Source of the DNA: a virus
Taxonomy: Duplodnaviria; Caudoviricetes
DNA length: 64,000 nucleotides
Virus record (IMG/VR): IMGVR_UViG_3300030330_005471
Direction: 5' to 3' (one strand)
Below are positions 1-64,000 of this stretch, piece after piece. The notes under the pieces are model-generated. The model saw only the letters and a program-made list of their open reading frames with translations. It did no database searches and was not told where the DNA came from. Numbering within the stretch: the first letter of the stretch is position 1; every line of letters starts with the position of its first letter. The position numbers and the translations under genes are program-made.

Positions 1-1
1 T

Positions 2-343
2 TCACTATATACTGTGAGGGAGCTCTATGATAATATCTATAAACGCATTAATATTCCTGTGGTGTTTGATTACCATCATCACCTTTTGCACGATGGAGGG
101 CAAGGAGAGCGAGAAGCTTTGGATATGGCTTTGTCTACTTGGCCTGTGGGTATTCGTCCTGTGGTCCACTATTCTGAGTCTCGAGCCGACGAGCACGGAG
201 ATCCTAAAATCAAGCCACAAGCTCATTCTGATTCTTATGTTCGGCCCATAAACACATATGGACACGAAATGGATATCATGCTTGAGGCTAAACACAAAGA
301 GCAAGCACTCTTTAAAATGCGTCAACTTATGGAGGAAAAATGA
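2..343 (+). CDS. uvsE: UV-damage endonuclease (UvsE/UVDE), C-terminal part; 5' end outside window
   Basis: Motifs PVVFDYHHH, PVVHYSESR, AHSDS and DIMLEAKHKEQAL are typical of UvsE; frame open from window start. Confidence 0.88.
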   Translation, partial: SLYTVRELYDNIYKRINIPVVFDYHHHLLHDGGQGEREALDMALSTWPVGIRPVVHYSESRADEHGDPKIKPQAHSDSYVRPINTYGHEMDIMLEAKHKEQALFKMRQLMEEK

Positions 344-432
344 GTTATACTTATCTCTGGGCTTTGTTTGCCCTTGTGTTTATTGTAATGCCCGCTATTG
401 GATCTTGGGCGATCCATCAGGAGTGGAAATGA
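340..432 (+). CDS. 30-aa single-TM membrane peptide (MSYTYLWALFALVFIVMPAIGSWAIHQEWK)
   Basis: GGAGG RBS; ATGA overlaps with both neighbours; hydrophobic. Confidence 0.6.
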   Translation: MSYTYLWALFALVFIVMPAIGSWAIHQEWK

Positions 433-1379
433 AAAAACTAGTAATAATTGACGGTCTCAACATGTTTTTGAGATCATATATCATAAACCCAACAATGGAC
501 CCTCAAGGTAATATGATAGGAGGAGCCATAGGCTTCTTAAAAAGCCTTCAGAAGACATGCAATGACTTCGACCCAGATGAAATAATAATCGCTTGGGATG
601 GCTCAGGAGGGTCACAAAAAAGAAAGGATATGGACAAGGGCTACAAAGCTGGGAGAAAGCCCGTAAGGTTCAATAGAAGAATGTTCGAACTTTCGGAAAC
701 GGAAGAAGAAAACAATAAAGCTTACCAGCACGTTAGACTTATGGAGTATCTTAATGAAATGCCGATTATACAACTTATTATTGACTACGTGGAAGCCGAT
801 GATATTATCGCTTATCTTGATGGACACGATAAATATCGAGACTATCACAAGTATATTGTCTCAAGCGATAGAGATTTCTTCCAACTCGTCGGAGACAGAA
901 CAAGCCTCTATCGACCAATTCAAAAGAAACTTGTCAACAAAGCTGATCTTCTTTCTGAACATGGTATTCATCCCAATAATTTTGCCCTTGCTAGGGCTAT
1001 TGCAGGCGACAAGTCAGATAACCTTGACGGGGTGCCTCGTGTTGGGCTTAAAACAGTTAAAAGTCGTTTTCCTTTTATGGCTGACGAAAAGGTTCAAACT
1101 GTTGAAACGCTTACAGAGTATTGTAAAAACTTGGACAAAAAGGTTAGCGTTCACACAAAAATTATTGAACATGCTGATCTGATTCAACATAACTATGAGA
1201 TCATGCAATTGTACGATCCATTGATAGGTGGAAACGCAATAAGACAGATTGATTACGCAGTTGACAATTTCGAACCAGAATTTAACAAAATAGCGTTTCA
1301 GAGGCTCCTAATGAAAGATGGCCAGATAACGATGAAGCTAGATAATCTTTATCGTGTATTTAAAAAAATAATTTCTTGA
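429..1379 (+). CDS. 5'-3' exonuclease / T4 RNase H-like flap endonuclease
   Basis: IIDGLN, AWDG, YKAGR, EADDIIA, SSDRDFFQL and GDKSDNLDGV motifs; real start is ATG 429, not 258. Confidence 0.92.
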   Translation: MKKLVIIDGLNMFLRSYIINPTMDPQGNMIGGAIGFLKSLQKTCNDFDPDEIIIAWDGSGGSQKRKDMDKGYKAGRKPVRFNRRMFELSETEEENNKAYQHVRLMEYLNEMPIIQLIIDYVEADDIIAYLDGHDKYRDYHKYIVSSDRDFFQLVGDRTSLYRPIQKKLVNKADLLSEHGIHPNNFALARAIAGDKSDNLDGVPRVGLKTVKSRFPFMADEKVQTVETLTEYCKNLDKKVSVHTKIIEHADLIQHNYEIMQLYDPLIGGNAIRQIDYAVDNFEPEFNKIAFQRLLMKDGQITMKLDNLYRVFKKIIS

Positions 1380-1403
1380 CAATACGTGAAAACGTGTTAT
1401 ACT
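1376..1403 (+). promoter_or_regulatory. sigma70-type promoter, class 1
   Basis: TTGACA-N16-TATACT with TG extension, upstream of helicase RBS. Confidence 0.7.
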
Positions 1404-1426
1404 TAATATTACATTCGGAGGAAAAC

Positions 1427-2782
1427 ATGGATAGAAAAGAAACATTTAGCAATATCGGAGGAAGACACTTTCAAGAGAGTTTGTGTCAGATTATGTTGGA
1501 GGATCGCCCTTTTTGCGATCAAATTATGGAAGTGCTTGAGATTGATTTCTTTGAGAGCGTCGATATCAGAGCATTTGTACAAATATTAACAGAATATAAA
1601 GAGAAATATTCTCCAACACCACATCCTAGTTATGAAATGATGGCATCGCTTATCAAAAGTAACATAAAAAACTTTGACAAAAGTACTGGTGAGAGATTAA
1701 AGAAGTTGTTCATTAGTTTTAAAGATAGACATATTGAGAACAAAGAGCATGTTGTTAACACATCAATAGACTTTTGTCGAAAACAAGCCTTGAAAAAAGC
1801 AATGATGAAGTCTGTAAAGCTAATACAAAATTCTTCTTTTGACGAGATCGAAAAAGAGATTCAAGCAGCTTTAACACTAGGTACAGATAACAATTTTGGC
1901 CATGATTACAGAGCAGACGCTGAGGCTCGTTTCGTAGTTCAGTCACGAAACCCAACAACAACTGGTTGGCCCCAATTGGACGAGATCACAAGAGGTGGTT
2001 TCGGAACAAGGGAACTTGCCGTCGTTATTGCTCCCACAGGAGCTGGTAAGTCGATGGTTTTGGTTCACCAAGGAGCAACAGCCCTTCAACTTGGAAAGAC
2101 GGTTGTACACTATACTCTGGAGCTTGCAGACACTGTTGTAGGTCAAAGATATGACTCTTGTATAACAGAGGTTGGATTAAAAGATTTGATTCATTCTAAA
2201 GATATTGTCATGGAAAAAATAAAAGATGTACCCGGTCGACTAATTATCAAAGAGTATCCGACGAAATCGGCGTCGACAAAAAATCTTGAAAACCATGTGG
2301 AAAAGTTATTAAAACGTGGCATCAAGCCGGATGTTATTATCGTTGATTATGCGGATCTATTGAGACCTAGAAAGTCATCATCAGAAAAGAGGCATGAATT
2401 GGAAAACATTTATGAAGAACTTAGAGCAATCGCCCAAAAACACGAATGCACTGTACTAACAGCATCACAAACAAACAGGGGCGGACTTAATGCCGAAGTT
2501 ATCACAATGGAGTCCATATCAGAAGCGTTTAATAAATGCTTTGTTGCTGACTTTATATATTCACTGTCTAGGACACCAACAGATAAGCAGTCCAACAAAG
2601 GACGCATATTTATTGCAAAAAACAGAAACGGACCCGATGGGCTCGTATATAATGCTTTTGTTGATTGGTCTAATGTCAAGATAAAGATTTTAGAAGAATC
2701 ACCAGAAGAGCCAGAGATAGGCGCTAAAGACGCCTTGTCATATTTAAAGAACAAATATTCAAATTTATCAGGATCAAAATAA
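1427..2782 (+). CDS. DnaB/T4 gp41-like replicative helicase
   Basis: Walker A APTGAGKS, HYTLE, IIKEYPT, IVDYADL, TASQTNR, KNRNG; GGAGG RBS before ATG 1427. Confidence 0.92.
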   Translation: MDRKETFSNIGGRHFQESLCQIMLEDRPFCDQIMEVLEIDFFESVDIRAFVQILTEYKEKYSPTPHPSYEMMASLIKSNIKNFDKSTGERLKKLFISFKDRHIENKEHVVNTSIDFCRKQALKKAMMKSVKLIQNSSFDEIEKEIQAALTLGTDNNFGHDYRADAEARFVVQSRNPTTTGWPQLDEITRGGFGTRELAVVIAPTGAGKSMVLVHQGATALQLGKTVVHYTLELADTVVGQRYDSCITEVGLKDLIHSKDIVMEKIKDVPGRLIIKEYPTKSASTKNLENHVEKLLKRGIKPDVIIVDYADLLRPRKSSSEKRHELENIYEELRAIAQKHECTVLTASQTNRGGLNAEVITMESISEAFNKCFVADFIYSLSRTPTDKQSNKGRIFIAKNRNGPDGLVYNAFVDWSNVKIKILEESPEEPEIGAKDALSYLKNKYSNLSGSK

Positions 2783-2792
2783 GGAGAACAAC

Positions 2793-4649
2793 ATGGGAAC
2801 TGCGAATAAAATATTATCAGAAATAACCGTACATATGAAGTACGCTAGGTATCTGCCGGAAAAACAGAGAAGAGAAAACTGGGACGAATTAGTTACCAGA
2901 AACAAGGAAATGCATCTTAAAAAATTTCCCAGTTTAAAAGAGGAAATTGAGTGGGCATATGCTTATGTTTACGACAAAGAGGTGCTGCCTTCAATGCGTT
3001 CAATGCAGTTTGGTGGAAAACCTATTGAAGTGTCGCCAAACCGTGTGTTTAACTGTGCATATGCTCCTATTGATGATATTCGCGTGTTTGGAGAAATTAT
3101 GTTTCTTCTTCTCGGAGGAACTGGTGTTGGCTATTCAGTTCAAACAAACCATATTGAAAAGCTTCCTTCTATCAACAAGCCAAACCCAAAGAGAGCCCGT
3201 CGTTATTTGATCGGTGACTCTATTGAAGGTTGGGCTGACGCTGTTTCTATGCTTATTAAATCGTACTTCAAAGGTACAAGTAAGGTGCGTTTTGACTTTT
3301 CTGATATCCGTCCGAAAGGTGCAAGACTAGTTACATCCGGTGGAAAGGCTCCCGGCCCACAACCACTGAGGGAATGTCTTGTCAAGGTTGAAGGAATATT
3401 GGATTCAAAGGATGAAGGAGATCAACTTTCATCTATCGAGGTTCACGATATTGTATGCCATATTGCAGACGCCGTTCTTGCTGGTGGTATTCGTCGTGCT
3501 GCTCTTATTTCGCTATTTTCGGCAGACGACCAAGCGATGTTATCAGCAAAAGCAGGTAACTGGTGGGAAACAAACCCCCAAAGAGGACGTGCAAACAACT
3601 CGGTAGTCATCATGAGGCACCGCATCGACAAAGACACCTTCTTGGACCTCTGGGAGCGTGTAAAGCAATCAGGAACAGGAGAGCCCGGTTTTTACTTCAC
3701 AAATGATAAAGATTATGGTTGCAATCCTTGTTGCGAGATCTCTCTTCGTCCCTTCCAATTTTGCAATCTCACAGAGATAAACGTAAGCGATGTCGAGACA
3801 CAAGTAGATTTCGAGAACAGAGCCCGAGCAGCAACCATCATTGGAACCCTTCAAGCTAGTTATACAGACTTTCACTATCTCAGACCGGTATGGCAGAGAA
3901 ATACAGAGAAAGATTATCTTATTGGTGTATCAATGACAGGTATCGCATCAGGAAATGTTCTTAAAATGGATATGCCTCAAGCTGCGGAGATTGTGAAAAT
4001 AACCAACGCAGAAATTGCGGAGAAAATAGGAATCAAACCTGCTGCCCGTTGCACAACAGTAAAACCTGCTGGAACCACCAGTTTGACCCTTGGAACATCA
4101 AGTGGTATTCATGCTTGGCACAACGACTATTATATCAGAAGGCTACGAGTTGGAAAGAACGAAGCAATATATCAATACCTTGCCATAAGACACCCAGAGT
4201 TGGTTGAGGATGAATATTTTAGACCACATGACACAGCAGTTATATCTGTACCGCAGAAAGCTCCTGAAGGCTCTATAACACGTCATGAGACCGCCTTAGA
4301 GTTACTAGAGAGGGTAAAGACTGTTCACCTTAACTGGGTCAAAAAAGGACATCGTTCCGGACAAAATACCAACAATGTTTCTGCTACTATCACCATCAAG
4401 CCTGACGAATGGGAAGAGGTTGGTGAATGGATGTGGGAGAACAAACACAACTATAATGGCTTGTCTGTTTTGCCCTACTCTGATCACACCTATATGCAAG
4501 CACCGTTTGAAGATTGTGACGAAGAAACGTACAACAAACTATTTACTACACTAGCTGTTATCGATTTGGACAATGTTGTCGAGATAGAAGATAACACAGA
4601 TCTAAAGGGTGAAGCCGCTTGTGCCGGTGGAGCTTGTGAAATAATCTAA
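2793..4649 (+). CDS. nrdJ: Class II (adenosylcobalamin-dependent, RTPR-like) ribonucleotide reductase
   Basis: PSMRSMQFGG, FNCA, GTGVG, RRAA, NPCCEI, CNLTE, TVKPAGT and C-terminal ACAGGACE; no beta-subunit gene adjacent. Confidence 0.9.
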   Translation: MGTANKILSEITVHMKYARYLPEKQRRENWDELVTRNKEMHLKKFPSLKEEIEWAYAYVYDKEVLPSMRSMQFGGKPIEVSPNRVFNCAYAPIDDIRVFGEIMFLLLGGTGVGYSVQTNHIEKLPSINKPNPKRARRYLIGDSIEGWADAVSMLIKSYFKGTSKVRFDFSDIRPKGARLVTSGGKAPGPQPLRECLVKVEGILDSKDEGDQLSSIEVHDIVCHIADAVLAGGIRRAALISLFSADDQAMLSAKAGNWWETNPQRGRANNSVVIMRHRIDKDTFLDLWERVKQSGTGEPGFYFTNDKDYGCNPCCEISLRPFQFCNLTEINVSDVETQVDFENRARAATIIGTLQASYTDFHYLRPVWQRNTEKDYLIGVSMTGIASGNVLKMDMPQAAEIVKITNAEIAEKIGIKPAARCTTVKPAGTTSLTLGTSSGIHAWHNDYYIRRLRVGKNEAIYQYLAIRHPELVEDEYFRPHDTAVISVPQKAPEGSITRHETALELLERVKTVHLNWVKKGHRSGQNTNNVSATITIKPDEWEEVGEWMWENKHNYNGLSVLPYSDHTYMQAPFEDCDEETYNKLFTTLAVIDLDNVVEIEDNTDLKGEAACAGGACEII

Positions 4650-4656
4650 GGAGTAT

Positions 4657-4845
4657 ATGATGAAAGAAAAAATGGAAGCACTTATTGAGAATCTCCAAGC
4701 AGCCATCGCTGACTTAGAGAAAGTTGAAGAACATGCATATGGCTACAAATCAGCAGCTGTTAGAGTTCGTAAAGTAATGCATGAAGCAAGAGGTGAACTT
4801 CAAGAGTTGAGAAAAGAAGTTCAAACAAAGAAAAATTTGGGTTAA
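4657..4845 (+). CDS. Histone H1-like (Hc1-family) small helical protein
   Basis: KSAAVRVRKVMHEARGELQELRKEVQ resembles the Hc1-like xKxAxxRxRK core. Confidence 0.6.
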   Translation: MMKEKMEALIENLQAAIADLEKVEEHAYGYKSAAVRVRKVMHEARGELQELRKEVQTKKNLG

Positions 4846-4847
4846 AC

Positions 4848-4876
4848 TTGACAAATACACTAAAGTGTGTTATAAT
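4848..4876 (+). promoter_or_regulatory. sigma70-type promoter, class 1
   Basis: TTGACA-N17-TATAAT. The same class occurs at 9609, 12618, 14583, 15056, 17149, 20793, 24767, 28354, 34979 and 61848. Confidence 0.8.
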
Positions 4877-4964
4877 ATATATATGCTGTCTTGTCTTGGG
4901 TACAAGATAGAGCCTGTGGCAACTCTTCTTTGCGTGACAGGCCGTTATTAAATTTGGAGGTATA

Positions 4965-5252
4965 ATGTTAAAAGATATATTTAATAGGCATGTTTGGATC
5001 GAACTGCTTGAAGAGGAAGAAAAGAAAGAAGATAAGGGCTTTTTATTGCCTGAAGGGTACGAAAAACCAAAGTCACCGTATGCAATAGGCAAAGTCTTAA
5101 TTTGTTCTGAGGATGGCAACCTGCATTTAAACACAGGAGACCTTATAGTTTTTCAAAGATCTATGCTTCAAGAGATGGAGATAAAGGGTGAGAAGATCTA
5201 TTTAATATTAGAAAACTACATCTTTGGGAGTATAGACAATGAAGTTAACTAG
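4965..5252 (+). CDS. groES: GroES-like co-chaperonin
   Basis: RHVWIE..EEEK..GFLLPE..EKP...GKVL..GDLIVF..IKGEKIYLILENYIFG follows the Cpn10 pattern; 95 aa. Confidence 0.72.
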   Translation: MLKDIFNRHVWIELLEEEEKKEDKGFLLPEGYEKPKSPYAIGKVLICSEDGNLHLNTGDLIVFQRSMLQEMEIKGEKIYLILENYIFGSIDNEVN

Positions 5253-5916
5253 AGAATATTTAAAAAAACTGATCATGGAGCAAATGGGCCTACCTCCAGT
5301 AAATGAAGCACAAATGTCTCTTGGAGAAGCAAGAGCAGCCTTGGCATCACAGTTTGACGCTGGTGGCCCTTTTACAGTTGCGATGCTATCAGCTGAGAAC
5401 CCACCAAATCCGCCACCAGATTGGAACAACGAACAGATGATGAAAAATCTTGAAAATGACATGATTCAGAGAAATATGAATTACTACCTTATCGACGGTC
5501 AGTATTTTGGAACAGCAGAGAAATCTTATCTTGTTGTTAATTCACCAAAAGGTCAGATCATACATTTGGGCAAGAAATATCTTCAAGATTCTGTTATTTG
5601 GGGAGAAAAACAAAGAGCAATGGCCGACGAAGGTGCTGGTCCGAATATCTTTTTCCGTTTCTTCTTTATTCAATGCCACCCAGAAGAGGGACCAAAGTCT
5701 CCGAAGTATACTATTTCAGATGAAAAAGACGTTATCTTGAGTGACGAAAGTATCCAAGCAAGAGAGGATATGTTCTCAAGGATTGGTGGAGAAAAATTTG
5801 TTATTCCTTTCTTCACAGACCCAGAGATGGAATATAAAGCAAATGTCAGACCAGAAAAGATGGACACTATCGACGGTAGACAGGTTGGTGGAATATATGA
5901 GGTGAAAGGTGAGTGA
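5239..5916 (+). CDS. Hypothetical protein with N-terminal MKLTxxxLKKLIxE tag and SAENP domain
   Basis: Shared N-terminal tag; CTATTTA at 5198. Confidence 0.75.
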   Translation: MKLTREYLKKLIMEQMGLPPVNEAQMSLGEARAALASQFDAGGPFTVAMLSAENPPNPPPDWNNEQMMKNLENDMIQRNMNYYLIDGQYFGTAEKSYLVVNSPKGQIIHLGKKYLQDSVIWGEKQRAMADEGAGPNIFFRFFFIQCHPEEGPKSPKYTISDEKDVILSDESIQAREDMFSRIGGEKFVIPFFTDPEMEYKANVRPEKMDTIDGRQVGGIYEVKGE

Positions 5917-6655
5917 TCGATACAATCGAACATTATTTTTATATAATGATCAGATTGGTAGGGTTAGTTATGTTGACCATATGGGTTCTGACCTTACCAT
6001 CGTTAATAGTGCTAGGGTCAGCTTTGGTAATACAAAAGATGAACTTGATGATAGGGATAAACGATTGGTTAAATATCTCGTTAAGCACAAGCACACTTCA
6101 ACATTTGAGCACAACGTTGTTACTTTTAAATTTGTCGTGCCTCTCTTTATACGTTCTCAGCACCACCGACACCGTACGTGGTCTTATAACGAGATATCGA
6201 GAAGGTATACAGATAAGGGCATGGAATTCTATTTACCGAGAGTATTTAGAACCCAACATAAAAGCAACCGACAAGCATCAAACCCCGAAGACTTGATAGA
6301 CCCAAAGGCATGGCCAGAAGACAGTATTTTGGCAAAAAGCTCATTGACGATGTCCGATCTTTTACGCATCAGAACAAACGAGTGTCTTGGCACATATAAC
6401 GACATGATAGAGCGAGGAGTATGCCGAGAACAAGCAAGAATGGTTCTCCCTCAGAATCTATATACAGAATACTATGGAACTTGCAATCTTTCGAATCTAC
6501 TTAAATTTATAGACCTTCGCACCCATGAGGGTGCTCAGTGGGAGATTCAAAAAGTTGCAGAAGCATGTTTGGAAATTGCTAGCGACTTGTGGCCTGTGGC
6601 TGTTGAGTCGTATCGTGACATCAAACATGGAAGAATTTCAGAAAGCACCACCTAA
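5909..6655 (+). CDS. thyX: Flavin-dependent thymidylate synthase
   Basis: ARVSF, HTSTFEH, RSQHHRHRTWSYNEISRRY, REQARMVLP, AQWEI. Confidence 0.96.
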   Translation: MSDRYNRTLFLYNDQIGRVSYVDHMGSDLTIVNSARVSFGNTKDELDDRDKRLVKYLVKHKHTSTFEHNVVTFKFVVPLFIRSQHHRHRTWSYNEISRRYTDKGMEFYLPRVFRTQHKSNRQASNPEDLIDPKAWPEDSILAKSSLTMSDLLRIRTNECLGTYNDMIERGVCREQARMVLPQNLYTEYYGTCNLSNLLKFIDLRTHEGAQWEIQKVAEACLEIASDLWPVAVESYRDIKHGRISESTT

Positions 6656-6908
6656 ATTTAAACTCGGAGACTTGGTTAAAATTCGAAACCTCGGTCTCTT
6701 ATTTGCTCAATATGAAGGTGCTCAAGCTGAATATGGCTTGATAAGTTGCGAAGCATATCATTATACAAAATCAAGCACCAAAGACTTACTTCTTTTTGGT
6801 TGGTGGACTTATGACGTTTTAATAGATGGACAACTAATTAAGATGATGCCAGAAACATTTTTAGAAGAGGTAAAAGTAGATGAAAATAAGGATACTGAGA
6901 GAGAGTAA
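6627..6908 (+). CDS. Small 'GDLV' SH3/KOW-like family protein
   Basis: KFKLGDLVKI...GLI...FLEEV; probable start ATG 6627. Confidence 0.6.
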   Translation: MEEFQKAPPKFKLGDLVKIRNLGLLFAQYEGAQAEYGLISCEAYHYTKSSTKDLLLFGWWTYDVLIDGQLIKMMPETFLEEVKVDENKDTERE

Positions 6909-7944
6909 GGTACCTATAACAACAGGTCGATATCTTCAAACTCAAGCAAAACAAGCAGTTGGTGATTTCTCCCATGCACCAGAAGAAGTTCAAAGCTCTA
7001 GAATGGAAATAGCTATGAATATAGATAGATTTCTTCAAAGACCATTCGTCACAGTTGGGGACGAGTTTGAAGAGCCCGATGGTTCGGTAACAACCATCAG
7101 CAATCCAAAAGAAACGAATCTTCTTCTTTATGTATACAGAGGTGTTGATGAAGAAGGAAATTTACAACAAAAAGAAGACGTATCAGCAGTCAACAGAGAA
7201 CTTGATGAAAGAGTTAACCATTTTTTAATGTCATTAAGTCCGTTTGAAAAGAAAGTGTTGGCTTCGGATATAGATTTTATAATCAAAAGCATGGCTGACG
7301 AACGCTCCGAAGAACAAGAACAAACACACCAGTCAACACACATGTTAGCAAATGCTCCCGGACACTTTGATGATTACGTTTTTGCAACAAGAACCCGCTC
7401 AGTCTACAAAGACACCCGAGCCGGTAAAGATTTTATGCTCAAGAAGACACCCGAGCTGAAAAACATCCCAGAACAACACCACTTTTTATTCTCAATGGAA
7501 AACTTGATGGAAAGAGTAAAGCAAGGACTCAACCAACAACCAGATCCTGAGATTCCACCTCTAGATGATGTTGGGTATGATGCGAACTATCGTTTGGGCA
7601 CCAGAACGGAACAAATAGAGAAAGAGCAAAAACGCGAAGCTTCTGATTCTGATAAAGCTCTTGCCAAGACCGTTCAAAATTTGTTTATGATAACATACAC
7701 CAATCCTGCTTCTTGGGTATTGAAAATGAGCGATCAAGATCAGTTGGAGTTATTTGGTCCTTATTTCGAAGCCTTGCTATACAAGATAAAGGATAGACTA
7801 GACAACGCTGAGTATCCCAAAGAGTTTTTTGAACTCGAGAAGATAGCTGACAATGTTCCTTTGGTATTTTTTGACAAATACGAAGAAGCATTGGAATCAT
7901 ATATAGCTGGTATAGAAGCTTACGGATTCGAGCCGGAAGATTAG
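6880..7944 (+). CDS. Hypothetical protein with MKIRILRE N-terminal tag
   Basis: Long ORF; CTAATTA at 6834; N-terminus like that of 58990 (MKIRIIKE). Confidence 0.75.
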   Translation: MKIRILRESKVPITTGRYLQTQAKQAVGDFSHAPEEVQSSRMEIAMNIDRFLQRPFVTVGDEFEEPDGSVTTISNPKETNLLLYVYRGVDEEGNLQQKEDVSAVNRELDERVNHFLMSLSPFEKKVLASDIDFIIKSMADERSEEQEQTHQSTHMLANAPGHFDDYVFATRTRSVYKDTRAGKDFMLKKTPELKNIPEQHHFLFSMENLMERVKQGLNQQPDPEIPPLDDVGYDANYRLGTRTEQIEKEQKREASDSDKALAKTVQNLFMITYTNPASWVLKMSDQDQLELFGPYFEALLYKIKDRLDNAEYPKEFFELEKIADNVPLVFFDKYEEALESYIAGIEAYGFEPED

Positions 7945-7952
7945 GAGGAAGT

Positions 7953-8759
7953 TTGGATAAATTATTTTTCGACAAAGTTGTTGTTGGTGGTTCTCTAACC
8001 GCTGTTCTTTATGCTTATAAAAATAACCTTCCTATAATAGTTGATATTCCTCACATACCTTTTCAACTTGATTTGTGCCCTGATCATTGGGATTTATCAT
8101 TTATTGGCTTTTCTAACAAAACGAGACATAGAAAGAGTCAAGTATGGGACAGATTGCTCTTTATAATGTCAATGGCTGGTCTTGTGGTCTTTCCAAACAA
8201 TATACAAACGTTCAGATTTCAAGATAATGAAATAACAATAATAACACTGGATAACAAGAAGATTGAAGTATCGTTTAATCAGGTTGTAGAGTTTGATAAA
8301 GAAAAGACCGATGAAATAGTACTATATGACTGGTTTGCAGTCAGATCTGGTGCAAGGCACAAGTTTAACGCCTTGGCAGACCCAACATCAGAGTTCTGTC
8401 ATACACTGTTGTTTCACCCATCGACCAGAAAGGCAACTAGAAACGATGTGAAAGATGTTTGTGCGATATCAACCATTTCAGAAAAAGACGTCGATGATGC
8501 GTATTACTCAGAGACATATGCCAGACTGAAAACATTAAGAATGATGAAGGAAGCAGGAATCCGAGGTCAATCAAATGGTTATAACAAACATGGAAAACAG
8601 CTTCACTATGCTGTAAAAATAGAACATATGTATCGAGAGATATACTACAAATACAACAATGGTTTTTCAATAGAAGAAATACTTAAAACAGATTTAGATA
8701 AACGGAGTCAACTTTGGAAATTAACTCAAAACCTCATAATACAAACTCTTACCACTTAG
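7953..8759 (+). CDS. Hypothetical protein with degenerate Rossmann-like start (VVVGGS)
   Basis: AGGAGG RBS, TTG start, 268 aa. Confidence 0.65.
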   Translation: MDKLFFDKVVVGGSLTAVLYAYKNNLPIIVDIPHIPFQLDLCPDHWDLSFIGFSNKTRHRKSQVWDRLLFIMSMAGLVVFPNNIQTFRFQDNEITIITLDNKKIEVSFNQVVEFDKEKTDEIVLYDWFAVRSGARHKFNALADPTSEFCHTLLFHPSTRKATRNDVKDVCAISTISEKDVDDAYYSETYARLKTLRMMKEAGIRGQSNGYNKHGKQLHYAVKIEHMYREIYYKYNNGFSIEEILKTDLDKRSQLWKLTQNLIIQTLTT

Positions 8760-9625
8760 CCGGTATTGTTCCTTGTGCGGGACAACCCTTAGACTTTGGC
8801 ATGGAATGGCCAGACTTTATGATGCCAGTAGCAGCAAATTATACAATGCTCGAGGCTGCCATATATGAGTGTGCATATGCCGGATGTGAAACGATATGGG
8901 TTGTCCTACATGCAGATACCGCACCATTTGTAAGATACCGTATCGGAGACTTTATTCAAGATCCTGTTTGGGCGTTTAGAAAACACGACCCATATCCTGA
9001 CGAGTCGAGACGAAGGATACCGATATTTTACGTACCAATACACCCGAAAGATAGAGACCGAAGAGATTGCCTCAGTTGGTCAGTCATCCAAGGAGCACTA
9101 ACTTGTCTCAAGGTGTCTTCAAAGCTCTCTAAGTGGTTAATACCGGATAAGTATTGGGTATCTTTTCCATATGGAATATTCAATCCATCTGAGATAAGAG
9201 AACATAGGGGTAAAATCTCTTCTGACAAAAACTTTTATATCACATACAAAGGTCAAGCCATGAATGAGAATAATTTCACTTCGTTCTCGTTTGGTAAAGA
9301 CGAGTTCATTCGATATCGACGCAATATACGAACAGGAACCGGAATGTATGCCGATGGTGAATATAATGCTTCCGGAGCTCCATCAAGAGTATTACCAACT
9401 ACAGAACAATACTCCGCCAGATGGTTTGACCTTAAATATGTGTTTACAGAACTAGATATAACACCGGACAATTCTTATGAGCCAAAAGAATTTTTTAATC
9501 TCGGATCATGGGATGATTATAGAAACTATTTATCTTCGGAGTACTCGCGTTCTGTTAAGAGACCACATGAAAGAATAATAAAATATTCAGAATTTCAAAG
9601 AATTGCACTTGACAGAACAGACTAA
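8714..9625 (+). CDS. Sugar-phosphate nucleotidyltransferase-like protein (degenerate)
   Basis: AGIVPCAG...PDFMMPV..YTMLEAAIYECAYAGCETIWVV follows the NTP_transferase N-terminus. Confidence 0.6.
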   Translation: MEINSKPHNTNSYHLAGIVPCAGQPLDFGMEWPDFMMPVAANYTMLEAAIYECAYAGCETIWVVLHADTAPFVRYRIGDFIQDPVWAFRKHDPYPDESRRRIPIFYVPIHPKDRDRRDCLSWSVIQGALTCLKVSSKLSKWLIPDKYWVSFPYGIFNPSEIREHRGKISSDKNFYITYKGQAMNENNFTSFSFGKDEFIRYRRNIRTGTGMYADGEYNASGAPSRVLPTTEQYSARWFDLKYVFTELDITPDNSYEPKEFFNLGSWDDYRNYLSSEYSRSVKRPHERIIKYSEFQRIALDRTD

Positions 9626-9635
9626 GTGTGTTATA

Positions 9636-10223
9636 ATGTCAATAAGAATAAAAAAATATAAAAAACTCTTAATGGAGGTCAAATTCTTTCGAACCGAACT
9701 CGAGTATCAAGAAGAAGTGTTATCTGAATATCATCAGCTTTTCGAAGAGTATTATCAAAGATGGTGCGGCGAGAATGATATTGATTTAAATTCAGTGAAC
9801 AAAGAAAACACAGAGAGGGTAGAAGCAGCAATCAATTCCTCAGAACAAAGGCTGCTTAATATAAACAAAAAACCAGAGAGAAAAGAAGAAAAAAAGATTA
9901 GTAAACTCTACAAACAATTGGCAAAAGAATCTCACCCAGATAAAAATAATGGTGACGATAAAGAGTTTAAAATAATAAACCAAGCGTATGAGAATGGAGA
10001 TTGGTCCATACTATTAGAAAAGGCCTTAGAAAGAGAAATAGAACCAGACAATATTCATGAAATGATTCCATTGCTTAGACAAGAGTCTGAAAAACTTAAA
10101 CAAAAAATAGAGAGAAATAATGGAATGTATTCGTGGAAGTATTATCAATGCGATGAAGACGAAGAATGTAAGACCAAACTAGTTAAGAATTTCTTAAGAC
10201 AATTATTTAAAATGGAGATATAA
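9636..10223 (+). CDS. J-domain (DnaJ-like) protein
   Basis: ISKLYKQLAKESHPDKNNGDDKEFKIINQAYE; start uncertain. Confidence 0.8.
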   Translation: MSIRIKKYKKLLMEVKFFRTELEYQEEVLSEYHQLFEEYYQRWCGENDIDLNSVNKENTERVEAAINSSEQRLLNINKKPERKEEKKISKLYKQLAKESHPDKNNGDDKEFKIINQAYENGDWSILLEKALEREIEPDNIHEMIPLLRQESEKLKQKIERNNGMYSWKYYQCDEDEECKTKLVKNFLRQLFKMEI

Positions 10224-11134
10224 TGATACTATCAATACTATTAGGGTGCTATGGAGATGTAAGCATCATAAAGAGAGAAGAAGAGCCGAAAGACTCTGCC
10301 ACAACTGTTGTTATAACAGAACCAAGCGATACACAACCAGAACCAACGTTCGAGCCAAGCTGGGAACCATCAGGAGAACCATCATTTGAGCAAACTGAGC
10401 GTAATGGTATATCTGGATATACTTATTTAAAATTAAGACAAGTTGCCTGCCCAGCGTGTATGGGAGAATCTCAAGAGATTTCTATAAATTTTCGAGCCGT
10501 CTTTCACCAGCCATCTTCTGATGGGCACACCCAATGGGTTCCACCAAACGGACAGTGCACAAATAACTTGATATCAACAAGCCCGTCAACAGTTCCTATT
10601 GACCTAGGAGTTGACATATATGTTGAAGGAGAGTACCACACATTTACAGCCAATTCGGTTGGACTTGGAATCTACGAGAACAACCAAATTTGGGAATCAC
10701 AATTAGAAAGGGATATGAGATATGATGTATTTACAAACGAAGGTAACTATAGTTTTGTTTCCTCTCATGGTTTCGATTTTATTGAACCATATACCATGTT
10801 ATGGGTTGACCCACTTTATGCTTTTGAAGCACCAATATTTAGATCAGGTGCAACTTTCACATGGGGACCAACCAGTGCCAACTCTGTTTTTATCATCACC
10901 ACAGCAGTCTACTCTTGGGACGGATCACAATTTCTTGGATACGTTACCTGTGCCGGAGCGGACAACGGTTCAATGACAATCCCAGCTCAATATTTACAAT
11001 CTTTTCAAGCCGGCTCTTTAGTTGCAATTCATCTTGCACGTCATAAAATCGAACTTGTAGAGACTGACATCAACAATTCATATATTGAAACCCATATGGA
11101 ATGGGAAGTCGTAGGTACCGGAACTATTTATTAG
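10223..11134 (+). CDS. Putative lipoprotein
   Basis: MILSILLGC short signal/lipobox, EPS-repeat linker, CPAC. Confidence 0.7.
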   Translation: MILSILLGCYGDVSIIKREEEPKDSATTVVITEPSDTQPEPTFEPSWEPSGEPSFEQTERNGISGYTYLKLRQVACPACMGESQEISINFRAVFHQPSSDGHTQWVPPNGQCTNNLISTSPSTVPIDLGVDIYVEGEYHTFTANSVGLGIYENNQIWESQLERDMRYDVFTNEGNYSFVSSHGFDFIEPYTMLWVDPLYAFEAPIFRSGATFTWGPTSANSVFIITTAVYSWDGSQFLGYVTCAGADNGSMTIPAQYLQSFQAGSLVAIHLARHKIELVETDINNSYIETHMEWEVVGTGTIY

Positions 11135-11152
11135 ATAAAGGAGGAATATGTT

Positions 11153-11275
11153 ATGGAAAATGAAATGTGCGAATGTTGCGATTGCAACAAAGAAGCTTGT
11201 GTGTGCGAATGCTGCTGCCAAGAAGAAGATTCTTTTAATCCTGATTGGATCGATCAGTTGTGGGGTGATCAATGA
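11153..11275 (+). CDS. 40-aa Cys-rich metallothionein-like peptide
   Basis: MENEMCECCDCNKEACVCECCCQEEDSFNPDWIDQLWGDQ; AGGAGG RBS; ATGA overlap with next gene; not in ORF track. Confidence 0.7.
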   Translation: MENEMCECCDCNKEACVCECCCQEEDSFNPDWIDQLWGDQ

Positions 11276-11712
11276 GTTCTGCTTGTCCTATTTGCGAATG
11301 CGATCCATGCGATTGCGGCTGGGGAAACTATTGTGGAACTAAGGAAGGGAAGCTTGATACAATATCTGTCATTGACAAACAATGGTGGGAACAAGATGGG
11401 GATGATCTTATGCACCCCGTCCCTTCGACTTGGTCTCACTATGATGACTGTTTGGAACATATCGAGCAGCTCTGTGGAGCGGGTGGAATTTCACCAACTT
11501 ATACGGGTACTGTGGTATTAACATTCAAGATAGGAGACCCAGTTAGGTATTTCCCAAACTGTAGCCTTACACATGATGAAGGTATCTGGATAGTAAAAGA
11601 TATTATTAATAAACATTCACTAGATTGTTCATGGTTTGATTACGAAATAACAAATGGTCTACAAACAGCTCTTTGTAGACAAGACGAACTAGTAAAACTG
11701 GAGGAAAAATGA
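11272..11712 (+). CDS. Hypothetical protein: CPICECDPCDC N-terminus plus C-terminal FKIGDPV SH3-like domain
   Basis: Coupled to neighbours by ATGA overlaps. Confidence 0.6.
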   Translation: MSSACPICECDPCDCGWGNYCGTKEGKLDTISVIDKQWWEQDGDDLMHPVPSTWSHYDDCLEHIEQLCGAGGISPTYTGTVVLTFKIGDPVRYFPNCSLTHDEGIWIVKDIINKHSLDCSWFDYEITNGLQTALCRQDELVKLEEK

Positions 11713-12104
11713 AAGAAAAGGAATTTATATGGAAAAGGCTATCAAAATATTTGAACCAAGATAAAAAAGATTTTGTGCTCAAGATATTCTCCAATTGTTA
11801 CGATTATTCGCCGTATAGTGCTTGGGATAAAGTCATCGCAGAATTGGTAAAACTAATATATAAAAGAAAACAGCGGCATGGCAAAAATATTCAAGTTGTA
11901 CAAGTGAAGAGTAAGTTTGGAGGTCTTCGCTTCTATACAGACGGTGATCAAGACGACTATTTACAAGGTGCCATATACATGGCTGAGATTCAATGTTCAA
12001 AGATCTGTCCATACTGCGGATCTGTTGATGAAGAGAGGGAAGATACTGGAAGATTTGTAAAAAGATGTGTTAGATGTGACGAAGGGAGTTTCGAAATGAC
12101 ATGA
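11709..12104 (+). CDS. Conserved phage hypothetical protein (VQVKSKFGGLRFY, CxxC pair)
   Basis: Recognisable phage motif; GGAGG RBS. Confidence 0.75.
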   Translation: MKEKEFIWKRLSKYLNQDKKDFVLKIFSNCYDYSPYSAWDKVIAELVKLIYKRKQRHGKNIQVVQVKSKFGGLRFYTDGDQDDYLQGAIYMAEIQCSKICPYCGSVDEEREDTGRFVKRCVRCDEGSFEMT

Positions 12105-12406
12105 CCATCTTGCCTGAAAAACTTATAATTGTTGATGTAGAGGAGCTTCCCTCGGATAAACGACCTAAATATAAGATCGGAGATCTAATACTCATCAGAC
12201 CGGGTTCTGATAAAACAGTTTATGGTTTTTATTTGAAAGATGGCATGGCCGTCATAGCCGAAATATTGCCATATAGAGTTGTTGGTTTTGATTACTACAG
12301 CCCACAACCAATCTATATGATAGAATACAAGGTAAAAAGAGTGGATAAGGACGAATACTGTTATGTTTTGGAAACTTCAATCCAACTAGTCGAAACCGAT
12401 AAATAA
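12101..12406 (+). CDS. Small 'GDLI' SH3/KOW-like family protein
   Basis: PKYKIGDLILI. Confidence 0.6.
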   Translation: MTILPEKLIIVDVEELPSDKRPKYKIGDLILIRPGSDKTVYGFYLKDGMAVIAEILPYRVVGFDYYSPQPIYMIEYKVKRVDKDEYCYVLETSIQLVETDK

Positions 12407-12421
12407 CACACTATTTACTAT

Positions 12422-12628
12422 ATGAGACATAAGGGAAAATACTTTACCGTAATCAAAGAACAGGGCATATTTAAAAATGGAATGGTCTGCTATTGCTTTG
12501 ATCAACAAGAGTCTTATGTCCGAATGTGGTTTCAGAAACCTTTGTTCTCCGACATTCATGAAGTCAAGATTCCAATAGACCAAATGCATTTATTTCAAGA
12601 AAATTACACTTCTTTGCTTGACAAGTAA
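12422..12628 (+). CDS. Hypothetical protein
   Basis: ORF directly after CTATTTA motif. Confidence 0.55.
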   Translation: MRHKGKYFTVIKEQGIFKNGMVCYCFDQQESYVRMWFQKPLFSDIHEVKIPIDQMHLFQENYTSLLDK

Positions 12629-12675
12629 ACCATAATGTGTTATAATACTTTTATAAACAAAAGAAGGAGGATGAC

Positions 12676-12825
12676 ATGATGGATGCATATGTTTTATTTA
12701 TAGTTAGCTATCTTATAGCAGGAATTGGCATAATAGCTTGCATAATGGCATATTTTACATTACCAATGGTAATAAAGACAGTACTTGATTTAGATGATGA
12801 AACTGAAGAATCGGAGAAAGAATGA
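12676..12825 (+). CDS. Small membrane protein (49 aa)
   Basis: AGGAGG RBS after class-1 promoter; hydrophobic N-half and acidic tail. Confidence 0.55.
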   Translation: MMDAYVLFIVSYLIAGIGIIACIMAYFTLPMVIKTVLDLDDETEESEKE

Positions 12826-13097
12826 AGATATTTAAAAGGCGAGGACGAATGCCCGAGGTTAAAGTAGCAAAATTTAAATATAAAGTAGGAACAGTTGTCG
12901 AGGTCCAACCATTTTCACTGGGAAGATTCCATAGAACAGCTGTTTCCAAATATAGAGGACAACTCGGCATCGTAGTTGATCTTGGAAATAAGCAACCATT
13001 GATGGTAGATGTTTTATTGTTCTCAGGAAAACACATAACAATAAGAAAAGAATTTTTAAAAATAAAGTTTGACTTATTACCAAAGAAAGGGAGGTAA
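12822..13097 (+). CDS. Small SH3/KOW-like family protein
   Basis: FKYKVGTVVEV...GQLGIVV. Confidence 0.6.
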   Translation: MKIFKRRGRMPEVKVAKFKYKVGTVVEVQPFSLGRFHRTAVSKYRGQLGIVVDLGNKQPLMVDVLLFSGKHITIRKEFLKIKFDLLPKKGR

Positions 13098-13098
13098 A

Positions 13099-13989
13099 AT
13101 GGTAGAATTACATTGTCACTTAGACGGGTCGTTGAGACTCAGTACATTGGAGGATCTCCTCCGCCAAAAAAATTACCAAATACCCGATAACATCAAGTTC
13201 TATCCGGGAATGGGAATAGAAGAAGCACTCTCACGGTTCCAAACAACACTATCGGTTCTTCAAGAACCCGACGCTGTTGAGAGGGTTACAAGAGAGATAT
13301 GTGAAGATGCAAGAGAGTTAAAGCACACTCACACGGAGATAAGGTTTGCTCCACAACTACACAACGGAGCTCCGGTTGAAGAAATCGTTGACGCCGCAAT
13401 TAGTGGACTTGACCATCGCTCCAATCTTATTCTTTGCGGGCTATACGGAGAGCCACCAAGCGTTCTCAATAGTCTAGTAGAGATTGCAAGGACTCGACCA
13501 AGAGTCGTTGGTATCGACCTCGCGGGGGCGCCTCATAACAGCCACAAATATAGTTTAATGGATTATGACGAACCCTTCACTCGAGCGAGAGATTTAGGCA
13601 TCGGAAGAACCGTACATGCCGCCGAAGGGCGTTCGCCCAAGGAAATCGAAGTTGCGATTAATTTCCTCCATGCTCAACGTATTGGTCACGGACTAACTCT
13701 TTTGGAAGACTGGAAGACCCTTGACCTTGTAATGCAGAAAGGAGTAACTATTGAGGCTTGCATAACATCTAACTGGCACACTGGAACCATAACTCACCCA
13801 TCAAAGCACCCAATAAAACAGTGGCTTGACCACGGAGTTAACGTTGCAATATGTGCCGACAACACCCTTTTATCGGACACCGTTCTTCCGATAGAATATA
13901 CGAGAGCTAACCAACAATGTGGGCTTTCGAACAGAGATATCTTGCAATGCAAGATCAACGCAGAACGAGCAATATTCCAAAGGAGGTAA
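13099..13989 (+). CDS. add: Adenosine deaminase family protein
   Basis: ELHCHLDGS, EIRFAP, VGIDLAG, TVHAAE, QRIGHG, EACITSN, ADN; GGAGGT RBS before ATG 13099. Confidence 0.9.
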   Translation: MVELHCHLDGSLRLSTLEDLLRQKNYQIPDNIKFYPGMGIEEALSRFQTTLSVLQEPDAVERVTREICEDARELKHTHTEIRFAPQLHNGAPVEEIVDAAISGLDHRSNLILCGLYGEPPSVLNSLVEIARTRPRVVGIDLAGAPHNSHKYSLMDYDEPFTRARDLGIGRTVHAAEGRSPKEIEVAINFLHAQRIGHGLTLLEDWKTLDLVMQKGVTIEACITSNWHTGTITHPSKHPIKQWLDHGVNVAICADNTLLSDTVLPIEYTRANQQCGLSNRDILQCKINAERAIFQRR

Positions 13990-14077
13990 ATATGAGTTTA
14001 TTGTATATTTTATTTGGCATGGCATCGATTAGCCTATCCGTAATCGTTTATGGACTATACACACAGGGAGGCAAGAG

Positions 14078-14416
14078 ATGACAGAAAGAAAAAAGACAAC
14101 AAAAAAGGGAACCGGAACTGGCATTGATGTCAAAGACCGAGAAAAGGAAAAGCATAAGCTTCAACCACCAAAGAAGTATAAAATTGTGTTTCACAACGAT
14201 GATTATACTCCAATGGAGTTTGTTGAATTGCTCCTTATGGATGTGTTCAATAAAAATAAATGGGTTGCCGAAACACTAACCATGTTGATTCATCATAAGG
14301 GAAAAGGCGTTGCCGGTGTATATTCAAAAGAGATTGCCGAAATGAAGCTCAAGGATTGCCATGAGTGGATTAAAACATATCAGCACCCTTTATTGGTGAC
14401 ATTGGAGCAAGAATGA
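14078..14416 (+). CDS. clpS: ClpS N-degron adaptor
   Basis: PPKKYKIVFHNDDYTPMEFV...MLIHHKGKGVAGVYSKEIAEMK...HPL. Confidence 0.95.
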   Translation: MTERKKTTKKGTGTGIDVKDREKEKHKLQPPKKYKIVFHNDDYTPMEFVELLLMDVFNKNKWVAETLTMLIHHKGKGVAGVYSKEIAEMKLKDCHEWIKTYQHPLLVTLEQE

Positions 14417-14638
14417 ACGAATCAGATCAAAAAATGTGGCTTCTTGTTGACGGCATTGTTAAAAAATTAAAAAGAGCAAGATATTGGACAACATCCGCAG
14501 ATGAATACCATCAAGAGTTTATGAAAGCTCTTTTCTTGCTCGAAGAGGTTTTGAGAATAATCGAAAAAAAAGATAAAAAAACTTGACAAATAACACAAAC
14601 GTGTTATAATAAAAATATATTCAACAAAGGGAGAAAAT

Positions 14639-15037
14639 ATGAATATTAATATTAACAATCTTGAAAACAAAGTGAAAAGAGAAAACAACTGGGACGAGGA
14701 AACTTGGAATCTCGCTTCCAAAGAATACATGAGGTTTCTCACACTACGTCAGAAGTACCCTTCGGCAACACTAGTTCCGAATGAATTGATTGACGCAGTT
14801 TGGCATGCCCATATCCTTAATACAGAGCAATACCATGCTGACTGTGATCGCCTATTTGGTAAATACCTTCACCATGTTCCGCATCTAGATGATGACGTAT
14901 CTGAAGAGAACGAACAAGGGTACCTTGAGACGCAAGATCTCTTCCAAAGAGAATTTGGAGAACCAATGTACGTCTCACAGGCAGCGAGGTGCCAAGGCAA
15001 ACCATGTCATGCACCAACGCCCTGTCGTTGCAGATAA
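14639..15037 (+). CDS. Glycine-rich-domain-protein-like family protein with Cys-rich tail
   Basis: EYMRFL..VP..IDAVWHAHILNT..Y..DC..LFG.YLHHVP. Confidence 0.75.
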   Translation: MNININNLENKVKRENNWDEETWNLASKEYMRFLTLRQKYPSATLVPNELIDAVWHAHILNTEQYHADCDRLFGKYLHHVPHLDDDVSEENEQGYLETQDLFQREFGEPMYVSQAARCQGKPCHAPTPCRCR

Positions 15038-15085
15038 AAAAAATAAAAAAACCCCTTGACAAACAAGGGGTTTTGTGTTATAATA
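15034..15085 (+). repeat. 52-bp direct repeat, copy 1 (hairpin plus promoter)
   Basis: Identical to 17127-17178; AAAACCCCTTG-ACAAA-CAAGGGGTTTT stem contains the -35 TTGACA. Confidence 0.92.
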
Positions 15086-15111
15086 AATATAACAGACAAT
15101 AAGGAGAATAT

Positions 15112-17130
15112 ATGTCGGAAGAATTAGATATAAGAAAAAAATTTGACAACAACACAGACATTACAAGATCAATAAAAGAACTATTTGGACCAGAAAAAAT
15201 GTGGTTCAACTCTGCTAATGGTATTAATATAGCAAATCAAATATTATCAACAGCTAGAGTGTTTGATGAAAAGCATGGTCCAATTTTTAATTACAGTTTA
15301 ACAGCCCCAATGCAGTGTGGAAAAACACAAGCAATTAATACTGCGATTGCTCACATTTTTAAAACTAGAAAACAAAATATAAATTTAGTGTATTATATAT
15401 CAAACGCCAACAACGGCTTACAGGTAAAAACAATAAATGAGATAGCAAATTTTTGGCTTGAACTCCAAAAGTATGACAATTCATGGGAAATTTATAATAA
15501 CGGTGATGGTAAGATTGATGTTGTGTATAAAGATCAATGGAAATTGGAGATAAGAGTTATCCACAACGGAAATGCTAAAAGAATAAAAGACTCAATAGCT
15601 GATGAAATCAAGGCAAACAAAGAACAAGCAATACAAATAATCATATACGATGAAGCAGATCAAGCCTATGGAAAAGAGTCTCAAAGAGATAAATTTTCTC
15701 AACGAATCCTTCAAAGAGAACATGCTTATGATAAACAAAGCTTCTATCAAAGGCAGCTGCTTAACATGCTTGAGATATCAATTTCTGCTACAGACTTTGC
15801 AAACAAATTAGACTTTGAAAACACAACGATAAAAGAGTATACAAATTTTTTAAATTTCGAAGTCCACCCAGCATATTACGGATTGGACAGAATTCACGAT
15901 GAAGGCTATTATAATGAATCTTGGGGACTCATTGAAAAAAGTAATTTTGTGCAAGAAAAAGTTGATAAGTTTGTTACCAAGGTTATAAATCCATTTTTAA
16001 ATGGCACACACCGAGAACAAAACACAAGACCTTTAGGCATGATGAGGGTCAAACGTGGTAATAAAAATAAATTTCGGTTTGTCGATGCACTGAAAAACTC
16101 TACTAATTTAAACACAAAAGTAGCATCAGCCAACAACATACAAGAATTTAATAAACTAGTACATGATGATAAAACCAAACTAATCATCCTCTCTTACAAT
16201 GGAAAAGACTTTTCTAGAAGTGATGTTGAACAGATTATTCAAACTTTCAGAAAGGCAACAAAACCTGCATTTAAAAGTAAATTTTATAATTTTAATAAAC
16301 ATCAGAAAAAAGTTATTATTACTGTTGACGGAGTTATGAAAGCCGGAGATGATTTAATAGGTAAAAGCCTTGAATTTGTTGCTTTTTGGTGGGAAAGGTC
16401 ATTAAGTCAAAATTCAACATTTGAAGCTCCTTTGCAAAGTCTTGGGAGGGTATGTAAGATATCCTATAACAAGATTTTACCACCAATAGTATACAGTGAC
16501 CTTAGACTACCAAATATCATCAAACAATATACCACGGGTGAAAAAACAGCACACGAAATACCAAACAGAAATATTGGTAAGGTGAAAGAGAACAAGAAAA
16601 ATACAAACAGTTTTGTATTCTATTATGATTCAGAAGATGCAGAGCAGGCAAAAACCAAGATGGAAAAAATTGCTTCATTTTTTAATGAACATATTCCCAA
16701 CTTATTTCACCTTTGTGGCAAACCACGCTTCTATTATGGAGATAACTGGCCTGACGAGCATAAAGTGTGGAAAGGAAAGAGTTTTAAACACAATCAATCC
16801 TATCAGGAAAACGTCTCACCAACAGTTAATACGATCTGTGATAAAAGAGACTTCGTACTCAAAAACAATATCTTCCCACCGAACCTTGTGCAAGACGGTT
16901 TTGGCCAACTCCACAAGAACAAAGCAAATACTCGAATTTACGCTAAGAAGATTGGTAATATCTATAGATGTGCTTATGTGTCGACTTTTTTAGAGACAGA
17001 AAAAGTTATATGCGATTCTTTTGAAAAGTTTTCAAAAAGACCATCAGCCACCAACACAGTATATATAAAAACTAAACCTGAACAATACAAACCAAAAAGA
17101 GAAACACAGGTTAACAAAGAAGCATCATAA
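15112..17130 (+). CDS. SF2 helicase-like ATPase (divergent), AT-rich insert
   Basis: APMQCGKT (motif I), YDEADQ (II), SISAT (III), QSLGR (VI). Confidence 0.65.
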   Translation: MSEELDIRKKFDNNTDITRSIKELFGPEKMWFNSANGINIANQILSTARVFDEKHGPIFNYSLTAPMQCGKTQAINTAIAHIFKTRKQNINLVYYISNANNGLQVKTINEIANFWLELQKYDNSWEIYNNGDGKIDVVYKDQWKLEIRVIHNGNAKRIKDSIADEIKANKEQAIQIIIYDEADQAYGKESQRDKFSQRILQREHAYDKQSFYQRQLLNMLEISISATDFANKLDFENTTIKEYTNFLNFEVHPAYYGLDRIHDEGYYNESWGLIEKSNFVQEKVDKFVTKVINPFLNGTHREQNTRPLGMMRVKRGNKNKFRFVDALKNSTNLNTKVASANNIQEFNKLVHDDKTKLIILSYNGKDFSRSDVEQIIQTFRKATKPAFKSKFYNFNKHQKKVIITVDGVMKAGDDLIGKSLEFVAFWWERSLSQNSTFEAPLQSLGRVCKISYNKILPPIVYSDLRLPNIIKQYTTGEKTAHEIPNRNIGKVKENKKNTNSFVFYYDSEDAEQAKTKMEKIASFFNEHIPNLFHLCGKPRFYYGDNWPDEHKVWKGKSFKHNQSYQENVSPTVNTICDKRDFVLKNNIFPPNLVQDGFGQLHKNKANTRIYAKKIGNIYRCAYVSTFLETEKVICDSFEKFSKRPSATNTVYIKTKPEQYKPKRETQVNKEAS

Positions 17131-17178
17131 AAAAAATAAAAAAACCCCTTGACAAACAAGGGGTTTTGTGTTATAATA
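17127..17178 (+). repeat. 52-bp direct repeat, copy 2 (promoter for dnaE)
   Basis: Identical to 15034-15085. Confidence 0.92.
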
Positions 17179-17205
17179 TAAACATCAATATCTCGGAGGA
17201 TAATA

Positions 17206-20200
17206 ATGAAATTTGTAAACTTACACGCACATAGTGGTGTAGGCTCGCCCTTTGACGGCTTTGGCTACCCACAAGAACACATGGACTTCGCATTCGAAAA
17301 CGGATGTGAGGCTCTCGCACTTACCGATCACGGTAATATGAATGGCTTTGCTTATCAAGTTCTTCACGCAAAGAAGATGAAAGCAGCCGGAAAGAACTTT
17401 AAGCCGATATTCGGAGTTGAGGCTTATTTTATTCCATCGGTTGACGAGTGGAAGGTCCAACTTGAAGAGTTCAAGAAGGATAAGAAGAAGGCCAAGACGA
17501 TCAACGCTGATCGCTCTGGTACAAACATCGAGGCTGATGGTGAGTCCAAGGGCATGTCCAAGTCGGACATCAATCGTACTCGTCATCTGATTCTTATCGC
17601 AATGAATCAAACAGGTCTCAACAATATTTTCAAGATGGTCTCGGAGTCTTATCACGGAGACTATTATTATCGTAAGCCAAGAGTTGACTATGATCTTCTA
17701 TCAAAGTATGGCGAAGGCGTTATTGCCATGTCCGCTTGTCTTGGTGGAGTTTATGCTGGTTGCTATTGGCAAAAGCGTGAAGAAGGTGATGAAGCTGTGT
17801 TGGATTGTATGCGAGAGGTTACTCGCGAAATGCAAAGCATCTTCGGTGATCGCTGGTATGGCGAACTGCAATGGAACGGAGTACCAGAGCAACACGAACT
17901 AAACAAATATATTATCCAAATTGCTGACGAGTTCAATATGAAACTGGTCTCAACTGCTGACTCGCATTATCCAAATCCTGACGCTTGGAAGGACCGAGAG
18001 TTATACAAACGCCTTGGTTGGCTCGGCAAGGGTAAACCGGAATGGTTGGATATGAATATCCCATCAGAAGTTCAAGAACTTGAATACGAATTATATCCAA
18101 AGAATGGCATTGAGATGTGGGACGCATACATTCAATACTCTGAGGAGTGTGATGTTGAATATGATGACGACTTGGTTCGAGATTCTATTGAAGAATCTTA
18201 TCGTATTGCGTTCGAACGTTGCGAAGACTTTATGCCCGACACAACTGTTCGTCTTCCCGACTTTGTCGTTCCTGCTGGATATGACGAGGACGGATATCTC
18301 AAGCGTCTTGCTTCCGAAGGTCTATTCTCTATTCTTAAGTCCAAAGGGCTCACTCAGAAACAAACTAAGTCTAAGTCTCTTATTCATGAATATGAACAAA
18401 GACTTGAACACGAACTATCGGTCATTGCTGATCGTGGTTTCTCAAAATACTTTCTAACTATGAAAGCTATCTCGGACAAAACAAATGAAGTACAATTATC
18501 GGGGCCCGGTCGAGGCTCTGCGGCTGGTTCTCTGGTTGCTTATGCTCTTGGCATTACTCAAATTGATCCAATTAAATATGGCCTTTTATTCTCGCGTTTC
18601 CTCAGATCGGATGCGACTGATTATCCTGATATTGATTATGATGTTTCCGATCCTATGGTTCTTAAGGACATTCTAATTGACGAGTGGGGAGACTCAACCG
18701 TTGTTCCTATTTCTAACTGGAACACTCTACAACTGCGTTCGCTTATCAAGGACATATCAAAGTTCTATGAGATTCCGTTTACGGAGGTGAACGCAGTAAC
18801 AGGCAAGATGTTGGCAGAAGCAACCCCTCTTGCAAAGAAGAAGCATGGCATCAAGGCTGGTGTTTACACTCCAACCTTTGAAGAGGTCATTGAGTTTTCG
18901 GACTCTCTCCAGAAGTTCTTCAAGAAGTATCCAGACGTCAAAGACCATTGTGAGGCTCTACAAGGCTCATACAGGTCGTGCTCTCGACACGCTGGTGGTG
19001 TTGTGGTCGGTGAAGGCTTAGACCGTTATATGCCTCTTATCTCGTCCAAAGGCGTCAGACAGACTCCTTGGTCCGAAGGTCAGAACGTTCGTCAACTTGA
19101 GCCAATGGGTTTCATCAAGTTTGATATCCTCGGTTTGTCAACCCTTCGTATGATTGAAGATTGTATTGGCAAGATTCTTCGACGTCATCACGGTATTGAG
19201 AACCCAACGTTCGAGGACATCAAAAAATACTATGACGAAAAGCTTCATCCCGATAACATAGATCTAAACGACCAACAGGTTTACGATACTATATTCGGTG
19301 AAGGTAGGTGGATTGGTATCTTCCAGTTCACAGAGAACGGAGCACAACGTTTTGCAAAACAGGTAAAACCAAAGTCTATCATTGACCTCTCCGCTATTAC
19401 TTCTATCTATCGTCCCGGTCCGTTATCGGCTGGTGTTGATAAGTCTTATGTCGAAGCGGTTGAAGATCCATCGAGTGTACGATATCTTCATCCAATCGTT
19501 GAAGAAGTAACCAGAGAAACACATGGGTTCCTTATCTTCCAAGAACAGATAGCTATGCTAGCTTATCGTCTAGGTGATGGCATCACAATGGACGAGGCTA
19601 ACTTGCTTCGTAAGATTTTAACTAAGAAGGGAACTGGCAAAGGTTTCGAGGTCAAGGATAGAATCCACACCAAGTTTATTCGCGGTTGCAAAGGTCATGG
19701 TATATCTGAGCATGAAGCACAAAGACTGTGGCAAACCTTTGAGTATTTCTCTGGCTACGGTTTCAACAAATCTCATGCTGTCTCGTATTCTGTTATATCC
19801 TATCAGTGTGCTTGGCTCTGTACCTATCATCAAACAGAATGGGTTGCTTCATTCTTGGACAAAGAGCCAGAGTCTCGCAAGGAGAAAGCTATTAACTTAG
19901 CTAAGCAACATGGCTACAATATCAAACCTTTAAATGTCAATTATTCAGAAGACACTTGGCGTATTGAAGATGATGAAACTCTTATCGCTCCTCTCACTGG
20001 TATCAAAGGTTTTGGAGATTCAGCGTTCGAACAGATTATGCTACACAGACCTTTCAACACTGCTGAGGAACTGTTGTTTCATCCAGATGTTAAGTATTCT
20101 AAACTCAACAAGAAAGCATTGGATGTTCTTTGTCGTGCTGGTGCATTGAGTGATTTGGTTGATGAAAGGTTCACTGGAGATAAACACTTCTGGTCTGCTG

Positions 20201-20652
20201 TATGTGTTGATAAGCCGAGAACAAAGAAAAAGCTTGACGAGAACATTGAGACATATCGTCCCGAAGGTTCGTTCACTCAAGAGGAAAAGATAGAACACAT
20301 CGCAGATCTCACAGGCATCTTTCCCATCTCAATGGTTATGACAGACCATATTCAGAATAGACTAGCAGAGAAATTTGTCCCACCTATCTCAGAGTATGAC
20401 AACGACTTGCAGCTTTGTTGGGGTATTCCTCGCAAAGTTGAGCTAAAGAAGACTCGTAATGGTAAGCATTATTTTATGATTACACTTATTGATTCCAATT
20501 CGGTTGAGACAAGAATACGCTGTTGGTCTGTTGACCCCAACAAAGATGTAATATACCCAAACAGACCATATATGTTGAAGCCTAAATATTCGCTTGACTG
20601 GGGTTTTAGTACTTACGGGAGGGTTGACCAGTCATGGGTTCTTTTAGGATAG
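17206..20652 (+). CDS. dnaE: DNA polymerase III alpha subunit (family C)
   Basis: PHP domain (LHAHS, ALTDHG, PIFGVEAY), GPGRGSAAGSLV, PDIDYD, HAGG, KFDILGL, RPGP, YGFNKSHA. Confidence 0.97.
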   Translation: MKFVNLHAHSGVGSPFDGFGYPQEHMDFAFENGCEALALTDHGNMNGFAYQVLHAKKMKAAGKNFKPIFGVEAYFIPSVDEWKVQLEEFKKDKKKAKTINADRSGTNIEADGESKGMSKSDINRTRHLILIAMNQTGLNNIFKMVSESYHGDYYYRKPRVDYDLLSKYGEGVIAMSACLGGVYAGCYWQKREEGDEAVLDCMREVTREMQSIFGDRWYGELQWNGVPEQHELNKYIIQIADEFNMKLVSTADSHYPNPDAWKDRELYKRLGWLGKGKPEWLDMNIPSEVQELEYELYPKNGIEMWDAYIQYSEECDVEYDDDLVRDSIEESYRIAFERCEDFMPDTTVRLPDFVVPAGYDEDGYLKRLASEGLFSILKSKGLTQKQTKSKSLIHEYEQRLEHELSVIADRGFSKYFLTMKAISDKTNEVQLSGPGRGSAAGSLVAYALGITQIDPIKYGLLFSRFLRSDATDYPDIDYDVSDPMVLKDILIDEWGDSTVVPISNWNTLQLRSLIKDISKFYEIPFTEVNAVTGKMLAEATPLAKKKHGIKAGVYTPTFEEVIEFSDSLQKFFKKYPDVKDHCEALQGSYRSCSRHAGGVVVGEGLDRYMPLISSKGVRQTPWSEGQNVRQLEPMGFIKFDILGLSTLRMIEDCIGKILRRHHGIENPTFEDIKKYYDEKLHPDNIDLNDQQVYDTIFGEGRWIGIFQFTENGAQRFAKQVKPKSIIDLSAITSIYRPGPLSAGVDKSYVEAVEDPSSVRYLHPIVEEVTRETHGFLIFQEQIAMLAYRLGDGITMDEANLLRKILTKKGTGKGFEVKDRIHTKFIRGCKGHGISEHEAQRLWQTFEYFSGYGFNKSHAVSYSVISYQCAWLCTYHQTEWVASFLDKEPESRKEKAINLAKQHGYNIKPLNVNYSEDTWRIEDDETLIAPLTGIKGFGDSAFEQIMLHRPFNTAEELLFHPDVKYSKLNKKALDVLCRAGALSDLVDERFTGDKHFWSAVCVDKPRTKKKLDENIETYRPEGSFTQEEKIEHIADLTGIFPISMVMTDHIQNRLAEKFVPPISEYDNDLQLCWGIPRKVELKKTRNGKHYFMITLIDSNSVETRIRCWSVDPNKDVIYPNRPYMLKPKYSLDWGFSTYGRVDQSWVLLG

Positions 20653-20807
20653 GTGAATTGGTGCAATATGCATTGGCAAACGAACCACTGGGTCTTATCA
20701 TTGATCATCGCGATGAATGGAAGGTTATGAAGATCTTGTGGTTCACATGTGACCGACCCATGTGGGTTGAGAAAAAATATATAAAAAAATACTTGACAAA
20801 AACTTGA
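20634..20807 (+). CDS. Small SH3/KOW-like family protein (MGSFRIGELVQY...)
   Basis: Manual translation, 57 aa, overlaps dnaE stop. Confidence 0.55.
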   Translation: MGSFRIGELVQYALANEPLGLIIDHRDEWKVMKILWFTCDRPMWVEKKYIKKYLTKT

Positions 20808-20846
20808 AACGTGTTATAATATGAATATGAAAAAAAGGAGGATGAT

Positions 20847-21365
20847 ATGACTATCATACACAATCATGGTGCTGCTGTGTCTGGCACTAAATCAGAAAAA
20901 GAATTACACAGGATAACCGAATCTGTTGGTTTTGCTTACTTAAAAGTTAAAGAAGACTTTGAAAAGCGAGGTTTGTCTGAGTGGGGTAGGAGATACCACA
21001 AGCCTCCAAAACTCTGGAACCAGAAAACAAAGAAAGGAAAGCAAAGAAAGTTTGTTTCTGATGGTTTCATACCGATAACAGAAGATGGAAGAGGAATTAT
21101 CATAGAACAAAAGCATTCCGATAAACATGGAACAACCGAAGAAAAAGTCTTCTATGACTTAAAGAAAATACAAAAAGGTGTTTATGGAAGTGAAAATGTT
21201 TTATGGTACGTATTCACCGGAGAAGCAGCGGGAGATATCGAGGTTTACAAAGAATTCTGCTTGGAAGCTGAGGCTCTTAACTTAGATGTTAGAATAATTT
21301 GGGGCTTCGACAATTATAAAAAACAACTACAAAAATTAAAGGAGAAAATCGATGGACAAGGATAA
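20847..21365 (+). CDS. PD-(D/E)XK nuclease, putative restriction endonuclease
   Basis: SDGFI...IIEQKHSDKHGTTEEK; overlaps the MTase gene. Confidence 0.7.
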   Translation: MTIIHNHGAAVSGTKSEKELHRITESVGFAYLKVKEDFEKRGLSEWGRRYHKPPKLWNQKTKKGKQRKFVSDGFIPITEDGRGIIIEQKHSDKHGTTEEKVFYDLKKIQKGVYGSENVLWYVFTGEAAGDIEVYKEFCLEAEALNLDVRIIWGFDNYKKQLQKLKEKIDGQG

Positions 21366-22497
21366 AAAAATAACAACCTATGGTATTCGTTACTTGGGAA
21401 GTAAAAACAAAATATTGCCACTAATCACACAGGTTATAAATGACTTGGACAAACAAGACATGAGAGTAATTGATGTGTTTACAGGCACGACAAGGGTCGC
21501 TCAGGCCCTTAAACAAGAAGGTTACGAGGTTATCACTAGTGACCTATCTTGGGCCTCTGAGGTGTACTCTGAGGCGTTTATATGCAATAATGGAGATGTA
21601 TCACATCTCGAGCAATACATCGATCAGCTTAACTTGGTTAAGCCAAAAGCTGACTGGTTGACGAAACACTATTGTAATGTTGCAGCACAAGCAGATCCTA
21701 GTGTCAATATTAAAGTGTGGACAAAGAAGAACGGAGAAAAGGCCGACGCAATAAGAGAGGAGATAGAGAGCATGGAAATAGAACCATGGGAAAAGTCTTA
21801 TCTAATAGCGTGTCTTATCTTTTCCCTAGATAAGTTAGACAACACCGTTGGTCTACAACAAGCTTATCTTAAGGGATGGAAGTCAGACAGAGTTCATAAA
21901 GACTTGGTTCTTTCTCCTCTGCCGGGTATTGAAGGATTGAAAGGAGAGCACATCTCCGGAGACGCCTTGAAGATAGCATATCCAAGTGCATCCGTTGCTT
22001 ATCTTGATCCACCATACACAGCAGCAGACTATTCAACGTATTATCATATTTGGGACAGTATTGCCCGTTGGGATAAACCGCAAGTAAGTCTCAAGACCAA
22101 CAGAAGAATCGACAGAGTAAAGCAAAAAACAAATGAAAAATGGGATAAAACTATGAAAAGTCCTTGGTATTCTAAGAAAACAGCTTTGAAGGCAACTAAA
22201 GAGCTCATAGACCGACTCCCAGTTAGATATTGCGTATTCTCTTATTCTGATGAAGGTCTTATCAAGTATGATGAAATGGAAGATTTATGCAGCAACTATG
22301 AAAGCTATGAGTTTCACCAACAAGAGCACGACAGACATGTTATGTCTCGTATTGGTGCTGGTGGTGACAAAGCAGAGAATGCAAAGAAGAAAAAGAATGT
22401 CGAGTATGTTATAGTAATCGACAAAGGTGAAGAAGTAGATATGGATGACGTAACTGCTGATTATACCGGTGAGATATACAAAGGAAAACATTTATAA
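21352..22497 (+). CDS. DNA N6-adenine methyltransferase (D12/alpha class)
   Basis: RYLGSK, DVFTGT, AYLDPPY, YHIW, FSYSDEG. Confidence 0.9.
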   Translation: MDKDKKITTYGIRYLGSKNKILPLITQVINDLDKQDMRVIDVFTGTTRVAQALKQEGYEVITSDLSWASEVYSEAFICNNGDVSHLEQYIDQLNLVKPKADWLTKHYCNVAAQADPSVNIKVWTKKNGEKADAIREEIESMEIEPWEKSYLIACLIFSLDKLDNTVGLQQAYLKGWKSDRVHKDLVLSPLPGIEGLKGEHISGDALKIAYPSASVAYLDPPYTAADYSTYYHIWDSIARWDKPQVSLKTNRRIDRVKQKTNEKWDKTMKSPWYSKKTALKATKELIDRLPVRYCVFSYSDEGLIKYDEMEDLCSNYESYEFHQQEHDRHVMSRIGAGGDKAENAKKKKNVEYVIVIDKGEEVDMDDVTADYTGEIYKGKHL

Positions 22498-22527
22498 CAT
22501 TGTTACAATAACAAAAGGAGGTAAATA

Positions 22528-22833
22528 ATGTGGAATGACAATAAAGACAATATAGTGATGGTCGCTGAGTGGGATGATGAGTCCGTCGACAAAGACGAGG
22601 CTGGTCACATGATCGACTTCATCAAATCAGTAAAAGCGATTGAGGATGCAATGGCTCCGTACAAAGAGCAGTTGAAAGACCTCAAGGCAAACTATAAAGA
22701 GCAAGAGTGGTTGGATGCAAAACAACAACGAATGGCTATTAAGATTCATCGTATGATTAAAGATGATGTTGATCTATCTGAGTTTATAGATCTGTACAAT
22801 TCAATTAACACCATTGTTAAAAAGGAGGACTAA
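22528..22833 (+). CDS. Small coiled-coil protein, possibly dsDNA-binding
   Basis: GGAGGT RBS; IEDAMAPYKEQLKDLKANY. Confidence 0.65.
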   Translation: MWNDNKDNIVMVAEWDDESVDKDEAGHMIDFIKSVKAIEDAMAPYKEQLKDLKANYKEQEWLDAKQQRMAIKIHRMIKDDVDLSEFIDLYNSINTIVKKED

Positions 22834-23093
22834 TGGAAGTAACAAATGAAAACCCGCAAGAAACTCACCTGTTAACTCAGGGGGACTTGGCAATAGCAGC
22901 GTATGCTTTGTCTGAAGTGTTTAACTCATATCTTGAACAATACCAACAAGAAGAGTTTGGAGAATTAACCAAAGAGCAGATGGAAACATCCATGAACAAC
23001 TTGAGATTGACTTTTGTAAAGTTTGACTCAATGTTGAGAGCATTAGACCCAGAACAGGAGGAAACAAATGAAAGTCAAAATCAAAAAGCTTAG
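22833..23093 (+). CDS. Hypothetical protein
   Basis: TAATG coupling, AGGAGG RBS. Confidence 0.65.
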   Translation: MEVTNENPQETHLLTQGDLAIAAYALSEVFNSYLEQYQQEEFGELTKEQMETSMNNLRLTFVKFDSMLRALDPEQEETNESQNQKA

Positions 23094-23487
23094 TCCCGAT
23101 GCCAAGATACCTAGGTATGCTAAGCCCGGTGATGCCTGCATGGATCTCTATGCTGTTAGTCACACGCTTGATAAATATGGCAATCAGGTATATGATACTC
23201 AAATAGCTATAGAAATACCGGAAGGTTATGTTGGCTTAGTGTTTCCAAGATCGTCCGTATCCAAGACTAGACTCTCATTACGAAATGCCGTAGGAGTGAT
23301 CGACTCTGGATACAGGGGTCCAATAATGCTAAAATACGGTGGAGACTCTGCCGGTTGTTACTTAGCAGGAGACAGAATAGGTCAGATAATGATTCTACCA
23401 TATCCTCAAATAGAGTTTGAAGAAGTTAATGAACTTTCTGATTCCGAGCGTGGATCGGGTGGTTTTGGTTCAACAGGAACTAATTAG
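23068..23487 (+). CDS. dut: Trimeric dUTPase
   Basis: DACMDL, PRSS, GVIDSGYRG, GDRIGQ, RGSGGFGSTG. Confidence 0.96.
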   Translation: MKVKIKKLSPDAKIPRYAKPGDACMDLYAVSHTLDKYGNQVYDTQIAIEIPEGYVGLVFPRSSVSKTRLSLRNAVGVIDSGYRGPIMLKYGGDSAGCYLAGDRIGQIMILPYPQIEFEEVNELSDSERGSGGFGSTGTN

Positions 23488-23490
23488 GAT

Positions 23491-23811
23491 ATGTCAGAAG
23501 TTAAGAAGAAAGTACAGTTCGTAGACACGGACATACGACATGCACAACTCAGAATTCAGCTTGAACGAGAAGATCTCACACAGGCTGAATTCTTTCGTGC
23601 CTGTCTAACGGGAATGATTGAAAATGACCCAGCGTTCATGAAGTATATAAGAAAATACAAGGACTCAAAAAACATCGGACAGAAGCGGTCAGCTAAGATA
23701 TTAGAAAAAGAAGACCAAGCCTCAGACGATCTTATGAAAAAGTTCGGTATTAAAGACGATGAACTTGAAAATATTTTTGATTTAATTGCTGAAGAACATC
23801 CGGATCTATAA
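23491..23811 (+). CDS. Hypothetical protein, possibly DNA-binding
   Basis: HAQLRIQL..EDLTQAEFFR. Confidence 0.65.
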   Translation: MSEVKKKVQFVDTDIRHAQLRIQLEREDLTQAEFFRACLTGMIENDPAFMKYIRKYKDSKNIGQKRSAKILEKEDQASDDLMKKFGIKDDELENIFDLIAEEHPDL

Positions 23812-23869
23812 TACTTTTCTACTTTTAGCTTCTATTTATATTAGATTTAACATTAAGGAGATACAATCA

Positions 23870-24460
23870 ATGTCTAAAAAACTTTTATCAGAAGCCCAAG
23901 TTCGCCGTTTCCAAAGCTTGGCAAGTATCAAGCCCCTTCAAGAAATGGGTAGTTACGCTATGAAGCGTGACGAAAAAGAAAACAATGAAGGTTTATATCA
24001 AGAAGAAGTTGTTTCTGAGGAAGAAGAAAAGCCTATGGAAACAATGTATGAGGAAGAAGCCGAAGATGAACCAGCACCAGCACCAGAACCAGAAATGGAC
24101 ATGGCTGACGCTGATGGCGATGAAGTCGATATGACCTCTGATGATCTTTCAGCTGTGGCAGATGCTCTTGACACTCTTTCAAGCAAACTAGCACCCTTAT
24201 TGGACGCAGTTGACGCACCAGAAGGAGAAGACGAAGCTGCTGAAATGCCTGCTATGGAACCTTCAGCTGATGCTGGCGAAGAAGATGAAGAAGAACCAGC
24301 TGGTGCAATGGATGATATCCTTCAAGAAGCTCTTAAAGGTATTGAGTACGAACCATCTCAAGGCGAGATTGTTAAGGCTGTCGCTCTTCGTGTAGCTAAA
24401 AGACTACAAGAAGCAAAGAAAGCTCAAGCAAAATTAGATAAAGCGTTAGGAAGAAAGTAA
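23870..24460 (+). CDS. Acidic low-complexity protein, putative head core/scaffold
   Basis: MSKKLLSEAQVRRFQSLA; E/D/P-rich; CTATTTA at 23832. Confidence 0.65.
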   Translation: MSKKLLSEAQVRRFQSLASIKPLQEMGSYAMKRDEKENNEGLYQEEVVSEEEEKPMETMYEEEAEDEPAPAPEPEMDMADADGDEVDMTSDDLSAVADALDTLSSKLAPLLDAVDAPEGEDEAAEMPAMEPSADAGEEDEEEPAGAMDDILQEALKGIEYEPSQGEIVKAVALRVAKRLQEAKKAQAKLDKALGRK

Positions 24461-24462
24461 AA

Positions 24463-24765
24463 ATGAAAATTACCAACGAACAATTAAAGCAAATTATCAA
24501 AGAAGAGCTTGAAGGAGTTCTTGAAGAACAACCTATCAATGAATCAATCAGTAATTTTTATGATAAACTTTTCAGATTAATTTTTGATTTCAGAAGAACA
24601 GCTTTTACCAGTCACGAAGACATGGTAAATAAAGTAAATGGAGCCGTTAAAGAAATTTTACAAAAAATGGAATCAGCACCAAATATCGGTCAAAGCAAAG
24701 CTGATCAAGCAAATGCCGAAAGTAGTGTTGTAGTTGGTGATCCAATGATGGAAACAAAAAAATAA
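24463..24765 (+). CDS. Tagged protein MKITNEQLKQIIKEEL
   Basis: Shared N-terminal tag. Confidence 0.7.
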   Translation: MKITNEQLKQIIKEELEGVLEEQPINESISNFYDKLFRLIFDFRRTAFTSHEDMVNKVNGAVKEILQKMESAPNIGQSKADQANAESSVVVGDPMMETKK

Positions 24766-24836
24766 TTTGACAAGCATACAACAGTATGTTATAATATATA
24801 AGGATGCTTGACATCCTTTTATTTTCTGGAGGCTAA

Positions 24837-25226
24837 ATGGAAATACTACTTTATATCTGCATTTTCTTTTGTGGATGGGTATGTCACTCCTTATTCTCCT
24901 ACACAATGTCTCTCGGATATTCCGTAATGTTGCTTCGGAAAGTCTTGAGAGACATTGTGTATATGATAACAAAGATAGTAGAAACAGCCTATCTTGTTCA
25001 TGAGATGAAGATCTTACAACTTTACAAGTTGAATCTTTCAGATCGAGAAATAGAGAATCACATAAAACTTCATGAGATTCAAATGGGCAACATAAAAAGA
25101 GATATTGTAGTTTCAATTACGAGAAACTTTCCAAATGCTTTTAGCAACTTGATTGAGTTTAACGATTGGGACACAATGATGAAATGGATAGATAAAGAAC
25201 TAAAAATCAAAAAGGAGGCCAAATGA
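24837..25226 (+). CDS. Hypothetical membrane-anchored protein
   Basis: Hydrophobic N-terminus; GGAGG RBS. Confidence 0.65.
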   Translation: MEILLYICIFFCGWVCHSLFSYTMSLGYSVMLLRKVLRDIVYMITKIVETAYLVHEMKILQLYKLNLSDREIENHIKLHEIQMGNIKRDIVVSITRNFPNAFSNLIEFNDWDTMMKWIDKELKIKKEAK

Positions 25227-25930
25227 GATTTAGTAAACAATTCACAACACCAAAGAAAGATAAGAAGAAGAGAAGAGCAAAACCGGTGCCTATCAAAGAG
25301 GCCCAAGAAGAGGCCCAAGATGGGGCCCAAGAACCAACAGAAGAGGAAAGAGAAGCCGCAGCTGCGTTGATGGCCGCCCTCACAGGTGGAGGCGAACAGA
25401 AAGACCTTCGCTCCATACTAATGTATGGCGATGTCAACGAAGACCGAGCAGCAGAAGTAATAGTTGGTATTATCAGCCTTTCGGAACAAGATCTAAAAGA
25501 AGGACAGGAACGACTGGATGATATGAAAATATATGTATCAACTTATGGTGGTTCTGCCGATGATATGATGTCAATATATGATATTATGCGGCTTGCAAAA
25601 AGCAAGTGCGACATTGAAACAATCGGAATGGGAAAGGTTATGTCAGCAGGGACGCTTATCCTTGCAGCAGGAACCAAAGGAAAGAGAAAGATTATGAAGA
25701 ACTGTCGAGTTATGATCCATGCAGTATCTGCTGGATCTGTTGGAGCGATTCACAATCTTCAAAACGAGATGGAAGAGATACAAGCGATTCAAGATGCTTA
25801 TATCCGTTGTCTTGTTGAGGAGACCGACTTGACAAAGAGACAACTCAAGAAGTTGTTAGACCAAAAGGTTAACGTATACCTTACAGCTGAAGAGGCTGTT
25901 GAATACGGCTTAGCAGACGAGGTAATATAA
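25223..25930 (+). CDS. clpP: ClpP-like serine protease
   Basis: IYVSTYGG, IYDIM, TIGMGKVMSAG, AAGTKGKR, RVMIH, YLTAEEAVEYGLAD. Confidence 0.9.
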   Translation: MRFSKQFTTPKKDKKKRRAKPVPIKEAQEEAQDGAQEPTEEEREAAAALMAALTGGGEQKDLRSILMYGDVNEDRAAEVIVGIISLSEQDLKEGQERLDDMKIYVSTYGGSADDMMSIYDIMRLAKSKCDIETIGMGKVMSAGTLILAAGTKGKRKIMKNCRVMIHAVSAGSVGAIHNLQNEMEEIQAIQDAYIRCLVEETDLTKRQLKKLLDQKVNVYLTAEEAVEYGLADEVI

Positions 25931-26803
25931 ATGGACGCAGAGTTTTACAATGAAGCCTCAGCATCTCGTCTTGGATGGACACCCGACTGGTTCGGGTGTT
26001 CTGAATTTGACGAAGAGCTGACGAAGGCTATTAAAAAATATCAAAAAGATAATGGCTTAAAGGCTGATGGCCTTTGTGGACCCGGAACATATCGAAGAGT
26101 ATGGACCGACCGACAAGCCACTTTGGAATACAGAAGAGACAGTATACCGGGACATAAGAATACAAGCATTATTTATAATAGTGATTACTTTGATATCGAA
26201 TGGGAGAAGGTTTTCCTTCCATTCATGTTTGGTGGTATGAAGTCTACCAAAGGCTACAAGAAGGTGGTTGAGAAGAGAGACATCAAAAATTTCGTATGTC
26301 ATTGGGACGTTTGTCTCAACTCTAAGTCGACTTGGAAAGTCTTGGAGAACCGTGGCTTGTCGGTACACTTCCTCATAGACAATGATGGAAGTATATACCA
26401 GTTGCTCGATATGAATCATATAGCATATCATGCCGGTTCATCCAAATGGAATGCAGCATCTGTTGGTGTTGAGATAGCAAACGCATACTACCCTAAGCAC
26501 CAGTCATGGTATGTTAAGCACGGTTTCGGAGAGAGGCCTATATGGGATAAGGCAAAAGTTCATGGCAAGACTCTAAAGCCATTCTTGGGCTTTTATGACG
26601 TACAAATGGAAGCTCTTAAGGCTTTAATGAAAGCTGTACACAACGCTACTGGTATCCCTTTGAAGACGCCAAATACCGATACAACATACAGAACGGCGGT
26701 TAATGGAACATATCGTGGGTTTATCTCGCATTATCATTTGAAAAAAACCAAGATCGATTGTGCCGGATTGAACATTGAAGAACTAATTAAGGCAATAGAA
26801 TAG
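25931..26803 (+). CDS. Endolysin-like: peptidoglycan-binding domain plus N-acetylmuramoyl-L-alanine amidase (Amidase_2)
   Basis: AIKKYQ..NGLKADGLCGPGT; VCHWD, SVHFLID.DG.IYQ, AYHAG, SVGVEI, SHYH..KIDC. Confidence 0.88.
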   Translation: MDAEFYNEASASRLGWTPDWFGCSEFDEELTKAIKKYQKDNGLKADGLCGPGTYRRVWTDRQATLEYRRDSIPGHKNTSIIYNSDYFDIEWEKVFLPFMFGGMKSTKGYKKVVEKRDIKNFVCHWDVCLNSKSTWKVLENRGLSVHFLIDNDGSIYQLLDMNHIAYHAGSSKWNAASVGVEIANAYYPKHQSWYVKHGFGERPIWDKAKVHGKTLKPFLGFYDVQMEALKALMKAVHNATGIPLKTPNTDTTYRTAVNGTYRGFISHYHLKKTKIDCAGLNIEELIKAIE

Positions 26804-26814
26804 GAGTTTCATAA

Positions 26815-28350
26815 ATGAAATTAGATGAAAAAGAAATAGAAAAACTTATTGAAGAGTTATTACAGGAGAGAAATGTTAAAATCAGAAATCCACAGAGCTC
26901 TGAGTCAGACGCGGATTATCTCCAAGCAATTTCTATTGGTCCCCAGTCAAAATCAAAGGCCCTAGATGCCGATCTTTCAAAAGCAAAAGGAAATGAACAA
27001 CCATTCGATAACGACGCAGAAATAAAGGCGGCTATTATCGCTCTCAGAGATCTTGTAGGAGAGCCAAATAATACTATTGATCTTGGCGATTTCGCCAGAG
27101 CCTCTGAGCTTGATGATGATGCACCAGCCAAAAAAATGGCACAATGGTTGAGTCAAAATGCTAATAGAGCCAAAGATCGATCAGAATATGGTGGCTATTT
27201 TCCTCAAGCGCGTGATTATGGAGACGAAGCAACTCAAGATTTGGCTAGTCCCGGTGATTCACCCAAGCAACAAGAGATAGACCCAGATAAACTTCCATTT
27301 TCAGATCCAAAAATATATAGTGCATCAGGTGGAGCTGGTCAATTTGGAGGAAAAATATTATCATCTTTTTCTTCTTTTTTCGAATCCATGGGGGCTGCTT
27401 CTTTGCAAGATAGAATCATAGCGATAAGTCAAGTTAGCAAAGCCATGATCAGTGAAGATACCACAGTCAAACTTAAAAATCTATTGCCAACCCACAGAGA
27501 ACAGCTTAATGCCGCTATATGTATGGATTATATGGCTGCACTGTTTAAAGAATTTGACCATGGAGCTGGGGCGTACTTTTTCGAAATGTTTGCCGGCATG
27601 ATAACCGGTGGCATTGTTTCTGGTAAGGGTATGAAAGGTGACGATTTTATAATGGTCAGCGATGGAGGCGATGCATTGGAAGGGAGCACTAAATTCTTTT
27701 CAGCCACCAAAGAAGCCGATCAAGCGTTAAGTGGCTTCACCGAAGGTGTAGAGGTCAATTACCTTTTTGCTTGGAAAAGAAGCGGAGGGGCAGTAGGTTC
27801 CGTTTCTTCAACAGCCGAACCAGATGAAATTTTAGAAATTGATCTTTATCAATTCTCTATCACAAAAAATAGCGACGGCTCAGTCACAGCCTCTGGCGAT
27901 GTTAGTGCCAGCGTAACTGGTGGACAAAACCCAAAAGTTCTGTTTGATATGAAATCTAGTTCAGGAGTGCCGGTCACAACAACTCTTTACCTTGCAAATG
28001 TATCAGGGAGACAAGGTTTCAAAACAGCACTTGAAAGTGGACTAAAGAAAGAAGAAAAGGGTTTACAAGATGCATATGAACATTTTAAGAAATATATTGA
28101 AAATATGCAATTATCATCCCAACTTACAAAGTCTTACATAGCCGATGGGAGGACCACAGATGCAACAGAAAGCATTAGCAAACTAAAACTGGCTGATACT
28201 AGTTTAAAAAACCTTTATAAAAGTGGAGATTCAAAAGCAGAAGGCTTCGGCAGAAAAGTATCAAGAGGAAAAGTCTCCGAATCCAAATTCGAATCCCTTG
28301 ATAAACTGATAGCCGAAACAATGCGAGACATAAGAAAAAAACGAAAATAA
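26815..28350 (+). CDS. Tagged hypothetical protein (MKLDEKEIEKLIEE), putative virion cargo
   Basis: 511-aa ORF; CTAATTA at 26783. Confidence 0.75.
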   Translation: MKLDEKEIEKLIEELLQERNVKIRNPQSSESDADYLQAISIGPQSKSKALDADLSKAKGNEQPFDNDAEIKAAIIALRDLVGEPNNTIDLGDFARASELDDDAPAKKMAQWLSQNANRAKDRSEYGGYFPQARDYGDEATQDLASPGDSPKQQEIDPDKLPFSDPKIYSASGGAGQFGGKILSSFSSFFESMGAASLQDRIIAISQVSKAMISEDTTVKLKNLLPTHREQLNAAICMDYMAALFKEFDHGAGAYFFEMFAGMITGGIVSGKGMKGDDFIMVSDGGDALEGSTKFFSATKEADQALSGFTEGVEVNYLFAWKRSGGAVGSVSSTAEPDEILEIDLYQFSITKNSDGSVTASGDVSASVTGGQNPKVLFDMKSSSGVPVTTTLYLANVSGRQGFKTALESGLKKEEKGLQDAYEHFKKYIENMQLSSQLTKSYIADGRTTDATESISKLKLADTSLKNLYKSGDSKAEGFGRKVSRGKVSESKFESLDKLIAETMRDIRKKRK

Positions 28351-28412
28351 TACTTGACAAATAACACAAAAGCGGTTATAATATATACATAAGTTTAAAA
28401 CATGGAGGCCAA

Positions 28413-29984
28413 ATGAACAAAACTTATTCAAACGGTAGTGCTTTGTCCGAAGCTCTACTAAGAGGTATCGACACTCTTGCTGATAATGTAGCAAGTACTC
28501 TCGGGCCAAAAGGACGCAATGTGATTCTATATCACAAAGAACAGAACACTCCTGTCGTAACGAAAGACGGAGTAACCATCGCCAAGTTTGTTGAACTTGA
28601 TGACCCTGTTGAGCACGTTGGTGCACAGATTGTAAAGCAAGCAGCCGAACAGTCAGCCAATACAGCAGGTGATGGAACAACGACAACCACCGTTCTCGCT
28701 AGAGCCATGATCAAAGAAGCCCAGAAGTATATTGTGAGCGGTGTTTCTCCAATTGAAATAAAGAGAGGAATGGATCAAGCTTGTGAACAGATCGTTGAAA
28801 CACTCAAAGAGTCTGCGAGGCAAATAAGATCCGAAGAAGACATCAGAGATATTGCAACTATATCAGCAAACAACGATAAGTCCATTGGGACACTTGTGTC
28901 CACAGCTGTTGATAAAGCCGGAAAAGATGGCTCTGTGCTTATTGAAGAGGCTAGGTCTATGCGAACCACCTTGGAACTCATAGAAGGCTTTAGAATGGAC
29001 ACTGGGTACCTTGCAAGCTCATTTATAACCAATGAGAGAACAGGTACTGTAGAATATGATAATCCACTTATCTTGGTTACAGATGATAAGGTGGAACATG
29101 TAGAACAAATTTATCCAACTTTGGAATTAGCAGCAAGAGAATCCCGTCCTCTTGTTTTGGTGGCCTCCGAAGTGGAGGGTCAAGCTCTTGCTGCCCTTAT
29201 TATGAATAGCGTTAGAGGTACGATGAAAGTCTGTGCCGTTAAAGCACCCAGATATGGCGAGGAACGGAGAAAGATTCTTCGTGACCTCTGCCTGTCTGTT
29301 GGAGCCACTTTTATAACTAGGGAAGACGGGCTGCAACTAAAGGACATTCAACTCGGTCACTTTGGTCAGTCAAAGTCTATCTCCGTAGGAAAACTATGGA
29401 CAACTATCGTTGGAGGTAAAGGAGACTATGATGGTATTGATAAACAAATAGGTGCTCTCAAGGTCGAAATTTCTCAAACTGATAATATAAAAGAGTGTGA
29501 GCGTATCCAAGAAAGGATTACAAGACTCGCATCAGGAGTTGCAGTTATTAGAGTCGGTGCACCCACCGAGGTCGAAATGATTGAGAAGAAACATCGCATT
29601 GAAGATGCTCTCGAAGCAGTAAGATCTGCTCAAGAAATGGGGGTGATCGCCGGTGGTGGATCTTCGCTTGTAAGGATGTCTGAGGCAGTAACAGTCGTCT
29701 CTAAAGAGAAAGGTGCTATGTTAGGCTTCCAAATAGTTTTGGACGCTTGTGAGGCTCCTCTGCGGCAAATGTGTTTAAATGCAGGGGAGTCACCGGACAT
29801 TATCGTAAACAAAGTTAAAAGTTCAAGCAGAAACAATGGATACAACTTCATGACCGGAGAGATAGAAGATTTCTTTGAAACAGGTGTTATTGACCCTGTA
29901 AAAGTTACCATTTCGGCTCTTGAAAACGCCACATCTGTCGCATCAACACTAATTACAACAAATCATGCAATAGTCAAAACATAG
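28413..29984 (+). CDS. groEL: GroEL chaperonin
   Basis: TLGPKGRNV, TKDGVTIA, AGDGTTT, VKAPRYG, GVAVIRVG, GVIDPVKV; lacks GGM tail. Confidence 0.97.
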   Translation: MNKTYSNGSALSEALLRGIDTLADNVASTLGPKGRNVILYHKEQNTPVVTKDGVTIAKFVELDDPVEHVGAQIVKQAAEQSANTAGDGTTTTTVLARAMIKEAQKYIVSGVSPIEIKRGMDQACEQIVETLKESARQIRSEEDIRDIATISANNDKSIGTLVSTAVDKAGKDGSVLIEEARSMRTTLELIEGFRMDTGYLASSFITNERTGTVEYDNPLILVTDDKVEHVEQIYPTLELAARESRPLVLVASEVEGQALAALIMNSVRGTMKVCAVKAPRYGEERRKILRDLCLSVGATFITREDGLQLKDIQLGHFGQSKSISVGKLWTTIVGGKGDYDGIDKQIGALKVEISQTDNIKECERIQERITRLASGVAVIRVGAPTEVEMIEKKHRIEDALEAVRSAQEMGVIAGGGSSLVRMSEAVTVVSKEKGAMLGFQIVLDACEAPLRQMCLNAGESPDIIVNKVKSSSRNNGYNFMTGEIEDFFETGVIDPVKVTISALENATSVASTLITTNHAIVKT

Positions 29985-30005
29985 ACTATTTAGACGGAGA
30001 TAAAT

Positions 30006-30269
30006 ATGACAGATGAACAAATGCAAAACTTATTAACTTCCATAATCGAAATGAAGAACAACATTGAGAGAATGGCAGAAAAGCAAGAAGAAATGATTGA
30101 CGATGTCAAGCAGATTAAAAAAGCAGTATACGATCCAGAGCAAGGCTTATACGCTCGACTTAAAGCTTTGGAGAATTGGAAAGAATCCACATCAAAAGTC
30201 ATTTGGGTTGTTATGACATCCACCATTGGTTTAGTGACAGCTACACTATATCAAAATTTTTTAAATTAA
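30006..30269 (+). CDS. Coiled-coil protein with C-terminal TM (holin/XhlA-like architecture)
   Basis: C-terminal hydrophobic helix; CTATTTA at 29986. Confidence 0.6.
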   Translation: MTDEQMQNLLTSIIEMKNNIERMAEKQEEMIDDVKQIKKAVYDPEQGLYARLKALENWKESTSKVIWVVMTSTIGLVTATLYQNFLN

Positions 30270-30278
30270 GGAGATAAT

Positions 30279-30572
30279 ATGAGAGTAAAAATAGCATACT
30301 CAATTGAGATAGAAGAGGTTGAGGATGAAGTCGTAGAAATAATGCAAAGAGCATTTAAACATATGGAAGAAGCGAACACACTGTCCACAGAGGCATCAAA
30401 CAGTTTGACAACAACTGATAACAATATCGAAACAATTGTCCAACAGATGGATACGGCAAGAATAAAACTAGCCAAAGCAGATATTATTCTATCAGATTGT
30501 CAGCAAATATTAACAGCTTATCATTCAACCCTTCAGAAGATAGCTGAAGGAGCTGAAGATGATGAAACTTAG
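30279..30572 (+). CDS. Hypothetical protein
   Basis: AAGGAG RBS. Confidence 0.7.
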   Translation: MRVKIAYSIEIEEVEDEVVEIMQRAFKHMEEANTLSTEASNSLTTTDNNIETIVQQMDTARIKLAKADIILSDCQQILTAYHSTLQKIAEGAEDDET

Positions 30573-30849
30573 AACAGGTGACTTGGTACATGTACCAGCA
30601 GGTGCCTACAGGATAAAGTTCATGGAAGATGAAGAAGATGGTCAAATGCACATTCCATGGAATTGCAATCTTTCAATGAAACCCTTGTTGGGAATATTCA
30701 AGGAACACATCAATGAGAGAGAGTGCGTCGTGTTGTTTCACGATGGAGAGTGGGTCGTAGACTCACAAAGCGTGTATGTAAAAAACAAAGGAGATAGAAA
30801 TGTTAGAATTAATAAACATAACAAAGACTGGGCGAACTTGGCATCTTAA
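30559..30849 (+). CDS. Small 'GDLV' SH3/KOW-like family protein
   Basis: MKLRTGDLVHV. Confidence 0.6.
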   Translation: MMKLRTGDLVHVPAGAYRIKFMEDEEDGQMHIPWNCNLSMKPLLGIFKEHINERECVVLFHDGEWVVDSQSVYVKNKGDRNVRINKHNKDWANLAS

Positions 30850-31075
30850 CAAGGTCGTTGTGAATCCTGAACATATATCAATAGTTGTCGAGGCGAATGA
30901 CATAAATAATATGCTCAAGGAAGGCAAATTAAACATGGGCTTGAATGAGCATGTCACATTCAGCAAAATAACTATGTCTTCTAAGAGTGGTTTCGATGAA
31001 TTGATCGTTGTTGGATCTCCAACTGAACTGTTGGAGAAAATGAGAAAAACTTCAAAACAATTGTTAAAGGGATAG
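30800..31075 (+). CDS. Hypothetical protein (FlbD-like 'VNPEHI' pattern)
   Basis: MLELINI...VVVNPEHISIV. Confidence 0.6.
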   Translation: MLELINITKTGRTWHLNKVVVNPEHISIVVEANDINNMLKEGKLNMGLNEHVTFSKITMSSKSGFDELIVVGSPTELLEKMRKTSKQLLKG

Positions 31076-31078
31076 TGT

Positions 31079-31336
31079 ATGTTTGTAATTTATGGTAAGA
31101 AAAAATGTGGTTTCTGTAAGAGAGCAATTGAATGGCTGAGAGTCAATGGATACGACTTTCGATACTGCTCTATGGATGAAAAGCTAGAAGAGTTAAAGGA
31201 ACTTTCAACTATTTATAATTGGAATACCGTGCCGATGATAATCCAAAACAAGGACGGTCAGGAGCTCTTTATCGGTGGATACGATGATCTTATCAAAAGA
31301 ATGCAAGTCAAGACATCTGAGGAAGATGATAAGTAA
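31079..31336 (+). CDS. Glutaredoxin
   Basis: IYGKKKCGFC, TVPMI, FIGGYDDL. Confidence 0.92.
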   Translation: MFVIYGKKKCGFCKRAIEWLRVNGYDFRYCSMDEKLEELKELSTIYNWNTVPMIIQNKDGQELFIGGYDDLIKRMQVKTSEEDDK

Positions 31337-31682
31337 AATAATAAAACTTATAGACCATGAGCTTTATTGTGAGGTTCACCTTAAAGAAGAATCTTCGTAC
31401 TTCTTTCCAGCAGAAGACTATTATGATAATGATGGGAACTATGGAGACTTATTGGTTAAAAGTCGAAGATCGAACTGGGACACAATATTAGAAATGGTTC
31501 CTTTGATTGGAGAAGCGCATACACACTATCTTATGTTGACTGAAGGAATAGAAGAGGAAGAGAAGCCACCAATAATAGAGTACTATGAACACTGGAGAAA
31601 GGGAATTTATTGGCTAAAGGCTCAAGGCTTTAAGGTAGATGAAGTCGAATGTTATAAAAGAATGTTAAAGAGGTTATCGTGA
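31326..31682 (+). CDS. Hypothetical protein
   Basis: ORF with probable start at 31326. Confidence 0.6.
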   Translation: MISKIIKLIDHELYCEVHLKEESSYFFPAEDYYDNDGNYGDLLVKSRRSNWDTILEMVPLIGEAHTHYLMLTEGIEEEEKPPIIEYYEHWRKGIYWLKAQGFKVDEVECYKRMLKRLS

Positions 31683-32296
31683 TAAACATAGTAAAAGAGA
31701 GAACACAAACAGAAAAAGTTATTTCTTTCCTTTCCACATTTAAAACAGAGAAGACAATTTATGTCCCAATGTTACAAGATGGTGTTATTGAATCTAGCCT
31801 ATCAGTAAACAACAAACTCCTTTGCAAACCAGCAGATGAAAACTTTAAAGTTCTCTGGGAGATATTAAAAGAACAACCAAAATCCTTATCTCGCTTTATT
31901 GAGATATATCAAGACCCATCAGAGACTAGTGCGTCTTTATCCAAAGTGTTGGAGATTCAACAAACAAAGCTACCTAAAGCATACACCCTACTCAGCCTGT
32001 GCAGACGTTCAGAAGAAAGTACACTGATGGGAGGTAAACTGTTGGACAAACAAAAAGTGTTTACCCAAAAATATATATCAGAGCTGCAAAAGTATAGTGT
32101 TCCTTTTGACTTGACGAAGGTTGCTCCAAAAGATTGTTTGACGTTTCAAGACTTAACCTATCTAACAATTGATGAAGTGCAATCTCTAAAAGACACAGAG
32201 AATCTGTTATTCATTACAAACAACAAAGAACACATTTACTATTTTGATGGAGCAGACTGTTCCTTAATAGACAATTATTATTTAATATGGAGATAA
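31679..32296 (+). CDS. Hypothetical protein, possibly degenerate Dam-like fold
   Basis: IYVPMLQDGVIE / ADENFKVLWEILKEQP / AYTLLSLCRRS echo Dam motifs; no DPPY. Confidence 0.5.
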   Translation: MINIVKERTQTEKVISFLSTFKTEKTIYVPMLQDGVIESSLSVNNKLLCKPADENFKVLWEILKEQPKSLSRFIEIYQDPSETSASLSKVLEIQQTKLPKAYTLLSLCRRSEESTLMGGKLLDKQKVFTQKYISELQKYSVPFDLTKVAPKDCLTFQDLTYLTIDEVQSLKDTENLLFITNNKEHIYYFDGADCSLIDNYYLIWR

Positions 32297-32297
32297 G

Positions 32298-32630
32298 ATG
32301 AAAGTAGATAAACCTTGGGGATACGAAATAAGATGGGCAATCAATGAAAAATATCTAGGAAAGATATTACACATTGATGCTGGTAAAAGACTATCCTTAC
32401 AATACCACGAACAAAAAGATGAAACAATATATGTTCTAGAAGGAACCGCTGTAATACATCTGGATGATAAAACACACATATTGTCACATGGAGAATCATT
32501 GAGGATACAGCCCGGTCAAGTCCATAGATTTTGTGCACCTGACAATTGCTATGTAAAACTGATTGAAGTATCAACACCAGAGATAGATGATGTAGTTAGG
32601 GTTCAAGACGACTTTGGAAGATCATCCTAA
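32298..32630 (+). CDS. Cupin (mannose-6-phosphate isomerase type II C-terminal-like)
   Basis: VDKPWG, RLSLQYH..KDE, PGQVHRF, EVSTPE.DDVVRVQDDFGR. Confidence 0.88.
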   Translation: MKVDKPWGYEIRWAINEKYLGKILHIDAGKRLSLQYHEQKDETIYVLEGTAVIHLDDKTHILSHGESLRIQPGQVHRFCAPDNCYVKLIEVSTPEIDDVVRVQDDFGRSS

Positions 32631-33563
32631 TATTTTAAGTCCATTGTTATAAGCCAAATCTTCCAAAATATTTTCATTATATATCTTATAACACTCCAGA
32701 GCCATACGAAGCTCAAACATCATATCACCGTTGCAGTAAGGCTTATAGATGTCTTCAATGTTATCGGTACCAATACCAACAGTTAAGCCCCATTCCAACA
32801 TTTCGTCAATTGGCGTCATTGAGTTGTGAGTGGGGCTTAATACTTCTGAGCGTGGATGGTCTATCCATGCAGACGGACAGCACACAAACTGCATTCCTGC
32901 GTCTTTACAGAGCCTATATACGTGGTTTCTGTACATCTTTGGATGACATGCTAGGGATATGGAATGAACGGCGACAACTCGCCCTTCTAGACCATATTCT
33001 ATTGTTTTCTCAGCCAACCACTCAGTCTCTCTTTCTTCAACTATGTTGAGCTGATCAACGTGAACGTGAACCTTCTTACCAGTACTTTTAGCAACTGAGA
33101 ACAGTATGTCCAAATGTCTATCAGGGTTATCATCAGACTTTGGAAGACCACCAAGAAAATCAAGATTGTCGACATTGTTCTCAAACAATTTCAAATTGTC
33201 TCTTGTAAAGCCCCCGACTGTTTGATTCCCTATATACAATTCTACGCCATGGTCTAACAACTCTTCCTTGGCTCTCATTGCTCCGAGCAGTGCCTTGGAA
33301 TAAACCGTGCTGTCGAGATCAACAAATGATATAATCTTGTTAGTGTTGAACTCTTTCTGCTTGAGACAAGATGTTAATATATTTGAGTAGTAGTTGTACT
33401 GAGACAGCTCTCTTTTTACTTGGTTTACAAGTATCCACTTCTCTTGTAAATGTCTCTTTGTTAAAGATTTGTCAGTAAATTCTATCGTTCCAGCCCGATC
33501 AATATGGGCATGGCAGTTAATAAAACCGTTTGTAAGTTTGCTTTTAAGGCTTTGAATCGACAT
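32622..33563 (-). CDS. Metal-dependent amidohydrolase (cytosine deaminase CodA-like)
   Basis: NCHAHIDRA, HVHVDQ, AVHSISL, GIGTDN; the only convincing minus-strand gene. Confidence 0.85.
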   Translation of the reverse strand: MSIQSLKSKLTNGFINCHAHIDRAGTIEFTDKSLTKRHLQEKWILVNQVKRELSQYNYYSNILTSCLKQKEFNTNKIISFVDLDSTVYSKALLGAMRAKEELLDHGVELYIGNQTVGGFTRDNLKLFENNVDNLDFLGGLPKSDDNPDRHLDILFSVAKSTGKKVHVHVDQLNIVEERETEWLAEKTIEYGLEGRVVAVHSISLACHPKMYRNHVYRLCKDAGMQFVCCPSAWIDHPRSEVLSPTHNSMTPIDEMLEWGLTVGIGTDNIEDIYKPYCNGDMMFELRMALECYKIYNENILEDLAYNNGLKILG

Positions 33564-33645
33564 CTTTAGTAAATAGAGCCCGCAACAAAAAACATTGAAC
33601 GTTGTTTGTCTCATCTGCCCTCTAGTTACTAATAGGGGTGGAGTT

Positions 33646-34365
33646 ATGTTTTGGTTTATATTTTTATTTTTCTCTTGCCAAATGTTTTACTATGGTGACG
33701 AAGAAGTTCAGGAACTTGAAGTAACCCAAGTCTCCAGTGGATACAACATTGGTATCACAAAAGCAATAAGTAGTTCGTTAAAAATTCATGCATTTAATAA
33801 CGAACTAGGACACAGCCACGGCTCAGGAAATCTTTTCTATGTTGGCAATCACTTATTTGTTTTAACAGCTTCACATGTTGTTGATAATGCTGACAACATA
33901 TTACTAGAAGAGACCAATGGAAATATGCTGGCAGCAAAAGTAATTTACGAAAGTACTCAAAAAGATATTGCTATTCTCTTGCCATACGGAGAGTTTACGG
34001 AAGCTAAACCGACCGGGTATGTTAGAAACAAAAGTCGAGACATATTGGCAAAAAAACTACACTACTATGGCTATCCTGAGAATCTAGATGGTTTCTTGGC
34101 CACTGGTTTCGTTAGCCAGTCAGATTACTCAAAGATCCTAATGCAATCGTATGCTTGGATGGGGTGCTCTGGTTCTGTGGTCTTTGATTCTGCTGGTAGG
34201 ACGGTGGGGATCGTTCACGCTATTTTAATCTTGGCGGAGCCTGTCACAGGGTTACCATCTGCTATTGAAAGTGTCGTTGTTGTTAACAGAGTTTACGACT
34301 TGGAGAGGAATTTTATTAGGGAGCGTTTAGTCGATGCAAAAGCTAAAGATAGGAACTCTGATTAA
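33646..34365 (+). CDS. Trypsin-like serine protease, putative lipoprotein
   Basis: LTASHVV, DIAIL, GCSGSVV triad motifs; MFWFIFLFFSC. Confidence 0.85.
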   Translation: MFWFIFLFFSCQMFYYGDEEVQELEVTQVSSGYNIGITKAISSSLKIHAFNNELGHSHGSGNLFYVGNHLFVLTASHVVDNADNILLEETNGNMLAAKVIYESTQKDIAILLPYGEFTEAKPTGYVRNKSRDILAKKLHYYGYPENLDGFLATGFVSQSDYSKILMQSYAWMGCSGSVVFDSAGRTVGIVHAILILAEPVTGLPSAIESVVVVNRVYDLERNFIRERLVDAKAKDRNSD

Positions 34366-34687
34366 AGATAACGATAAGTTGGGAGTCGTAACAAAAGTAA
34401 TTGAAATGGGCACCTTAGATGTTTCCGTTGACATCATCAACTGGAGAGCTAACTATGAAATACATTATGTAGATGGCATAGTATCAATCTTAGGATGCAA
34501 AACTGTTGAGAGATTGATCAAAGAAAACAAAATTGAAATTATATACGAGCCTACTACCCCCCTACCCCCCTCCTCCTCTTCTCAAGATATCTTGCGTGAG
34601 TACATGCACATGCAGGAAGAAAAAAGCAAAAACAAGAAAGGTCGGAGGAAGAAGTGTGCAATCGAAAGAACAAAAAAAGACCAATGA
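34334..34687 (+). CDS. SH3/KOW-like family protein
   Basis: LKIGTLIKD..LGVV. Confidence 0.6.
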   Translation: MQKLKIGTLIKDNDKLGVVTKVIEMGTLDVSVDIINWRANYEIHYVDGIVSILGCKTVERLIKENKIEIIYEPTTPLPPSSSSQDILREYMHMQEEKSKNKKGRRKKCAIERTKKDQ

Positions 34688-34982
34688 GCTCATAAACCCC
34701 AACTGGACAAAGAAGCAAAAGTTGTTGTACTTTCTTTGGCTAGATGATCAGATTATGACCTATTGGTCTAGATATTTAGATTTAAAACATAATGAACCAG
34801 AAGATGAAATCTGGAGTAAAGAATACATAAGAAAGCTTGATGACTGCTTAATAGTGATTGATCACTTTGAAGCATATCAAAAACAAATAACAGATGAATT
34901 CACATACGAACAGATAGATCAGTTTGTTAGAGAGAATCCAGAGATATGTAAAAACTTTAGTTTTTTTCGCTTTTTTTCTTGA
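34656..34982 (+). CDS. Hypothetical protein
   Basis: GTG start after GGAGG. Confidence 0.5.
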   Translation: MQSKEQKKTNELINPNWTKKQKLLYFLWLDDQIMTYWSRYLDLKHNEPEDEIWSKEYIRKLDDCLIVIDHFEAYQKQITDEFTYEQIDQFVRENPEICKNFSFFRFFS

Positions 34983-35073
34983 CAACTTTGGTGTTTTGTG
35001 TTATATTATCTGTATCAAAAGCTCGCAAAGGTTGTTGAGAAAAATTATTTTTTTTGAAAAAAACTTCAAAAAT

Positions 35074-35149
35074 TTAATTGACATTTCGATGCACAGGGCA
35101 TTAATTGACATTTCGATGGGGGATTTATGAAATTAATTGACATTTCGAT
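35074..35149 (+). repeat. Three copies of 17-bp TTAATTGACATTTCGAT
   Basis: 35074, 35101, 35133; further copies at 51626, 51652 and 52911. Confidence 0.92.
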
Positions 35150-35410
35150 AGGAGACTTGGTAACGCATTTGAGCCACGATCTTGGGATCGGACTCGTTAC
35201 CGAGGTGAGAATGGATGTGCCAACAGGAGCATACAAGTGTATTTGGTCTAAAGCACCGTTTATGGAGCTGTTTATCTGTGGTTCATCGCTGAAAATTCTC
35301 TCTTGAATTATAAGGAACACATGTGCGAGAGTTCCAAACGGACATTTTTTGTCCTTTACAATATTCCCACCTGTGATATATTATTAGTAACATTCAACAG
35401 GAGGTGAATA

Positions 35411-35599
35411 ATGTTTAAAGTTGGTGACTTAGTACGGTGGCATGAAAAACTGTACATTGTAACACTTATTGATCCTAGATTTATTAGAGTCATGAGTGTT
35501 CATGATGGAGAATCTACAAGTGCTTTTCCACCCAACTGGCTTACTAAAGTCGAAACGGACAATTTCTGTCCTTTACAATCTTCATCAGACTCATTATAA
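35411..35599 (+). CDS. Array minigene MFKVGDLV
   Basis: GGAGGT RBS; family motif. Confidence 0.7.
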   Translation: MFKVGDLVRWHEKLYIVTLIDPRFIRVMSVHDGESTSAFPPNWLTKVETDNFCPLQSSSDSL

Positions 35600-35711
35600 T
35601 AAATGTATAAAGCAACGATGATGAAAAAAATAAAGTTGGACATTTTTTGACCTTTACAAATTAACATAACCTGTTATATTATATCTGTCAAATTAATTTT
35701 AGGAGAAATCT

Positions 35712-35900
35712 ATGGAAATTGGTAAATTATATAAGGTAATACGCAACGGACACACCTATCCACAAGTAGGTGATGTGATAATGTATGTACAGGGTCTTTA
35801 TAGAGGAGACATGCGTAGTGTATATTTCACAGGTCTGAATCTGAGAACTATGAAACAACACCATTATAAATATGAGGATGTGGAGGTATTATGCGAATAG
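35712..35900 (+). CDS. Array minigene ending VEVLCE
   Basis: AGGAG RBS; junction motif. Confidence 0.7.
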   Translation: MEIGKLYKVIRNGHTYPQVGDVIMYVQGLYRGDMRSVYFTGLNLRTMKQHHYKYEDVEVLCE

Positions 35901-36079
35901 GATCATTAGTAAAATGCAAGTGGCTTGACAATACCCATTTTGGTATAGTTGAGAAATGTACCTATGATAAAGGTTGCCGTTATTGGCGAGTCCATTGGTT
36001 TGGTGATGAATTCCAAAATGGAGTTTTTTGGCCACAAACACTTGAAGATGAAGAAGATTTGGAGGTAATATGCGAGTAG
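35891..36079 (+). CDS. Array minigene MRIGSLV...LEVICE
   Basis: Family motifs. Confidence 0.75.
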   Translation: MRIGSLVKCKWLDNTHFGIVEKCTYDKGCRYWRVHWFGDEFQNGVFWPQTLEDEEDLEVICE

Positions 36080-36231
36080 GTTCATTGGTAAGAGCTAGGC
36101 ATTGGGACGAAAAGGCTATTGGCATTGTCGTGTCCATCAGAAACCAACAAATATGCAAAGTGTTGTTGGTACGCAATCACGACTACAGATTTGATCAACT
36201 TATAAGAGACTTGGAGATAATATGCGAGTAG
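36070..36231 (+). CDS. Array minigene MRVGSLV...LEIICE (53 aa)
   Basis: Manual translation. Confidence 0.7.
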   Translation: MRVGSLVRARHWDEKAIGIVVSIRNQQICKVLLVRNHDYRFDQLIRDLEIICE

Positions 36232-36395
36232 GAACATTAGTGAAAGGTAAAAACATAAATTGGATAGGGGTCATTGTCAAGGTTAACGAAAGAGACTTGT
36301 CATTCTATAAGTCTCACACATACTTGGTGCAGTTTTGTACTGTGAAAAGGCAACAATGGTGTAATAGCCAAGAAATGGAGGTAATATGCGAATAG
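36222..36395 (+). CDS. Array minigene MRVGTLV...MEVICE (57 aa)
   Basis: Manual translation. Confidence 0.7.
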   Translation: MRVGTLVKGKNINWIGVIVKVNERDLSFYKSHTYLVQFCTVKRQQWCNSQEMEVICE

Positions 36396-36625
36396 GAGAC
36401 TTAGTAATGATAGGCGATCAGACCCTCATTATCGTAGCAAACAAGTGGAGTGTCGCTCAGAACGAATGGTATTGGGCAATTGCTCCTGTGGACGATCCAA
36501 GTGATGGAACTTGGCTACCCGAAGATGTTGTTAGCCATGCGTGGAGAGATTATATATGGTGGACAAAAAATGTCCTCGACAATAATATAAGGAATGGTTA
36601 TATTGTAGATAACAAAGGAGAATAA
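36386..36625 (+). CDS. Array minigene MRIGDLV
   Basis: Family motif; reads through a promoter box. Confidence 0.65.
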   Translation: MRIGDLVMIGDQTLIIVANKWSVAQNEWYWAIAPVDDPSDGTWLPEDVVSHAWRDYIWWTKNVLDNNIRNGYIVDNKGE

Positions 36626-36626
36626 C

Positions 36627-36815
36627 ATGGTATACAATACAGGAGACATAGTTGTTTTCATCAATGGATGGGGAGAACATGAACTTGGCATAGTCGTAAT
36701 TCAATATGATAACTATGACACAGAGGTTATGTTCGCAGATGGAATACAATCTTTGGTGGATGGTTGGGATGTAAAAGATGGACACTTAATCCCATTGGAG
36801 GAAACATGCAAGTAG
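36627..36815 (+). CDS. Array minigene MVYNTGDIV...LEETCK
   Basis: Family motifs. Confidence 0.7.
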   Translation: MVYNTGDIVVFINGWGEHELGIVVIQYDNYDTEVMFADGIQSLVDGWDVKDGHLIPLEETCK

Positions 36816-37000
36816 GAGACTTAGTAAGATTCAAAAGACATGTGGTAGACATGGTATGCGATGGAGAAACATGGATAGGTCTAGTGGTAGAGTCCTCTAT
36901 TGAACATCAATTCGAAGGAGTGGTGGCTATGATACAATGGATGTGCTACAATACCCCTACTCCCGAATATGTTGATGACTTGGAGGTATTATGCGAATAG
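36806..37000 (+). CDS. Array minigene MQVGDLV...LEVLCE
   Basis: Family motifs. Confidence 0.75.
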   Translation: MQVGDLVRFKRHVVDMVCDGETWIGLVVESSIEHQFEGVVAMIQWMCYNTPTPEYVDDLEVLCE

Positions 37001-37164
37001 GAACATTAGTAGCGTCCTCTTATGAAATAACAGGGAGATTTCACATAGGTGTTATTATAGATGATGATGGAGATAAACATTGGTTGGTTCACTGGCTAAC
37101 AGGAATATTCACAGGCGACATAGAGTCGTATCATGAGAGCGATTTGGAGGTACTATGCGAGTAG
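36991..37164 (+). CDS. Array minigene MRIGTLV...LEVLCE (57 aa)
   Basis: Manual translation. Confidence 0.7.
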   Translation: MRIGTLVASSYEITGRFHIGVIIDDDGDKHWLVHWLTGIFTGDIESYHESDLEVLCE

Positions 37165-37313
37165 GCAATTTAGTATCAATAAGACTCACAGATGATACAA
37201 AACAAATTGGTGTCATAGTGGAGGCAAAAGCAGAGCATTGCAAAGTCCATTGGACTACAGGCAATAGAGGTTGGTATAGAATAGATTATCTTACGGAGGT
37301 AGTATGCAAGTAG
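37155..37313 (+). CDS. Array minigene MRVGNLV...TEVVCK (52 aa)
   Basis: Manual translation. Confidence 0.7.
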   Translation: MRVGNLVSIRLTDDTKQIGVIVEAKAEHCKVHWTTGNRGWYRIDYLTEVVCK

Positions 37314-37519
37314 GAGATTTAGTAAGGATAAAAAAGGCTTGGATAGATATGTACGAGGGCTACGAGGATACTGTAGGGCTAGTGGTGTATGCCGATAGTG
37401 GCTATGGGGGAGAAAGACCTGTGGGATTTCGGAGGATCAGAATTCTACATGAAAACATAAGAGGACAAATCTATTCCGTATTCGCTGAAGAGGTTTTGGA
37501 GGTAGTATGTTCAAAGTAG
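37304..37519 (+). CDS. Array minigene MQVGDLV...LEVVCSK
   Basis: Family motifs. Confidence 0.75.
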   Translation: MQVGDLVRIKKAWIDMYEGYEDTVGLVVYADSGYGGERPVGFRRIRILHENIRGQIYSVFAEEVLEVVCSK

Positions 37520-37764
37520 GTGACTTGGTGAGAATAAAGAAAGAACATGTCGATCATGAGTACCTCAAAGAAATTGCTTGGGATTCGCATTGGACGAAAG
37601 CCCCTCTTCCACCACCCGAAAAAGATTGGCTTGGGTTGGTGATGGGTTACTTAACTGGTGACGATGGGCATGTCATAAAGGACATGATATATATACAATG
37701 GCTGTGGAGTGGTCGCACCGTTTTAGAATACACCGAGCATTTGGAGGTGGTATGCGACAACTAG
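37507..37764 (+). CDS. Array minigene MFKVGDLV...LEVVCDN
   Basis: Family motifs. Confidence 0.75.
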   Translation: MFKVGDLVRIKKEHVDHEYLKEIAWDSHWTKAPLPPPEKDWLGLVMGYLTGDDGHVIKDMIYIQWLWSGRTVLEYTEHLEVVCDN

Positions 37765-37940
37765 TTTACAAGGTTGGAGATCTGATCATCCAAATAAAAA
37801 CAGGTAGGCTCGGACTAATAACCAAGGTGGACGAACTCCAACCTTGGGGTGTTGAGATTCAATGGACAGACAATGGTGTTAAACAAATTATGCACTGGAC
37901 AAATATCGTCCATGAAGGTCTTTATAGAAAACGGACATAA
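37752..37940 (+). CDS. Array minigene MRQLVYKVGDLI...KRT
   Basis: Family motif; stop inside promoter box. Confidence 0.7.
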   Translation: MRQLVYKVGDLIIQIKTGRLGLITKVDELQPWGVEIQWTDNGVKQIMHWTNIVHEGLYRKRT

Positions 37941-38002
37941 TTTGTCCTTTACATATTTTGAGAATAGGGTATATTATAAACATCAAACAAGTGGAGGTCG
38001 AT

Positions 38003-38185
38003 ATGCGAGTAGGTGATTATGTAAGGTTCAACAACAACGAGGGTGACTTGGACGAGACACTTTGGAAGGTTGTTGGTTTCGAGGAAAGAGGTGGTCGTGC
38101 CTTTGTTCTCGTAAAGCACCCCACCGTAGGTGGTAGGTATTCATTCCCTAAAGATGGGGTTGTGGAGGTAATATGCAACAAATAA
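38003..38185 (+). CDS. Array minigene MRVGDYV...VEVICNK
   Basis: Family motifs. Confidence 0.7.
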   Translation: MRVGDYVRFNNNEGDLDETLWKVVGFEERGGRAFVLVKHPTVGGRYSFPKDGVVEVICNK

Positions 38186-38385
38186 AGGGATCGTTAGTGA
38201 GAAAGGGATCGTTAGTCATGTGGAATGTAAAAGGCTCACTCGATTATGGCGAACTAGGTGTGGTTACATCAGTAAAAGAACTTACATTAAACGAAGAATT
38301 TGATGTTGTGTGGGCAGATGGTACTGTGACAGAGTACGATCATAGTCAAATACAACATCAAAATATAAAAGTGGTCAAATTTTGA
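38173..38385 (+). CDS. Array minigene with duplicated KGSLV
   Basis: Family motif; stop inside promoter box. Confidence 0.7.
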   Translation: MQQIKGSLVRKGSLVMWNVKGSLDYGELGVVTSVKELTLNEEFDVVWADGTVTEYDHSQIQHQNIKVVKF

Positions 38386-38441
38386 CCTTTACAAATTTAC
38401 AACAACATATTATATTACATTTACAACAACAGGAGGACAAT

Positions 38442-38747
38442 ATGTTTACATCAATATCACAGATAAAAAAAGCAAACCGAGAGAATGGCTACCATTTTTT
38501 CAGCAAAGACACGATGGGCTTTTTCAAGTCCAAGACCCACAGGGGTGTGTACGGAGGTCGTTATTTCATAACCTCTGAGCAGTTTGTGTCTACTAGTGGG
38601 GAGGTATACCCCCGAATGTATACAATACGCAAGGCTCACTCTGATGGGGCTATCGACACTGTGGATACCTTTCAAAAATTTAAACACTTAGATCAGGCTA
38701 GAGACTATATCAAGTTCGAGATCTTGGGAGAAGAACAATGGGATTAG
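38442..38747 (+). CDS. Conserved phage hypothetical protein (ANRENGYHFFSKDTMGFF...YFITSEQ)
   Basis: AGGAGG RBS after boxed promoter; not an array-family member. Confidence 0.75.
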   Translation: MFTSISQIKKANRENGYHFFSKDTMGFFKSKTHRGVYGGRYFITSEQFVSTSGEVYPRMYTIRKAHSDGAIDTVDTFQKFKHLDQARDYIKFEILGEEQWD

Positions 38748-38884
38748 GGTCACTAGTAAAACATGAAGGTCTTTTACAAGAGATTGGCATTATCACAAAG
38801 ATCTGTGATGAATTGGCAACAGTTTTCTTCCCCGAAATGAATACGAAGGTACTGGTGTACCTTGATGACTTGGAGGCATTATGA
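38738..38884 (+). CDS. Array minigene MGLGSLV...DDLEAL (48 aa)
   Basis: Manual translation. Confidence 0.65.
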   Translation: MGLGSLVKHEGLLQEIGIITKICDELATVFFPEMNTKVLVYLDDLEAL

Positions 38885-39084
38885 CAAAATTAAATATTAG
38901 GATAGGTTCTCTGTTACAATGGCAAGGAATAACGCAGTGTCGTGGAGAACTGGGAATAGTTATTGGGTTACTAAATGGCAATGGGTATGATGGCTTTGTT
39001 GTACATTGGAGTGTCGATGGTGAAATTGTGGACTATGTAAACGATGAAGCCATAAGTAACCTCATGGAGGTACTATGCAGGTAG
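38881..39084 (+). CDS. Array minigene IRIGSLL...MEVLCR
   Basis: Family motifs. Confidence 0.7.
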   Translation: MTKLNIRIGSLLQWQGITQCRGELGIVIGLLNGNGYDGFVVHWSVDGEIVDYVNDEAISNLMEVLCR

Positions 39085-39248
39085 GTAGTTTAATAAAATG
39101 GACAGAGGCAGATGGACATATCTATTACGGGATTGTCACCAAGGTCGAAGGACAGAAAACTTTCATCCTGTGGGCTGATGGACTTGAAATTGACTACTGT
39201 TTGACAAGCGATATAATGGACAGCCAAATGGAGGTAGTATGCGAGTAG
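39075..39248 (+). CDS. Array minigene MQVGSLI...MEVVCE (57 aa)
   Basis: Manual translation. Confidence 0.7.
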   Translation: MQVGSLIKWTEADGHIYYGIVTKVEGQKTFILWADGLEIDYCLTSDIMDSQMEVVCE

Positions 39249-39439
39249 GCGATCTGATAGAATATACTGAAAATGACGAAACATTCATCGGTCTTGTGGT
39301 CAAGGTCGGTCTTGCCTCAAATATGGGAAAAACAGCTATCAAGATCCAATGGTGTTTTCATGGTGAAGATAAAGATTTCTTCGATGAAACATCGTGGCTA
39401 TGCACAGACGAGGTATGTTTGATCTCAAAACGGACATAA
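39239..39439 (+). CDS. Array minigene MRVGDLI...KRT
   Basis: Family motif; stop inside promoter box. Confidence 0.7.
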   Translation: MRVGDLIEYTENDETFIGLVVKVGLASNMGKTAIKIQWCFHGEDKDFFDETSWLCTDEVCLISKRT

Positions 39440-39480
39440 TTTGTCCTTTACAATAATTCTCATTAGGTTATAATGTTTAT

Positions 39481-39645
39481 ATGAAGATAAAAGTTGGAAA
39501 GATAGTTAAATACAGAGACAATATGCCTCCGAATCTTTGGATAGTACTGACGAAACTCTATGGTGGTCTATGGGAGGTAGCCGAGGTACAGTGTCTCACT
39601 AACAGGAAAATTGCACACACAAAAGACATAAAGGTGGTAAAATGA
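39481..39645 (+). CDS. Array minigene MKIKVGKIV (54 aa), probably leaderless
   Basis: ATG 6 nt after TATAAT. Confidence 0.6.
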   Translation: MKIKVGKIVKYRDNMPPNLWIVLTKLYGGLWEVAEVQCLTNRKIAHTKDIKVVK

Positions 39646-39803
39646 AAACAGGTACATTGGTAAAAGTCTATCACAAAGGTGTTGGTGTTATAGTGGATAG
39701 AGGTATCCACCATAATGGCGATTGGAAATATTTAATATTATTTATCAGCGATGGATATAGAGCATGGTGGACAGAAAACCATTTGGAGGTAATATGCGAA
39801 TAG
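39642..39803 (+). CDS. Array minigene MKTGTLV...LEVICE (53 aa)
   Basis: Manual translation. Confidence 0.7.
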   Translation: MKTGTLVKVYHKGVGVIVDRGIHHNGDWKYLILFISDGYRAWWTENHLEVICE

Positions 39804-39949
39804 GAACATTGGTAACAACAGGTGGTTGGCTAGGAATTGTCGTGGCAATATATGATGATGATATTACATCTATTATGTATGAGATTCACTTTGAGGATGG
39901 AGACAGAGATGTTTTCTATATAGATGACTTGGAGGTATTATGCGAGTAG
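39794..39949 (+). CDS. Array minigene MRIGTLV...LEVLCE
   Basis: Family motifs. Confidence 0.75.
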   Translation: MRIGTLVTTGGWLGIVVAIYDDDITSIMYEIHFEDGDRDVFYIDDLEVLCE

Positions 39950-40125
39950 GGACATTGGTTAAAAGTAAGTGGGCAACGAATATCATAGGTATTCTTTTGG
40001 AAAAACTCACCCTCGGTGATGATGTAGAGTGGGAAGAAGAGTGTTGGAAAGTCTATTGGATTGGCAATGGAGCAATCTTCGACCAAACTCATGAAGAAGA
40101 AGAGGACTTGGAGGTACTATGTTAG
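39940..40125 (+). CDS. Array minigene MRVGTLV...LEVLC
   Basis: Family motifs; close paralogue of 35891. Confidence 0.75.
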   Translation: MRVGTLVKSKWATNIIGILLEKLTLGDDVEWEEECWKVYWIGNGAIFDQTHEEEEDLEVLC

Positions 40126-40276
40126 AACACTTGTTAAACTGTCATGGTGAATGGACTTATCTTTTATCCTTGATAGACTTGTTCCCCACACTACGGTATT
40201 ATCTAAACGGACAAATTCTGTCCTTTACAAAAACACACAACGAGTTAGATTGTAAATATGAAACAACGGAGGAAAT

Positions 40277-41672
40277 ATGAGACTACTAAATTGGACTGAG
40301 GCTTTTATGGAAGGCATGGACTTTATAAAAAAGGTATGGATTGGTATGTACCGAGAGGAAAACGAGTGGAGGGGTACACTGGAAGAATTCTATCCTTCTC
40401 TTGCGATAGCAAACTTTAGTCAACAAAAACTAGAGGACTACCTAAAGGAGGCGATAGAGGGTAGGGCTTGGCTACCAAAGGGTATGCGAGTGTGCTATGA
40501 CGAGAATGAACAAATACTTATAACTGTAACCAAAGAGGTGTAACATGGCTTATGTACAGAATTGGAATCCCGATAACAAGTTATCTGAGAAGGAGGCAAT
40601 AGCCTTCCTCACTAGGGTAGTACCCGATATAACAGACAATGCTTTCCATATACGGAAAGAGTCTGACGATGGTGGCTCTGTCATTTCAGTATACATAGAG
40701 ATGAATGAAGATGGATCTAGAGGCTATCACAACAAACCAGTAAAATATGATGAACTAAAAGGGTGGCGAGTCGTATGGCTCACCTGTCCTCCACAATATA
40801 CGAACAAATGGAGAAAAAGATGATGAATCCAATGGAAATACTTAGATACGAACCGAAAAAGGGCGATGTTATCATCTATAATGATGGCTCATACACAGAG
40901 GTTTTACAAGACTTACAACAAGGTAGCCCATTTATCAAGGGCAAGTTTCACGCACTTGGTGTCGAGCCAAGCGAGATCAACATACACACTCCTCTTATAC
41001 GAACCCAAATGATACAAGGCAAATGCCACCTGTGTCGCAAGGAGGTTGAAGATGTACAAGATAATTCAGATACAACCTCAGAGTAACATGATCGTGGCTC
41101 ATATCAAACTCAATGACAAGTACTACTGTGTAGGGGATGATGGGTACTCCGTTATGATCTTCAAAGGTGACGAGGGTGGCAACATTGTTTCGTGGATAGA
41201 ACTAGCAAAATTTGACAATAAAATGCTGAAAGATGTTGTGCGAAACAAGTCATCCTTTCGGACTTGTTTGCGAATCGGACAAAAAATGTCCTAGACAAAT
41301 TATCCATAACGCATTATATTACTAACATCATTCAACAACGAGGTTAATATGAAATGGAAACGAAACAAGGGAACATTCAGAGTCTATGGTGGTCATGGTT
41401 GGACAAACTATGAGGGTTCACACTATGTTTGTTATCCTTTTATGATCAATCGATCTCTCAACAATGAAAGCAGATGGGCTTTGACCCATATCGCTTGTGG
41501 CAGAGAGGTCGGAAACTTTAGAACACTGGCTGTTGCTAAAGAGTGTGCTTTAGCATTGCAACACTATAAACATTGGTTCTTACCCACAGAAGAACTTGTA
41601 TTAAAGTCTATGGTTGATAGTGGAGAGAAACAAGAGATCATGAATGTTGTCCAAGACCACAGAGTAAAATAA
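40277..41672 (+). other. Cluster of five small hypothetical genes (40277-40543, 40545-40823, 40820-41086, 41052-41294, 41349-41672)
   Basis: RBS-preceded, tightly packed ORFs behind boxed promoters. Confidence 0.7.
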
Positions 41673-41748
41673 AAACGGACATTTTTTGTCCTTTACATAT
41701 TTTGAGAATAAGATATATTATATTTACACAACAACATAGGAGACTATT

Positions 41749-42090
41749 ATGAAGATAAAAGTATGCAGACACTGTGAGGACGAATTCGATTGTCGCTCCA
41801 CTCGAAAGGCTACCGTAGGGGGGTACATAGATGAATGTCCCGACTGTGTGGAAGAACTGGGAACAGAAACCCATGTCAAATACCAAGGAGTCATATCGGG
41901 AGAGGGTAAACAAGCCTGTATTCAGATATTGTCCTTCGAATCCAAAGCAGACGCTGAGGAATACAAGCGAAGATGGGAACGCAATAGTGGTTGGAACAAC
42001 CGAAGATCGGGTGGTCTAAACGATAGTTCTATCAAGTTCAAGAAGGTCGGTGAGACACGAGGGAACGCAAACCATAAAGGCAAAGGCTAA
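41749..42090 (+). CDS. C4 zinc-finger hypothetical protein
   Basis: CRHC...CPDC. Confidence 0.65.
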   Translation: MKIKVCRHCEDEFDCRSTRKATVGGYIDECPDCVEELGTETHVKYQGVISGEGKQACIQILSFESKADAEEYKRRWERNSGWNNRRSGGLNDSSIKFKKVGETRGNANHKGKG

Positions 42091-42101
42091 CAGGAGACAC
42101 T

Positions 42102-42299
42102 ATGCAAATAAAAGTAGGAGACTTGGTTTATAGAAAGCAACATTCGTATTTAAACATAAGGCACAATGACGAAATATGGCTTGTGATCGGCAAGGCTCAG
42201 AGGTGTGGCTTGGGCGAATTCCACCCTTGGATACAGATAGAGAATATTCACAACGGTAATAGGATTTCTTGTAAAGAACCTATGCTGATGAAAATATAA
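42102..42299 (+). CDS. SH3/KOW-like family minigene MQIKVGDLV
   Basis: Family motif; AGGAG RBS. Confidence 0.7.
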   Translation: MQIKVGDLVYRKQHSYLNIRHNDEIWLVIGKAQRCGLGEFHPWIQIENIHNGNRISCKEPMLMKI

Positions 42300-42375
42300 A
42301 ACGGACATTTTTTGTCCTTTACAAACTTACAACAACATATTATAATACTTATACATTCAACAACGGAGGTCAATT

Positions 42376-43179
42376 ATGGCTATTAACAACAGAACAGATA
42401 ACAACTATCGTTCTTCATCAAGGTGTACATTCTGTCAAGGTAATCATACCATCACAGGTTGCACAAAAGTATATGAAGAGGCTGAACAGGCAAAGAAATT
42501 ATCATTCTCTCAGAGAACATTTAAGCAACACTATGCTATGCAATACATAGAACTCAAAGAATCTCGCTCCAAGAAGAGAAAAACTGGCACTAAAAAGTGT
42601 GGGTACTGTGGTGGTGCAGACCATACTCGCAGAAATTGCAGTGTTATGGAGGCAGATAGAGAATTTCTCTTGAGAGCCAACCAACTATGGAGAAGAATGT
42701 ATGCCCATCTATCGGTAGAGTATGGCTTTGCTCCAGCTAGTCTTATCAAGTACCGAGAGAGAGATAGGTACAACTACAACACACAAAAGTACGAAACCAA
42801 TGAGAATCTGTACCTTATTGGCTCTGAATTGCCGACCAATCTATCTGTCTTTGCCTTATCGGGAGATCACTCTCTGAGGCAAGAGATCAAAATTCCAGCT
42901 GTAGGTCGTGATAGACCAATGAGTGTGAGAGATTTCGTACATGGAAAGCCATGTCGCAAAGCCCTAACAGGGCATGGTTATTGGTGGGGTGACGATGATA
43001 GTATCGAGATCGTAACCAGATCCACCTATCAGTATCCCGAAGAATGGTTCGAGGGTGAGTGTGATGACATAGATTATGTTCTTAAAAAGTGGAACAGAGA
43101 AAGGATTGAAAGAGATATTCTGTCTCCAATCCGTTCAGAACTCATTCCATTTGCACAAACAACAGGCTTTGATATATAA
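42376..43179 (+). CDS. Protein with two CCHC zinc knuckles
   Basis: CTFCQGNHTITGC and CGYCGGADHTRRNC. Confidence 0.75.
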   Translation: MAINNRTDNNYRSSSRCTFCQGNHTITGCTKVYEEAEQAKKLSFSQRTFKQHYAMQYIELKESRSKKRKTGTKKCGYCGGADHTRRNCSVMEADREFLLRANQLWRRMYAHLSVEYGFAPASLIKYRERDRYNYNTQKYETNENLYLIGSELPTNLSVFALSGDHSLRQEIKIPAVGRDRPMSVRDFVHGKPCRKALTGHGYWWGDDDSIEIVTRSTYQYPEEWFEGECDDIDYVLKKWNRERIERDILSPIRSELIPFAQTTGFDI

Positions 43180-43247
43180 CGGACATAATTTGTCCTTTAC
43201 AAACTTACAACAACATATTATATTATAAACATAAACAAGGAGTCGCT

Positions 43248-43649
43248 ATGACAAACTTAACTAGAGCAAAGAACTACTCAGAATTCTGTGAAAACTGGAG
43301 AGATGGTGTATCATGTTATTACACTGGATGGAAAGCTCTCACATGTGATGGTACAAGTATCATGTTAAATTGTGGTAGTGGGAGAGATCCCATAATAATA
43401 GCAGAGAAAGTGGGTGAATACCTTGTGGTTTACAACCACAGACCAAAAGACTATGCGTCCGATCTCATGAAATATTGGACTTGGACTACGAGAAGGTGTC
43501 CAAATTTGGTGTATGCTACTCTTGGTAAACCAAAAGATGTCACACATGATAGTTGGTTATCCAATCAGTTTTATGATGGGCTATTGTCTGTGGCTACCCA
43601 CCTACTACACCCCGATCAGTCCATAGAAGAATTGATGGATGGGTCATGA
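43248..43649 (+). CDS. Hypothetical protein, paralogue of 43836
   Basis: MTNLT, VYNH, KDYAS, LVYATLG. Confidence 0.7.
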   Translation: MTNLTRAKNYSEFCENWRDGVSCYYTGWKALTCDGTSIMLNCGSGRDPIIIAEKVGEYLVVYNHRPKDYASDLMKYWTWTTRRCPNLVYATLGKPKDVTHDSWLSNQFYDGLLSVATHLLHPDQSIEELMDGS

Positions 43650-43843
43650 TTGGGGTCGGTGACTTGGTAACTTGGAGGATCAAAGAGTCCCTAGAGTGGG
43701 CAGACCCCCCACTCGCTGTGGTCACAGATTCTATCGAGGTTCCCGATGGAAAATGGTTTAGAGTAACATTTTTAACAGGCTACAGAGCCTCTCAGACATT
43801 CGAACTAAAAGAAAAACAGATAAGGAGAATAGACAATGACTAA
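43646..43843 (+). CDS. SH3/KOW-like family minigene MIGVGDLV
   Basis: Family motif. Confidence 0.7.
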   Translation: MIGVGDLVTWRIKESLEWADPPLAVVTDSIEVPDGKWFRVTFLTGYRASQTFELKEKQIRRIDND

Positions 43844-44249
43844 TTTAACACACTTTCAAGAGGTACTATTAGGTAACACAGTTCACATAGGAAGAACCGA
43901 CATAGCAAGGCTAGGGAATACATTATATCGTAGATGTATTTACGACTATGACAAGAAGAACAATAGAATACGAGGTTGGTTGCCCATACTCAAACTAGAA
44001 GAAGGGCAATGGGTAGGTTATAACTATTCGGGCAAGGACTTTGCCTCGTATCTTCTGAACAACCAGTGGCAACGATCTCACTATTGGTCAGAATTAAAGT
44101 ATGTACAAATTGGTCGTGGTATCGGCTGTAAGGGTACAAAGAGATTATGGTCTTGGCAATGCTCGTTTAAACGGTTCATGACCAAGATGATCAACCCAAC
44201 AATGGATATGCTGTTGCCCGAAGATACTGTCTTTGACCTAGTAGGATAA
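43836..44249 (+). CDS. Hypothetical protein, paralogue of 43248
   Basis: MTNLT, GYNY, KDFAS, LKYVQIG. Confidence 0.7.
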   Translation: MTNLTHFQEVLLGNTVHIGRTDIARLGNTLYRRCIYDYDKKNNRIRGWLPILKLEEGQWVGYNYSGKDFASYLLNNQWQRSHYWSELKYVQIGRGIGCKGTKRLWSWQCSFKRFMTKMINPTMDMLLPEDTVFDLVG

Positions 44250-44321
44250 AAACGGACATTTTTTGTCCTTTACAATATCTCATAACTTGTTACAATATAG
44301 ATATAAAAGGAGGACAGAACA

Positions 44322-44468
44322 ATGTCTAAAAAGAAGAAACAACAACCATCTAAACGCAATCCTATCCAACAAATGCATATAGAACAGAACCGTAAGGCAG
44401 GTGTGCATACGGATAAGAAGAAAGAGCGAAACAAGAAAGCATGTCGAGGGAGACAATATGACAGATAG
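44322..44468 (+). CDS. 48-aa highly basic peptide (KRNP...RKAGVHTDKKK)
   Basis: AGGAGG RBS after boxed promoter; manual translation. Confidence 0.65.
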   Translation: MSKKKKQQPSKRNPIQQMHIEQNRKAGVHTDKKKERNKKACRGRQYDR

Positions 44469-44657
44469 AGAATTTATAAAAAAACTACTAGAGATGATGG
44501 AGATCAACGCACTTGCCGATTGGATCACCAACGATCCTTGGGACGAGTTCGAGTCATTGAGGGTCATGATCGAAGAACATTTAAAACGGACATAATTTGT
44601 CCTTTACAATATTTCATAACTTGTTATAATATAGACATAACCAACAAGGAGTACATC

Positions 44658-45896
44658 ATGTCAGATGAAACAACAACAACTAAACAGGAAGAGATCCTAG
44701 ACTTTGATCTCGATCTTCACACTTATCGCTTGCTACAGGCAGAACCATTCTTCTCAGCCCTATCTCGTAGGATACACAAGTCCTCCACCACAGCTATACC
44801 CACAGCAGGTGTGAAGATGAACGAGGGGAGTGGTAACTTTGAGATGATCTACAACCCAAATTTCTTTGCCAAACTTTCGGACAAGGAAAAGCTCGGTGTC
44901 CTTATGCACGAGTTCTACCACATCATCTTTGAGCATGTCACAGGTCGGCTACCTCCCGAAGGTATGTCCAAGATGTGGAACATTGCCACAGACTTGGCGA
45001 TCAACTCTCACTTGATGGACTCACTCCCCGAACAAGGTCTTTTCCCAACAAGAGGTCGGTTTGAGGACTACCCTGTGGGTATGTCGGCTGAATGGTATTA
45101 CTCCAAGTTGCAACAGGATAAAGAGAATGGCGAAGGTGCTTTCGATCCTAAACATCAACAAGGCGAAGGTGGTGGCGAAGGTCAAGGTGGGGACAATATG
45201 CCCGACTCCCTAGACGATCACAGTGGTTGGTCTGATGTAGACCAAGACACACGACAAATGGCTCAAGAACGAATGAGACAAGCTGTTGAGGACGCTGTGA
45301 AAGAGGTACAATCTCGTGGTCAAGGTTGGGGTAATGTGTCTAGTGGTATGAGAGAACGAATCATTGATATGATCACACCAAAGGTTGACTGGCGAAAAGT
45401 TCTTAGATACTTTATCAAGACCTCCCAAAGACAGAACAAGAGGTCTACGGTACGGAGAGTCAACCCTCGCTATCCCTACATTCATGCAGGGAAGAAGGTC
45501 AACAGAACAGCAAAAATTGCGATCTCTATTGACCAATCGGGTTCCGTATCAGATGATATGCTCAGTGCCTTCTTCTCAGAACTCAATGGGCTTGCTCAGC
45601 AAGTCGAGTTCACTGTGATCCCTTTCGATACCCAAGTAGACGAGTCTAAAGTCTATGTATGGAAGAAAGGTCAGAGGAGACAAGTCGAACGAGTCCTTTG
45701 TGGTGGTACATGTTTCAATGCACCAACCAAGTTTGTGAATGACAATGGTGGCTTTGATGGTCATATTATACTCACAGATATGGAGGCTCCAAAGCCTGTG
45801 GCTAGTAAGTGTCAGAGAATATGGTTCACCACAGAACAGTGTGCCAAGAACCCATACTTTCAGACCAATGAAAAAGTTATCGGGATCAGTATGTAA
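44658..45896 (+). CDS. HExxH metallopeptidase-like (DUF2201-type) plus VWA domain protein
   Basis: PTAGV, LMHEFYH, WNIATDLAIN, LDDH..W, IDQSGSV, GGTCF, LTD. Confidence 0.88.
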   Translation: MSDETTTTKQEEILDFDLDLHTYRLLQAEPFFSALSRRIHKSSTTAIPTAGVKMNEGSGNFEMIYNPNFFAKLSDKEKLGVLMHEFYHIIFEHVTGRLPPEGMSKMWNIATDLAINSHLMDSLPEQGLFPTRGRFEDYPVGMSAEWYYSKLQQDKENGEGAFDPKHQQGEGGGEGQGGDNMPDSLDDHSGWSDVDQDTRQMAQERMRQAVEDAVKEVQSRGQGWGNVSSGMRERIIDMITPKVDWRKVLRYFIKTSQRQNKRSTVRRVNPRYPYIHAGKKVNRTAKIAISIDQSGSVSDDMLSAFFSELNGLAQQVEFTVIPFDTQVDESKVYVWKKGQRRQVERVLCGGTCFNAPTKFVNDNGGFDGHIILTDMEAPKPVASKCQRIWFTTEQCAKNPYFQTNEKVIGISM

Positions 45897-45907
45897 GATC
45901 CCGATAG
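45879..45907 (+). terminator. Stem-loop at end of VWA gene
   Basis: TATCGGGATC-N9-GATCCCGATA perfect inverted repeat. Confidence 0.55.
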
Positions 45908-46033
45908 AGTGACACCTCCTTATGAGGTGGGGTATGGGTGGGCAATAAGTTTTTTTAAAACGGACATAATCTGTCCTTTACAATAATTACTGAACAGGGT
46001 ATATTACTATTATACAGACTGAGGGATTCGATA

Positions 46034-47039
46034 ATGAAATTCAAAACAGTGGTTATCATTGAAACAGATGACGAGGGCTTTCTAACCCTTAAGGCTCTGT
46101 TACCCAATGATGGGATTGTTTGGACAAGAATTGTCGGGCAGAACAAGGTCGCAGTGAGACTTAAAGACGATATAGACATAGAATGGGTTGAGAAACAACT
46201 AAACTCATTACATAGAACACTAAACATCTGAGGTGCATGATGGCACAAGAATGGAAATACAGAGAACACAAGGGAAAGCAAGGAAGGTTCCGAATAGGCG
46301 ATCTCGTACAACTCTCAGCCTATGGTAAGAGTACTGATCAGAACACCAACCCACACTTTGATGGAAACGAACTTGGTCTTATCATTGAGATAGGAGGAAA
46401 CACTAGATTCGGTGGTGATATTCAAAAATACCCCATTGTAGTGCAGTGGATCAATGTCCCAAAGGGAACCAATGTTGCCAAGAGGTTCTTCTTCAGAGAG
46501 TTAAAACTAAAACGGACATAATTTGTCCTTTACAATATTCAACCAACATATTATATTATAAACATCTTCAACAACAAGGAGTCTATCATGGACACTAAAG
46601 ACAACAACAACATCACGATACAACTATCAGTATCAGATGAACTATTAAACAAGGTTCTCCGAGCCTTAGTAACACCACCCCCAAGCCCTATGGGTGGAGG
46701 TATGCCTATCCCTATGAGTTTGTTATCGGGTTTACTAGGTCAAGCCCCACCATCTGACGACGAAAAGTCTGAGGAAAAGCCAACCGTAGGTTTCAAAATT
46801 AAAGGAGCGAAATAATGACTATCATATCAACAAAGCAACTGAGCAATGGTTTAGGTCAAACTGTCATTACAACACTTGTGGTGCATAATGGAAACTACTT
46901 TGTAGTATCCGAGAATCCTAGAGAGACTCTGATATTCCCTAGCAACAGCAAAGGGGAACACAAGTTCCTTGAGGTAGGATCGGGTTTCGATACAGCAGAT
47001 TGCCTCAACCAAATCGAAAACGGACAAATTATGTCCTAG
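46034..47039 (+). other. Four small genes (46034-46231, 46237-46521 GDLV family, 46588-46815, 46815-47039) between the VWA and AAA genes
   Basis: Two boxed-promoter units. Confidence 0.7.
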
Positions 47040-47113
47040 ACTTTATTTTCAAACCTAGTTATATTATAAACATCATTCAAACGATAACTTAACAACAAAC
47101 AATGGAGACTATT

Positions 47114-48169
47114 ATGTCTATTGATTACAAAACCCTATTCACCATCCTTCCCCATGTCTTTGAGGCGAGATTCCCTGTCCTCTTACGAGGTCGGCATGGT
47201 ATCGGTAAGTCCACAGTAGTATACCAACAAGCCAAAGCAATGGGTTTGCCTGTGGTAGAAAGACGAGCCTCACAGATGACCGAAGGTGATCTACTTGGTC
47301 TACCCAAGATCGATGGTAATGTCACAGCTTGGCTTGCACCCGAATGGCTTGACAAGGCTTGCAAAGAACCAGTTATCTTGTTCCTTGACGAGGTTGATCG
47401 TGCTACCCTAGAGGTACGACAGGGTATCTTCGAATTGTGTGACTCTCGTAAGATCGCAGGTCACAAACTCCATCCCGACACACTTATCTTTGCTTGTGTC
47501 AATGGTGGTAAGCATGGTGCAGAGTATCAAGTCAACGAGTTCGATCCAGCCGAACTTGATCGCTACACTGTCTTTGATGTAGAGCCTACCGTAGAGGACT
47601 GGCTTGACTGGGCTAAAGGCAATGTCATTGACGAGATATGGGATTTCATCAACCACAATCACCAACATCTCGAACACAAGGATACCTTCGAGCCTAACAA
47701 GATCTATCCTTCAAGACGATCTTGGGAAAGACTCTCAGACGCATTGCAAAGTGTCGGTGAGGTAAAGCATAGTCCTACCCTATACCACCTTGCTCATTCT
47801 TTTATCGGCTTTGAGGGTGCTATGGCTCTGAATGACTATATCAAGAACTACTCTAAAGTTGTGACTCCCGAACAAATTCTTGACGAGGGTAAGGTAGACT
47901 TGACTGAAAAGTTCAAGATCAACGACCATAACAGTCTTATTGAAAAGTTCAAGGCTAAAGAGTGCTTTGATACGGAGTTATCTGACAGTCAGTTACAGAA
48001 TCTCGCTGAATACTTTGTGACACTCCCATCTGAGATCGCTATGACCTTGTGGCAAGCGATGGGATCGGGCAAGGAGGCAACCAAGAATGTCGCTAGGTTG
48101 CATGGTTTACAGACTAAAACTGGCTCTGTGCAAGACTTTATCGTCAGTATCCTAACAGCAGGTCAATAG
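47114..48169 (+). CDS. MoxR-like/AAA_5 ATPase
   Basis: GRHGIGKS, GDLLGLP, LFLDEVDRA, FDPAELDRY, PSRRSWE. Confidence 0.9.
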   Translation: MSIDYKTLFTILPHVFEARFPVLLRGRHGIGKSTVVYQQAKAMGLPVVERRASQMTEGDLLGLPKIDGNVTAWLAPEWLDKACKEPVILFLDEVDRATLEVRQGIFELCDSRKIAGHKLHPDTLIFACVNGGKHGAEYQVNEFDPAELDRYTVFDVEPTVEDWLDWAKGNVIDEIWDFINHNHQHLEHKDTFEPNKIYPSRRSWERLSDALQSVGEVKHSPTLYHLAHSFIGFEGAMALNDYIKNYSKVVTPEQILDEGKVDLTEKFKINDHNSLIEKFKAKECFDTELSDSQLQNLAEYFVTLPSEIAMTLWQAMGSGKEATKNVARLHGLQTKTGSVQDFIVSILTAGQ

Positions 48170-48179
48170 ACCTACTGAT

Positions 48180-48210
48180 CCTCCACCATGACAGTGTAGT
48201 CTGGTGGAGG
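48180..48210 (+). terminator. Stem-loop after AAA gene
   Basis: CCTCCACCA...TGGTGGAGG inverted repeat. Confidence 0.5.
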
Positions 48211-48293
48211 AACCTACTCGGACATTTTTTGTCCTTTACAAATTATTCTGAACCTATTATATTATAAACATCAACAACACAAGAGGTGATCAG

Positions 48294-51148
48294 ATGGAAC
48301 AAGATAATATACCCGATGTAGGAGATTTAGTCACAGTATTTAGATCAATCCCTAACGCAATAAACCGTATGGGATTGGTCATAAAGGTTGAGTACAGTAG
48401 TCAAGTACCCATATTCACTGTACAATTTCCAGATGGAACTGTTCGCACCTTGGGAAGATTGTGGATCGAAAAGATTAAAAAATAAAAACGGACATTTTTT
48501 GTCCTTTACAAATTCTTTTAAACCTATTATATTACTAGTATAACCAACAACAAGGAGTTATCCATGAGAATACGAAACAACCAAGGTGCTACAATGACCC
48601 CCAAGTGTGCGAACCTTATCCGAGACTTGAACAAACTAGTTCGTGAAGGTCTTTCCATTGAAGAGGCAGAGGAATACCTTAAACTTGAAAATTGGCGATG
48701 TGATCAAGGCTATGCACCTCACAAAGGCGATTGGAAAAAGGCTAAAAAGCGAATCCTCCAAGTAGCAGAGTTCAGAAAGACAGGTGCTACTACCCTCAAG
48801 GGTGGGTGGGGTAAGCGATGAATATCGGAGACATAATGCTATACAACAATCGAGAAAACCCTCGCCTAAACGATACCTTAGTTCTCATAATGGGAAACAA
48901 TGGTCGTATCCACAGGAAAGTAATGTTCTTGAAAGATGGATTTATAACAGAGAACTGTTGGGTAGGTTACTTATTACCAATAGGAGATAACCATGTCAGT
49001 AGGTGAAATTTATTTGTGGAATGATGGAGTGTTGGATCACTTGGTCATGATCGTACCATCGGGGAACGGAGTAGGGAATTGGGTTGGGTGGTGTTCAGTT
49101 CAGTTCATCAGTGGAGGACGAAAATTTCAAGTCCAACACTACCAACTTAAACCTTTGGAGAACAGATGAAAGAAGAATTCAAGATAGGCGATCTCGTTGA
49201 GGTCAAGATTCTCAGAGATCATCCCGAAATTGGAATAGTGGTAGGCATTGAAGATCCCGAAAGAACCAACAATGGTCTATATGTATTGATCGAGGGTTGG
49301 ACTCCTAGTGGAGGCATGGTTAAGGCTTGGCTACCATTGAACAGAGTAAAAAAAATAAAAACGGACAAAATTTGACCTTTACAATTTAAACAGACCTTGA
49401 TATAATACTAATACATTCAACAACAGGAGAACATTATGTTAAAAAGAAGTAGGTACTCACAACAATATAAAACCATTCAACAGGCAAGGGCTTGGGCTTA
49501 TGAACAAGATTTTAATGATGTATGGTATCTTATCCACAACAGAGAGAAGAACAGATACCAGTTGGTAAATGATGGTCGGCTTTACTACCTACAACATTGT
49601 TGGGATCTTGACTTTGAAATTATTGAAACTTGGGAATAGATATGAAGGTAGGTGATTTGGTGTTGCTCGACATAGGATATGGCAACCCATACGGTATGAA
49701 AAAGCCACCCGAATTAGCGATCATCAGAGGTATCAACACAGACTATAGCCCAACTCGATACTACCTAACAGTGGTGTCAACAGGAAAACGCAAGTGGGCA
49801 ACTCAAAATTTCATCGAACCAGTGGAGGAAACATGCAAGTAGGAGATTTAGTGTGGTCATTGTCAGATGACATCAAAGGCTCGAAGAAACGATTGGCGAT
49901 CATCCTCGCCTTAGACTATGACCATTGGAATCCATATTTCATCCAGTTAGTCGCTTGTGGGAGACAGGGAAAAACAGCAAGAAAGTATCTCGAACCATTG
50001 GACAGAGACTAAACGGACAAAAAATGTCCTTTACAAATCCCAACCACCCTGTTATAATATAAACATCATTCAAACGAACCAAGGAGTTCAACATGACTTT
50101 AGTAGACCTTCAAGAACTATTCAGCGATTCACTCTCTCTAACACGAGAGGAGATCAGCAAACTCGATAAACAAGCCCTCGTGGAAAATGCTCATGGTGAT
50201 CCTAAACTCCCTCGGAGAGAACGAAACATTCAAGCGATACGAAACAATCTCTTGTTGAGTATGATCGAGTGGAACGAGATAGACCACGACAGCCTACTTG
50301 ATCGTTGGTATTTCATAACTAGCAGAGCGATTGAACTGGGAGATTTCTGTCCCGACTTGGCAAAGGTACATATGTTGGGTGTAGAGCATGTTTTATCTCT
50401 TCGGTCATAATTTGTCCTTTACATTCTGAGACAACAGGTTATATTACTGATATGAACAACGGAGAAAACATGGAACCATTTTTAGATATAGGGACTCTCG
50501 TAATATACGAACTGTGGCGACCGAACATAGAAGATATGGAATTGGTTGTGGGGTTGATAACCAAGGTCAACCGAAAGATATGGAATAACCACAGAATCCT
50601 TATTCCAAAGTACAATATAGAAAGAATGGAGAACAGGTGCAAGATATACATCTTCACAGAGGAGAACTGGGACAAACTATACAAGGAGAGAGTAGCATGG
50701 AAAAACTAAAGATCGGAGATCTTGTCAAGTATCCTAGAGGCATTAACGATGATAGCAACGGAATTTTGTGTATTGTGATAGAGATAAAAGGAAACACAGG
50801 ACAATACATAGTACAGAGCATAGCCACAGGTGAGCATTATGTAGCGATTGATCGTTGGCTCACACACCCACCCCTATACCCGAACCAACGGAGACAACAA
50901 TGAAAAATAATGTAGACTTTATTGAACCAACAACCAAGTACACCATAGGGGATCTAGTACAGTACCCCATGTCCAAAGCAGTAGAAGAAGGAAAAGTTAC
51001 ACCAACCCTATGTCTCGTTGTAGAGATACGGAATGGATACTATAGGCTTCAGTGTACTAGGACTCGGTTGTTTCATAACACCACAGAACAGTGGATAGCC
51101 CTACCCACCTACTACCCTACCCCTATGGGGTCACTAAAAACTCCCTAG
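48294..51148 (+). other. Second cluster of minigenes, mostly GDLV family (48294, 48818, 49166, 49642, 49833, 50470, 50697, 50900) plus 48564, 49436 and 50093
   Basis: Family motifs; boxed promoters. Confidence 0.75.
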
Positions 51149-51272
51149 ATGGTCATTAAGGGCTTGTATGCGTACCTTGGAGTATATGTCCGTATTCGTT
51201 TGTACTCGCCTGTATATACTGTATCAAAGTCACCCTACGAGTGTAACTATCACCCCGAAAAGGAAAACGACA

Positions 51273-51491
51273 ATGAAAAACGAAAATACCCCGAAAAACT
51301 CACAGCAAACCCTATTTCCTCGCATTACAAGCGTATCACAGGCGATCATGTACATAGAGGATTACCACAGTGACGAGTTCTTTGTTGAGTCCTTCCAGTA
51401 CCTCATAGACACAGGCGTTGTATGGCAGTTGCAAGGTTGGTACGGTCGCACAGCCATAGACTTGATCAATACAGGCGTATGCACACGATAA
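51273..51491 (+). CDS. Conserved phage hypothetical protein (FQYLIDTG..WQLQGWYGR)
   Basis: Recognisable phage motif. Confidence 0.7.
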   Translation: MKNENTPKNSQQTLFPRITSVSQAIMYIEDYHSDEFFVESFQYLIDTGVVWQLQGWYGRTAIDLINTGVCTR

Positions 51492-51625
51492 AGTCTTGAC
51501 AGACTTTCAAGCGACTCCTAGAGAGAATCGACTAAAGTTCTCGTTTAAATGGTTTAAACCGTAGGTTTAAATGGTATAAAAGTCTTGACATTTGGTATAT
51601 TTATATACCAATTGGCTTAAATAAT

Positions 51626-51668
51626 TTAATTGACATTTCGATGTTTCAGATTTAATTGACATTTCGAT
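51626..51668 (+). repeat. Two copies of 17-bp TTAATTGACATTTCGAT
   Basis: Identical to the 35074 series. Confidence 0.9.
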
Positions 51669-51780
51669 ATAGACTGTTTTCCGAATCGGTCAAATTCTGT
51701 CCGAAAACGGAATAAAAAAGATTTGACAGATCAGCCCAAACGAATTACATTACCTTTACATTCAAACCAACGAGGTAAAT

Positions 51781-52023
51781 ATGAAAATGAATAAAGGCGA
51801 TCTAGTTCAAGTAAACATTGGATACGGAGCCGTTGAGGGCGATCCTCTCAAGTGCGAGCTAAAGAAGGCTTGGGGCGTGATCACAGAGATCCGTAGAGAA
51901 GGCGAACGCCTTATGGTTCACTTTATCGAAGATGATCGTGAATACTTGATAAAAAGATTCAACATAAAGGTGGTCGTAAACAAGAACGGTCAAATTCTGT
52001 CCGAAACTAATATTGACAAATAA
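51781..52023 (+). CDS. GDLV-family minigene
   Basis: MKMNKGDLVQV. Confidence 0.7.
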   Translation: MKMNKGDLVQVNIGYGAVEGDPLKCELKKAWGVITEIRREGERLMVHFIEDDREYLIKRFNIKVVVNKNGQILSETNIDK

Positions 52024-52069
52024 ACCTAAACCGATTATAATATATATACATTCAAACAACGAGGTCACT

Positions 52070-52381
52070 ATGACAAACGAAGAACTTATTAAAGCATTTA
52101 TTAACAAGACTCACGAGTACGGAAAGAACGGCACAGGTGCGTTATCTTTCGTAGGAAACAGGATCTATTCTTACAACCTCCTTATAGGAGAATACATAGA
52201 TCGCTCTGAAGAGGGTTTTATCGGACTCCTTATCCACGACCACATGGCAACAGGATTGGGATTCATCTCGGCTACAACCTCTCAGCATGTCTCTCTCCTT
52301 AAGAGACTCACCGAGTATCACCCTAGAAGGATCAACTCTACCGAGACATCAATCTTTGGTGCACCGTATCACAGACAATAA
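52070..52381 (+). CDS. Hypothetical protein (IYSYNLLIG...SATTSQHV)
   Basis: GAGGT RBS. Confidence 0.7.
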   Translation: MTNEELIKAFINKTHEYGKNGTGALSFVGNRIYSYNLLIGEYIDRSEEGFIGLLIHDHMATGLGFISATTSQHVSLLKRLTEYHPRRINSTETSIFGAPYHRQ

Positions 52382-52428
52382 CCCTACTACCCTACTATAC
52401 CCCCTTAACCCATACCATGAGGTAAATT

Positions 52429-52599
52429 ATGAAAAACATCCTTATACCCTTCTTCTTCTCTCAACTCCCTTTCGCTCTCCTTCTCTTCGCAATTGGTTGC
52501 TTTAAAGCAAATGCTGAAACCGAAGAGGCTCCAATCGCCACTGTGACAGTGGTAGACTCCGAGATCGAGATCATTGACGCTACAACCGTAAACCAGTAG
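52429..52599 (+). CDS. Small lipoprotein (MKNILIP...LLLFAIGC)
   Basis: Classical signal peptide with lipobox; manual translation. Confidence 0.6.
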   Translation: MKNILIPFFFSQLPFALLLFAIGCFKANAETEEAPIATVTVVDSEIEIIDATTVNQ

Positions 52600-52608
52600 G
52601 AGACACTT

Positions 52609-52845
52609 ATGAATTACGATACAGACAACACACTTTCAGCAACCACACGAGAGGCTAAGCAACTAGCAAACGAGATCCGACAAAGAGTATTTGTCCTCTA
52701 TTACCCTGCCGATGACGAATTCGACTATAGCGAGTTCAAGCCCGACCGAGACGATATGACTGTTTCAGTCATGAGAGAGGTCAAGCCCGATCCTATCCAA
52801 TATGAGGAAGGTTGCAACGGACTCAAGTACAATACCGTAAGGTAG
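52609..52845 (+). CDS. Hypothetical protein
   Basis: AGGAG RBS. Confidence 0.65.
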   Translation: MNYDTDNTLSATTREAKQLANEIRQRVFVLYYPADDEFDYSEFKPDRDDMTVSVMREVKPDPIQYEEGCNGLKYNTVR

Positions 52846-52867
52846 GCATGGGCCCCCACGTTTAAAC

Positions 52868-52908
52868 AGCCGACAATGGAGGATTGTCGGTTGGTTTTTC
52901 ATTTTTTT
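52868..52908 (+). terminator. Rho-independent terminator
   Basis: AGCCGACAAT-GGAGG-ATTGTCGGTT followed by T-rich tract. Confidence 0.7.
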
Positions 52909-53047
52909 AATTAATTGACATTTCGATGTCACATGCATGTGTGATCGAGCTTCCTACGGAAGTCGGACAAATTCTGTCCGTTTTACGGTTGCTCGATCAA
53001 TCCGAATTGGTTATAATATATATATGAAAACAACAAAGGAGATTCAT

Positions 53048-53641
53048 ATGAAAGAATTTGTCATCACAATTAACCCCTTCCGAGCCCCTTTTATGAGAGA
53101 ACGAATGATCCCCGTTCAGACCGTATGCAAGTATCGCAACGGATCCAAGTACGAGTATAGCGAATATGCGTACGGTAAGCCCCATTGTGGTCGTGTCTAC
53201 CGATGGACTGACACACCCGAATCACTTGCCGAAAAAGAGCGTCATATCCCTGCTTTTATGGAAAGAGTAGAGAGGACATATGAGAAGGCTAGAACACGAT
53301 TCAGTAAGACCTATCAAGGGATCTCCCACGAGGACGAGGTTGTTAGAACATACGCACCTTATCCACAGTGCCCACAAGCGATCAAGTCCGTTATGTCCGA
53401 TAGATGGAACCAGTACATAGCCGATAGACAATTTCTGTCCAACATTGTGTCTCGTATGAGGATCCAATTCGGACATTTAATGACCAGTGCTCAGACTGGC
53501 GAGTATGACAGGATAGGCGACTCGCTTTATCGAATTCATTCTATGTATATGACTCTATCGGCTATGTGTCGACCCGATCACCATAGAGTAGAATACAGGA
53601 AGATCAAGGGAGTTGACCCTCTACTAGCGAATAGAAGATAG
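53048..53641 (+). CDS. Hypothetical protein
   Basis: AAGGAG RBS before ATG 53048. Confidence 0.7.
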   Translation: MKEFVITINPFRAPFMRERMIPVQTVCKYRNGSKYEYSEYAYGKPHCGRVYRWTDTPESLAEKERHIPAFMERVERTYEKARTRFSKTYQGISHEDEVVRTYAPYPQCPQAIKSVMSDRWNQYIADRQFLSNIVSRMRIQFGHLMTSAQTGEYDRIGDSLYRIHSMYMTLSAMCRPDHHRVEYRKIKGVDPLLANRR

Positions 53642-53909
53642 TCGGTCAATTTCTGTCCGTTTCACAGTTGCACACTCTGTTCGAATTTGTTATATTATAT
53701 ATATGAAAACAACCAAGGAGGTTTTTCATGCTACAGTTCGCGATAATTTTCACTTACACGATCCTGATCGTTCCTTCCTTCTGTGTGGTGTGGAGAGTAA
53801 TCCACGAAGAATATTTTTAAACTGGACAAATTCTGTCCGTTTCCAACTTGCACACTTTAACCAAATCGATTATAATATATATATGAAAACAACAAAGGAG
53901 TATTTCATT

Positions 53910-54206
53910 ATGTCACAATATCATATGACCAGTCAACAACGCAAAGCCCTCAACGCCTCGATCAATAGACAGATCGCTCAATCATACGAGAGACTTATGG
54001 ATCTCTGTAACGAGAGATTTGACGAGAACCACGAGGATCCCAAACTCGCTGCTTTAAACAAGCGATTGAATGAGGGTGCTGTTGCTATCGAAGATCTTAT
54101 CCTCTCTATATGGGATGACGAGATCGACCAAAAAGATGATCAACTCTCTAAAGAAGAGATCGCTCTTATCAAAGAAGAAATCGCTGACGAGTTTGGCGAA
54201 GAATAA
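53910..54206 (+). CDS. Hypothetical protein
   Basis: AAGGAG RBS before ATG 53910. Confidence 0.65.
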   Translation: MSQYHMTSQQRKALNASINRQIAQSYERLMDLCNERFDENHEDPKLAALNKRLNEGAVAIEDLILSIWDDEIDQKDDQLSKEEIALIKEEIADEFGEE

Positions 54207-54259
54207 ACAACCCTTTTCAACTAACTACTACAATAACCCTATCCAAAGGATAAACTAAT

Positions 54260-54580
54260 ATGTCTAATTTCTCTATCTATGAATCTCCGATCTATCGTGG
54301 CTCTTACTATGTCGTCAACAACTCCACTGGTGAGCGTGTCGACTGTCATAACCTTGCAACAGCCCTTCAACACATTAGAGATCGCGAAAACCCTCAGAAC
54401 CCTGTCACTCACGAGCCTAAGCAAGTAACACTTGAAGAGCATTTCGGTTGCTTAACTGGTGGTATGGGCTACACTCCTGCGATCACTTGGACTTTAACAG
54501 GTCGTGTTGAACGCGTTCACAACTGGGCTACAGCCAAAGAGATCGCTCGAACCTTTCCTAAAAAAACTTGGTTACAATAA
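54260..54580 (+). CDS. Hypothetical protein
   Basis: AAGGA RBS. Confidence 0.65.
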   Translation: MSNFSIYESPIYRGSYYVVNNSTGERVDCHNLATALQHIRDRENPQNPVTHEPKQVTLEEHFGCLTGGMGYTPAITWTLTGRVERVHNWATAKEIARTFPKKTWLQ

Positions 54581-54618
54581 CCTACTACCCTATCACCCCT
54601 TCACCCTTGGAGAATACC

Positions 54619-54798
54619 ATGGAAACATTACCCACTACTATCGATTCGATTAACCTCGCTCGATCCTTTACCCTTCACAATATTATTAAACAACTAGATG
54701 AAATGAAATCAATTGATGGATATTCTCCACTAGAGATCTCACTACTTGAAGAATTATTAAATGAGATCATTGACTCTATCACACCACTTGAGGAGTAG
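54619..54798 (+). CDS. Hypothetical protein
   Basis: GGAG RBS. Confidence 0.55.
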   Translation: METLPTTIDSINLARSFTLHNIIKQLDEMKSIDGYSPLEISLLEELLNEIIDSITPLEE

Positions 54799-55151
54799 CA
54801 TGCCGATTGAACCTTTTATTTATTGCTTTATCACCCTGTTTTTCATTAACACTTTATTCTTATTTTTAATGTTCATTAATTTTGTTGATGATTAAAACGG
54901 GGGGATCCCCTCCCCCTCCCACTGATGGAACCTCGAAATAAGTACTTAGAACCTTTGTTTTCGGCCGGGCCGGCCTGATACGTTGAATATACGCACGGAA
55001 ATTTTCCAGATTTAGAACTTATGCCACTTGGCATAAAACGGTTTTAACACATTTCATAAAAAGTTTGTACCAAGTGGACTAAAAAAAACACCCAGAAAAA
55101 ATTTCTCAAATAGGAAGGTAATCCACTATTTATACCAAGAGGTATAAACTT

Positions 55152-55610
55152 ATGAAACTCACAAGCAAACTTTTAAGAAAACTTATATTGGAAGAGTACG
55201 CTAGAATTACAGGTGACATAGATCAAGAATATGAATACCCAGAGTATCAAGATAAACTAAGAACATTGGCCAAGAGCGATTCGAAGCAAGCAATGAACCT
55301 TGCACAATCCCTCGATGAACCATTAGACGTTGAATTCGACCCAGATAATATTAAGACGTTGGGTAAACACAGAGCAGCTATTGATGACTTGTTCAGCGAT
55401 GATAGAATGTTCTATGAAAAATACTTAATGTGGCTATATCGTAATACAGATAGACGTCCCCAGTTTAAGGACCCAATCGACCCCAAGAAAGCATATGAAT
55501 ATGCATTGGAAATTGGCGAAAAACCCCAGAAGGTCCTTAAGCACCTTGAGCTCCAACACCAGAAGTATATGTTGCAAACATATATTAAACCATTGGAGTT
55601 GGAACAATAA
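55152..55610 (+). CDS. Tagged protein MKLTSKLLRKLILEE
   Basis: Shared tag; CTATTTA at 55126. Confidence 0.75.
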   Translation: MKLTSKLLRKLILEEYARITGDIDQEYEYPEYQDKLRTLAKSDSKQAMNLAQSLDEPLDVEFDPDNIKTLGKHRAAIDDLFSDDRMFYEKYLMWLYRNTDRRPQFKDPIDPKKAYEYALEIGEKPQKVLKHLELQHQKYMLQTYIKPLELEQ

Positions 55611-55767
55611 TGCTTACACCAGAAGAAATAAAACTCCATCAAGAAATAGTTGATGCACACAAACGAATGATAGAATATCATAAAAAACAAATAGCAAAGC
55701 TGCATGCGAAGCTATACCCAGAGCGTTGCTGCTTTGAAGATAACCGAAAGAGGCTCCCAGTAATCAA

Positions 55768-56343
55768 ATGAAACTTACAAAGAAAAAACTATACAAACTA
55801 ATAAACGAGCAGTTTAGTCTCGAACAAGAAAAGAAAATATATTATTTAATAGATAGGACCCGCGAAGACCTGCTTACGTTGGAAGACGTTGCTCACTTTT
55901 TTCCGCCACTGATTAATGATGTATATTCTGTTCCTGATAGGGAACAAGCAAAATTTGAAAGACTTGTCGATGATAAATTTTTTAGACCATATATCATGAA
56001 GCACTACTATGCTCTCAAAAGAATGAGCGAAATTCTCTATGAAGTAAACTCATACTTAGTTCTCTTAAGGGACTTGGAAATCGAAAAAGAAGAGCTACTA
56101 AAGGCCATTGAAGAGATGTTAAATATGTCCTTGATGCTTGGGGCTGGGCGAGCAAGTATTCAAGTTAATTTAAGCCAAGCATTAAGCTTAATGGACACGG
56201 GAATAATGTTTTTAGAAGACCTCAAAGCAACAGATCCCAAATATTTTGGCGATGATATTGACTTTAGAGGCTCGCTGTCGCCAATCATGGCTTTTGAAGA
56301 AAACTATAAAGATTTGAAAGACTATCTGGAAAGTATGCGATGA
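55768..56343 (+). CDS. Tagged protein MKLTKKKLYKLINE
   Basis: Shared tag. Confidence 0.75.
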   Translation: MKLTKKKLYKLINEQFSLEQEKKIYYLIDRTREDLLTLEDVAHFFPPLINDVYSVPDREQAKFERLVDDKFFRPYIMKHYYALKRMSEILYEVNSYLVLLRDLEIEKEELLKAIEEMLNMSLMLGAGRASIQVNLSQALSLMDTGIMFLEDLKATDPKYFGDDIDFRGSLSPIMAFEENYKDLKDYLESMR

Positions 56344-57035
56344 AACTTACAAAGAAAAAATTATACAAACTGATAATCAAAGAAATAAAAGCTTTTTATC
56401 AATCTCCACGTCCAATGAAAAAACGTCTTATGGCTGACCCTGATGTCGACAAAGCAACTGCGATGAAGCTTTATCGCATGCTGGATTCCGAAGATGAAGC
56501 CGATAGGGAATCTGCGGCGGAACTAATGGCTGCTTTGGGAATTGGTGAGTACGGAGAAGACGACGAAGACATAACGGTCATGGACACTCCCGAATTCGAT
56601 ACCGAAAGAGATACTCCACAATACTCTCCCATGTATAACCACAATATCGAGCAAGAACTTAAACTTACCGCTAAAGAAAAAAACCGACTTCGTTTAATTG
56701 CTTCTGCTTCGGATAATATTTCACACAAAATTACCATAATTGACAAATTGGAAGAAAAAGCCAAACGAGACTTTAGAAGAATATTACCGTTTCTGATGGA
56801 ACCTGAAGATTTGCCAAAACGTGGCGAAATGAATCAAGCCGCTAAAGATGCGATGGATCTTATGGAAAAAGTAATTGATATTTTTTATGAAAATGTGGAA
56901 GATGCTTTCAAGGATTTGCAAGACACTAATTTTATCGCTTATGAATCGTATTATGACAAACTTTCAAGATATATGTTAGATTACTTTGATGATGTTTCAA
57001 AGGGTAGAAAACAAATGGAACCGTGGGACCGATAG
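56340..57035 (+). CDS. Tagged protein MKLTKKKLYKLIIKE
   Basis: Shared tag. Confidence 0.75.
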   Translation: MKLTKKKLYKLIIKEIKAFYQSPRPMKKRLMADPDVDKATAMKLYRMLDSEDEADRESAAELMAALGIGEYGEDDEDITVMDTPEFDTERDTPQYSPMYNHNIEQELKLTAKEKNRLRLIASASDNISHKITIIDKLEEKAKRDFRRILPFLMEPEDLPKRGEMNQAAKDAMDLMEKVIDIFYENVEDAFKDLQDTNFIAYESYYDKLSRYMLDYFDDVSKGRKQMEPWDR

Positions 57036-57092
57036 AAGGTTTATAATTATTGTAAAAAATTTTTTAGGCGAAGACTTTAAAGGAGTAAAACT

Positions 57093-57368
57093 ATGAAAAT
57101 AACAAAAGAAGAGCTGCGACAAATTATTCGAGAGGAACTTGAAGCTGTGGTTGATGAGGGATTATTTGGATCAAAGGTTGGAAGACAACTTTCTCCCGAC
57201 AAATATCATTATGATAAAAAAGATAAACCAAAGAAAAAAGCAAATTCTGAATATAAAGGTGATGACTATGACGTTGATGATATCAATCAAAAAATGGCAA
57301 AGAAATTTGGTGCTAAATATAAAAAACTAAAAGAAGAAGAGGAAGAGTCTGAAGAACAAGACTCGTAA
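57093..57368 (+). CDS. Tagged protein MKITKEELRQIIREEL
   Basis: Shared tag. Confidence 0.75.
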   Translation: MKITKEELRQIIREELEAVVDEGLFGSKVGRQLSPDKYHYDKKDKPKKKANSEYKGDDYDVDDINQKMAKKFGAKYKKLKEEEEESEEQDS

Positions 57369-57408
57369 ATAAAAGATAAAACGACATAGTTACTTTATAG
57401 GAGCTATT

Positions 57409-57957
57409 ATGTTATTTTTTTTAAGTTTGCTTGGTTGTACACCAGATAAGGTGCCGGATAGTGGTGCTAAGGTTGTAGTCGAAGAGCCCAACCCAATACA
57501 TTGGGAAGAATGTTCGTATAAAGAAAATGAACACATCTGTGACTTTACTTATGCAAATGTTTTAGATACAACAACAACTCTGTATGATTATTACGGACAA
57601 ATTGTTGTTATTGAATATTTTGTTGAATGGTGTAACTATTGTCGAGTGGCTGCTGAACAGTCAGAAAGTTACATTGATGAAGATGTTGTTTTTCTTTCTG
57701 TGATGTTAGAGAATCAATATGGGATCACTCCAAACCAAGAAGACATTGAGCGATGGGCTAGTGCTTTTAGACTTCCTGAAGATAAGGTTTTACGAGCTGG
57801 AACTTATATATTGGACGGCAATGCTGAAGATGGACCTGACATTACTGGTCTTCCGGGTTTTATCATCGTTGATGAGGACATGGTTATTAAATATAAGATT
57901 CGTGGGTGGTCTCTGCAATTAATGCAACAAACTATTGCCGAACTAAAATCTGACTAA
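57409..57957 (+). CDS. Thioredoxin-fold (TlpA-like) lipoprotein
   Basis: MLFFLSLLGC; LYDYYGQIVVIEYFVEWCNYC; GLPGFIIVD. Confidence 0.82.
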   Translation: MLFFLSLLGCTPDKVPDSGAKVVVEEPNPIHWEECSYKENEHICDFTYANVLDTTTTLYDYYGQIVVIEYFVEWCNYCRVAAEQSESYIDEDVVFLSVMLENQYGITPNQEDIERWASAFRLPEDKVLRAGTYILDGNAEDGPDITGLPGFIIVDEDMVIKYKIRGWSLQLMQQTIAELKSD

Positions 57958-57980
57958 TAGTTACTCTTGGAGGGGTTGCT

Positions 57981-58958
57981 ATGTTTGTATTATTATTTTT
58001 TATTCTTGGGTGTTTTTCGGATCACGGGTTGACACACGAAGTTATCAAGGAGGTGGAAGTAGTAGTTTACGACACAGCATATGTAGAAGTCGAGGTTGAA
58101 GTTGAAGTAGAAGTCGAGGTTGAAGTTGAGGTCGAGGTTCCTGAGCAGTATCCTCTCTGGGTACAGTCTGTAGAACAGCCGAAATTGGCCAATGGTATTG
58201 ATATTCTTTGGGTAGTAGACCCTTCGGGCTCCATGACAAATGATATGCCCAGAGTAGCCGATGGAGTGGCTCAAATGATGGCAGCTTTGCCAACCAATGT
58301 CTTTTGGAGATTGGAGATATTATCAACAGATTATGTTGCTGCAATGAATATGAGCTCTTTTCCTTTGCTGCCCGGCGATTCAGATTTGGATGCTCAAAAC
58401 CAAATGAATAATAATGTATCAGGCCATCGAGAAGGTGGACTTGAATCTGTTAAATATTTTATGTCTCAGAACATTGATGCTTATCAGTGGTTAAGAAGTG
58501 ACGCTGCTTTGCTAATTGTTTTTGTGTCCGATGAAGACGACAGAAGTACTGGTTTTGACGCAGGAGCTTTTATTGATTGGATAAAGTTGAGAAGAGAGAT
58601 TGTATATGTAACTGCTATCGTCAATCAAGATGTTGCAATTAGTGAATGCCCCGGACAGTTTAGTGCATTAAATGATGTAGGAAACGAATATATGGATGTT
58701 GCAAATTATTTTGGTGGAATTATCATTGACATCTGTTCCAATGATTGGACAGCTGGTGTAGCTCAAGCATCGAATCAGTTGCAATTGGTTGAGGAAATAA
58801 AGCTCGATCACCTTCCTGTCTCTGAACAACATATTGAAGTTTTTGTTGATGGGGCGATTTGGACAGACTGGACTTATGACATTGCAACCAATATTGTAAC
58901 CTTTACAGTCATCCCACCAGAAGAATCTCTTATAGAAGTTGTGTACAATTACCAATAG
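57981..58958 (+). CDS. VWA-domain lipoprotein with (EV)n stalk
   Basis: MFVLLFFILGC; DILWVVDPSGSM; EGGL; LRSDAALLIVFVSDEDD. Confidence 0.85.
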   Translation: MFVLLFFILGCFSDHGLTHEVIKEVEVVVYDTAYVEVEVEVEVEVEVEVEVEVPEQYPLWVQSVEQPKLANGIDILWVVDPSGSMTNDMPRVADGVAQMMAALPTNVFWRLEILSTDYVAAMNMSSFPLLPGDSDLDAQNQMNNNVSGHREGGLESVKYFMSQNIDAYQWLRSDAALLIVFVSDEDDRSTGFDAGAFIDWIKLRREIVYVTAIVNQDVAISECPGQFSALNDVGNEYMDVANYFGGIIIDICSNDWTAGVAQASNQLQLVEEIKLDHLPVSEQHIEVFVDGAIWTDWTYDIATNIVTFTVIPPEESLIEVVYNYQ

Positions 58959-58989
58959 AATATACTATTTATTCCAGAGGAATATTTGT

Positions 58990-61440
58990 ATGAAAATAAG
59001 AATAATAAAAGAAGGCTCTTTTACAGATGCTCTCGACCAAATGATAGGTTCGGATTTAGATAGTGTTTCTGGTGAAGAAAGTACGCTACCACCACAGGGT
59101 GCAAAAAAAAGAAAGCCACCACCTCGGGGAATGCAAACAAAGAAAAGATATGAACTCATACTCGAGAAAAGAGGTTACAATATTGAAAACATAGTTGAAC
59201 TTGGAAGCGGGATGTACGGCAGTGTTTTTAAGGTAATAAGCCCTGAAGGTGATGAGGTTGCTGTCAAGGTAATGCATGAAGGTGGTATTGGTGATATGGC
59301 TCTCAACCAAGAGATGTCAAATTATAGAACGGTTCAAGGAGCCAGAGAACAAAGCGAACTTGTGGCAAAACATTTTCCGGAAGTTTTTGACATGTTCAAA
59401 GAAGATCGATATGGTTTTATTGTTATGGAACTTCTAACCAACAAGGGCGGAAGAATGAGTCTTGTACAAGATATCTTTCAAGGACGAGAAGGATTGGTTG
59501 CTCCCACAGGAGACACTATTGAGCAAGGAGTTTATAAAAACATTAGAAGAAGAATGTATACATACCTCACGAACGACAGAGCAAGAAATAAGATTATCTC
59601 TACCCTTTTGGATGGAGTAGCTGAAAGTATTGTGGAAAGAGTTCAGCAAGAATTGTCTAGCTTACCCTTCCTGCAGATACCTGCTTTCGAAGCTGGTAAG
59701 GATGATGAACTTTACTTTAAGATTCTCAACAGGATGAATGAAGCATTCTTGTATACAGCTAGGGATGCGTTCCTTGATGGCTTTGGAGAACTAAAAAAAG
59801 AGTACCTAACAAACCCCGGTCTCTTAGTTTTTATTATTAAAGTTATGGAGATACTCAAAGAAGAAAGCATGATGGATTATTATCAAAGAAATGTTGGTAT
59901 TGCAATGGCATGGACTGACTTTCTTCGTAAAGGTTCGGCAATCGGTGTTCATAACCGTCCAGAAATGGCCAGAATGGACCGTGGAGGGGCTCCGGCAGAA
60001 GTAGGTGATGCAATAGGGGAGGCAGCTTCTATACGTGAAGCCATTGAGGAGCTAGAGCGTTTAACAGGACTTGCCGGTAGAGATATGCATGAAGGCAATG
60101 TTATGATACGTGAGTACACTGGTGATATTGTCATTGTTGATCTCGGATTATTTAAGCCTCGCTCTGAAGTTGTTGAGGAAAGAAAAAAGAAACGCAAAAA
60201 GCGTCGCAAAAAAAGAAGAAGCCCAAGACGTGCGGTCTATTGGGGTGGATACGGATACTATGACCATAGCGACTCTGGTGGAGACTTTGGTGGTGATGGT
60301 GGCGGTGGAGATGGTAAACGTGATGATGATAAGGAGAATGTTATGAAAAAAACCATTAAAGTAAAAGTTTTAAAAGAAAGGTGTGAAAAAGGATACAAAA
60401 CACACCCAACACAAAAGACAAAAGAAATGTATGGCAAGACATATAGAAACTGTGTTAAAGCAGATGAAGGTCAAATAAACGAAGAAGAAGTGGAAGAAGG
60501 AAAAATTTGCGATGCTGGTATCAGTTATGTTATTCGTACCGACCCCGGTGGCAAAGACATCAAGCGTGGAAAAGATACTGATGGAGATGGAAAGGGTGAA
60601 TTGAAAAATTGGTCAGCAAGGGCTGCTCAGATTGCATCTAAATATTGTAAAGACCCTGATTATGGTAAGGGACGCGGAAAAGATGCAAAAAATGAAGAAT
60701 TATCACCTGAAGATGAACAAGAACTGAAGGATATTGAATCAGAACTTGCAAAAGCGTCCAAGATGCACAAAAGTCAGAAGGTAAGAATTAAAAAAATTAG
60801 ACAAAAGCTTGACGAACGAAAGAAAAATTGTGGCTGTGGTCAAGATCCTTGTAAAACTTATGGAATTCAAGAAAAAAAAGACGGAGGTCTAAAAGATTGG
60901 GAAGAAGAAGATTGGACTCACTCCGATGGCAGTCCTTGTGGGGAACCAAAAGATGGTGGCGACGGTTCAGATAGTCGCTGTAAGCCATCCGCTAAATGGA
61001 AAACAATGTCATCAGCAGAAAAAGCAGCAGACAATAGGAAGAAAGCTGCTGGTACTAAAAAAGGCAAGCAATATGTAAAGTCAAATCATCCTGTTACTAA
61101 AGCTCACACCAAAAGAAATGAGAATTTAACTGAAGAAAAACACAAAACTGTTAAAATTAAGGTCAAGCAAGAACTTGATGAAAAGAAAAAGAAAAGAAAA
61201 AAGAAGCCTTGTAAGAAAGCAAAGGGTAAAAGATACGTCAAACGCGTAAATGGCAAGTGCAGATCTTACGGTCAAGCAGGAAAAGCCAAGGGAGGCGGTG
61301 ATAGGATTCGCCCCGGAACTAAAAAAGGTGATGCTTATTGCGCTCGATCAGCTAAAATCAAAAAATGTAAGAATCCACCATGTGCAAACGACCTTTCTAG
61401 AAAGAAATGGAAGTGCCGTGGCTCCAAATCTATGAAGTAG
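58990..61440 (+). CDS. Protein-kinase-fold domain fused to a string of basic/Cys-containing modules
   Basis: LGSGMYGSVF, VAVK, MELL, RDMHEGNVM, VDLGL; Lys/Arg-rich C-half. Confidence 0.8.
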   Translation: MKIRIIKEGSFTDALDQMIGSDLDSVSGEESTLPPQGAKKRKPPPRGMQTKKRYELILEKRGYNIENIVELGSGMYGSVFKVISPEGDEVAVKVMHEGGIGDMALNQEMSNYRTVQGAREQSELVAKHFPEVFDMFKEDRYGFIVMELLTNKGGRMSLVQDIFQGREGLVAPTGDTIEQGVYKNIRRRMYTYLTNDRARNKIISTLLDGVAESIVERVQQELSSLPFLQIPAFEAGKDDELYFKILNRMNEAFLYTARDAFLDGFGELKKEYLTNPGLLVFIIKVMEILKEESMMDYYQRNVGIAMAWTDFLRKGSAIGVHNRPEMARMDRGGAPAEVGDAIGEAASIREAIEELERLTGLAGRDMHEGNVMIREYTGDIVIVDLGLFKPRSEVVEERKKKRKKRRKKRRSPRRAVYWGGYGYYDHSDSGGDFGGDGGGGDGKRDDDKENVMKKTIKVKVLKERCEKGYKTHPTQKTKEMYGKTYRNCVKADEGQINEEEVEEGKICDAGISYVIRTDPGGKDIKRGKDTDGDGKGELKNWSARAAQIASKYCKDPDYGKGRGKDAKNEELSPEDEQELKDIESELAKASKMHKSQKVRIKKIRQKLDERKKNCGCGQDPCKTYGIQEKKDGGLKDWEEEDWTHSDGSPCGEPKDGGDGSDSRCKPSAKWKTMSSAEKAADNRKKAAGTKKGKQYVKSNHPVTKAHTKRNENLTEEKHKTVKIKVKQELDEKKKKRKKKPCKKAKGKRYVKRVNGKCRSYGQAGKAKGGGDRIRPGTKKGDAYCARSAKIKKCKNPPCANDLSRKKWKCRGSKSMK

Positions 61441-61501
61441 TACTGGTTATTTAACCGCTTTTGGCACTACTTACTATGTAAAGCATCGGAGGCACTATGA
61501 A

Positions 61502-61765
61502 ATGGAGATTTTACTTGAATCATTAGCACAATATGGACCACTTGGTCTGTGGACTGCATCATTATTATACGCAAATTATCAAACTCGTAAAGACGCAAAG
61601 GAAGAAGAACGACTTTTGCAAGACAAAGTTATAGATAAGCTGCATAAACAACATGCAATGTTAGAAAAAGCTCTAGAAAAGTTAGATGCTGGTCTTATAA
61701 CTATGCGTGAAAAATATGCTGAAGAAAGATTAAGAAATTTACAGAATAATAACAATAATAATTGA
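61502..61765 (+). CDS. Holin-like protein (N-terminal TM plus coiled coil)
   Basis: LAQYGPLGLWTASLL then charged helix; CTACTTA at 61467. Confidence 0.5.
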   Translation: MEILLESLAQYGPLGLWTASLLYANYQTRKDAKEEERLLQDKVIDKLHKQHAMLEKALEKLDAGLITMREKYAEERLRNLQNNNNNN

Positions 61766-61920
61766 TTAATTCTAAATTAATAATCATGTATATATTATAA
61801 CCTTAATTAAAAGAAAATATATAAAAGAAAAAACTTTCATAAATCATTTGACAAACCCTCCCAAGTATGTTATATTGTAATTGTTACAGTGGAATGAAAC
61901 AAAAAACTATTTATAATAAT

Positions 61921-61949
61921 ATTATAACATGATTTAAGGAGGTTGTCAA
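61921..61949 (-). promoter_or_regulatory. Minus-strand consensus sigma70 promoter
   Basis: Reverse complement reads TTGACA-N17-TATAAT with TG extension. Confidence 0.7.
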
Positions 61950-63341
61950 GTGAAATATAAAAAAATATCTTTTGATTGGGACAATACAATAGCTATGAGC
62001 TATATGATTGACTCTGAAGAAGACTCAGAGTTACCAATTTATAACTTTCAGGGCTACAATATAGACATTATTGAGAAAATTAAAGAATATCATTCTCAAG
62101 GAGTTGAATTGTACATCGTTACTTCAAGAAAAAGGTCTCTTGAAGAGTATTATCCTGAAGATTCAGTGGAATTTCAACTAAAAAGGTTAAAATTAGACCA
62201 CATCTTCCCCTCAGTAAGGGTTCACTATACCGAAGGAGACTTAAAAGCAAAAACTTTGAGGCAATTGGGCATAGAATTACACCATGATGACAGCATGGAA
62301 GAGATATTAGAGTGTCAAAGGTACGGAATTGAAGTACTTTCTTCTCTTAAAAGCTATAAAGACTCAAATATTGTCACTAAAGGTATCATTACAGACATTC
62401 ATAACAGTATTTTGTTACTTAGAAGAACAGATGAAGGTACTAAATGGGACATTCCGGGTGGTCATATCAAAAATATTGAGGTTGAACGCGGTCTAAAAGG
62501 TATTGCTGATGGTTATGAGCGTGAAGTAGCCGAGGAAACTGGCTTAATTGTACCTCAATCGAGGTTAATTCATCAATATACTCACACTTGGAAGGGTGAA
62601 GACATGGATATGCACATATTATGGACAGATTATGCCGTAGAAGAACCACCAGTTGACCTATTTGTACAAGATTTTCAAGAAAATTCGGAGTTTGTATGGG
62701 CTCAAGAGGAAGATTTGCACATATATATGGCAAATATGACTGAAGTAGCCTCAATTGCTATACAATTTTACCTTGATAATACAGATAATCCCGAAATTAT
62801 GGAAGGAAAATACCTTCCATCACAGTCTCAGTCGTGGGCTAAGATGAAAAAGAAGCTAACAGAGATAAAAAAACCACAAATTACAAACGTTTCCGAAGAA
62901 AGGGAACGAAAAAAAAAAGAATTAAGGTTAAAATTATCAAAAATATTAGCAAAAACTACTAAAAGTTCCTCAAAAGGTAAGCGAGGTGGCAATATATTGG
63001 ACATTTTAAACGATATGGATAGCATATTAAAGGGCAATCCAATGATAAATGCCTCTCAAGAAGAGAAAGATTTGTATTTTGCGGAAACATTGAGTAAATT
63101 CATGAAGGATTCGAATGGAAATCCGTTTGAACAAGTCAAAATTAAGGGCGAAGGGTATGGTTATTACTACTCAATGAGCGATAAGAAGACAATTTTGGTC
63201 CCAAGAGCTGGAGAATACTACTTAATCTCCAATAAAGCTGACCACAAAGGCCGATTAAGGTTGTATTCTCACTATAAATTCACCACAGGGATAGTTATTT
63301 TGGTTCCGGAAGACGAAATTGAAAGAATTGGGTGGAATTGA
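61950..63341 (+). CDS. HAD-like phosphatase plus NUDIX hydrolase fusion, with a probably separate C-terminal gene joined at an A10 run
   Basis: SFDWDNT, IVTSR, HHDD; WDIPGG...EREVAEETGL. Confidence 0.8.
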   Translation: MKYKKISFDWDNTIAMSYMIDSEEDSELPIYNFQGYNIDIIEKIKEYHSQGVELYIVTSRKRSLEEYYPEDSVEFQLKRLKLDHIFPSVRVHYTEGDLKAKTLRQLGIELHHDDSMEEILECQRYGIEVLSSLKSYKDSNIVTKGIITDIHNSILLLRRTDEGTKWDIPGGHIKNIEVERGLKGIADGYEREVAEETGLIVPQSRLIHQYTHTWKGEDMDMHILWTDYAVEEPPVDLFVQDFQENSEFVWAQEEDLHIYMANMTEVASIAIQFYLDNTDNPEIMEGKYLPSQSQSWAKMKKKLTEIKKPQITNVSEERERKKKELRLKLSKILAKTTKSSSKGKRGGNILDILNDMDSILKGNPMINASQEEKDLYFAETLSKFMKDSNGNPFEQVKIKGEGYGYYYSMSDKKTILVPRAGEYYLISNKADHKGRLRLYSHYKFTTGIVILVPEDEIERIGWN

Positions 63342-63472
63342 TGACCGAATTTGTTGAAAAATGGCTTATTTTTCTGTTATCTGTGGTCTTTTTTATGATA
63401 ATTTACTATTTTAGTGGGTTCGAGGTCACAATCATCCTGATTTTACTAGTTATTTTGAACAAAATGAGGTAA
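63341..63472 (+). CDS. 43-aa membrane peptide
   Basis: TGATG coupling; hydrophobic. Confidence 0.5.
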   Translation: MTEFVEKWLIFLLSVVFFMIIYYFSGFEVTIILILLVILNKMR

Positions 63473-63479
63473 TTTGCAC

Positions 63480-63866
63480 ATGAAAATCACAAAAAATAAG
63501 CTATTAGAGTTAATTCAAGAGGAATTTGCCCTTGTAAAAGCCGAGGATACCCCTCAAAATAACCCAATTTCGGCCCCAAATAACCCTTATTTCGACTATC
63601 CTGACGAGGAAGGAAAGATGGCAAAACGCCAATTAGAGCAGTTATCTGACTATTCTAACGAACTTTTGGGTATGTTGAATGACAATGAACAGCTTGAATC
63701 TTGGGTTCAAAGTAAGATTACCAAGGCTGTTGACTATATTTCGACTGTAAAGCATTATTTAGAGTACGAAATGGGTATGGGTAATGAAGAAAGTGGTGGT
63801 TGTGGCTCAAATCCTCACGATATGAGTGGAGAAAAGCTCCATATTTACGAAGAAGAAGAAACCTGA
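63480..63866 (+). CDS. Tagged protein MKITKNKLLELIQEE with EGKMAKRQL...WVQSKITKA domain
   Basis: Shared tag; GAGGT RBS; CTAGTTA at 63446. Confidence 0.8.
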   Translation: MKITKNKLLELIQEEFALVKAEDTPQNNPISAPNNPYFDYPDEEGKMAKRQLEQLSDYSNELLGMLNDNEQLESWVQSKITKAVDYISTVKHYLEYEMGMGNEESGGCGSNPHDMSGEKLHIYEEEET

Positions 63867-63908
63867 CCTGATAAAATGTAGATCGGTCGATTTACAATAG
63901 GATAAATA

Positions 63909-64000
63909 ATGACTCTGGGACAAACGTATCTAGATAAATTTAAAATTGGAGATTATGTTCATTGGAGAACAATAATTAGAGATTCAAATTACGATGAATA
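63909..64000 (+). CDS. GDxV-family protein, truncated by window end
   Basis: MTLGQTYLDKFKIGDYVHW. Confidence 0.55.
   Translation, partial: MTLGQTYLDKFKIGDYVHWRTIIRDSNYDE

Follow-up and report, generated by a model that had tools for sequence, protein, structure and literature searches.

Around ten short restriction-type words are cleared from an early block of about 21 kb in this uncultured phage of ~190 kb, while they are common in the remaining genome. We read the block, found in a stretch of 64,000 nucleotides (hereafter the window, meaning the whole of it), as DNA that lies exposed until an early anti-restriction function takes effect, with the avoidance of restriction sites confined to it; we put the probability of this reading at roughly 0.6.

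The initial annotation had pointed to a block without CCGG and the counts bear this out: CCGG occurs at 34013, then at 54965 and nowhere between. It is indeed common outside (68 copies in the other 43 kb), although one of the positions given as an example, 3684, is really 3685. The 100 CCG of the block are all CCGA (73) or CCGT (27), never CCGG or CCGC. GGCC and ACGT had appeared rare by eye, and over 34017-54964 they amount to four (34098, 36030, 52851, 54963) and one (52858) respectively, with a GCGG at 34234. Over the zone as delimited in Table 1, CCGG, CCGC and GCGC are at 0, GCGG and ACGT at 1 and GGCC at 2-3. Nearly gone from it are ACGT, GGCC/GGNCC, CCNGG, GCNGC and CGNCG, the exceptions in 20.7 kb being five: GGCC at 36030, GGCC with ACGT at 52851/52858, GCNGC at 54048 and CGNCG at 46758. 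CCWGR, GAAGY and AGCT become scarce only from ~35.1-35.3 kb onward, and the depletion of AGCT is partial. The right edge of the voids is sharp, common to the words, and falls where the early transcription units end. The zone also has word biases of its own, CCCC, CCTA and CTAC being enriched in it.

Table 1. Features of the early zone and its surroundings (positions in the window)
Feature	Position	Strand	Basis or remark
D12-class (Dam-like) N6-adenine DNA methyltransferase	21352..22497	+	outside the zone
SCGS-free zone (CCGG, CCGC/GCGG, GCGC)	34235..54962	.	word counts and codon shuffles
First sigma-70-like promoter of the zone, TTGACA-17-TATATT	34979..35007	+	~750 bp inside the left void edge
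Three copies of TTAATTGACATTTCGAT	35074..35150	+	
~25 sigma-70-type early promoters (TTTACA-16/17-TATAAT or TATATT)	35337..53855	+	
DUF2201 metallopeptidase/VWA-like gene	44520..45896	+	in the zone
AAA_5 (MoxR/CobS-like) ATPase gene	47102..48169	+	in the zone
Non-coding right border, 353-bp spacer	54799..55151	.	
First post-zone gene, MKLT... leader family	55152..55610	+	

Expected counts were obtained from 300 synonymous-codon shuffles within the block's own genes, which keep the proteins and the codon usage of the zone, and the significance of a depletion was taken from the range of the shuffles. Against 0 CCGG in the block the shuffles gave a mean of 18.2 (minimum 8), against 0 GCGC in the zone 15.6 (minimum 6), against one ACGT in the block 33.4 (minimum 22), against three GGCC 24.2 (minimum 12) and against 17 AGCT in the block 59.0 (minimum 43); for CCGC|GCGG in the block the mean was 33.2 (minimum 18). 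SCGS overall is found once for ~67 expected, and in codon-shuffle tests the zone has 0 GGWCC for 14.5, 5 CCWGR for 43 and 4.5 GAAGY for 37. By contrast the left flank shows no depletion of CCGG (54 for 39.7 expected). Outside the zone the avoided words are at normal frequency, except for CCWGG and GCGC, whose avoidance extends to the whole window. The absence of CCAGG and CCTGG, previously noticed, is complete over the 64 kb: 0 in the block (12.9 expected), 0 to its left (25.7) and 0 to its right (8.2), i.e. 0 for ~47 in the whole window, where GCGC is found 5 times for ~53. Since these two words are avoided everywhere and the others in the zone only, restriction pressure on this DNA would act in two tiers.

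The words that are missing are either short palindromes or lost in both orientations, and their depletion exceeds what composition and codon use account for; it is neither chance nor codon usage. Of 18 strongly depleted non-palindromic 5-mers, 16 have a reverse complement that is depleted too. Asymmetric words are thus lost in both orientations even though the zone genes are all on one strand, which indicates a constraint acting on double-stranded DNA. Words one base away from a lost word are enriched (ACTTG/CAAGT, 90 vs 44; CCCGA/TCGGG, 42 vs 19.5). A deamination bias at CpG was rejected because its expected products, CCAG/CTGG, are themselves depleted.

As had been proposed, the void coincides nearly exactly with the zone of boxed promoters (boxes 35337-53855, void 34235-54962). 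Each arrayed promoter directly follows a 15-bp palindrome, GG(A/T)CA-N5-TG(T/A)CC, and ~66 small + strand genes (median 67 aa) lie among the promoters. The boxes are Fis-like and, together with the sigma-70 promoters, would point to a host among the marine gammaproteobacteria. Further copies of TTAATTGACATTTCGAT at 51626, 51652 and 52911 bracket the box zone on its far side. In the right border a C-run at 54901 is followed by the sites with which the avoided words resume (GGCCGGGCCGGCC at 54963-54975 and ACGT at 54980) and by the motif CTATTTATA at 55126, ahead of the first post-zone gene. The genes after the zone have an N-terminal leader in common, and a post-zone gene of the relative G001 carries the same MKLT... 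leader. A structured element was considered at this border and discarded, its fold being no better than that of shuffled sequence; the spacer has no DnaA box, and the boxes of the window are scattered without a cluster at the border. In the window 127 of the 132 called genes are on the + strand, and in the relatives G001 and G005 all genes are on one strand over ~190 kb; such a layout is the one a polar programme of entry and expression would need. Apart from the DUF2201 and AAA_5 genes, 20 more proteins of the zone and its borders were compared with Pfam and PHROGs and gave no anti-restriction family, and a scan for very acidic, DNA-mimic-like proteins yielded only small SH3-like minigenes.

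The DUF2201 gene served as an anchor for fetching the zone in relatives. A zone-limited void is present in 31 of 52 early-zone loci and in 0 of 70 polymerase loci, and the relatives' voids use other sets of words, drawn from AATT, CTAG, GATC, GGNCC, SCGS and ACGT. The locus L081 has the same missing set as the window, L083-L085 have lost SCGS and GGNCC while keeping ACGT, and L082 has lost ACGT while keeping SCGS. In the complete ~190-kb genomes G001 and G005 the voids are found in the early zone only: G001 lacks CTAG, GGNCC, CCNGG and GATC there (CTAG-free over 0.2-28.4 kb, 62 expected, 192 sites elsewhere), and G005 lacks AATT (free over 85.3-98.4 kb, 70 expected, 1726 elsewhere). Several relatives are devoid of ACGT, AGCT, GATC or CGCG across the full length of their examined loci. 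No cultured phage matched the zone at near identity, and the polymerase is <30% identical to that of every cultured phage. Altogether, the palindromes and the losses in both orientations, the shuffles, the enriched neighbours and the different sets in relatives strongly support a restriction-type selection that is confined to the zone.

The block probably corresponds to the early zone of a large virulent phage, transcribed by the host RNA polymerase, from which selection would have removed the sites of many host restriction-modification enzymes, mostly type II with 4- or 5-bp palindromes. Host restriction enzymes are the probable selecting agent. The most likely reason would be timing: this ~10% of the genome would be in the cell, and would have to stay intact, before any phage protein is made, and host nucleases would reach the remaining DNA only once restriction has been disabled, or the DNA shielded, by a product of the zone. 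The protecting function would be encoded by the zone itself. The simplest route to this timing would be a polar and staged entry with the zone leading, either in two steps as in T5 or driven by transcription as in T7.

The terminase of G001 is of the T4 type (32% identity to cyanophage gp17; best matches in a Flavobacterium phage, 47%, and a Microcystis phage, 44%), its nearest counterpart among studied phages being T4-like gp17 and not a T7-type enzyme. T4-type terminases usually go with headful packaging and random ends, so that a fixed leading segment is not expected, which counts against polar entry. Contigs pass through both zone borders and break at differing map positions, IMG/VR labels them linear without end repeats, and G001 overlaps itself, its end matching position 217-276. 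The contigs revealed no physical end, terminal repeat or injection-stop signal. A search for a phage RNA polymerase that could drive a T7-like second stage found none: there was no PF00562 match, and weak PF00940 matches were ruled out, as they sit inside the terminase gene.

Protection of the remaining DNA by base modification was also considered. GATC is enriched, not avoided, in the zone of the window phage. G001 has no match to the methyltransferase families PF00145, PF02086 and PF01555 (C5, D12, N4/N6), and the genomes of five relatives have none to DpdA/TGT (7-deazaguanine) or to ThyA-type pyrimidine hydroxymethylases; known base modification thus does not explain why sites are tolerated outside the zone. 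The relative G003 has one C5 and two D12 methyltransferases, yet its zone lacks GATC, so that the presence of methylases does not predict the voids.

The whole genome might instead enter at once, with only the early zone accessible to nucleases because the host RNA polymerase opens it, and the rest kept condensed or covered with co-injected proteins; in a milder version, cuts outside the zone would be repaired as soon as early proteins are made, leaving selection on the zone only. The random ends expected of a T4-type terminase, the close match between the void and the host-promoter zone and the leader shared by post-zone genes would fit this scenario. On the other hand, the flanks hold hundreds of sites for the ~10 zone-avoided words, which makes repair at single infection implausible, no DNA-coating protein was identified, and the void starts ~750 bp before the first promoter and crosses promoters, genes and spacers alike. 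We consider simultaneous entry unlikely. Still less probable is that the zone avoids the phage's own or recruited early nucleases or methylases, e.g. site-specific enzymes destroying host DNA, rather than host restriction. Davison published such a proposal for A1 of T5, and the zone is the DNA that would be present while such an enzyme acts. But these sites are present in the remaining genome, which would be cut if it did not enter later, so that staged entry is needed anyway; moreover the avoided sets, of up to ten words, differ between close relatives, and this would imply a rapid turnover of many nucleases. The zone proteins scanned matched no nuclease family.

Two further explanations deal with the words themselves. 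The voids could be a by-product, either of a recent mosaic import, the donor phage avoiding the words genome-wide, or of odd codon or amino-acid usage and repeated minigenes. Early modules are indeed mosaic and fast-evolving, and the word biases of the zone reported above, or the GC content of the G005 zone (0.50 vs 0.37 around), could be taken in this sense. However, the shuffles that keep proteins and codon usage predict 15-60 copies per missing word, which also answers the doubt, raised at the outset, that codon usage alone might explain the depletion; at least 31 loci repeat the pattern, in the same zone but with other words; and the avoidance of CCWGG is common to zone and flanks. This reading is largely refuted and we regard it as very improbable. 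Avoidance at the level of RNA, early mRNAs shunning words cleaved by an endoribonuclease, be it a host enzyme or a toxin, could appeal to the zone genes being all on one strand, and seems to us hardly credible: it is contradicted by the strand symmetry, the words being palindromic or lost equally in both orientations, and by their absence from promoters and spacers too.

Genomes have mostly been treated as a whole when site avoidance was surveyed, and such statistics would dilute or miss zone-limited signals. That restriction selects hardest on the DNA first exposed is already known, from experiments in T5-like and, in 2025, T7-like phages. What is new is the extreme footprint, a sharply bordered stretch of 21 kb cleared of ~10 words, in a group of phages that lacks any cultured member and where each lineage has a different missing set. 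More tentatively, a widespread family of uncultured marine phages of ~190 kb, with a T4-type terminase, might deliver or expose its genome in two stages, a fixed early zone of 14-21 kb with ~25 host promoters coming first and the missing words of each lineage recording the restriction enzymes of its host population. In that case, voids confined to one zone would be a general marker, readable from sequence only, both for leading DNA and for the defence repertoires of the hosts of uncultured phages. From sequence alone, the footprint predicts which tenth of the ~190-kb genome must act unprotected, a staged or polar exposure of the genome in this group despite its T4-type terminase, and the recognition sequences of the hosts' enzymes.

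Among known systems, the host-takeover module of Bacillus phage SPO1 resembles the zone by its dense tiny early genes and many strong host-type promoters; unlike the zone it lies in the terminal redundancy, and SPO1 DNA contains hydroxymethyluracil. To our knowledge, site avoidance limited to one zone has not been described in SPO1.

The T5 precedent invoked by the initial annotation is real and published: in T5/BF23, restriction and CRISPR act only via sites in the first-step-transfer DNA (PMC10644984; bioRxiv 10.1101/866236). Like that segment, the zone covers ~8-10% of the genome, with small genes of the host-takeover kind and host-type promoters, and sites are tolerated outside but not inside it, here as a sequence signature. 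Our counts give a weaker version of the window pattern in T5 itself: its segment is depleted in CCWGG (1 for 7.4 expected), CCNGG (2 for 17), GGNCC (1 for 17.6) and GGWCC, whereas the next 40 kb are not (CCWGG 40 for 41.5, CCNGG 53 for 60, GGNCC 22 for 60). The differences are nevertheless clear: ~10 words are purged here over 21 kb, including 4-bp palindromes, which T5 keeps; the DnaA-box stop signal of T5 is missing at the inner border; the terminase, in the relative G001, is T4-type and not T5-type; and transcription runs in one direction, not as two divergent units. No homologue of A1, A2 or dmp was found when 12 T5 pre-early proteins were compared by tblastn with the window and G001, the best match having an E-value of 0.04 over 26 residues.

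In T7-like Autographiviridae, e.g. the Marinomonas murciaviruses, restriction motifs matter in the leading region only, and a sub-genomic selection on first-injected DNA was explicitly proposed (PMC12455610). The zone shares with them co-directional genes and host-polymerase promoters in a variable early region, the ~25 promoters all pointing the same way at the start of the programme. It differs by a genome ~5 times larger, by ~25 promoters instead of ~3 and by the lack of any phage RNA polymerase found; and the published case rests on experiments with one type I motif, while ours is a footprint of many words. Finally, the avoidance of CCWGG and GCGC across the whole window resembles the genome-wide palindrome avoidance of phages, from which the second tier departs in being limited to one zone, with normal frequencies elsewhere.

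Direct counting bears out the word counts of the initial annotation, apart from one CCGG example placed at 3684 that really lies at 3685. As had been noted, no CCGG lies between the copies at 34013 and 54965; inside this block CCGC is indeed absent, GCGG occurs once, ACGT and GGCC, described as rare, occur once and four times, and the base following CCG is A or T in 100 of 100 cases. CCAGG/CCTGG (CCWGG) is missing across the whole window, as proposed. Expected counts were derived by shuffling synonymous codons inside the genes of the block, which preserves the proteins and the block codon usage. The observed values (shuffle means in brackets) are 0 for CCGG (18.2), 1 for ACGT (33.4), 1 for CCGC/GCGG (33.2), 0 for GCGC (15.6), 3 for GGCC within the genes (24.2), 17 for AGCT (59.0), 0 for GGWCC (14.5) and 1 for GCNGC (9.1). 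None of the shuffles approached these counts, which leaves the void unexplained by codon usage. In the left flank CCGG reaches 54 for a shuffle mean of 39.7, and strong depletion is limited to GCGC (4 vs 30.7) and CCWGG (0 vs 25.7).

The lost words outnumber those first listed. A greedy search of degenerate words up to 6 bases, with expectations from the shuffles, recovered AGCT and ACGT again, together with SCGS (CCGG, CCGC/GCGG and GCGC; 1 observed, 67 expected), CCWGR (5, 43), GAAGY (4.5, 37), GGNCC (2, 24), CGNCG (1, 20) and TGATT (8, 25). Non-palindromic words are depleted in both orientations despite the zone genes all lying on one strand: ACTTC is found 1 time vs 17.6 expected and its reverse complement GAAGT 3 vs 30.7, CCAGA 4 vs 19.1 and TCTGG 3 vs 17.6, and the reverse complement is also depleted for 16 of the 18 strongly depleted non-palindromic 5-mers. 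The constraint therefore acts on double-stranded DNA, not on mRNA or codon pairs. Moreover, one-base neighbours of the lost words are enriched in the block (ACTTG/CAAGT 90 vs 44, CCCGA/TCGGG 42 vs 19.5, AGCC/GGCT 139 vs 94), which is the trace expected from selection purging sites. GATC is also enriched in the zone (140 vs 99 expected).

The window is a portion of a large virulent phage, which also encodes a DnaB-like helicase, a class II ribonucleotide reductase, a GroEL-like chaperonin, ClpP, ThyX and an adenosine deaminase, with 127 of 132 called genes on the + strand. It has no close cultured relative: a near-identity search against cultured phages gave no match, and its polymerase is <30% identical to that of any cultured phage. 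Relatives are numerous in IMG/VR, some of them on apparently complete contigs of 184-196 kb. The zone itself carries some 66 small genes, with a median length of 67 aa, among them an array of SH3-like minigenes. The 15-bp box GGACA-N5-TGTCC adjoins the -35 element, and we take it to fit the Fis consensus G..YA.....TR..C. All words share one sharp right edge, inside a 353-bp spacer opening the next gene class (CTATTTATA motif and MKLT-leader proteins), and the left edge is staggered.

Coordinates of features in the window
Feature	Position	Remark
Gene	5239-5916	No Pfam match at E <= 0.001
DnaE-type polymerase gene	17206-20652	
D12-class (Dam-like) DNA methyltransferase gene	21352-22497	
Left edge for SCGS, ACGT, GGCC	34.0-34.2 kb	
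SCGS void	34235-54962	Just five core sites inside
CCTACTACCC elements, C-rich	34550, 51108, 52383, 54581 (just 3' of stop codons)	Possibly sites of Rho utilisation or processing; explain some of the zone's CCTA/CTAC/CCCC enrichment
TTAATTGACATTTCGAT, six copies	35074-35150; 51626, 51652, 52911	Three per side of the zone of boxed promoters; possibly operators or promoters of a second class
Left edge for AGCT, CCWGR, GAAGY	35.1-35.3 kb	Where promoters begin
~25 promoters, TTTACA-17-TATAAT type	Within 35337-53855	GGACA-N5-TGTCC directly 5' of each
C-run (CCCCTCCCCCT), then GC-rich cluster of zone-avoided sites (GGCCGGGCCGGCC, ACGT)	54901-54983	Directly 3' of zone; predicted fold no better than shuffled sequence
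Genes with leader MKLT(K/S)K.L...	Begin at 55152, 55768, 56340, 57093	Just past zone

For the relatives, 56 loci anchored on the zone's DUF2201 gene and 80 anchored on the polymerase were retrieved, and words were counted (observed/expected) inside each relative's own zone. The closest, L081, has lost the same core set as the window. L083-L085 lost SCGS (0/61, 0/34 and 1/55 respectively), GGNCC and CCNGG, and L083 kept ACGT (68/64); L082 lost ACGT (0/38) and kept SCGS (81/83); L088 and L093 lost CTAG. The complete genome G001 (191.5 kb) lost CTAG (0/47), GGNCC (0/54), CCNGG (0/53) and GATC (10/80), and G005 (195.7 kb), a distant relative whose early zone is without GGACA box promoters, lost AATT (0/70). 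A zone-limited void, i.e. a long word-free stretch alongside normal density in the remaining locus, was found in 31 of 52 early-zone loci vs 0 of 70 polymerase loci, the latter displaying whole-locus avoidance only (CCWGG, ACGT, AGCT, GATC, CGCG). In G001 and G005 the voids occur once each and are confined to the early zone. Zone-limited word avoidance is real, very strong and general within this phage group. Both genomes have a single coding strand in every 4-kb bin and a monotonic cumulative GC skew, an unusual one-directionality for ~190 kb. In relatives the box is restricted to the early zone (in G001, 20 sites, all but one at 6.8-24.9 kb), and a MKLT-leader gene lies in syntenic position at ~27180 of G001. 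L083 repeats the order terminator, C-run, SCGS cluster (19706-19835), and the early zone of G005 (84-100 kb) has a GC of 0.47-0.52 vs 0.35-0.40 around.

Restriction-site avoidance in the zone, as the initial annotation proposed, is well supported by the codon shuffles, the loss on both strands, the enriched neighbours and the relatives. The window-wide avoidance of CCWGG shows that the DNA is under restriction pressure. The genome outside the zone does not seem to owe its tolerance of these sites to known base modification: G001 has no match to the methyltransferase families PF00145, PF02086 and PF01555, and a DpdA or ThyA-type hydroxymethylase was matched in none of five complete genomes. Concerning GATC, the window phage combines a Dam-like methylase gene with an enriched zone, and in G001 the lack of a D12-class gene goes with GATC avoidance in the zone; the two are not simply linked, because G003, another relative, has two D12 genes and yet avoids GATC there.

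How the DNA enters the cell we can only infer. That the zone is injected first is a plausible reading. The terminase of G001, of T4 type (32% similarity), counts against staged entry, avoidance in the leading region being not expected for headful packagers (PMC12455610). No terminal repeat, stop signal or phage RNA polymerase was found, nor T5 pre-early homologues in the window and G001, and Pfam and PHROGs scans of zone proteins recognised no anti-restriction gene. In our judgement a 32% similarity carries less weight than the zone-limited voids, the sharp distal edge and the one-directional genome.

Site loss in early-exposed DNA, the precedent first invoked, fits published cases. In T5 and BF23, type I/II restriction and CRISPR are effective only with targets in the first-step-transfer DNA (PMC10644984; bioRxiv 10.1101/866236); marine T7-like phages are sensitive to a type I motif in the first-injected region only, where the authors propose that selection is concentrated (PMC12455610). 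In T5 positions 1-50000 (L160), we found for first-step-transfer DNA an observed/expected of 1/7.4 for CCWGG, 2/17 for CCNGG and 1/17.6 for GGNCC, vs 40/41.5, 53/60 and 22/60 over the following 40 kb, relative to which GGWCC is also specifically depleted. In the first-step-transfer DNA, 6-bp palindromes stand at 0.64 of expectation vs 0.84 in those 40 kb, and 4-bp palindromes are not purged. The signal is of the same kind as in the window phage, where it is far broader; the zone-limited voids are an extreme new case within an already known phenomenon.

Follow-up and report, generated by a model that had tools for sequence, protein, structure and literature searches.

Why should some two dozen small phage genes be chained to one another by the same short sequence, and does that sequence serve to move the genes or only to join them? 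The genes lie at 35127-40125 of the 64-kb stretch of DNA that was analysed, here called the window. Our reading, to which we assign a probability of about 0.7, is that the locus is a hyperplastic region of an uncultured marine phage of roughly 183 kb, encoding ~23 stand-alone barrel proteins, in which the junctions would be held by constraint and the shuffling of the cassettes would be incidental.

A family HMM gave 21 clear matches and 2-3 marginal ones in this interval, all on the + strand and 48-85 aa long, which agrees with the ~24 minigenes claimed by the sequence-only reading once three marginal members are counted (39481; 36627, with an hhalign probability of 39%; and 36386, where the alignment covers the first 12 residues only). 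Its estimate of ~20 further members elsewhere in the window was too high, as roughly 11-12 weaker HMM matches were found outside the array; grouped with three array-edge members, these match the array profile with an hhalign probability of 97.5%. The array is made up of five promoter-headed blocks, with junction-chaining inside each, and is divided by five copies of an element composed of a GGWCA-N5-TGWCC palindrome followed by a predicted sigma-70-like promoter. The features are as follows, all on the + strand.

35127-35306 (+), minigene, 59 aa, weak member (HMM E 2.8e-7), OG0; orthologs in 8 loci, opens the array in all syntenic relatives
35340-35382 (+), palindrome GGACA-N5-TGTCC, then predicted sigma-70-like promoter, upstream of the 35411 gene
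35411-35599 (+), minigene, 62 aa, weak member, OG40, by ortholog clustering and HMM
35638-35680 (+), palindrome and predicted promoter, head of block A
35712-35900 (+), minigene, 62 aa, OG7, opens block A; C-terminus VEVLCE, 10-nt overlap
35891-36079 (+), minigene, 62 aa, OG1; canonical junction at either side
36070-36231 (+), minigene, 53 aa, OG23
36222-36395 (+), minigene, 57 aa, OG45; 80.6% nt identity with a cassette of L010, the match running exactly from junction to junction
36386-36625 (+), 79-aa gene closing block A; junction-type N-terminus MRIGDLV, body without family alignment; 81-86% nt conservation in 8 loci
36561-36604 (+), palindrome and predicted promoter, head of block B
36627-36815 (+), 62-aa gene, probable divergent member; C-terminus LEETCK, 10-nt overlap
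36806-37000 (+), minigene, 64 aa, OG95
36991-37164 (+), minigene, 57 aa, OG108; five-strand barrel model, pLDDT 93; identical BFVD protein A0A516M749
37155-37313 (+), minigene, 52 aa, OG90
37304-37519 (+), minigene, 71 aa, OG15; candidate single-cassette transfer
37507-37764 (+), minigene, 85 aa, OG12; junction variant with 13-nt overlap
37752-37940 (+), minigene, 62 aa, OG75, closes block B; without LEVxC tail
37933-37975 (+), palindrome and predicted promoter, head of block C; recurs at several places in related loci
38003-38185 (+), minigene, 60 aa, OG77, opens block C; SD-ATG-CGAGTAGG start, no upstream gene reading through
38173-38385 (+), minigene, 70 aa, OG207; 13-nt overlap
38382-38747 (+), DUF7447 gene, 121 aa, non-member embedded in the array; conserved in relatives
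38738-38884 (+), minigene, 48 aa, OG238; C-terminus DDLEAL, 4-nt ATGA overlap
38881-39084 (+), minigene, 67 aa, OG245
39075-39248 (+), minigene, 57 aa, OG69
39239-39439 (+), minigene, 66 aa, OG41, closes its block
39432-39474 (+), palindrome and predicted promoter, head of block E
39481-39645 (+), minigene, 54 aa, marginal member
39642-39803 (+), minigene, 53 aa, OG10; 4-nt overlap upstream
39794-39949 (+), minigene, 51 aa, OG98
39940-40125 (+), minigene, 61 aa, OG105, closes the array; LEVLC-stop tail over a vestigial SD and ATG (40119), no cassette behind
49822-49854 (+), outlying canonical junction between two weaker members (49642-49842 and 49833-50012)

The structural models support a small beta-barrel of the SH3/Tudor/KOW type, as had been proposed, with five antiparallel strands, the strands conserved and the loops variable. 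AlphaFold2 modelled the OG108 member at pLDDT 93 with LEVLC as strand 5, and a scattered member from outside the array gave the same fold at pLDDT 82. Foldseek returned Tudor, KapB and Spt5 KOW domains at TM 0.67-0.76, and VIA-align gave Z scores of 6.9-8.3, the highest (8.3) to Hpy99I and the Spt5 KOW; the structural matches have an rmsd of 1.6-2.7 Å across 50-54 residues. The predicted topology is that of the SMN and PHF1 Tudor domains, the Spt5/NusG KOW, PWWP and B. subtilis SP-beta YorP, but at 7-24% sequence identity the likeness is at fold level only, and no function is therefore transferable. No family match was found in Pfam or PHROG, with no Pfam model at threshold, and with KOW PF00467 none of ten members gave a match when the E cut-off was relaxed to 1; a precomputed PF00467 tag is attached to one homolog from the metagenomes. 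Tudor readers of methyl-lysine and methyl-arginine have an aromatic cage of 3-4 conserved aromatic residues; the family consensus has a single conserved aromatic position, the W of V-x-W. Searched against public metagenomes, the family profile yielded 2,790 clusters, nearly all stand-alone.

The junction motif that had been read from the sequence is real. The 33-nt pattern GGAGGTNNTATGCRARTAGG, searched with up to 3 mismatches, has 13 + strand matches against 0.11 expected from shuffles, with ATGs at 35891, 36070, 36222, 36386, 36806, 36991, 37155, 37304, 39075, 39239, 39794 and 39940 and an outlier at 49833. Three further ATGs of the original list, 37507, 37752 and 38173, are true junctions of a variant with a 13-nt overlap, and the list holds for all but 40119, where the SD and ATG are present, the upstream gene ends at TAG 40123-40125 and the following ORF is a non-member, leaving a vestigial junction. 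In a logo of 159 unique junctions conservation is confined to -11 to +21, and the consensus, TTGGAGGTAnTATGCrArTAGG, is non-palindromic. Logo and ORF list also bear out that one stretch serves as upstream C-terminus, SD and downstream N-terminus. Every cassette begins with GGAGGT, 3-5 nt, the ATG and then [R/Q]-[V/I]-G-x-L-V codons (strand 1), so that M-[R/Q]-[V/I]-G is read downstream; in the upstream frame the same SD, ATG and first-strand codons give the preceding protein's last strand, LEV[LIV]C[E/K]-stop. The C-[E/K] is gained because ATG-C reads as TGC, and the TAG stop arises from GTA-GGN codons. Ribosome binding, strand 1 and strand 5 thus constrain the junction jointly and keep it constant. 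The gene that opens block C, at 38003, has the same start region, and no upstream gene reads through it. Overlaps of 10 nt are commonest, with others of 4, 13 or 14 nt making at least four junction variants, and the C-terminus varies with the overlap class, the Cys being missing at 4-nt overlaps and in block-terminal genes.

Comparison with relatives that have conserved flanks revealed mosaic gene orders. Gene order and breakpoints had been set beforehand as the test of the recombination idea: order was not kept, and the junction is where indels, swaps, duplications and single-cassette transfers break, also between contigs that are 96.6-99.9% identical. Counted from the junction ATG, the ends of blastn matches cluster at -9 to -11, +10 and +19 to +22. 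Family junctions are the centre of 40 out of 63 indels, SD-ATG junctions to undetected members account for a further 8 and the palindrome-promoter element for 4; about 48 of the ~53 in-array indels break at junctions. The two contigs L046 and L048, which are 99.9% identical, are one 197-bp cassette apart, and the crossover lies within a shared 15-nt stretch, in the G-D-L-V codons, giving a clean hybrid of both junction copies. L039 differs from L028 by a two-cassette insert of 322 bp between two identical 23-nt junction copies, of which L028 has one. L038 and L053 are 96.6% identical as far as a junction and unrelated beyond it, with the crossover after ATGCGAATAGG. Recent events number only two, which limits this evidence, and one of the two lies 72 nt away from the end of its contig. 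The distant contig L026 has two cassette types in tandem duplicate (OG16|OG16 and OG9|OG9), and the high identity of one of its cassettes to that at 37304-37519 (89.5% nt, dS 0.36) makes the latter a candidate single-cassette transfer; the flanking gene in L026 is 54% identical by protein, with no nucleotide match. The OG7 cassettes of L052 and L027 share 95% protein identity despite sitting at opposite array ends. The recombination idea is therefore largely supported: mosaic arrays and junction breaks bear out the swapping of whole genes.

An ordinary, old array of tandem paralogs would explain part of this, with the junction kept for translation and folding only, recombination random and illegitimate, and selection keeping the in-format products. 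Coding and SD constraints do account for junction conservation, and since every junction is conserved and products that lose the format are not viable, breaks at junctions are expected under random recombination with selection too. Homogenisation of junctions within a genome was looked for and not found, and copy correction between junctions does not keep them constant. Exact identity between junction pairs of one genome has a median of 7 nt, is mostly ≤12 nt and is 20 nt or longer in just 7% of the pairs, so homologous exchange would be inefficient. The 5' codon bias is likewise mostly not junction-specific: the excess of synonymous-site conservation downstream of the ATG, which had been suggested as a check on the junction, is nearly as strong in genes without an upstream family member. 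What argues against random breakage without a role for the junction is the clean hybrid formed in 15 nt of identity between L046 and L048, the identical 23-nt direct repeats around the L039 insert with one copy left in L028, and some 48 of ~53 events in one format with turnover high relative to flank divergence, which random breaks would hardly produce. We regard this account as unlikely. We judge it improbable that the diversity comes instead mainly from genes that keep their positions and diverge there rapidly, through diversifying selection or targeted mutagenesis. OG1 and OG22 occupy the same position between flanks of 82% nucleotide identity and share only 36% identity themselves, so some apparent swaps may be divergence of this kind, and cassette orthologs are often 45-60% identical against 95% for GroEL. 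However, the median dN/dS of the interiors is 0.22, with 84% of pairs <0.5, cassettes that are 89-95% identical sit at different positions in divergent backgrounds, and clean presence/absence events were found.

Each type of cassette is conserved as a gene and evolves under purifying selection. Clustering of the 493 members at 50% identity gave 297 clusters, of which only 5 have two copies in one locus, and the best match of each window member is a cassette in another contig. Because the paralogs are old, the types have orthologs elsewhere and the orthologs are under purifying selection, the array is not the rapidly self-diversifying library that had been envisaged. The 33 of 35 window ORFs of at least 150 aa that were scanned for domains (all but those at 53703 and 55152) include no reverse transcriptase, nor was a template repeat seen in the window, which also speaks against divergence in place; a diversity-generating retroelement was rejected on the lack of this domain in the scanned ORFs together with the dN/dS of ~0.22. 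A dedicated integron-like system, in which a phage recombinase or nuclease would act on the junction or the nearby palindrome, possibly through circular intermediates, could explain why hundreds of cassettes in many phages have so uniform a format; breakpoints also fall on the palindrome-promoter as another conserved element, and the PeSL (promoter-early stem-loop) mini-circles of T4-type phages offer a precedent (PMC2839356). Yet the scan of the same 33 ORFs gave no domain of an integrase (the tyrosine-recombinase type of integrons included), transposase or recombinase, and the junction has at least four overlap variants and is not an attC-like palindrome. The crossover site varies, after ATGCGAATAGG in one case and within the G-D-L-V codons in another, which fits homology over fixed cleavage. 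Such a system is highly improbable. With no junction homogenisation, no recombinase among the scanned ORFs and old, selected paralogs, the supposed self-formatting cassette system is therefore better read as a by-product of constraint that leaves the cassettes interchangeable.

In our reading of constrained junctions with incidental shuffling, translational and structural constraints fix the junction and interchangeable cassettes arise as a by-product. The cassettes all have in common, at either end, short identical patches of 7-28 nt, which general recombination machinery may use as crossover points; the pattern of breakpoints is consistent with this, and the machinery is our suggestion. Whole genes could in this way be deleted, inserted, duplicated, replaced or exchanged between co-infecting relatives with frame, ribosome site and coupling kept. 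Early expression, which is probable for the locus, translational coupling and any binding function are read from consensus motifs and the predicted fold, and the roles of binder, host-takeover factor or anti-defence effector proposed by the sequence-only reading are putative. The likeliest role of the products would be that of accessory early proteins, a variable repertoire whose members each bind a host or defence component of their own.

Pilin variation at pilE/pilS exchanges cassettes at conserved coding segments. Cassette exchange at conserved coding motifs has reportedly also been described by Zhang et al. in 2012 for the Rhs/CDI orphan modules of polymorphic toxin loci. As in the array, a conserved coding segment beside a variable one provides homology for the swap. 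In those systems a single expressed gene receives a new variable end from silent donors, whereas every cassette of the array is a complete, separately translated gene, with no toxin/immunity logic apparent. The modular evolution of Botstein and Campbell, as summarised in PMC2839356, holds that conserved 'linker' sequences bound the modules. As far as that summary goes, the array is alike in that conserved boundaries ensure correct placement and expression of a module after exchange, and differs in that its modules are single genes of 50-85 aa and its linker lies inside coding sequence.

The process looks like passive short-homology shuffling with no dedicated system, a coding-sequence variant of the PeSL module shuffling known from hyperplastic regions of T4-type phages (Arbiol et al. 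2010, PMC2839356; Comeau et al. 2014, PMC4122927). In both, small non-essential ORFs of a hyperplastic region are flanked by a short conserved repeat, the breakpoints of insertions, deletions and replacements lie at that repeat when close relatives are compared, and no dedicated recombinase is known. The PeSL is an intergenic regulatory cassette between unrelated ORFans, whereas the linker of the array is a coding stop/start overlap (last strand, ribosome site, next first strand) and its cassettes all belong to one protein family; the phage itself, with a DnaE-type polymerase, is not T4-like. The make-up of early promoter plus stem-loop is found not in the chaining junction but in the between-block palindrome-promoter element, whose terminator activity is putative. 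This true PeSL-like element, with its predicted promoter, is present in the window in 28 copies.

The array (35127-40125) lies wholly on the plus strand and holds 21 clear members of the SH3-like family, three marginal members and one unrelated DUF7447 gene. The recurrent junction motif that the sequence-only reading had reported here is real, with 13 matches against 0.11 expected. The relevant features of the window are as follows.

9603-34365: protein-quality-control set (DnaJ-domain protein, ClpP, GroEL, trypsin-like peptidase), with an adenosine deaminase and an amidohydrolase also encoded
34334-34687: 117-aa gene directly upstream of the array in all relatives; its protein has a family-like N-terminal half, then a Pro/Ser stretch, then a very basic tail
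35340-53838: span of the palindrome-promoter sites
36386-36625 (+): 79-aa gene with the junction-type N-terminus MRIGDLV and a Trp-rich body not alignable to the family
36991-37161 (+): gene whose protein has an identical copy in BFVD, in an entry without a name
37304-37519 (+): cassette with a close match in another locus
38003 (+): start of a block-initial gene
40108-40125 (+): vestigial junction at a block end
44520-48169: conserved pair, a DUF2201 protein (putative metallopeptidase and VWA-like domain) and a MoxR-like AAA_5 ATPase
49166-49372: scattered family member outside the array

We collected 493 family members from the window and from 45 IMG/VR loci containing the exact motif. Among 447 unique start contexts, the overlap with an upstream family gene was 10 nt in 159, 4 nt in 49, 14 nt in 27 and 13 nt in 14, while 174 had no upstream family member. 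In the 10-nt class, conservation in the logo extends from -11 to +21, and either side of this stretch is flat. In the upstream frame the junction reads TTG-GAG-GTA-nTA-TGC-rAr-TAG, encoding L-E-V-[LIV]-C-[E/K]-stop, and in the downstream frame ATG-CrA-rTA-GGn, encoding M-[R/Q]-[V/I]-G. The C-terminus tracks the overlap class: genes with an ATGA overlap end in LEV[LIV] with no Cys, and block-terminal genes have yet another ending, for example KVVK. This variation implies that the invariant Cys is a by-product of an ATG followed by C and not a functional residue. At 38003 a block-initial gene begins with this GGAGGT-ATG-CGAGTAGG too, and no upstream gene reads across it, so what stays constant is the translation start region and first strand belonging to each gene. 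The upstream protein borrows its neighbour's start region as its own last strand. The final gene of the array has its LEVLC-stop ending over a Shine-Dalgarno site and ATG that are intact but have no cassette behind them, and this vestigial junction is conserved in two related loci, L006 and L013.

The structural interpretation proposed earlier, small SH3/KOW-like barrels, agrees with the predicted structures. AlphaFold2 gave a confident five-strand barrel (pLDDT 93) with LEVLC as the last strand, and its neighbours in Foldseek and VIA-align were Tudor, KOW, PWWP and SH3-like barrels; at TM ~0.7 and Z up to 8.3, it is the fold alone that is informative in such a model. An alignment of 82 sequences had 18% mean column identity, with M1, G4, L6, G20, E53, V54 and C56 conserved. 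Ten members searched against Pfam and PHROG returned sub-threshold noise only, and no family applies. A homolog search with the scattered member at 49166-49372 found only itself; modelled from a paralog alignment, it was predicted to have the same fold (pLDDT 82). A profile built from 11 scattered members, the 34334 gene and three array-edge members matched the array profile with an hhalign probability of 97.5%. With isoelectric points between 4 and 9.6, the members have heterogeneous surfaces. Among 1.84 billion representative sequences the family profile matched 2,790 clusters at 50% identity; the family is thus large and uncharacterised, and nearly every cluster is an unnamed stand-alone protein of 48-70 aa. 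In-frame fusions of the domain comprised three two-domain proteins and a 524-aa protein with six repeats (metagenomic proteins P0125, P0135, P0138 and P0150), and one of the two-domain proteins is joined exactly at ...DEVI-MIGSLV....

Clustering the 493 members at 50% identity yields 297 groups, just five of which are represented twice in a single locus. For every window member the nearest gene lies on a different contig (up to 92% identity), with paralogs inside the window at most 44% identical, and the median interior dN/dS of ortholog pairs is 0.22. The array is therefore made of old, individually conserved genes, and a library diversifying in place was rejected.

Comparison of related loci, gathered by a DNA-pattern scan for the junction motif, bore out the proposal that cassettes recombine at junctions. 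Fourteen loci have common flanking genes: GroEL, the amidohydrolase, the trypsin-like peptidase and the 117-aa gene upstream, DUF7447 inside the array, and four shared genes downstream. In the three complete arrays (the window, L027 and L052) only about one-fifth of the cassettes are common, whereas flank proteins are 58-95% identical. A metagenome scan with the upstream peptidase found no relative closer than 74% to the window and supplied the near-identical contig pairs L046/L048 and L038/L053. Counted from the junction ATG, blastn matches between contigs begin at -9 to -11 and terminate at +10 or +19 to +22; the -12 to -6 bin takes 23% of starts (2% at random), and the +1 to +22 stretch takes 31% of ends (6% at random). 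Between collinear matches there were 63 indels, 40 centred on a family junction, 8 on SD-ATG junctions to genes missed by the HMM and 4 on the palindrome-promoter element; about 10 of the 63 lay outside arrays.

Single cassettes also appear to have moved between loci. The 37304-37519 cassette is 89.5% identical in nucleotides (dS 0.36) to one in L026, in a match beginning 9 nt before the ATG, with only 54% protein identity in the flanking gene. A promoter-headed cassette of cluster OG7 has 95% protein identity between L052 (15614-15784), where it lies at the far end of the array, and L027 (4991-5161), where it lies at the start. L038 and L053 share 96.6% identity as far as ATGCGAATAGG but no relationship from there on, and L026 contains fresh tandem duplicates.

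Selection alone would also place break points at junctions, given that one junction resembles another and that products out of format are lost. Synonymous sites vary far less in the junction than in gene interiors (GTA 80% versus 24%; TTA 66% versus 16%), a strong excess, but N-termini without an upstream family gene show the same bias (TTA 50%, GTA 55%). The uniformity thus mostly reflects the start region itself and is mostly not junction-specific, and we rejected it as a recombination signal. Two junctions from one genome resemble each other no more closely than two from different genomes (7.61 versus 7.82 mismatches per 33 nt, permutation p ~0.14), so there is no concerted evolution by copy correction. 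Exact identity in junction pairs is short: the median is 7 nt, the maximum is 28 nt, and 7% of pairs reach 20 nt or more.

Two cases tip the balance to homology-guided exchange. The independent assemblies L046 and L048 are 99.9% identical over 6.4 kb apart from a single 197-bp cassette; the form lacking it has, in its place, a clean hybrid of the two junctions, whose crossover lies within a shared 15-nt stretch over the G-D-L-V codons. L039 has two cassettes more than L028, inserted between two identical 23-nt junction copies where L028 has one. No recombinase domain was found in 33 of the 35 window ORFs of at least 150 aa.

As a mechanism, this is best seen as a variant of the linker-mediated shuffling of modules known from PeSLs (PMC2839356), with a linker that lies inside coding sequence. 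The locus also has a true PeSL-like promoter element operating next to it: a GGWCA-N5-TGWCC palindrome directly upstream of a TTTACA-16/17-TATATT promoter, with 28 copies in the window against 0.16 expected and an architecture resembling that of T4-type PeSLs. Six copies cut the array into short predicted transcription blocks, and related loci carry the element at several positions.

Small early genes lacking annotation abound in large phages, and to our knowledge the mechanism of their turnover has been worked out in few systems, in essence the PeSLs of T4-type phages. The present case is best read as whole-gene exchange guided by homology inside coding sequence that three overlapping constraints hold constant, and it is seen at scale, with recent events and evidence that single cassettes are transferred. 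Overlapping constraint can evidently make genes modular, and translation signals here dictate a protein C-terminus, 'conserved' Cys included. The arrays mark candidate host-interaction proteins of abundant marine phages that can be screened directly; binder, host-takeover and anti-defence roles are conjecture. A wider reading, to which we give roughly one chance in four, is that the junction format is itself adaptive, a recombinase-free 'plug-and-play' standard of a marine phage clade, with the arrays as a pan-genomic binder library. The ribosome site, the first strand and the last strand of the neighbour would all come from one sequence, SH3-like effector cassettes of any kind could pass between co-infecting phages and be expressed immediately, and the binders would act against targets in the host or its defences, with arms-race selection driving their turnover.

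The window belongs to a large uncultured phage encoding DnaB helicase, ribonucleotide reductase, DnaE-type polymerase, GroEL, ClpP, ThyX and Dam methylase, and a 183,020-bp contig carries one of its proteins. The array region had no megablast match in 50,697 phage records and a single array member had none by tblastn, leaving no cultured relative to lean on; the best GroEL match in phage records is just 44% identical. The 44520-45896 gene, labelled 'HNH endonuclease' through PHROG 1314, was not counted as a nuclease candidate, since Pfam gives DUF2201 and a putative metallopeptidase domain. The 36386-36625 gene is conserved at 81-86% nucleotide identity in eight loci and, judged from its sequence, may be a chimera of a junction module and another body. 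GC skew is 0.27-0.30 over the array (36001-40000) against ~0.1 elsewhere, probably from the G-rich junction and Gly/Val/Glu/Trp-rich coding sequence.

Follow-up and report, generated by a model that had tools for sequence, protein, structure and literature searches.

A palindromic box at the early promoters of a clade of uncultured marine T4-like phages, a predicted site for a dimeric DNA-bending regulator

In phage T4, the early promoters and the MotA-box middle promoters are temporal classes, each marked by an extra element on the host sigma70 -10 and -35 hexamers. The promoters described here are marked in the same manner, and TTTACA-type -35 hexamers are common to them and to T4 promoters. 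However, the extra element in T4 is either an A-rich UP-like tract or an asymmetric MotA box in place of the -35 hexamer, whereas here a perfect dyad lies upstream of a retained -35 hexamer. The early promoters of another lytic phage, phi29, likewise carry sites for DNA-bending regulators of phage or host origin (p4/p6 and host Spo0A boxes, respectively), and phage lambda encodes NinH, a phage mimic of Fis (PMC7166090). A Fis-like protein is also encoded by the phages studied here, but theirs is not specific to the box-carrying clade, and the phi29 and lambda sites differ from the box in sequence, geometry, and copy number.

Short dyads bound by dimers are known from other regulators as well. 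The operators of the BrxR/CapW/YfjR/DriD group are ~10-bp inverted repeats on bent DNA with a gap that is 5 bp long (BrxR) or A/T rich (DriD), and the GGACA/TGTCC half-sites upstream of Escherichia coli yfjR are identical to those of the box. However, each of these regulators is found beside its operator and governs one operon or a few, whereas the box occurs at 17 to 28 sites in an early regulon with no phage-encoded regulator of this kind. The operators of the ribbon-helix-helix (RHH) proteins Arc, Mnt, and CopG, which are small phage or plasmid repressors, are also short dyads, whose half-sites are spaced by about one turn, but they overlap the core promoter. Sites for the nucleoid protein Fis, such as those at proP P2, rrnB P1, and tyrT, share with the box a 15-bp core that has G and C at its ends, a pyrimidine-purine (Y-R) step, a noncontacted A/T center, avoidance of G at ±8, and A-tracts. 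Fis promoters are also similar in the placement of the sites on a single helical face and in the nonconsensus -35 hexamer next to an abutting site.

The window, i.e., the whole 64,000-nt stretch of DNA that was analyzed, contains 28 exact matches to GGWCA-N5-TGWCC, all of them at positions 35340 to 53838, whereas 100 shuffles of the window gave a mean of 0.16 matches and a maximum of 2. The definition of the box is sharp, because a one-mismatch search added just 5 sites against the 5.5 expected by chance. The spacer is constantly 5 nt, and 132 of its 140 bases are A or T; the other 8 are C, every one at the last spacer position (+2). The CA and TG of the half-sites are invariant, and the G at -7 and the C at +7, which are fixed by the search pattern, are present in 28/28 window boxes and in 245/245 units of the clade. 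Thus, the confinement of the box to 35.3 to 53.9 kb and the fixed, nearly all-A/T spacer of the original prediction both hold. The half-site variants GGTCA and TGACC occur as described, and we identified additional ones at 51688, 51988, and 53644 (GGTCA) and at 53471 (TGACC).

In 22 of the 28 cases the box abuts the -35 hexamer, which is TTTACA in 18 of them, TAGACA or TAGACT in 2, and TCGACA in 1, and a 16- to 17-bp spacer leads to a -10 hexamer of the TATATT/TATAAT type. The following units are all on the plus strand; gene starts are given in parentheses. TTTACA-16-TATATT promoters are found at 35340 to 35382 (box GGACATTTTTTGTCC; 35411), 35638 to 35680 (mixed box GGACA/TGACC; 35712), 37933 to 37975 (38003), 41677 to 41719 (41749, zinc-ribbon protein), and 50403 to 50445 (mixed box; 50470). 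The same -35 hexamer and spacer precede TATAAT at 39432 to 39474 (ATG 39481, 6 nt past the -10 and possibly leaderless) and 44588 to 44630 (44658, DUF2201/VWA), TAGATT at 40209 to 40251 (40277), and TACAAT at 44254 to 44296 (44322, 48-aa basic protein). With a 17-bp spacer, TTTACA is followed by TATATT at 38373 to 38416 (box GGTCA/TGACC; 38442), 43181 to 43224 (43248), 45962 to 46005 (46034), 46514 to 46557 (46588), 48220 to 48263 (48294), and 48490 to 48533 (48564) and by TATAAT at 35557 to 35600 (reading into the following unit), 42303 to 42346 (42376), 49363 to 49406 (mixed box; 49436), and 50015 to 50058 (50093). The remaining abutting units are TCGACA-17-TATATT at 36561 to 36604 (36627), TAGACA-17-TATATT at 41277 to 41320 (41349), and TAGACT-17-TATATT at 47022 to 47065 (47114, AAA_5 ATPase).

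Five boxes are displaced by 9, 10, or 20 bp upstream of the -35 hexamer, also on the plus strand: (i) 51688 to 51751, 20 bp from TTGACA-17-TACATT (gene 51781); (ii) 51988 to 52041, 10 bp from TTGACA-17-TATAAT (gene 52070, 103-aa box-clade-specific protein); and (iii) 52965 to 53017, 53644 to 53696, and 53824 to 53876, each 9 bp from TTGCTC-17-TATAAT (gene 53048), TTGCAC-17-TATATT, and TTGCAC-17-TATAAT (gene 53910), respectively. The last box (53471 to 53485, plus strand) is located within ORF 53048 to 53641 with no promoter following it and with a one-mismatch box 45 bp upstream at 53426. Consequently, the proposal of about 27 promoters with a box directly at the -35 hexamer stands for 22 but not for the 5 displaced promoters or the promoterless intragenic box. 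The box was also said never to occur at the TTGACA promoters of the replication zone. This holds, as the 11 strong promoters at 1 to 35 kb are TTGACA-N16/17-TATAAT with an upstream A-tract and no box; outside that zone, however, displaced boxes precede TTGACA at 51688 and 51988. Overall, TTGACA is present in 11 of the 12 box-free promoters of this genome.

For the statistics of the box we used 245 nonredundant box units from the box clade. Positions 3 and 13 vary independently (159 symmetric pairs observed versus 154.9 expected), and the three central spacer bases are A or T in at least 99% of the units, with G at -2 in 20 units and C at +2 in 79. The flanking position -8 is a pyrimidine in 227 units and G in 1, the G-equivalent base is found in 1/245 on either side, and an A-tract spans -12 to -9 (A in 55 to 71% of the units). 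The complete element is an extended palindrome, AAAC-GGWCA-W5-TGWCC-GTTT, of roughly 17 to 23 bp, with 9-bp arms and a 5-bp A/T gap. The distances between the box and the -35 hexamer fall into classes of 0 (n = 129), 9 to 10 (about 59), and 20 bp (n = 6), which correspond to one helical face.

Such a palindrome could in principle act as a nucleic acid hairpin, i.e., as a weak terminator or insulator between units or as an RNA processing or stability element. Symmetric boxes fold at -6.9 kcal/mol, many boxes directly follow stop codons, GTTTTT follows on the minus strand, and a simple terminator scan picks the boxes up. However, the independent variation of the half-sites, i.e., the lack of covariation, contradicts an RNA hairpin: a mid-stem mismatch in the 5-bp stem is present in 35% of the units, the frequency under independent variation, and mixed boxes fold at just -1.3 to -2.9 kcal/mol. 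In addition, the coding strand has only three T's after the box, the loop admits only A/T, the spacing between the box and the -35 hexamer is quantized by helical turns, and a true terminator with an 11-bp stem lies separately at 52867 to 52893. We therefore regard this explanation as very improbable. The half-site independence, the A/T-only center, the helical phasing, and the clade-wide conservation lend good support to the original proposal of a site for a dimeric protein.

The -35 hexamer varies with the position of the box. None of the 129 abutting units has consensus TTGACA, which is present in about half of the units at a distance of 9 to 10 bp and in 6/6 of those at 20 bp, and the -35/-10 spacer is 16 bp in 75 of the 129 abutting units. 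In the box-free relatives and in the replication zone of the same genome, an A-tract followed by a perfect TTGACA occupies the position of the box. The box itself was rejected as an UP element, since its arms are G/C rich and it takes the place held by the A-tract in box-free promoters.

On this basis, we consider the box to be the predicted site of a dimeric DNA-bending regulator that has replaced an UP-like element, that is likely to recruit RNA polymerase, and that is more likely encoded by the host than by the phage (probability, about 0.5). The reader would be a symmetric dimer or dimer pair that contacts consecutive major grooves on the same DNA face, with a narrow A/T minor groove between them. 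It would lie at the position of the A-tract UP-like element of related promoters and would most likely aid the recruitment of RNA polymerase. At abutting promoters, the end of the box is the start of the -35 hexamer, and with 16- to 17-bp spacers and an inferred transcription start site its center is near -42/-43, which would suit class II-like action; at displaced sites, with centers near -52/-53 and -63, the action would be class I-like. The class II geometry suggested earlier is thus retained for 22 promoters, although the 5 class I-like boxes had been missed, and it is strengthened by the systematic absence of a consensus -35 hexamer at abutting boxes. The imperfect -35 hexamer would make the abutting promoters dependent on the reader, and the whole block of small early genes would be tagged as one regulon. 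The common site on the entire early promoter set agrees well with the single regulator that had been proposed for it. What the sequences show directly are the sites with their symmetry and phasing, their promoter context, and their distribution in the clade; binding by a protein, its origin, and activation rather than repression are inferred. An activator may not be needed at all, because the core promoters are good (5/6 matches in the -35 hexamer and a near-consensus -10), which counts against this reading.

The 23-bp palindrome reaches over the first bases of the -35 hexamer, and this overlap, which also counts against an activator, would suit a repressor too. The box could be the operator of an early-made phage repressor that shuts all early promoters at the middle/late switch by denying sigma region 4 and the alpha C-terminal domains access to the upstream edge of the -35 hexamer. 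T4-like programs require early shut-off. However, about a quarter of the sites are located 9 to 20 bp upstream of the -35 hexamer in helical phase, where occlusion is unlikely, and the -35 hexamer is systematically weakened solely where the box abuts it. One phage gene could provide such a repressor. The 75-aa early protein encoded at 46588 to 46815 (plus strand), behind a predicted box promoter, is the sole small reader candidate in the window. Its family (61 to 92 aa) occurs in all box-clade loci that span the zone and in every sampled member of the clade and is undetectable in box-free relatives; it starts with ITITLSDE, which by eye resembles a CopG-type strand-helix. The existence of this protein also counts against the main reading of a host-encoded activator. 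Nevertheless, the RHH likeness is weak: the protein has no Pfam or PDB match, and its AlphaFold2 model is poor (pLDDT, 64; helices at 17 to 28 and 43 to 49, the second one short, and a long proline-rich loop). Moreover, its putative DNA-facing residues vary while the box is constant. A gene for the Fis-like HTH protein is located ~3 kb beyond the window end in relatives, but box-free clades also have this protein, whose recognition helix varies and is often acidic. Taken together, these data make a phage repressor possible but doubtful.

Pfam scans of the window gave no HTH-type protein, in agreement with the original statement that no obvious cognate regulator lies there, and family searches detected no HTH, WYL, SpoIIID, or sigma-r4 family protein in the box genomes, although Pfam would miss novel phage DNA-binding folds. 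We thus see no convincing candidate for a phage-encoded reader in these sequences. Because the promoters are early and no conserved phage DNA-binding protein fits, a reader that is encoded by the host or delivered with the DNA is more likely than one made after infection.

One host protein that could bind the box is Fis, which would couple early phage transcription to the growth state of the host in the manner of its class II site at proP P2 and its phased upstream sites at rrn P1. A class II activator role of Fis is documented. The box follows each published rule for high-affinity binding by E. coli Fis except degeneracy. These rules are G/C at ±7, a Y-R step at ±3/4, no T at +4 and no A at -4, a purine for Asn84 at +4, an A/T center, disfavored G at ±8, and flanking A-tracts in phase (PMC4784862); the consensus is GNNYAWWWWWTRNNC (PMC3302801). 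Accordingly, the box has G/C at ±7, the Y-R step, an A/T center from -2 to +2, and few G's at ±8 with A-tracts, and the strong use of Shine-Dalgarno sequences and the canonical sigma70 boxes fit a proteobacterial host. However, Fis is degenerate at ±5 and ±6, which it reads by shape, yet all 27 promoters hold G/C at ±6 and W at ±5; with its invariant ±6, ±4, and ±3, the box is far stricter than any Fis logo. The Fis consensus gave just 5 nonbox matches in 64 kb (3.6 expected by chance), and 8/28 boxes have C at +2. To our knowledge, Fis is confined to gamma- and betaproteobacteria; the nearest cultured relatives by capsid infect Flavobacterium and Microcystis. Fis itself is therefore a rather unlikely reader.

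The gap architecture also matches host winged-HTH (wHTH)-WYL regulators of the YfjR/BrxR/CapW/DriD kind. In BrxR-family operators, which lie on bent DNA, 5 bp separate inverted repeats of 10 to 11 bp (PMC9122601), and the gap of DriD sites is A/T rich (PMC10853764). E. coli K-12 holds only three exact GGACA-N5-TGTCC sites. One of them, a candidate operator with the same C...G flanks, is 173 bp upstream of yfjR, which encodes an HTH_DeoR and WYL protein, and another, with the same spacer, is at 267,140. Such a regulator would be a DNA damage or phage sensor that the phage exploits for early firing or titrates. However, the K-12 spacer is G/C rich and the phage spacers are not, five complete phage genomes gave no WYL, HTH_11, or SpoIIID-type match above the family cutoff, and a decoy would not need a fixed promoter spacing, all of which make a reader of this kind improbable. 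A broader version, that the phage replaced its ancestral UP-like element by the operator of a damage- or phage-sensing wHTH-WYL regulator or of another abundant host DNA-bending protein, whose signal would fire, or be titrated by, 20 to 28 promoters at DNA entry, is a speculation that we also consider unlikely.

The box clade consists of uncultured marine T4-like giant phages with genomes of ~185 to 190 kb. Each of three complete relatives has a single box cluster of 17 to 25 copies in one ~17-kb zone, and the box is kept although only a minority of the early genes is conserved between box genomes. No box, or just 1 or 2 stray matches, were found in five complete sister genomes and in every locus with a marker ATPase of 61% identity or less. 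The box thus appears to have been gained in one clade and is absent from its sisters, with a weakening of the -35 hexamer that seems to have coadapted.

Next to nothing is known about how uncultured marine T4-like phages regulate their early promoters, and in this clade one precisely defined DNA word labels the whole gene block for host takeover. The element is a 15- to 23-bp probe, a handle for fishing out the regulator that could also point to the host, and the clade represents a natural experiment on the exchange of an UP element for a factor-dependent one. Should the reader prove to be a host protein, the box could be used in metagenomes as a marker of host range or physiological state for this phage group.

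Exact copies of the 15-bp palindrome GGWCA-N5-TGWCC (the box; W, A or T) were found 28 times in the window (shuffle expectation, 0.16), all of them between positions 35340 and 53838. This agrees with the original prediction, in which the box was confined to ~35.3 to 53.9 kb and absent from the TTGACA promoters of the replication zone (1 to 35 kb): the 11 strong promoters of that zone are of the TTGACA-N16/17-TATAAT type with an A-tract upstream, and none carries a box. A one-mismatch search of the window added five sites, which is the chance level, so that the box word is sharply defined. The box-bearing block consists of tightly packed, small plus-strand genes with strong Shine-Dalgarno (SD) sequences. 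The box had also been predicted to abut the -35 hexamer directly, which holds for 22 of the 28 boxes, with a -35 of TTTACA (18 times), TAGACA or TAGACT (twice), or TCGACA (once) and 16 to 17 bp from there to TATATT or TATAAT. It does not hold for five displaced boxes, of which three precede TTGCTC or TTGCAC by 9 bp and two precede TTGACA by 10 and 20 bp, or for one intragenic box without a downstream promoter.

Two box-like dyads 45 bp apart (positions 53426 to 53485) lie inside the ORF at 53048 to 53641. This intragenic pair is kept only in the closest relatives (loci L003 and L006) and is missing from loci L031 and L035. At 39447 to 39645, a promoter with a box at 39432 is followed, only 6 nt past its -10, by an ATG (39481) with no SD sequence, and the mRNA from which this 54-aa gene is translated may be leaderless. 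The sole convincing plus-strand intrinsic terminator of the early zone (52867 to 52893; an 11-bp stem and then a T-run) directly precedes the box promoter at 52965.

Genes for a DnaB-like helicase, a class II ribonucleotide reductase, DnaE, and GroEL are present in the window. Megablast detected no close phage relatives of the window in GenBank, and comparison with cultured phages gave identities no higher than 30% for DnaE and 44% for the capsid protein. In IMG/VR, the relatives found are contigs of uncultured marine origin, and the three complete ones among them (184 to 191 kb) encode a capsid protein of the gp23 type, a gp25 homologue, and a prohead protease; their closest cultured capsid relatives (~44% identity) are phages of Flavobacterium and Microcystis. 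The box-plus-(-35) word, sought as a host clue in 185,579 species genomes, gave just five scattered single matches. The phage has ClpS, a DnaJ-domain protein, GroEL, and a Cpn10-like protein (window positions 14078 to 14413, 9636 to 10220, and 28413 to 29984), and the small ORFs of G001, a complete relative carrying boxes, also include ribosomal protein S21 and thioredoxin. A 62-aa protein in the replication zone (4657 to 4845) gave a Pfam match (E value, 3e-8) to Hc1, a chlamydial family resembling histone H1, and is likely a nonspecific DNA-binding protein.

Exact box-plus-promoter words were found again in 16 IMG/VR loci. The three complete relatives contain 20, 25, and 17 boxes, nearly all within one ~17-kb zone syntenic with the box zone of the window; their proteins are 25% to 72% identical to those of the window, and for most of the small early genes, no counterpart could be detected. 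With the conserved AAA_5 ATPase of the box zone as the clade marker, loci at 65% or higher marker identity carry 12 to 27 boxes each, and loci at 61% or lower carry none, except for two loci with one or two stray matches. Five complete sister genomes searched throughout have no boxes. This distribution across relatives, marker-graded loci, and sister genomes marks the box as an innovation that is specific to one clade and strongly selected. A gene for a DUF2201 metallopeptidase/VWA protein (44658 to 45896) and that for the AAA_5 ATPase (47114 to 48169) form a CobT/CobS-like pair, which is the best-conserved part of the early zone (68% to 73% identical to G001). A 267-aa early protein (42376 to 43179) has two CCHC zinc-knuckle-like motifs; relatives have two or three paralogues per genome in the early zone, and a box-free genome has one.

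In the homologous small-gene zone of the box-free relatives, an A-tract is followed by a perfect TTGACA, which is the design of the replication-zone promoters of the window. Since that zone uses this design, the box probably replaced a UP-like element. The early promoters of the box-free locus L044 (e.g., 617 to 660, 1041 to 1085, and 3589 to 3633) each have two extra TTGACA-like hexamers, ~11 bp apart and upstream of the real -35, which represent another clade-specific upstream element. The 22 promoters of the box-free locus L065 (1286 to 19504) combine an A-tract and a perfect TTGACA with a conserved ATTTAAA within the -35/-10 spacer.

The anatomy of the box and its promoter was analyzed over 245 nonredundant units. 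A palindrome could be read as a hairpin or terminator, but a selected hairpin is ruled out because variation at one W position is independent of that at the other (symmetric pairs, 159 observed versus 154.9 expected) and because mixed boxes fold with only -1.3 to -2.9 kcal/mol, versus -6.9 kcal/mol for symmetric boxes. The central three bases of the spacer are at least 99% A/T, and the outer two additionally allow G (left) or C (right). Beyond the core, the symmetry continues into the flanks, giving AAAC-GGWCA...TGWCC-GTTT; C or T immediately precedes the core in 227 of the 245 units and G in one, and the mirror position behaves likewise. The centers of the half-sites are 10 bp apart.

The distances from box to -35 are quantized at 0 bp (n = 129), 9 to 10 bp (n = ~59), and 20 bp (n = 6), which, relative to inferred transcription start sites, places the box centers near -42/-43, -52/-53, and -63, on a single helical face. 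The consensus TTGACA occurs in 0 of the 129 abutting units, in about half of those at 9 to 10 bp, and in all six at 20 bp; a 16-bp spacer is present in 75 of the abutting units. Together, these features fit a box bound by a DNA-bending protein that is symmetric and cooperates with RNA polymerase. Activation is favored by the phasing, by a -35 that is weakened solely next to an abutting box, and by the fact that the element replaced was an activating one. Repression would be the less likely mode of action; it would suit the way in which the extended palindrome reaches into the first bases of the -35.

Fis is a class II activator. The box sequence conforms to every published rule for high-affinity Fis sites (PMC4784862; PMC3302801), but its constraints go well beyond those that Fis imposes, and other matches to the Fis consensus showed no excess in the 64-kb window. 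BrxR-family wHTH-WYL regulators bind 10- to 11-bp inverted repeats with a 5-bp spacer in bent DNA (PMC9122601). Escherichia coli K-12 has just three exact GGACA-N5-TGTCC sites, located upstream of yfjR in CP4-57 (14517 to 14531 of locus L161), at 267140 (with the same spacer as the yfjR site), and at 3651948. The yfjR product is an HTH_DeoR and WYL protein; however, the spacer of the yfjR site differs from that of the phage box in being G/C rich, and binding of YfjR there is putative. The box is assigned to neither the Fis nor the wHTH-WYL operator family.

Pfam searches found no HTH family among 115 small ORFs of G001 or 90 of the window, in line with the earlier view that the window holds no cognate regulator gene, and the Fis-type HTH_8, sigma region 4, WYL, HTH_11, and SpoIIID families gave nothing above the family cutoffs in the complete relatives. 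A weak HTH_8 match led to a Fis-like protein of 110 to 129 aa encoded ~3 kb past the window end in relatives. This protein with a Fis/NtrC-like C-terminal HTH (G001, 44081 to 44470, equal to L019, 6081 to 6467; L138, 1364 to 1699) was rejected as the protein recognizing the box, being conserved in both box-bearing and box-free clades and having a variable, often acidic recognition helix. In relatives, its gene is closely followed by one for an anti-CBASS protein of the Acb5 type (G001, 45928 to 46371).

Also rejected were the box-clade-specific cupin, trypsin-like peptidase, ThyX, Acb5-type anti-CBASS protein, lipoprotein, and acidic protein, as well as a box-clade-specific 103-aa family (52070 to 52378), for which the structural model was beta-rich but poor and the resemblance to AB5 B-subunits only weak. 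A C4 zinc-ribbon protein (41749 to 42090; 113 aa) shows 52% to 96% identity among most members of the box clade; it is absent from G001 and L067, hence not clade universal, and was rejected. The clade-specific lipoprotein (10223 to 11134) combines a signal peptide and lipobox with an EPS-rich linker and may have a role in superinfection exclusion.

The best phage candidate is a family of early proteins of 61 to 92 aa (46588 to 46815 in the window) with a start that looks CopG-like; it was found in every box-clade locus covering the zone, and none was detected in box-free loci. The window member has no Pfam or PDB match, its predicted structure is weak, and the putative DNA-facing residues vary within the family. 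An invariant box is unlikely to be read by phage proteins so variable, and we therefore favor as its reader a host protein that is conserved, or else one that enters the cell together with the DNA.

From sequence comparison, we conclude that the box is real and conserved in its clade, a regulatory dyad by which the early regulon of these phages is defined and which probably serves as an activator site in place of the UP element.
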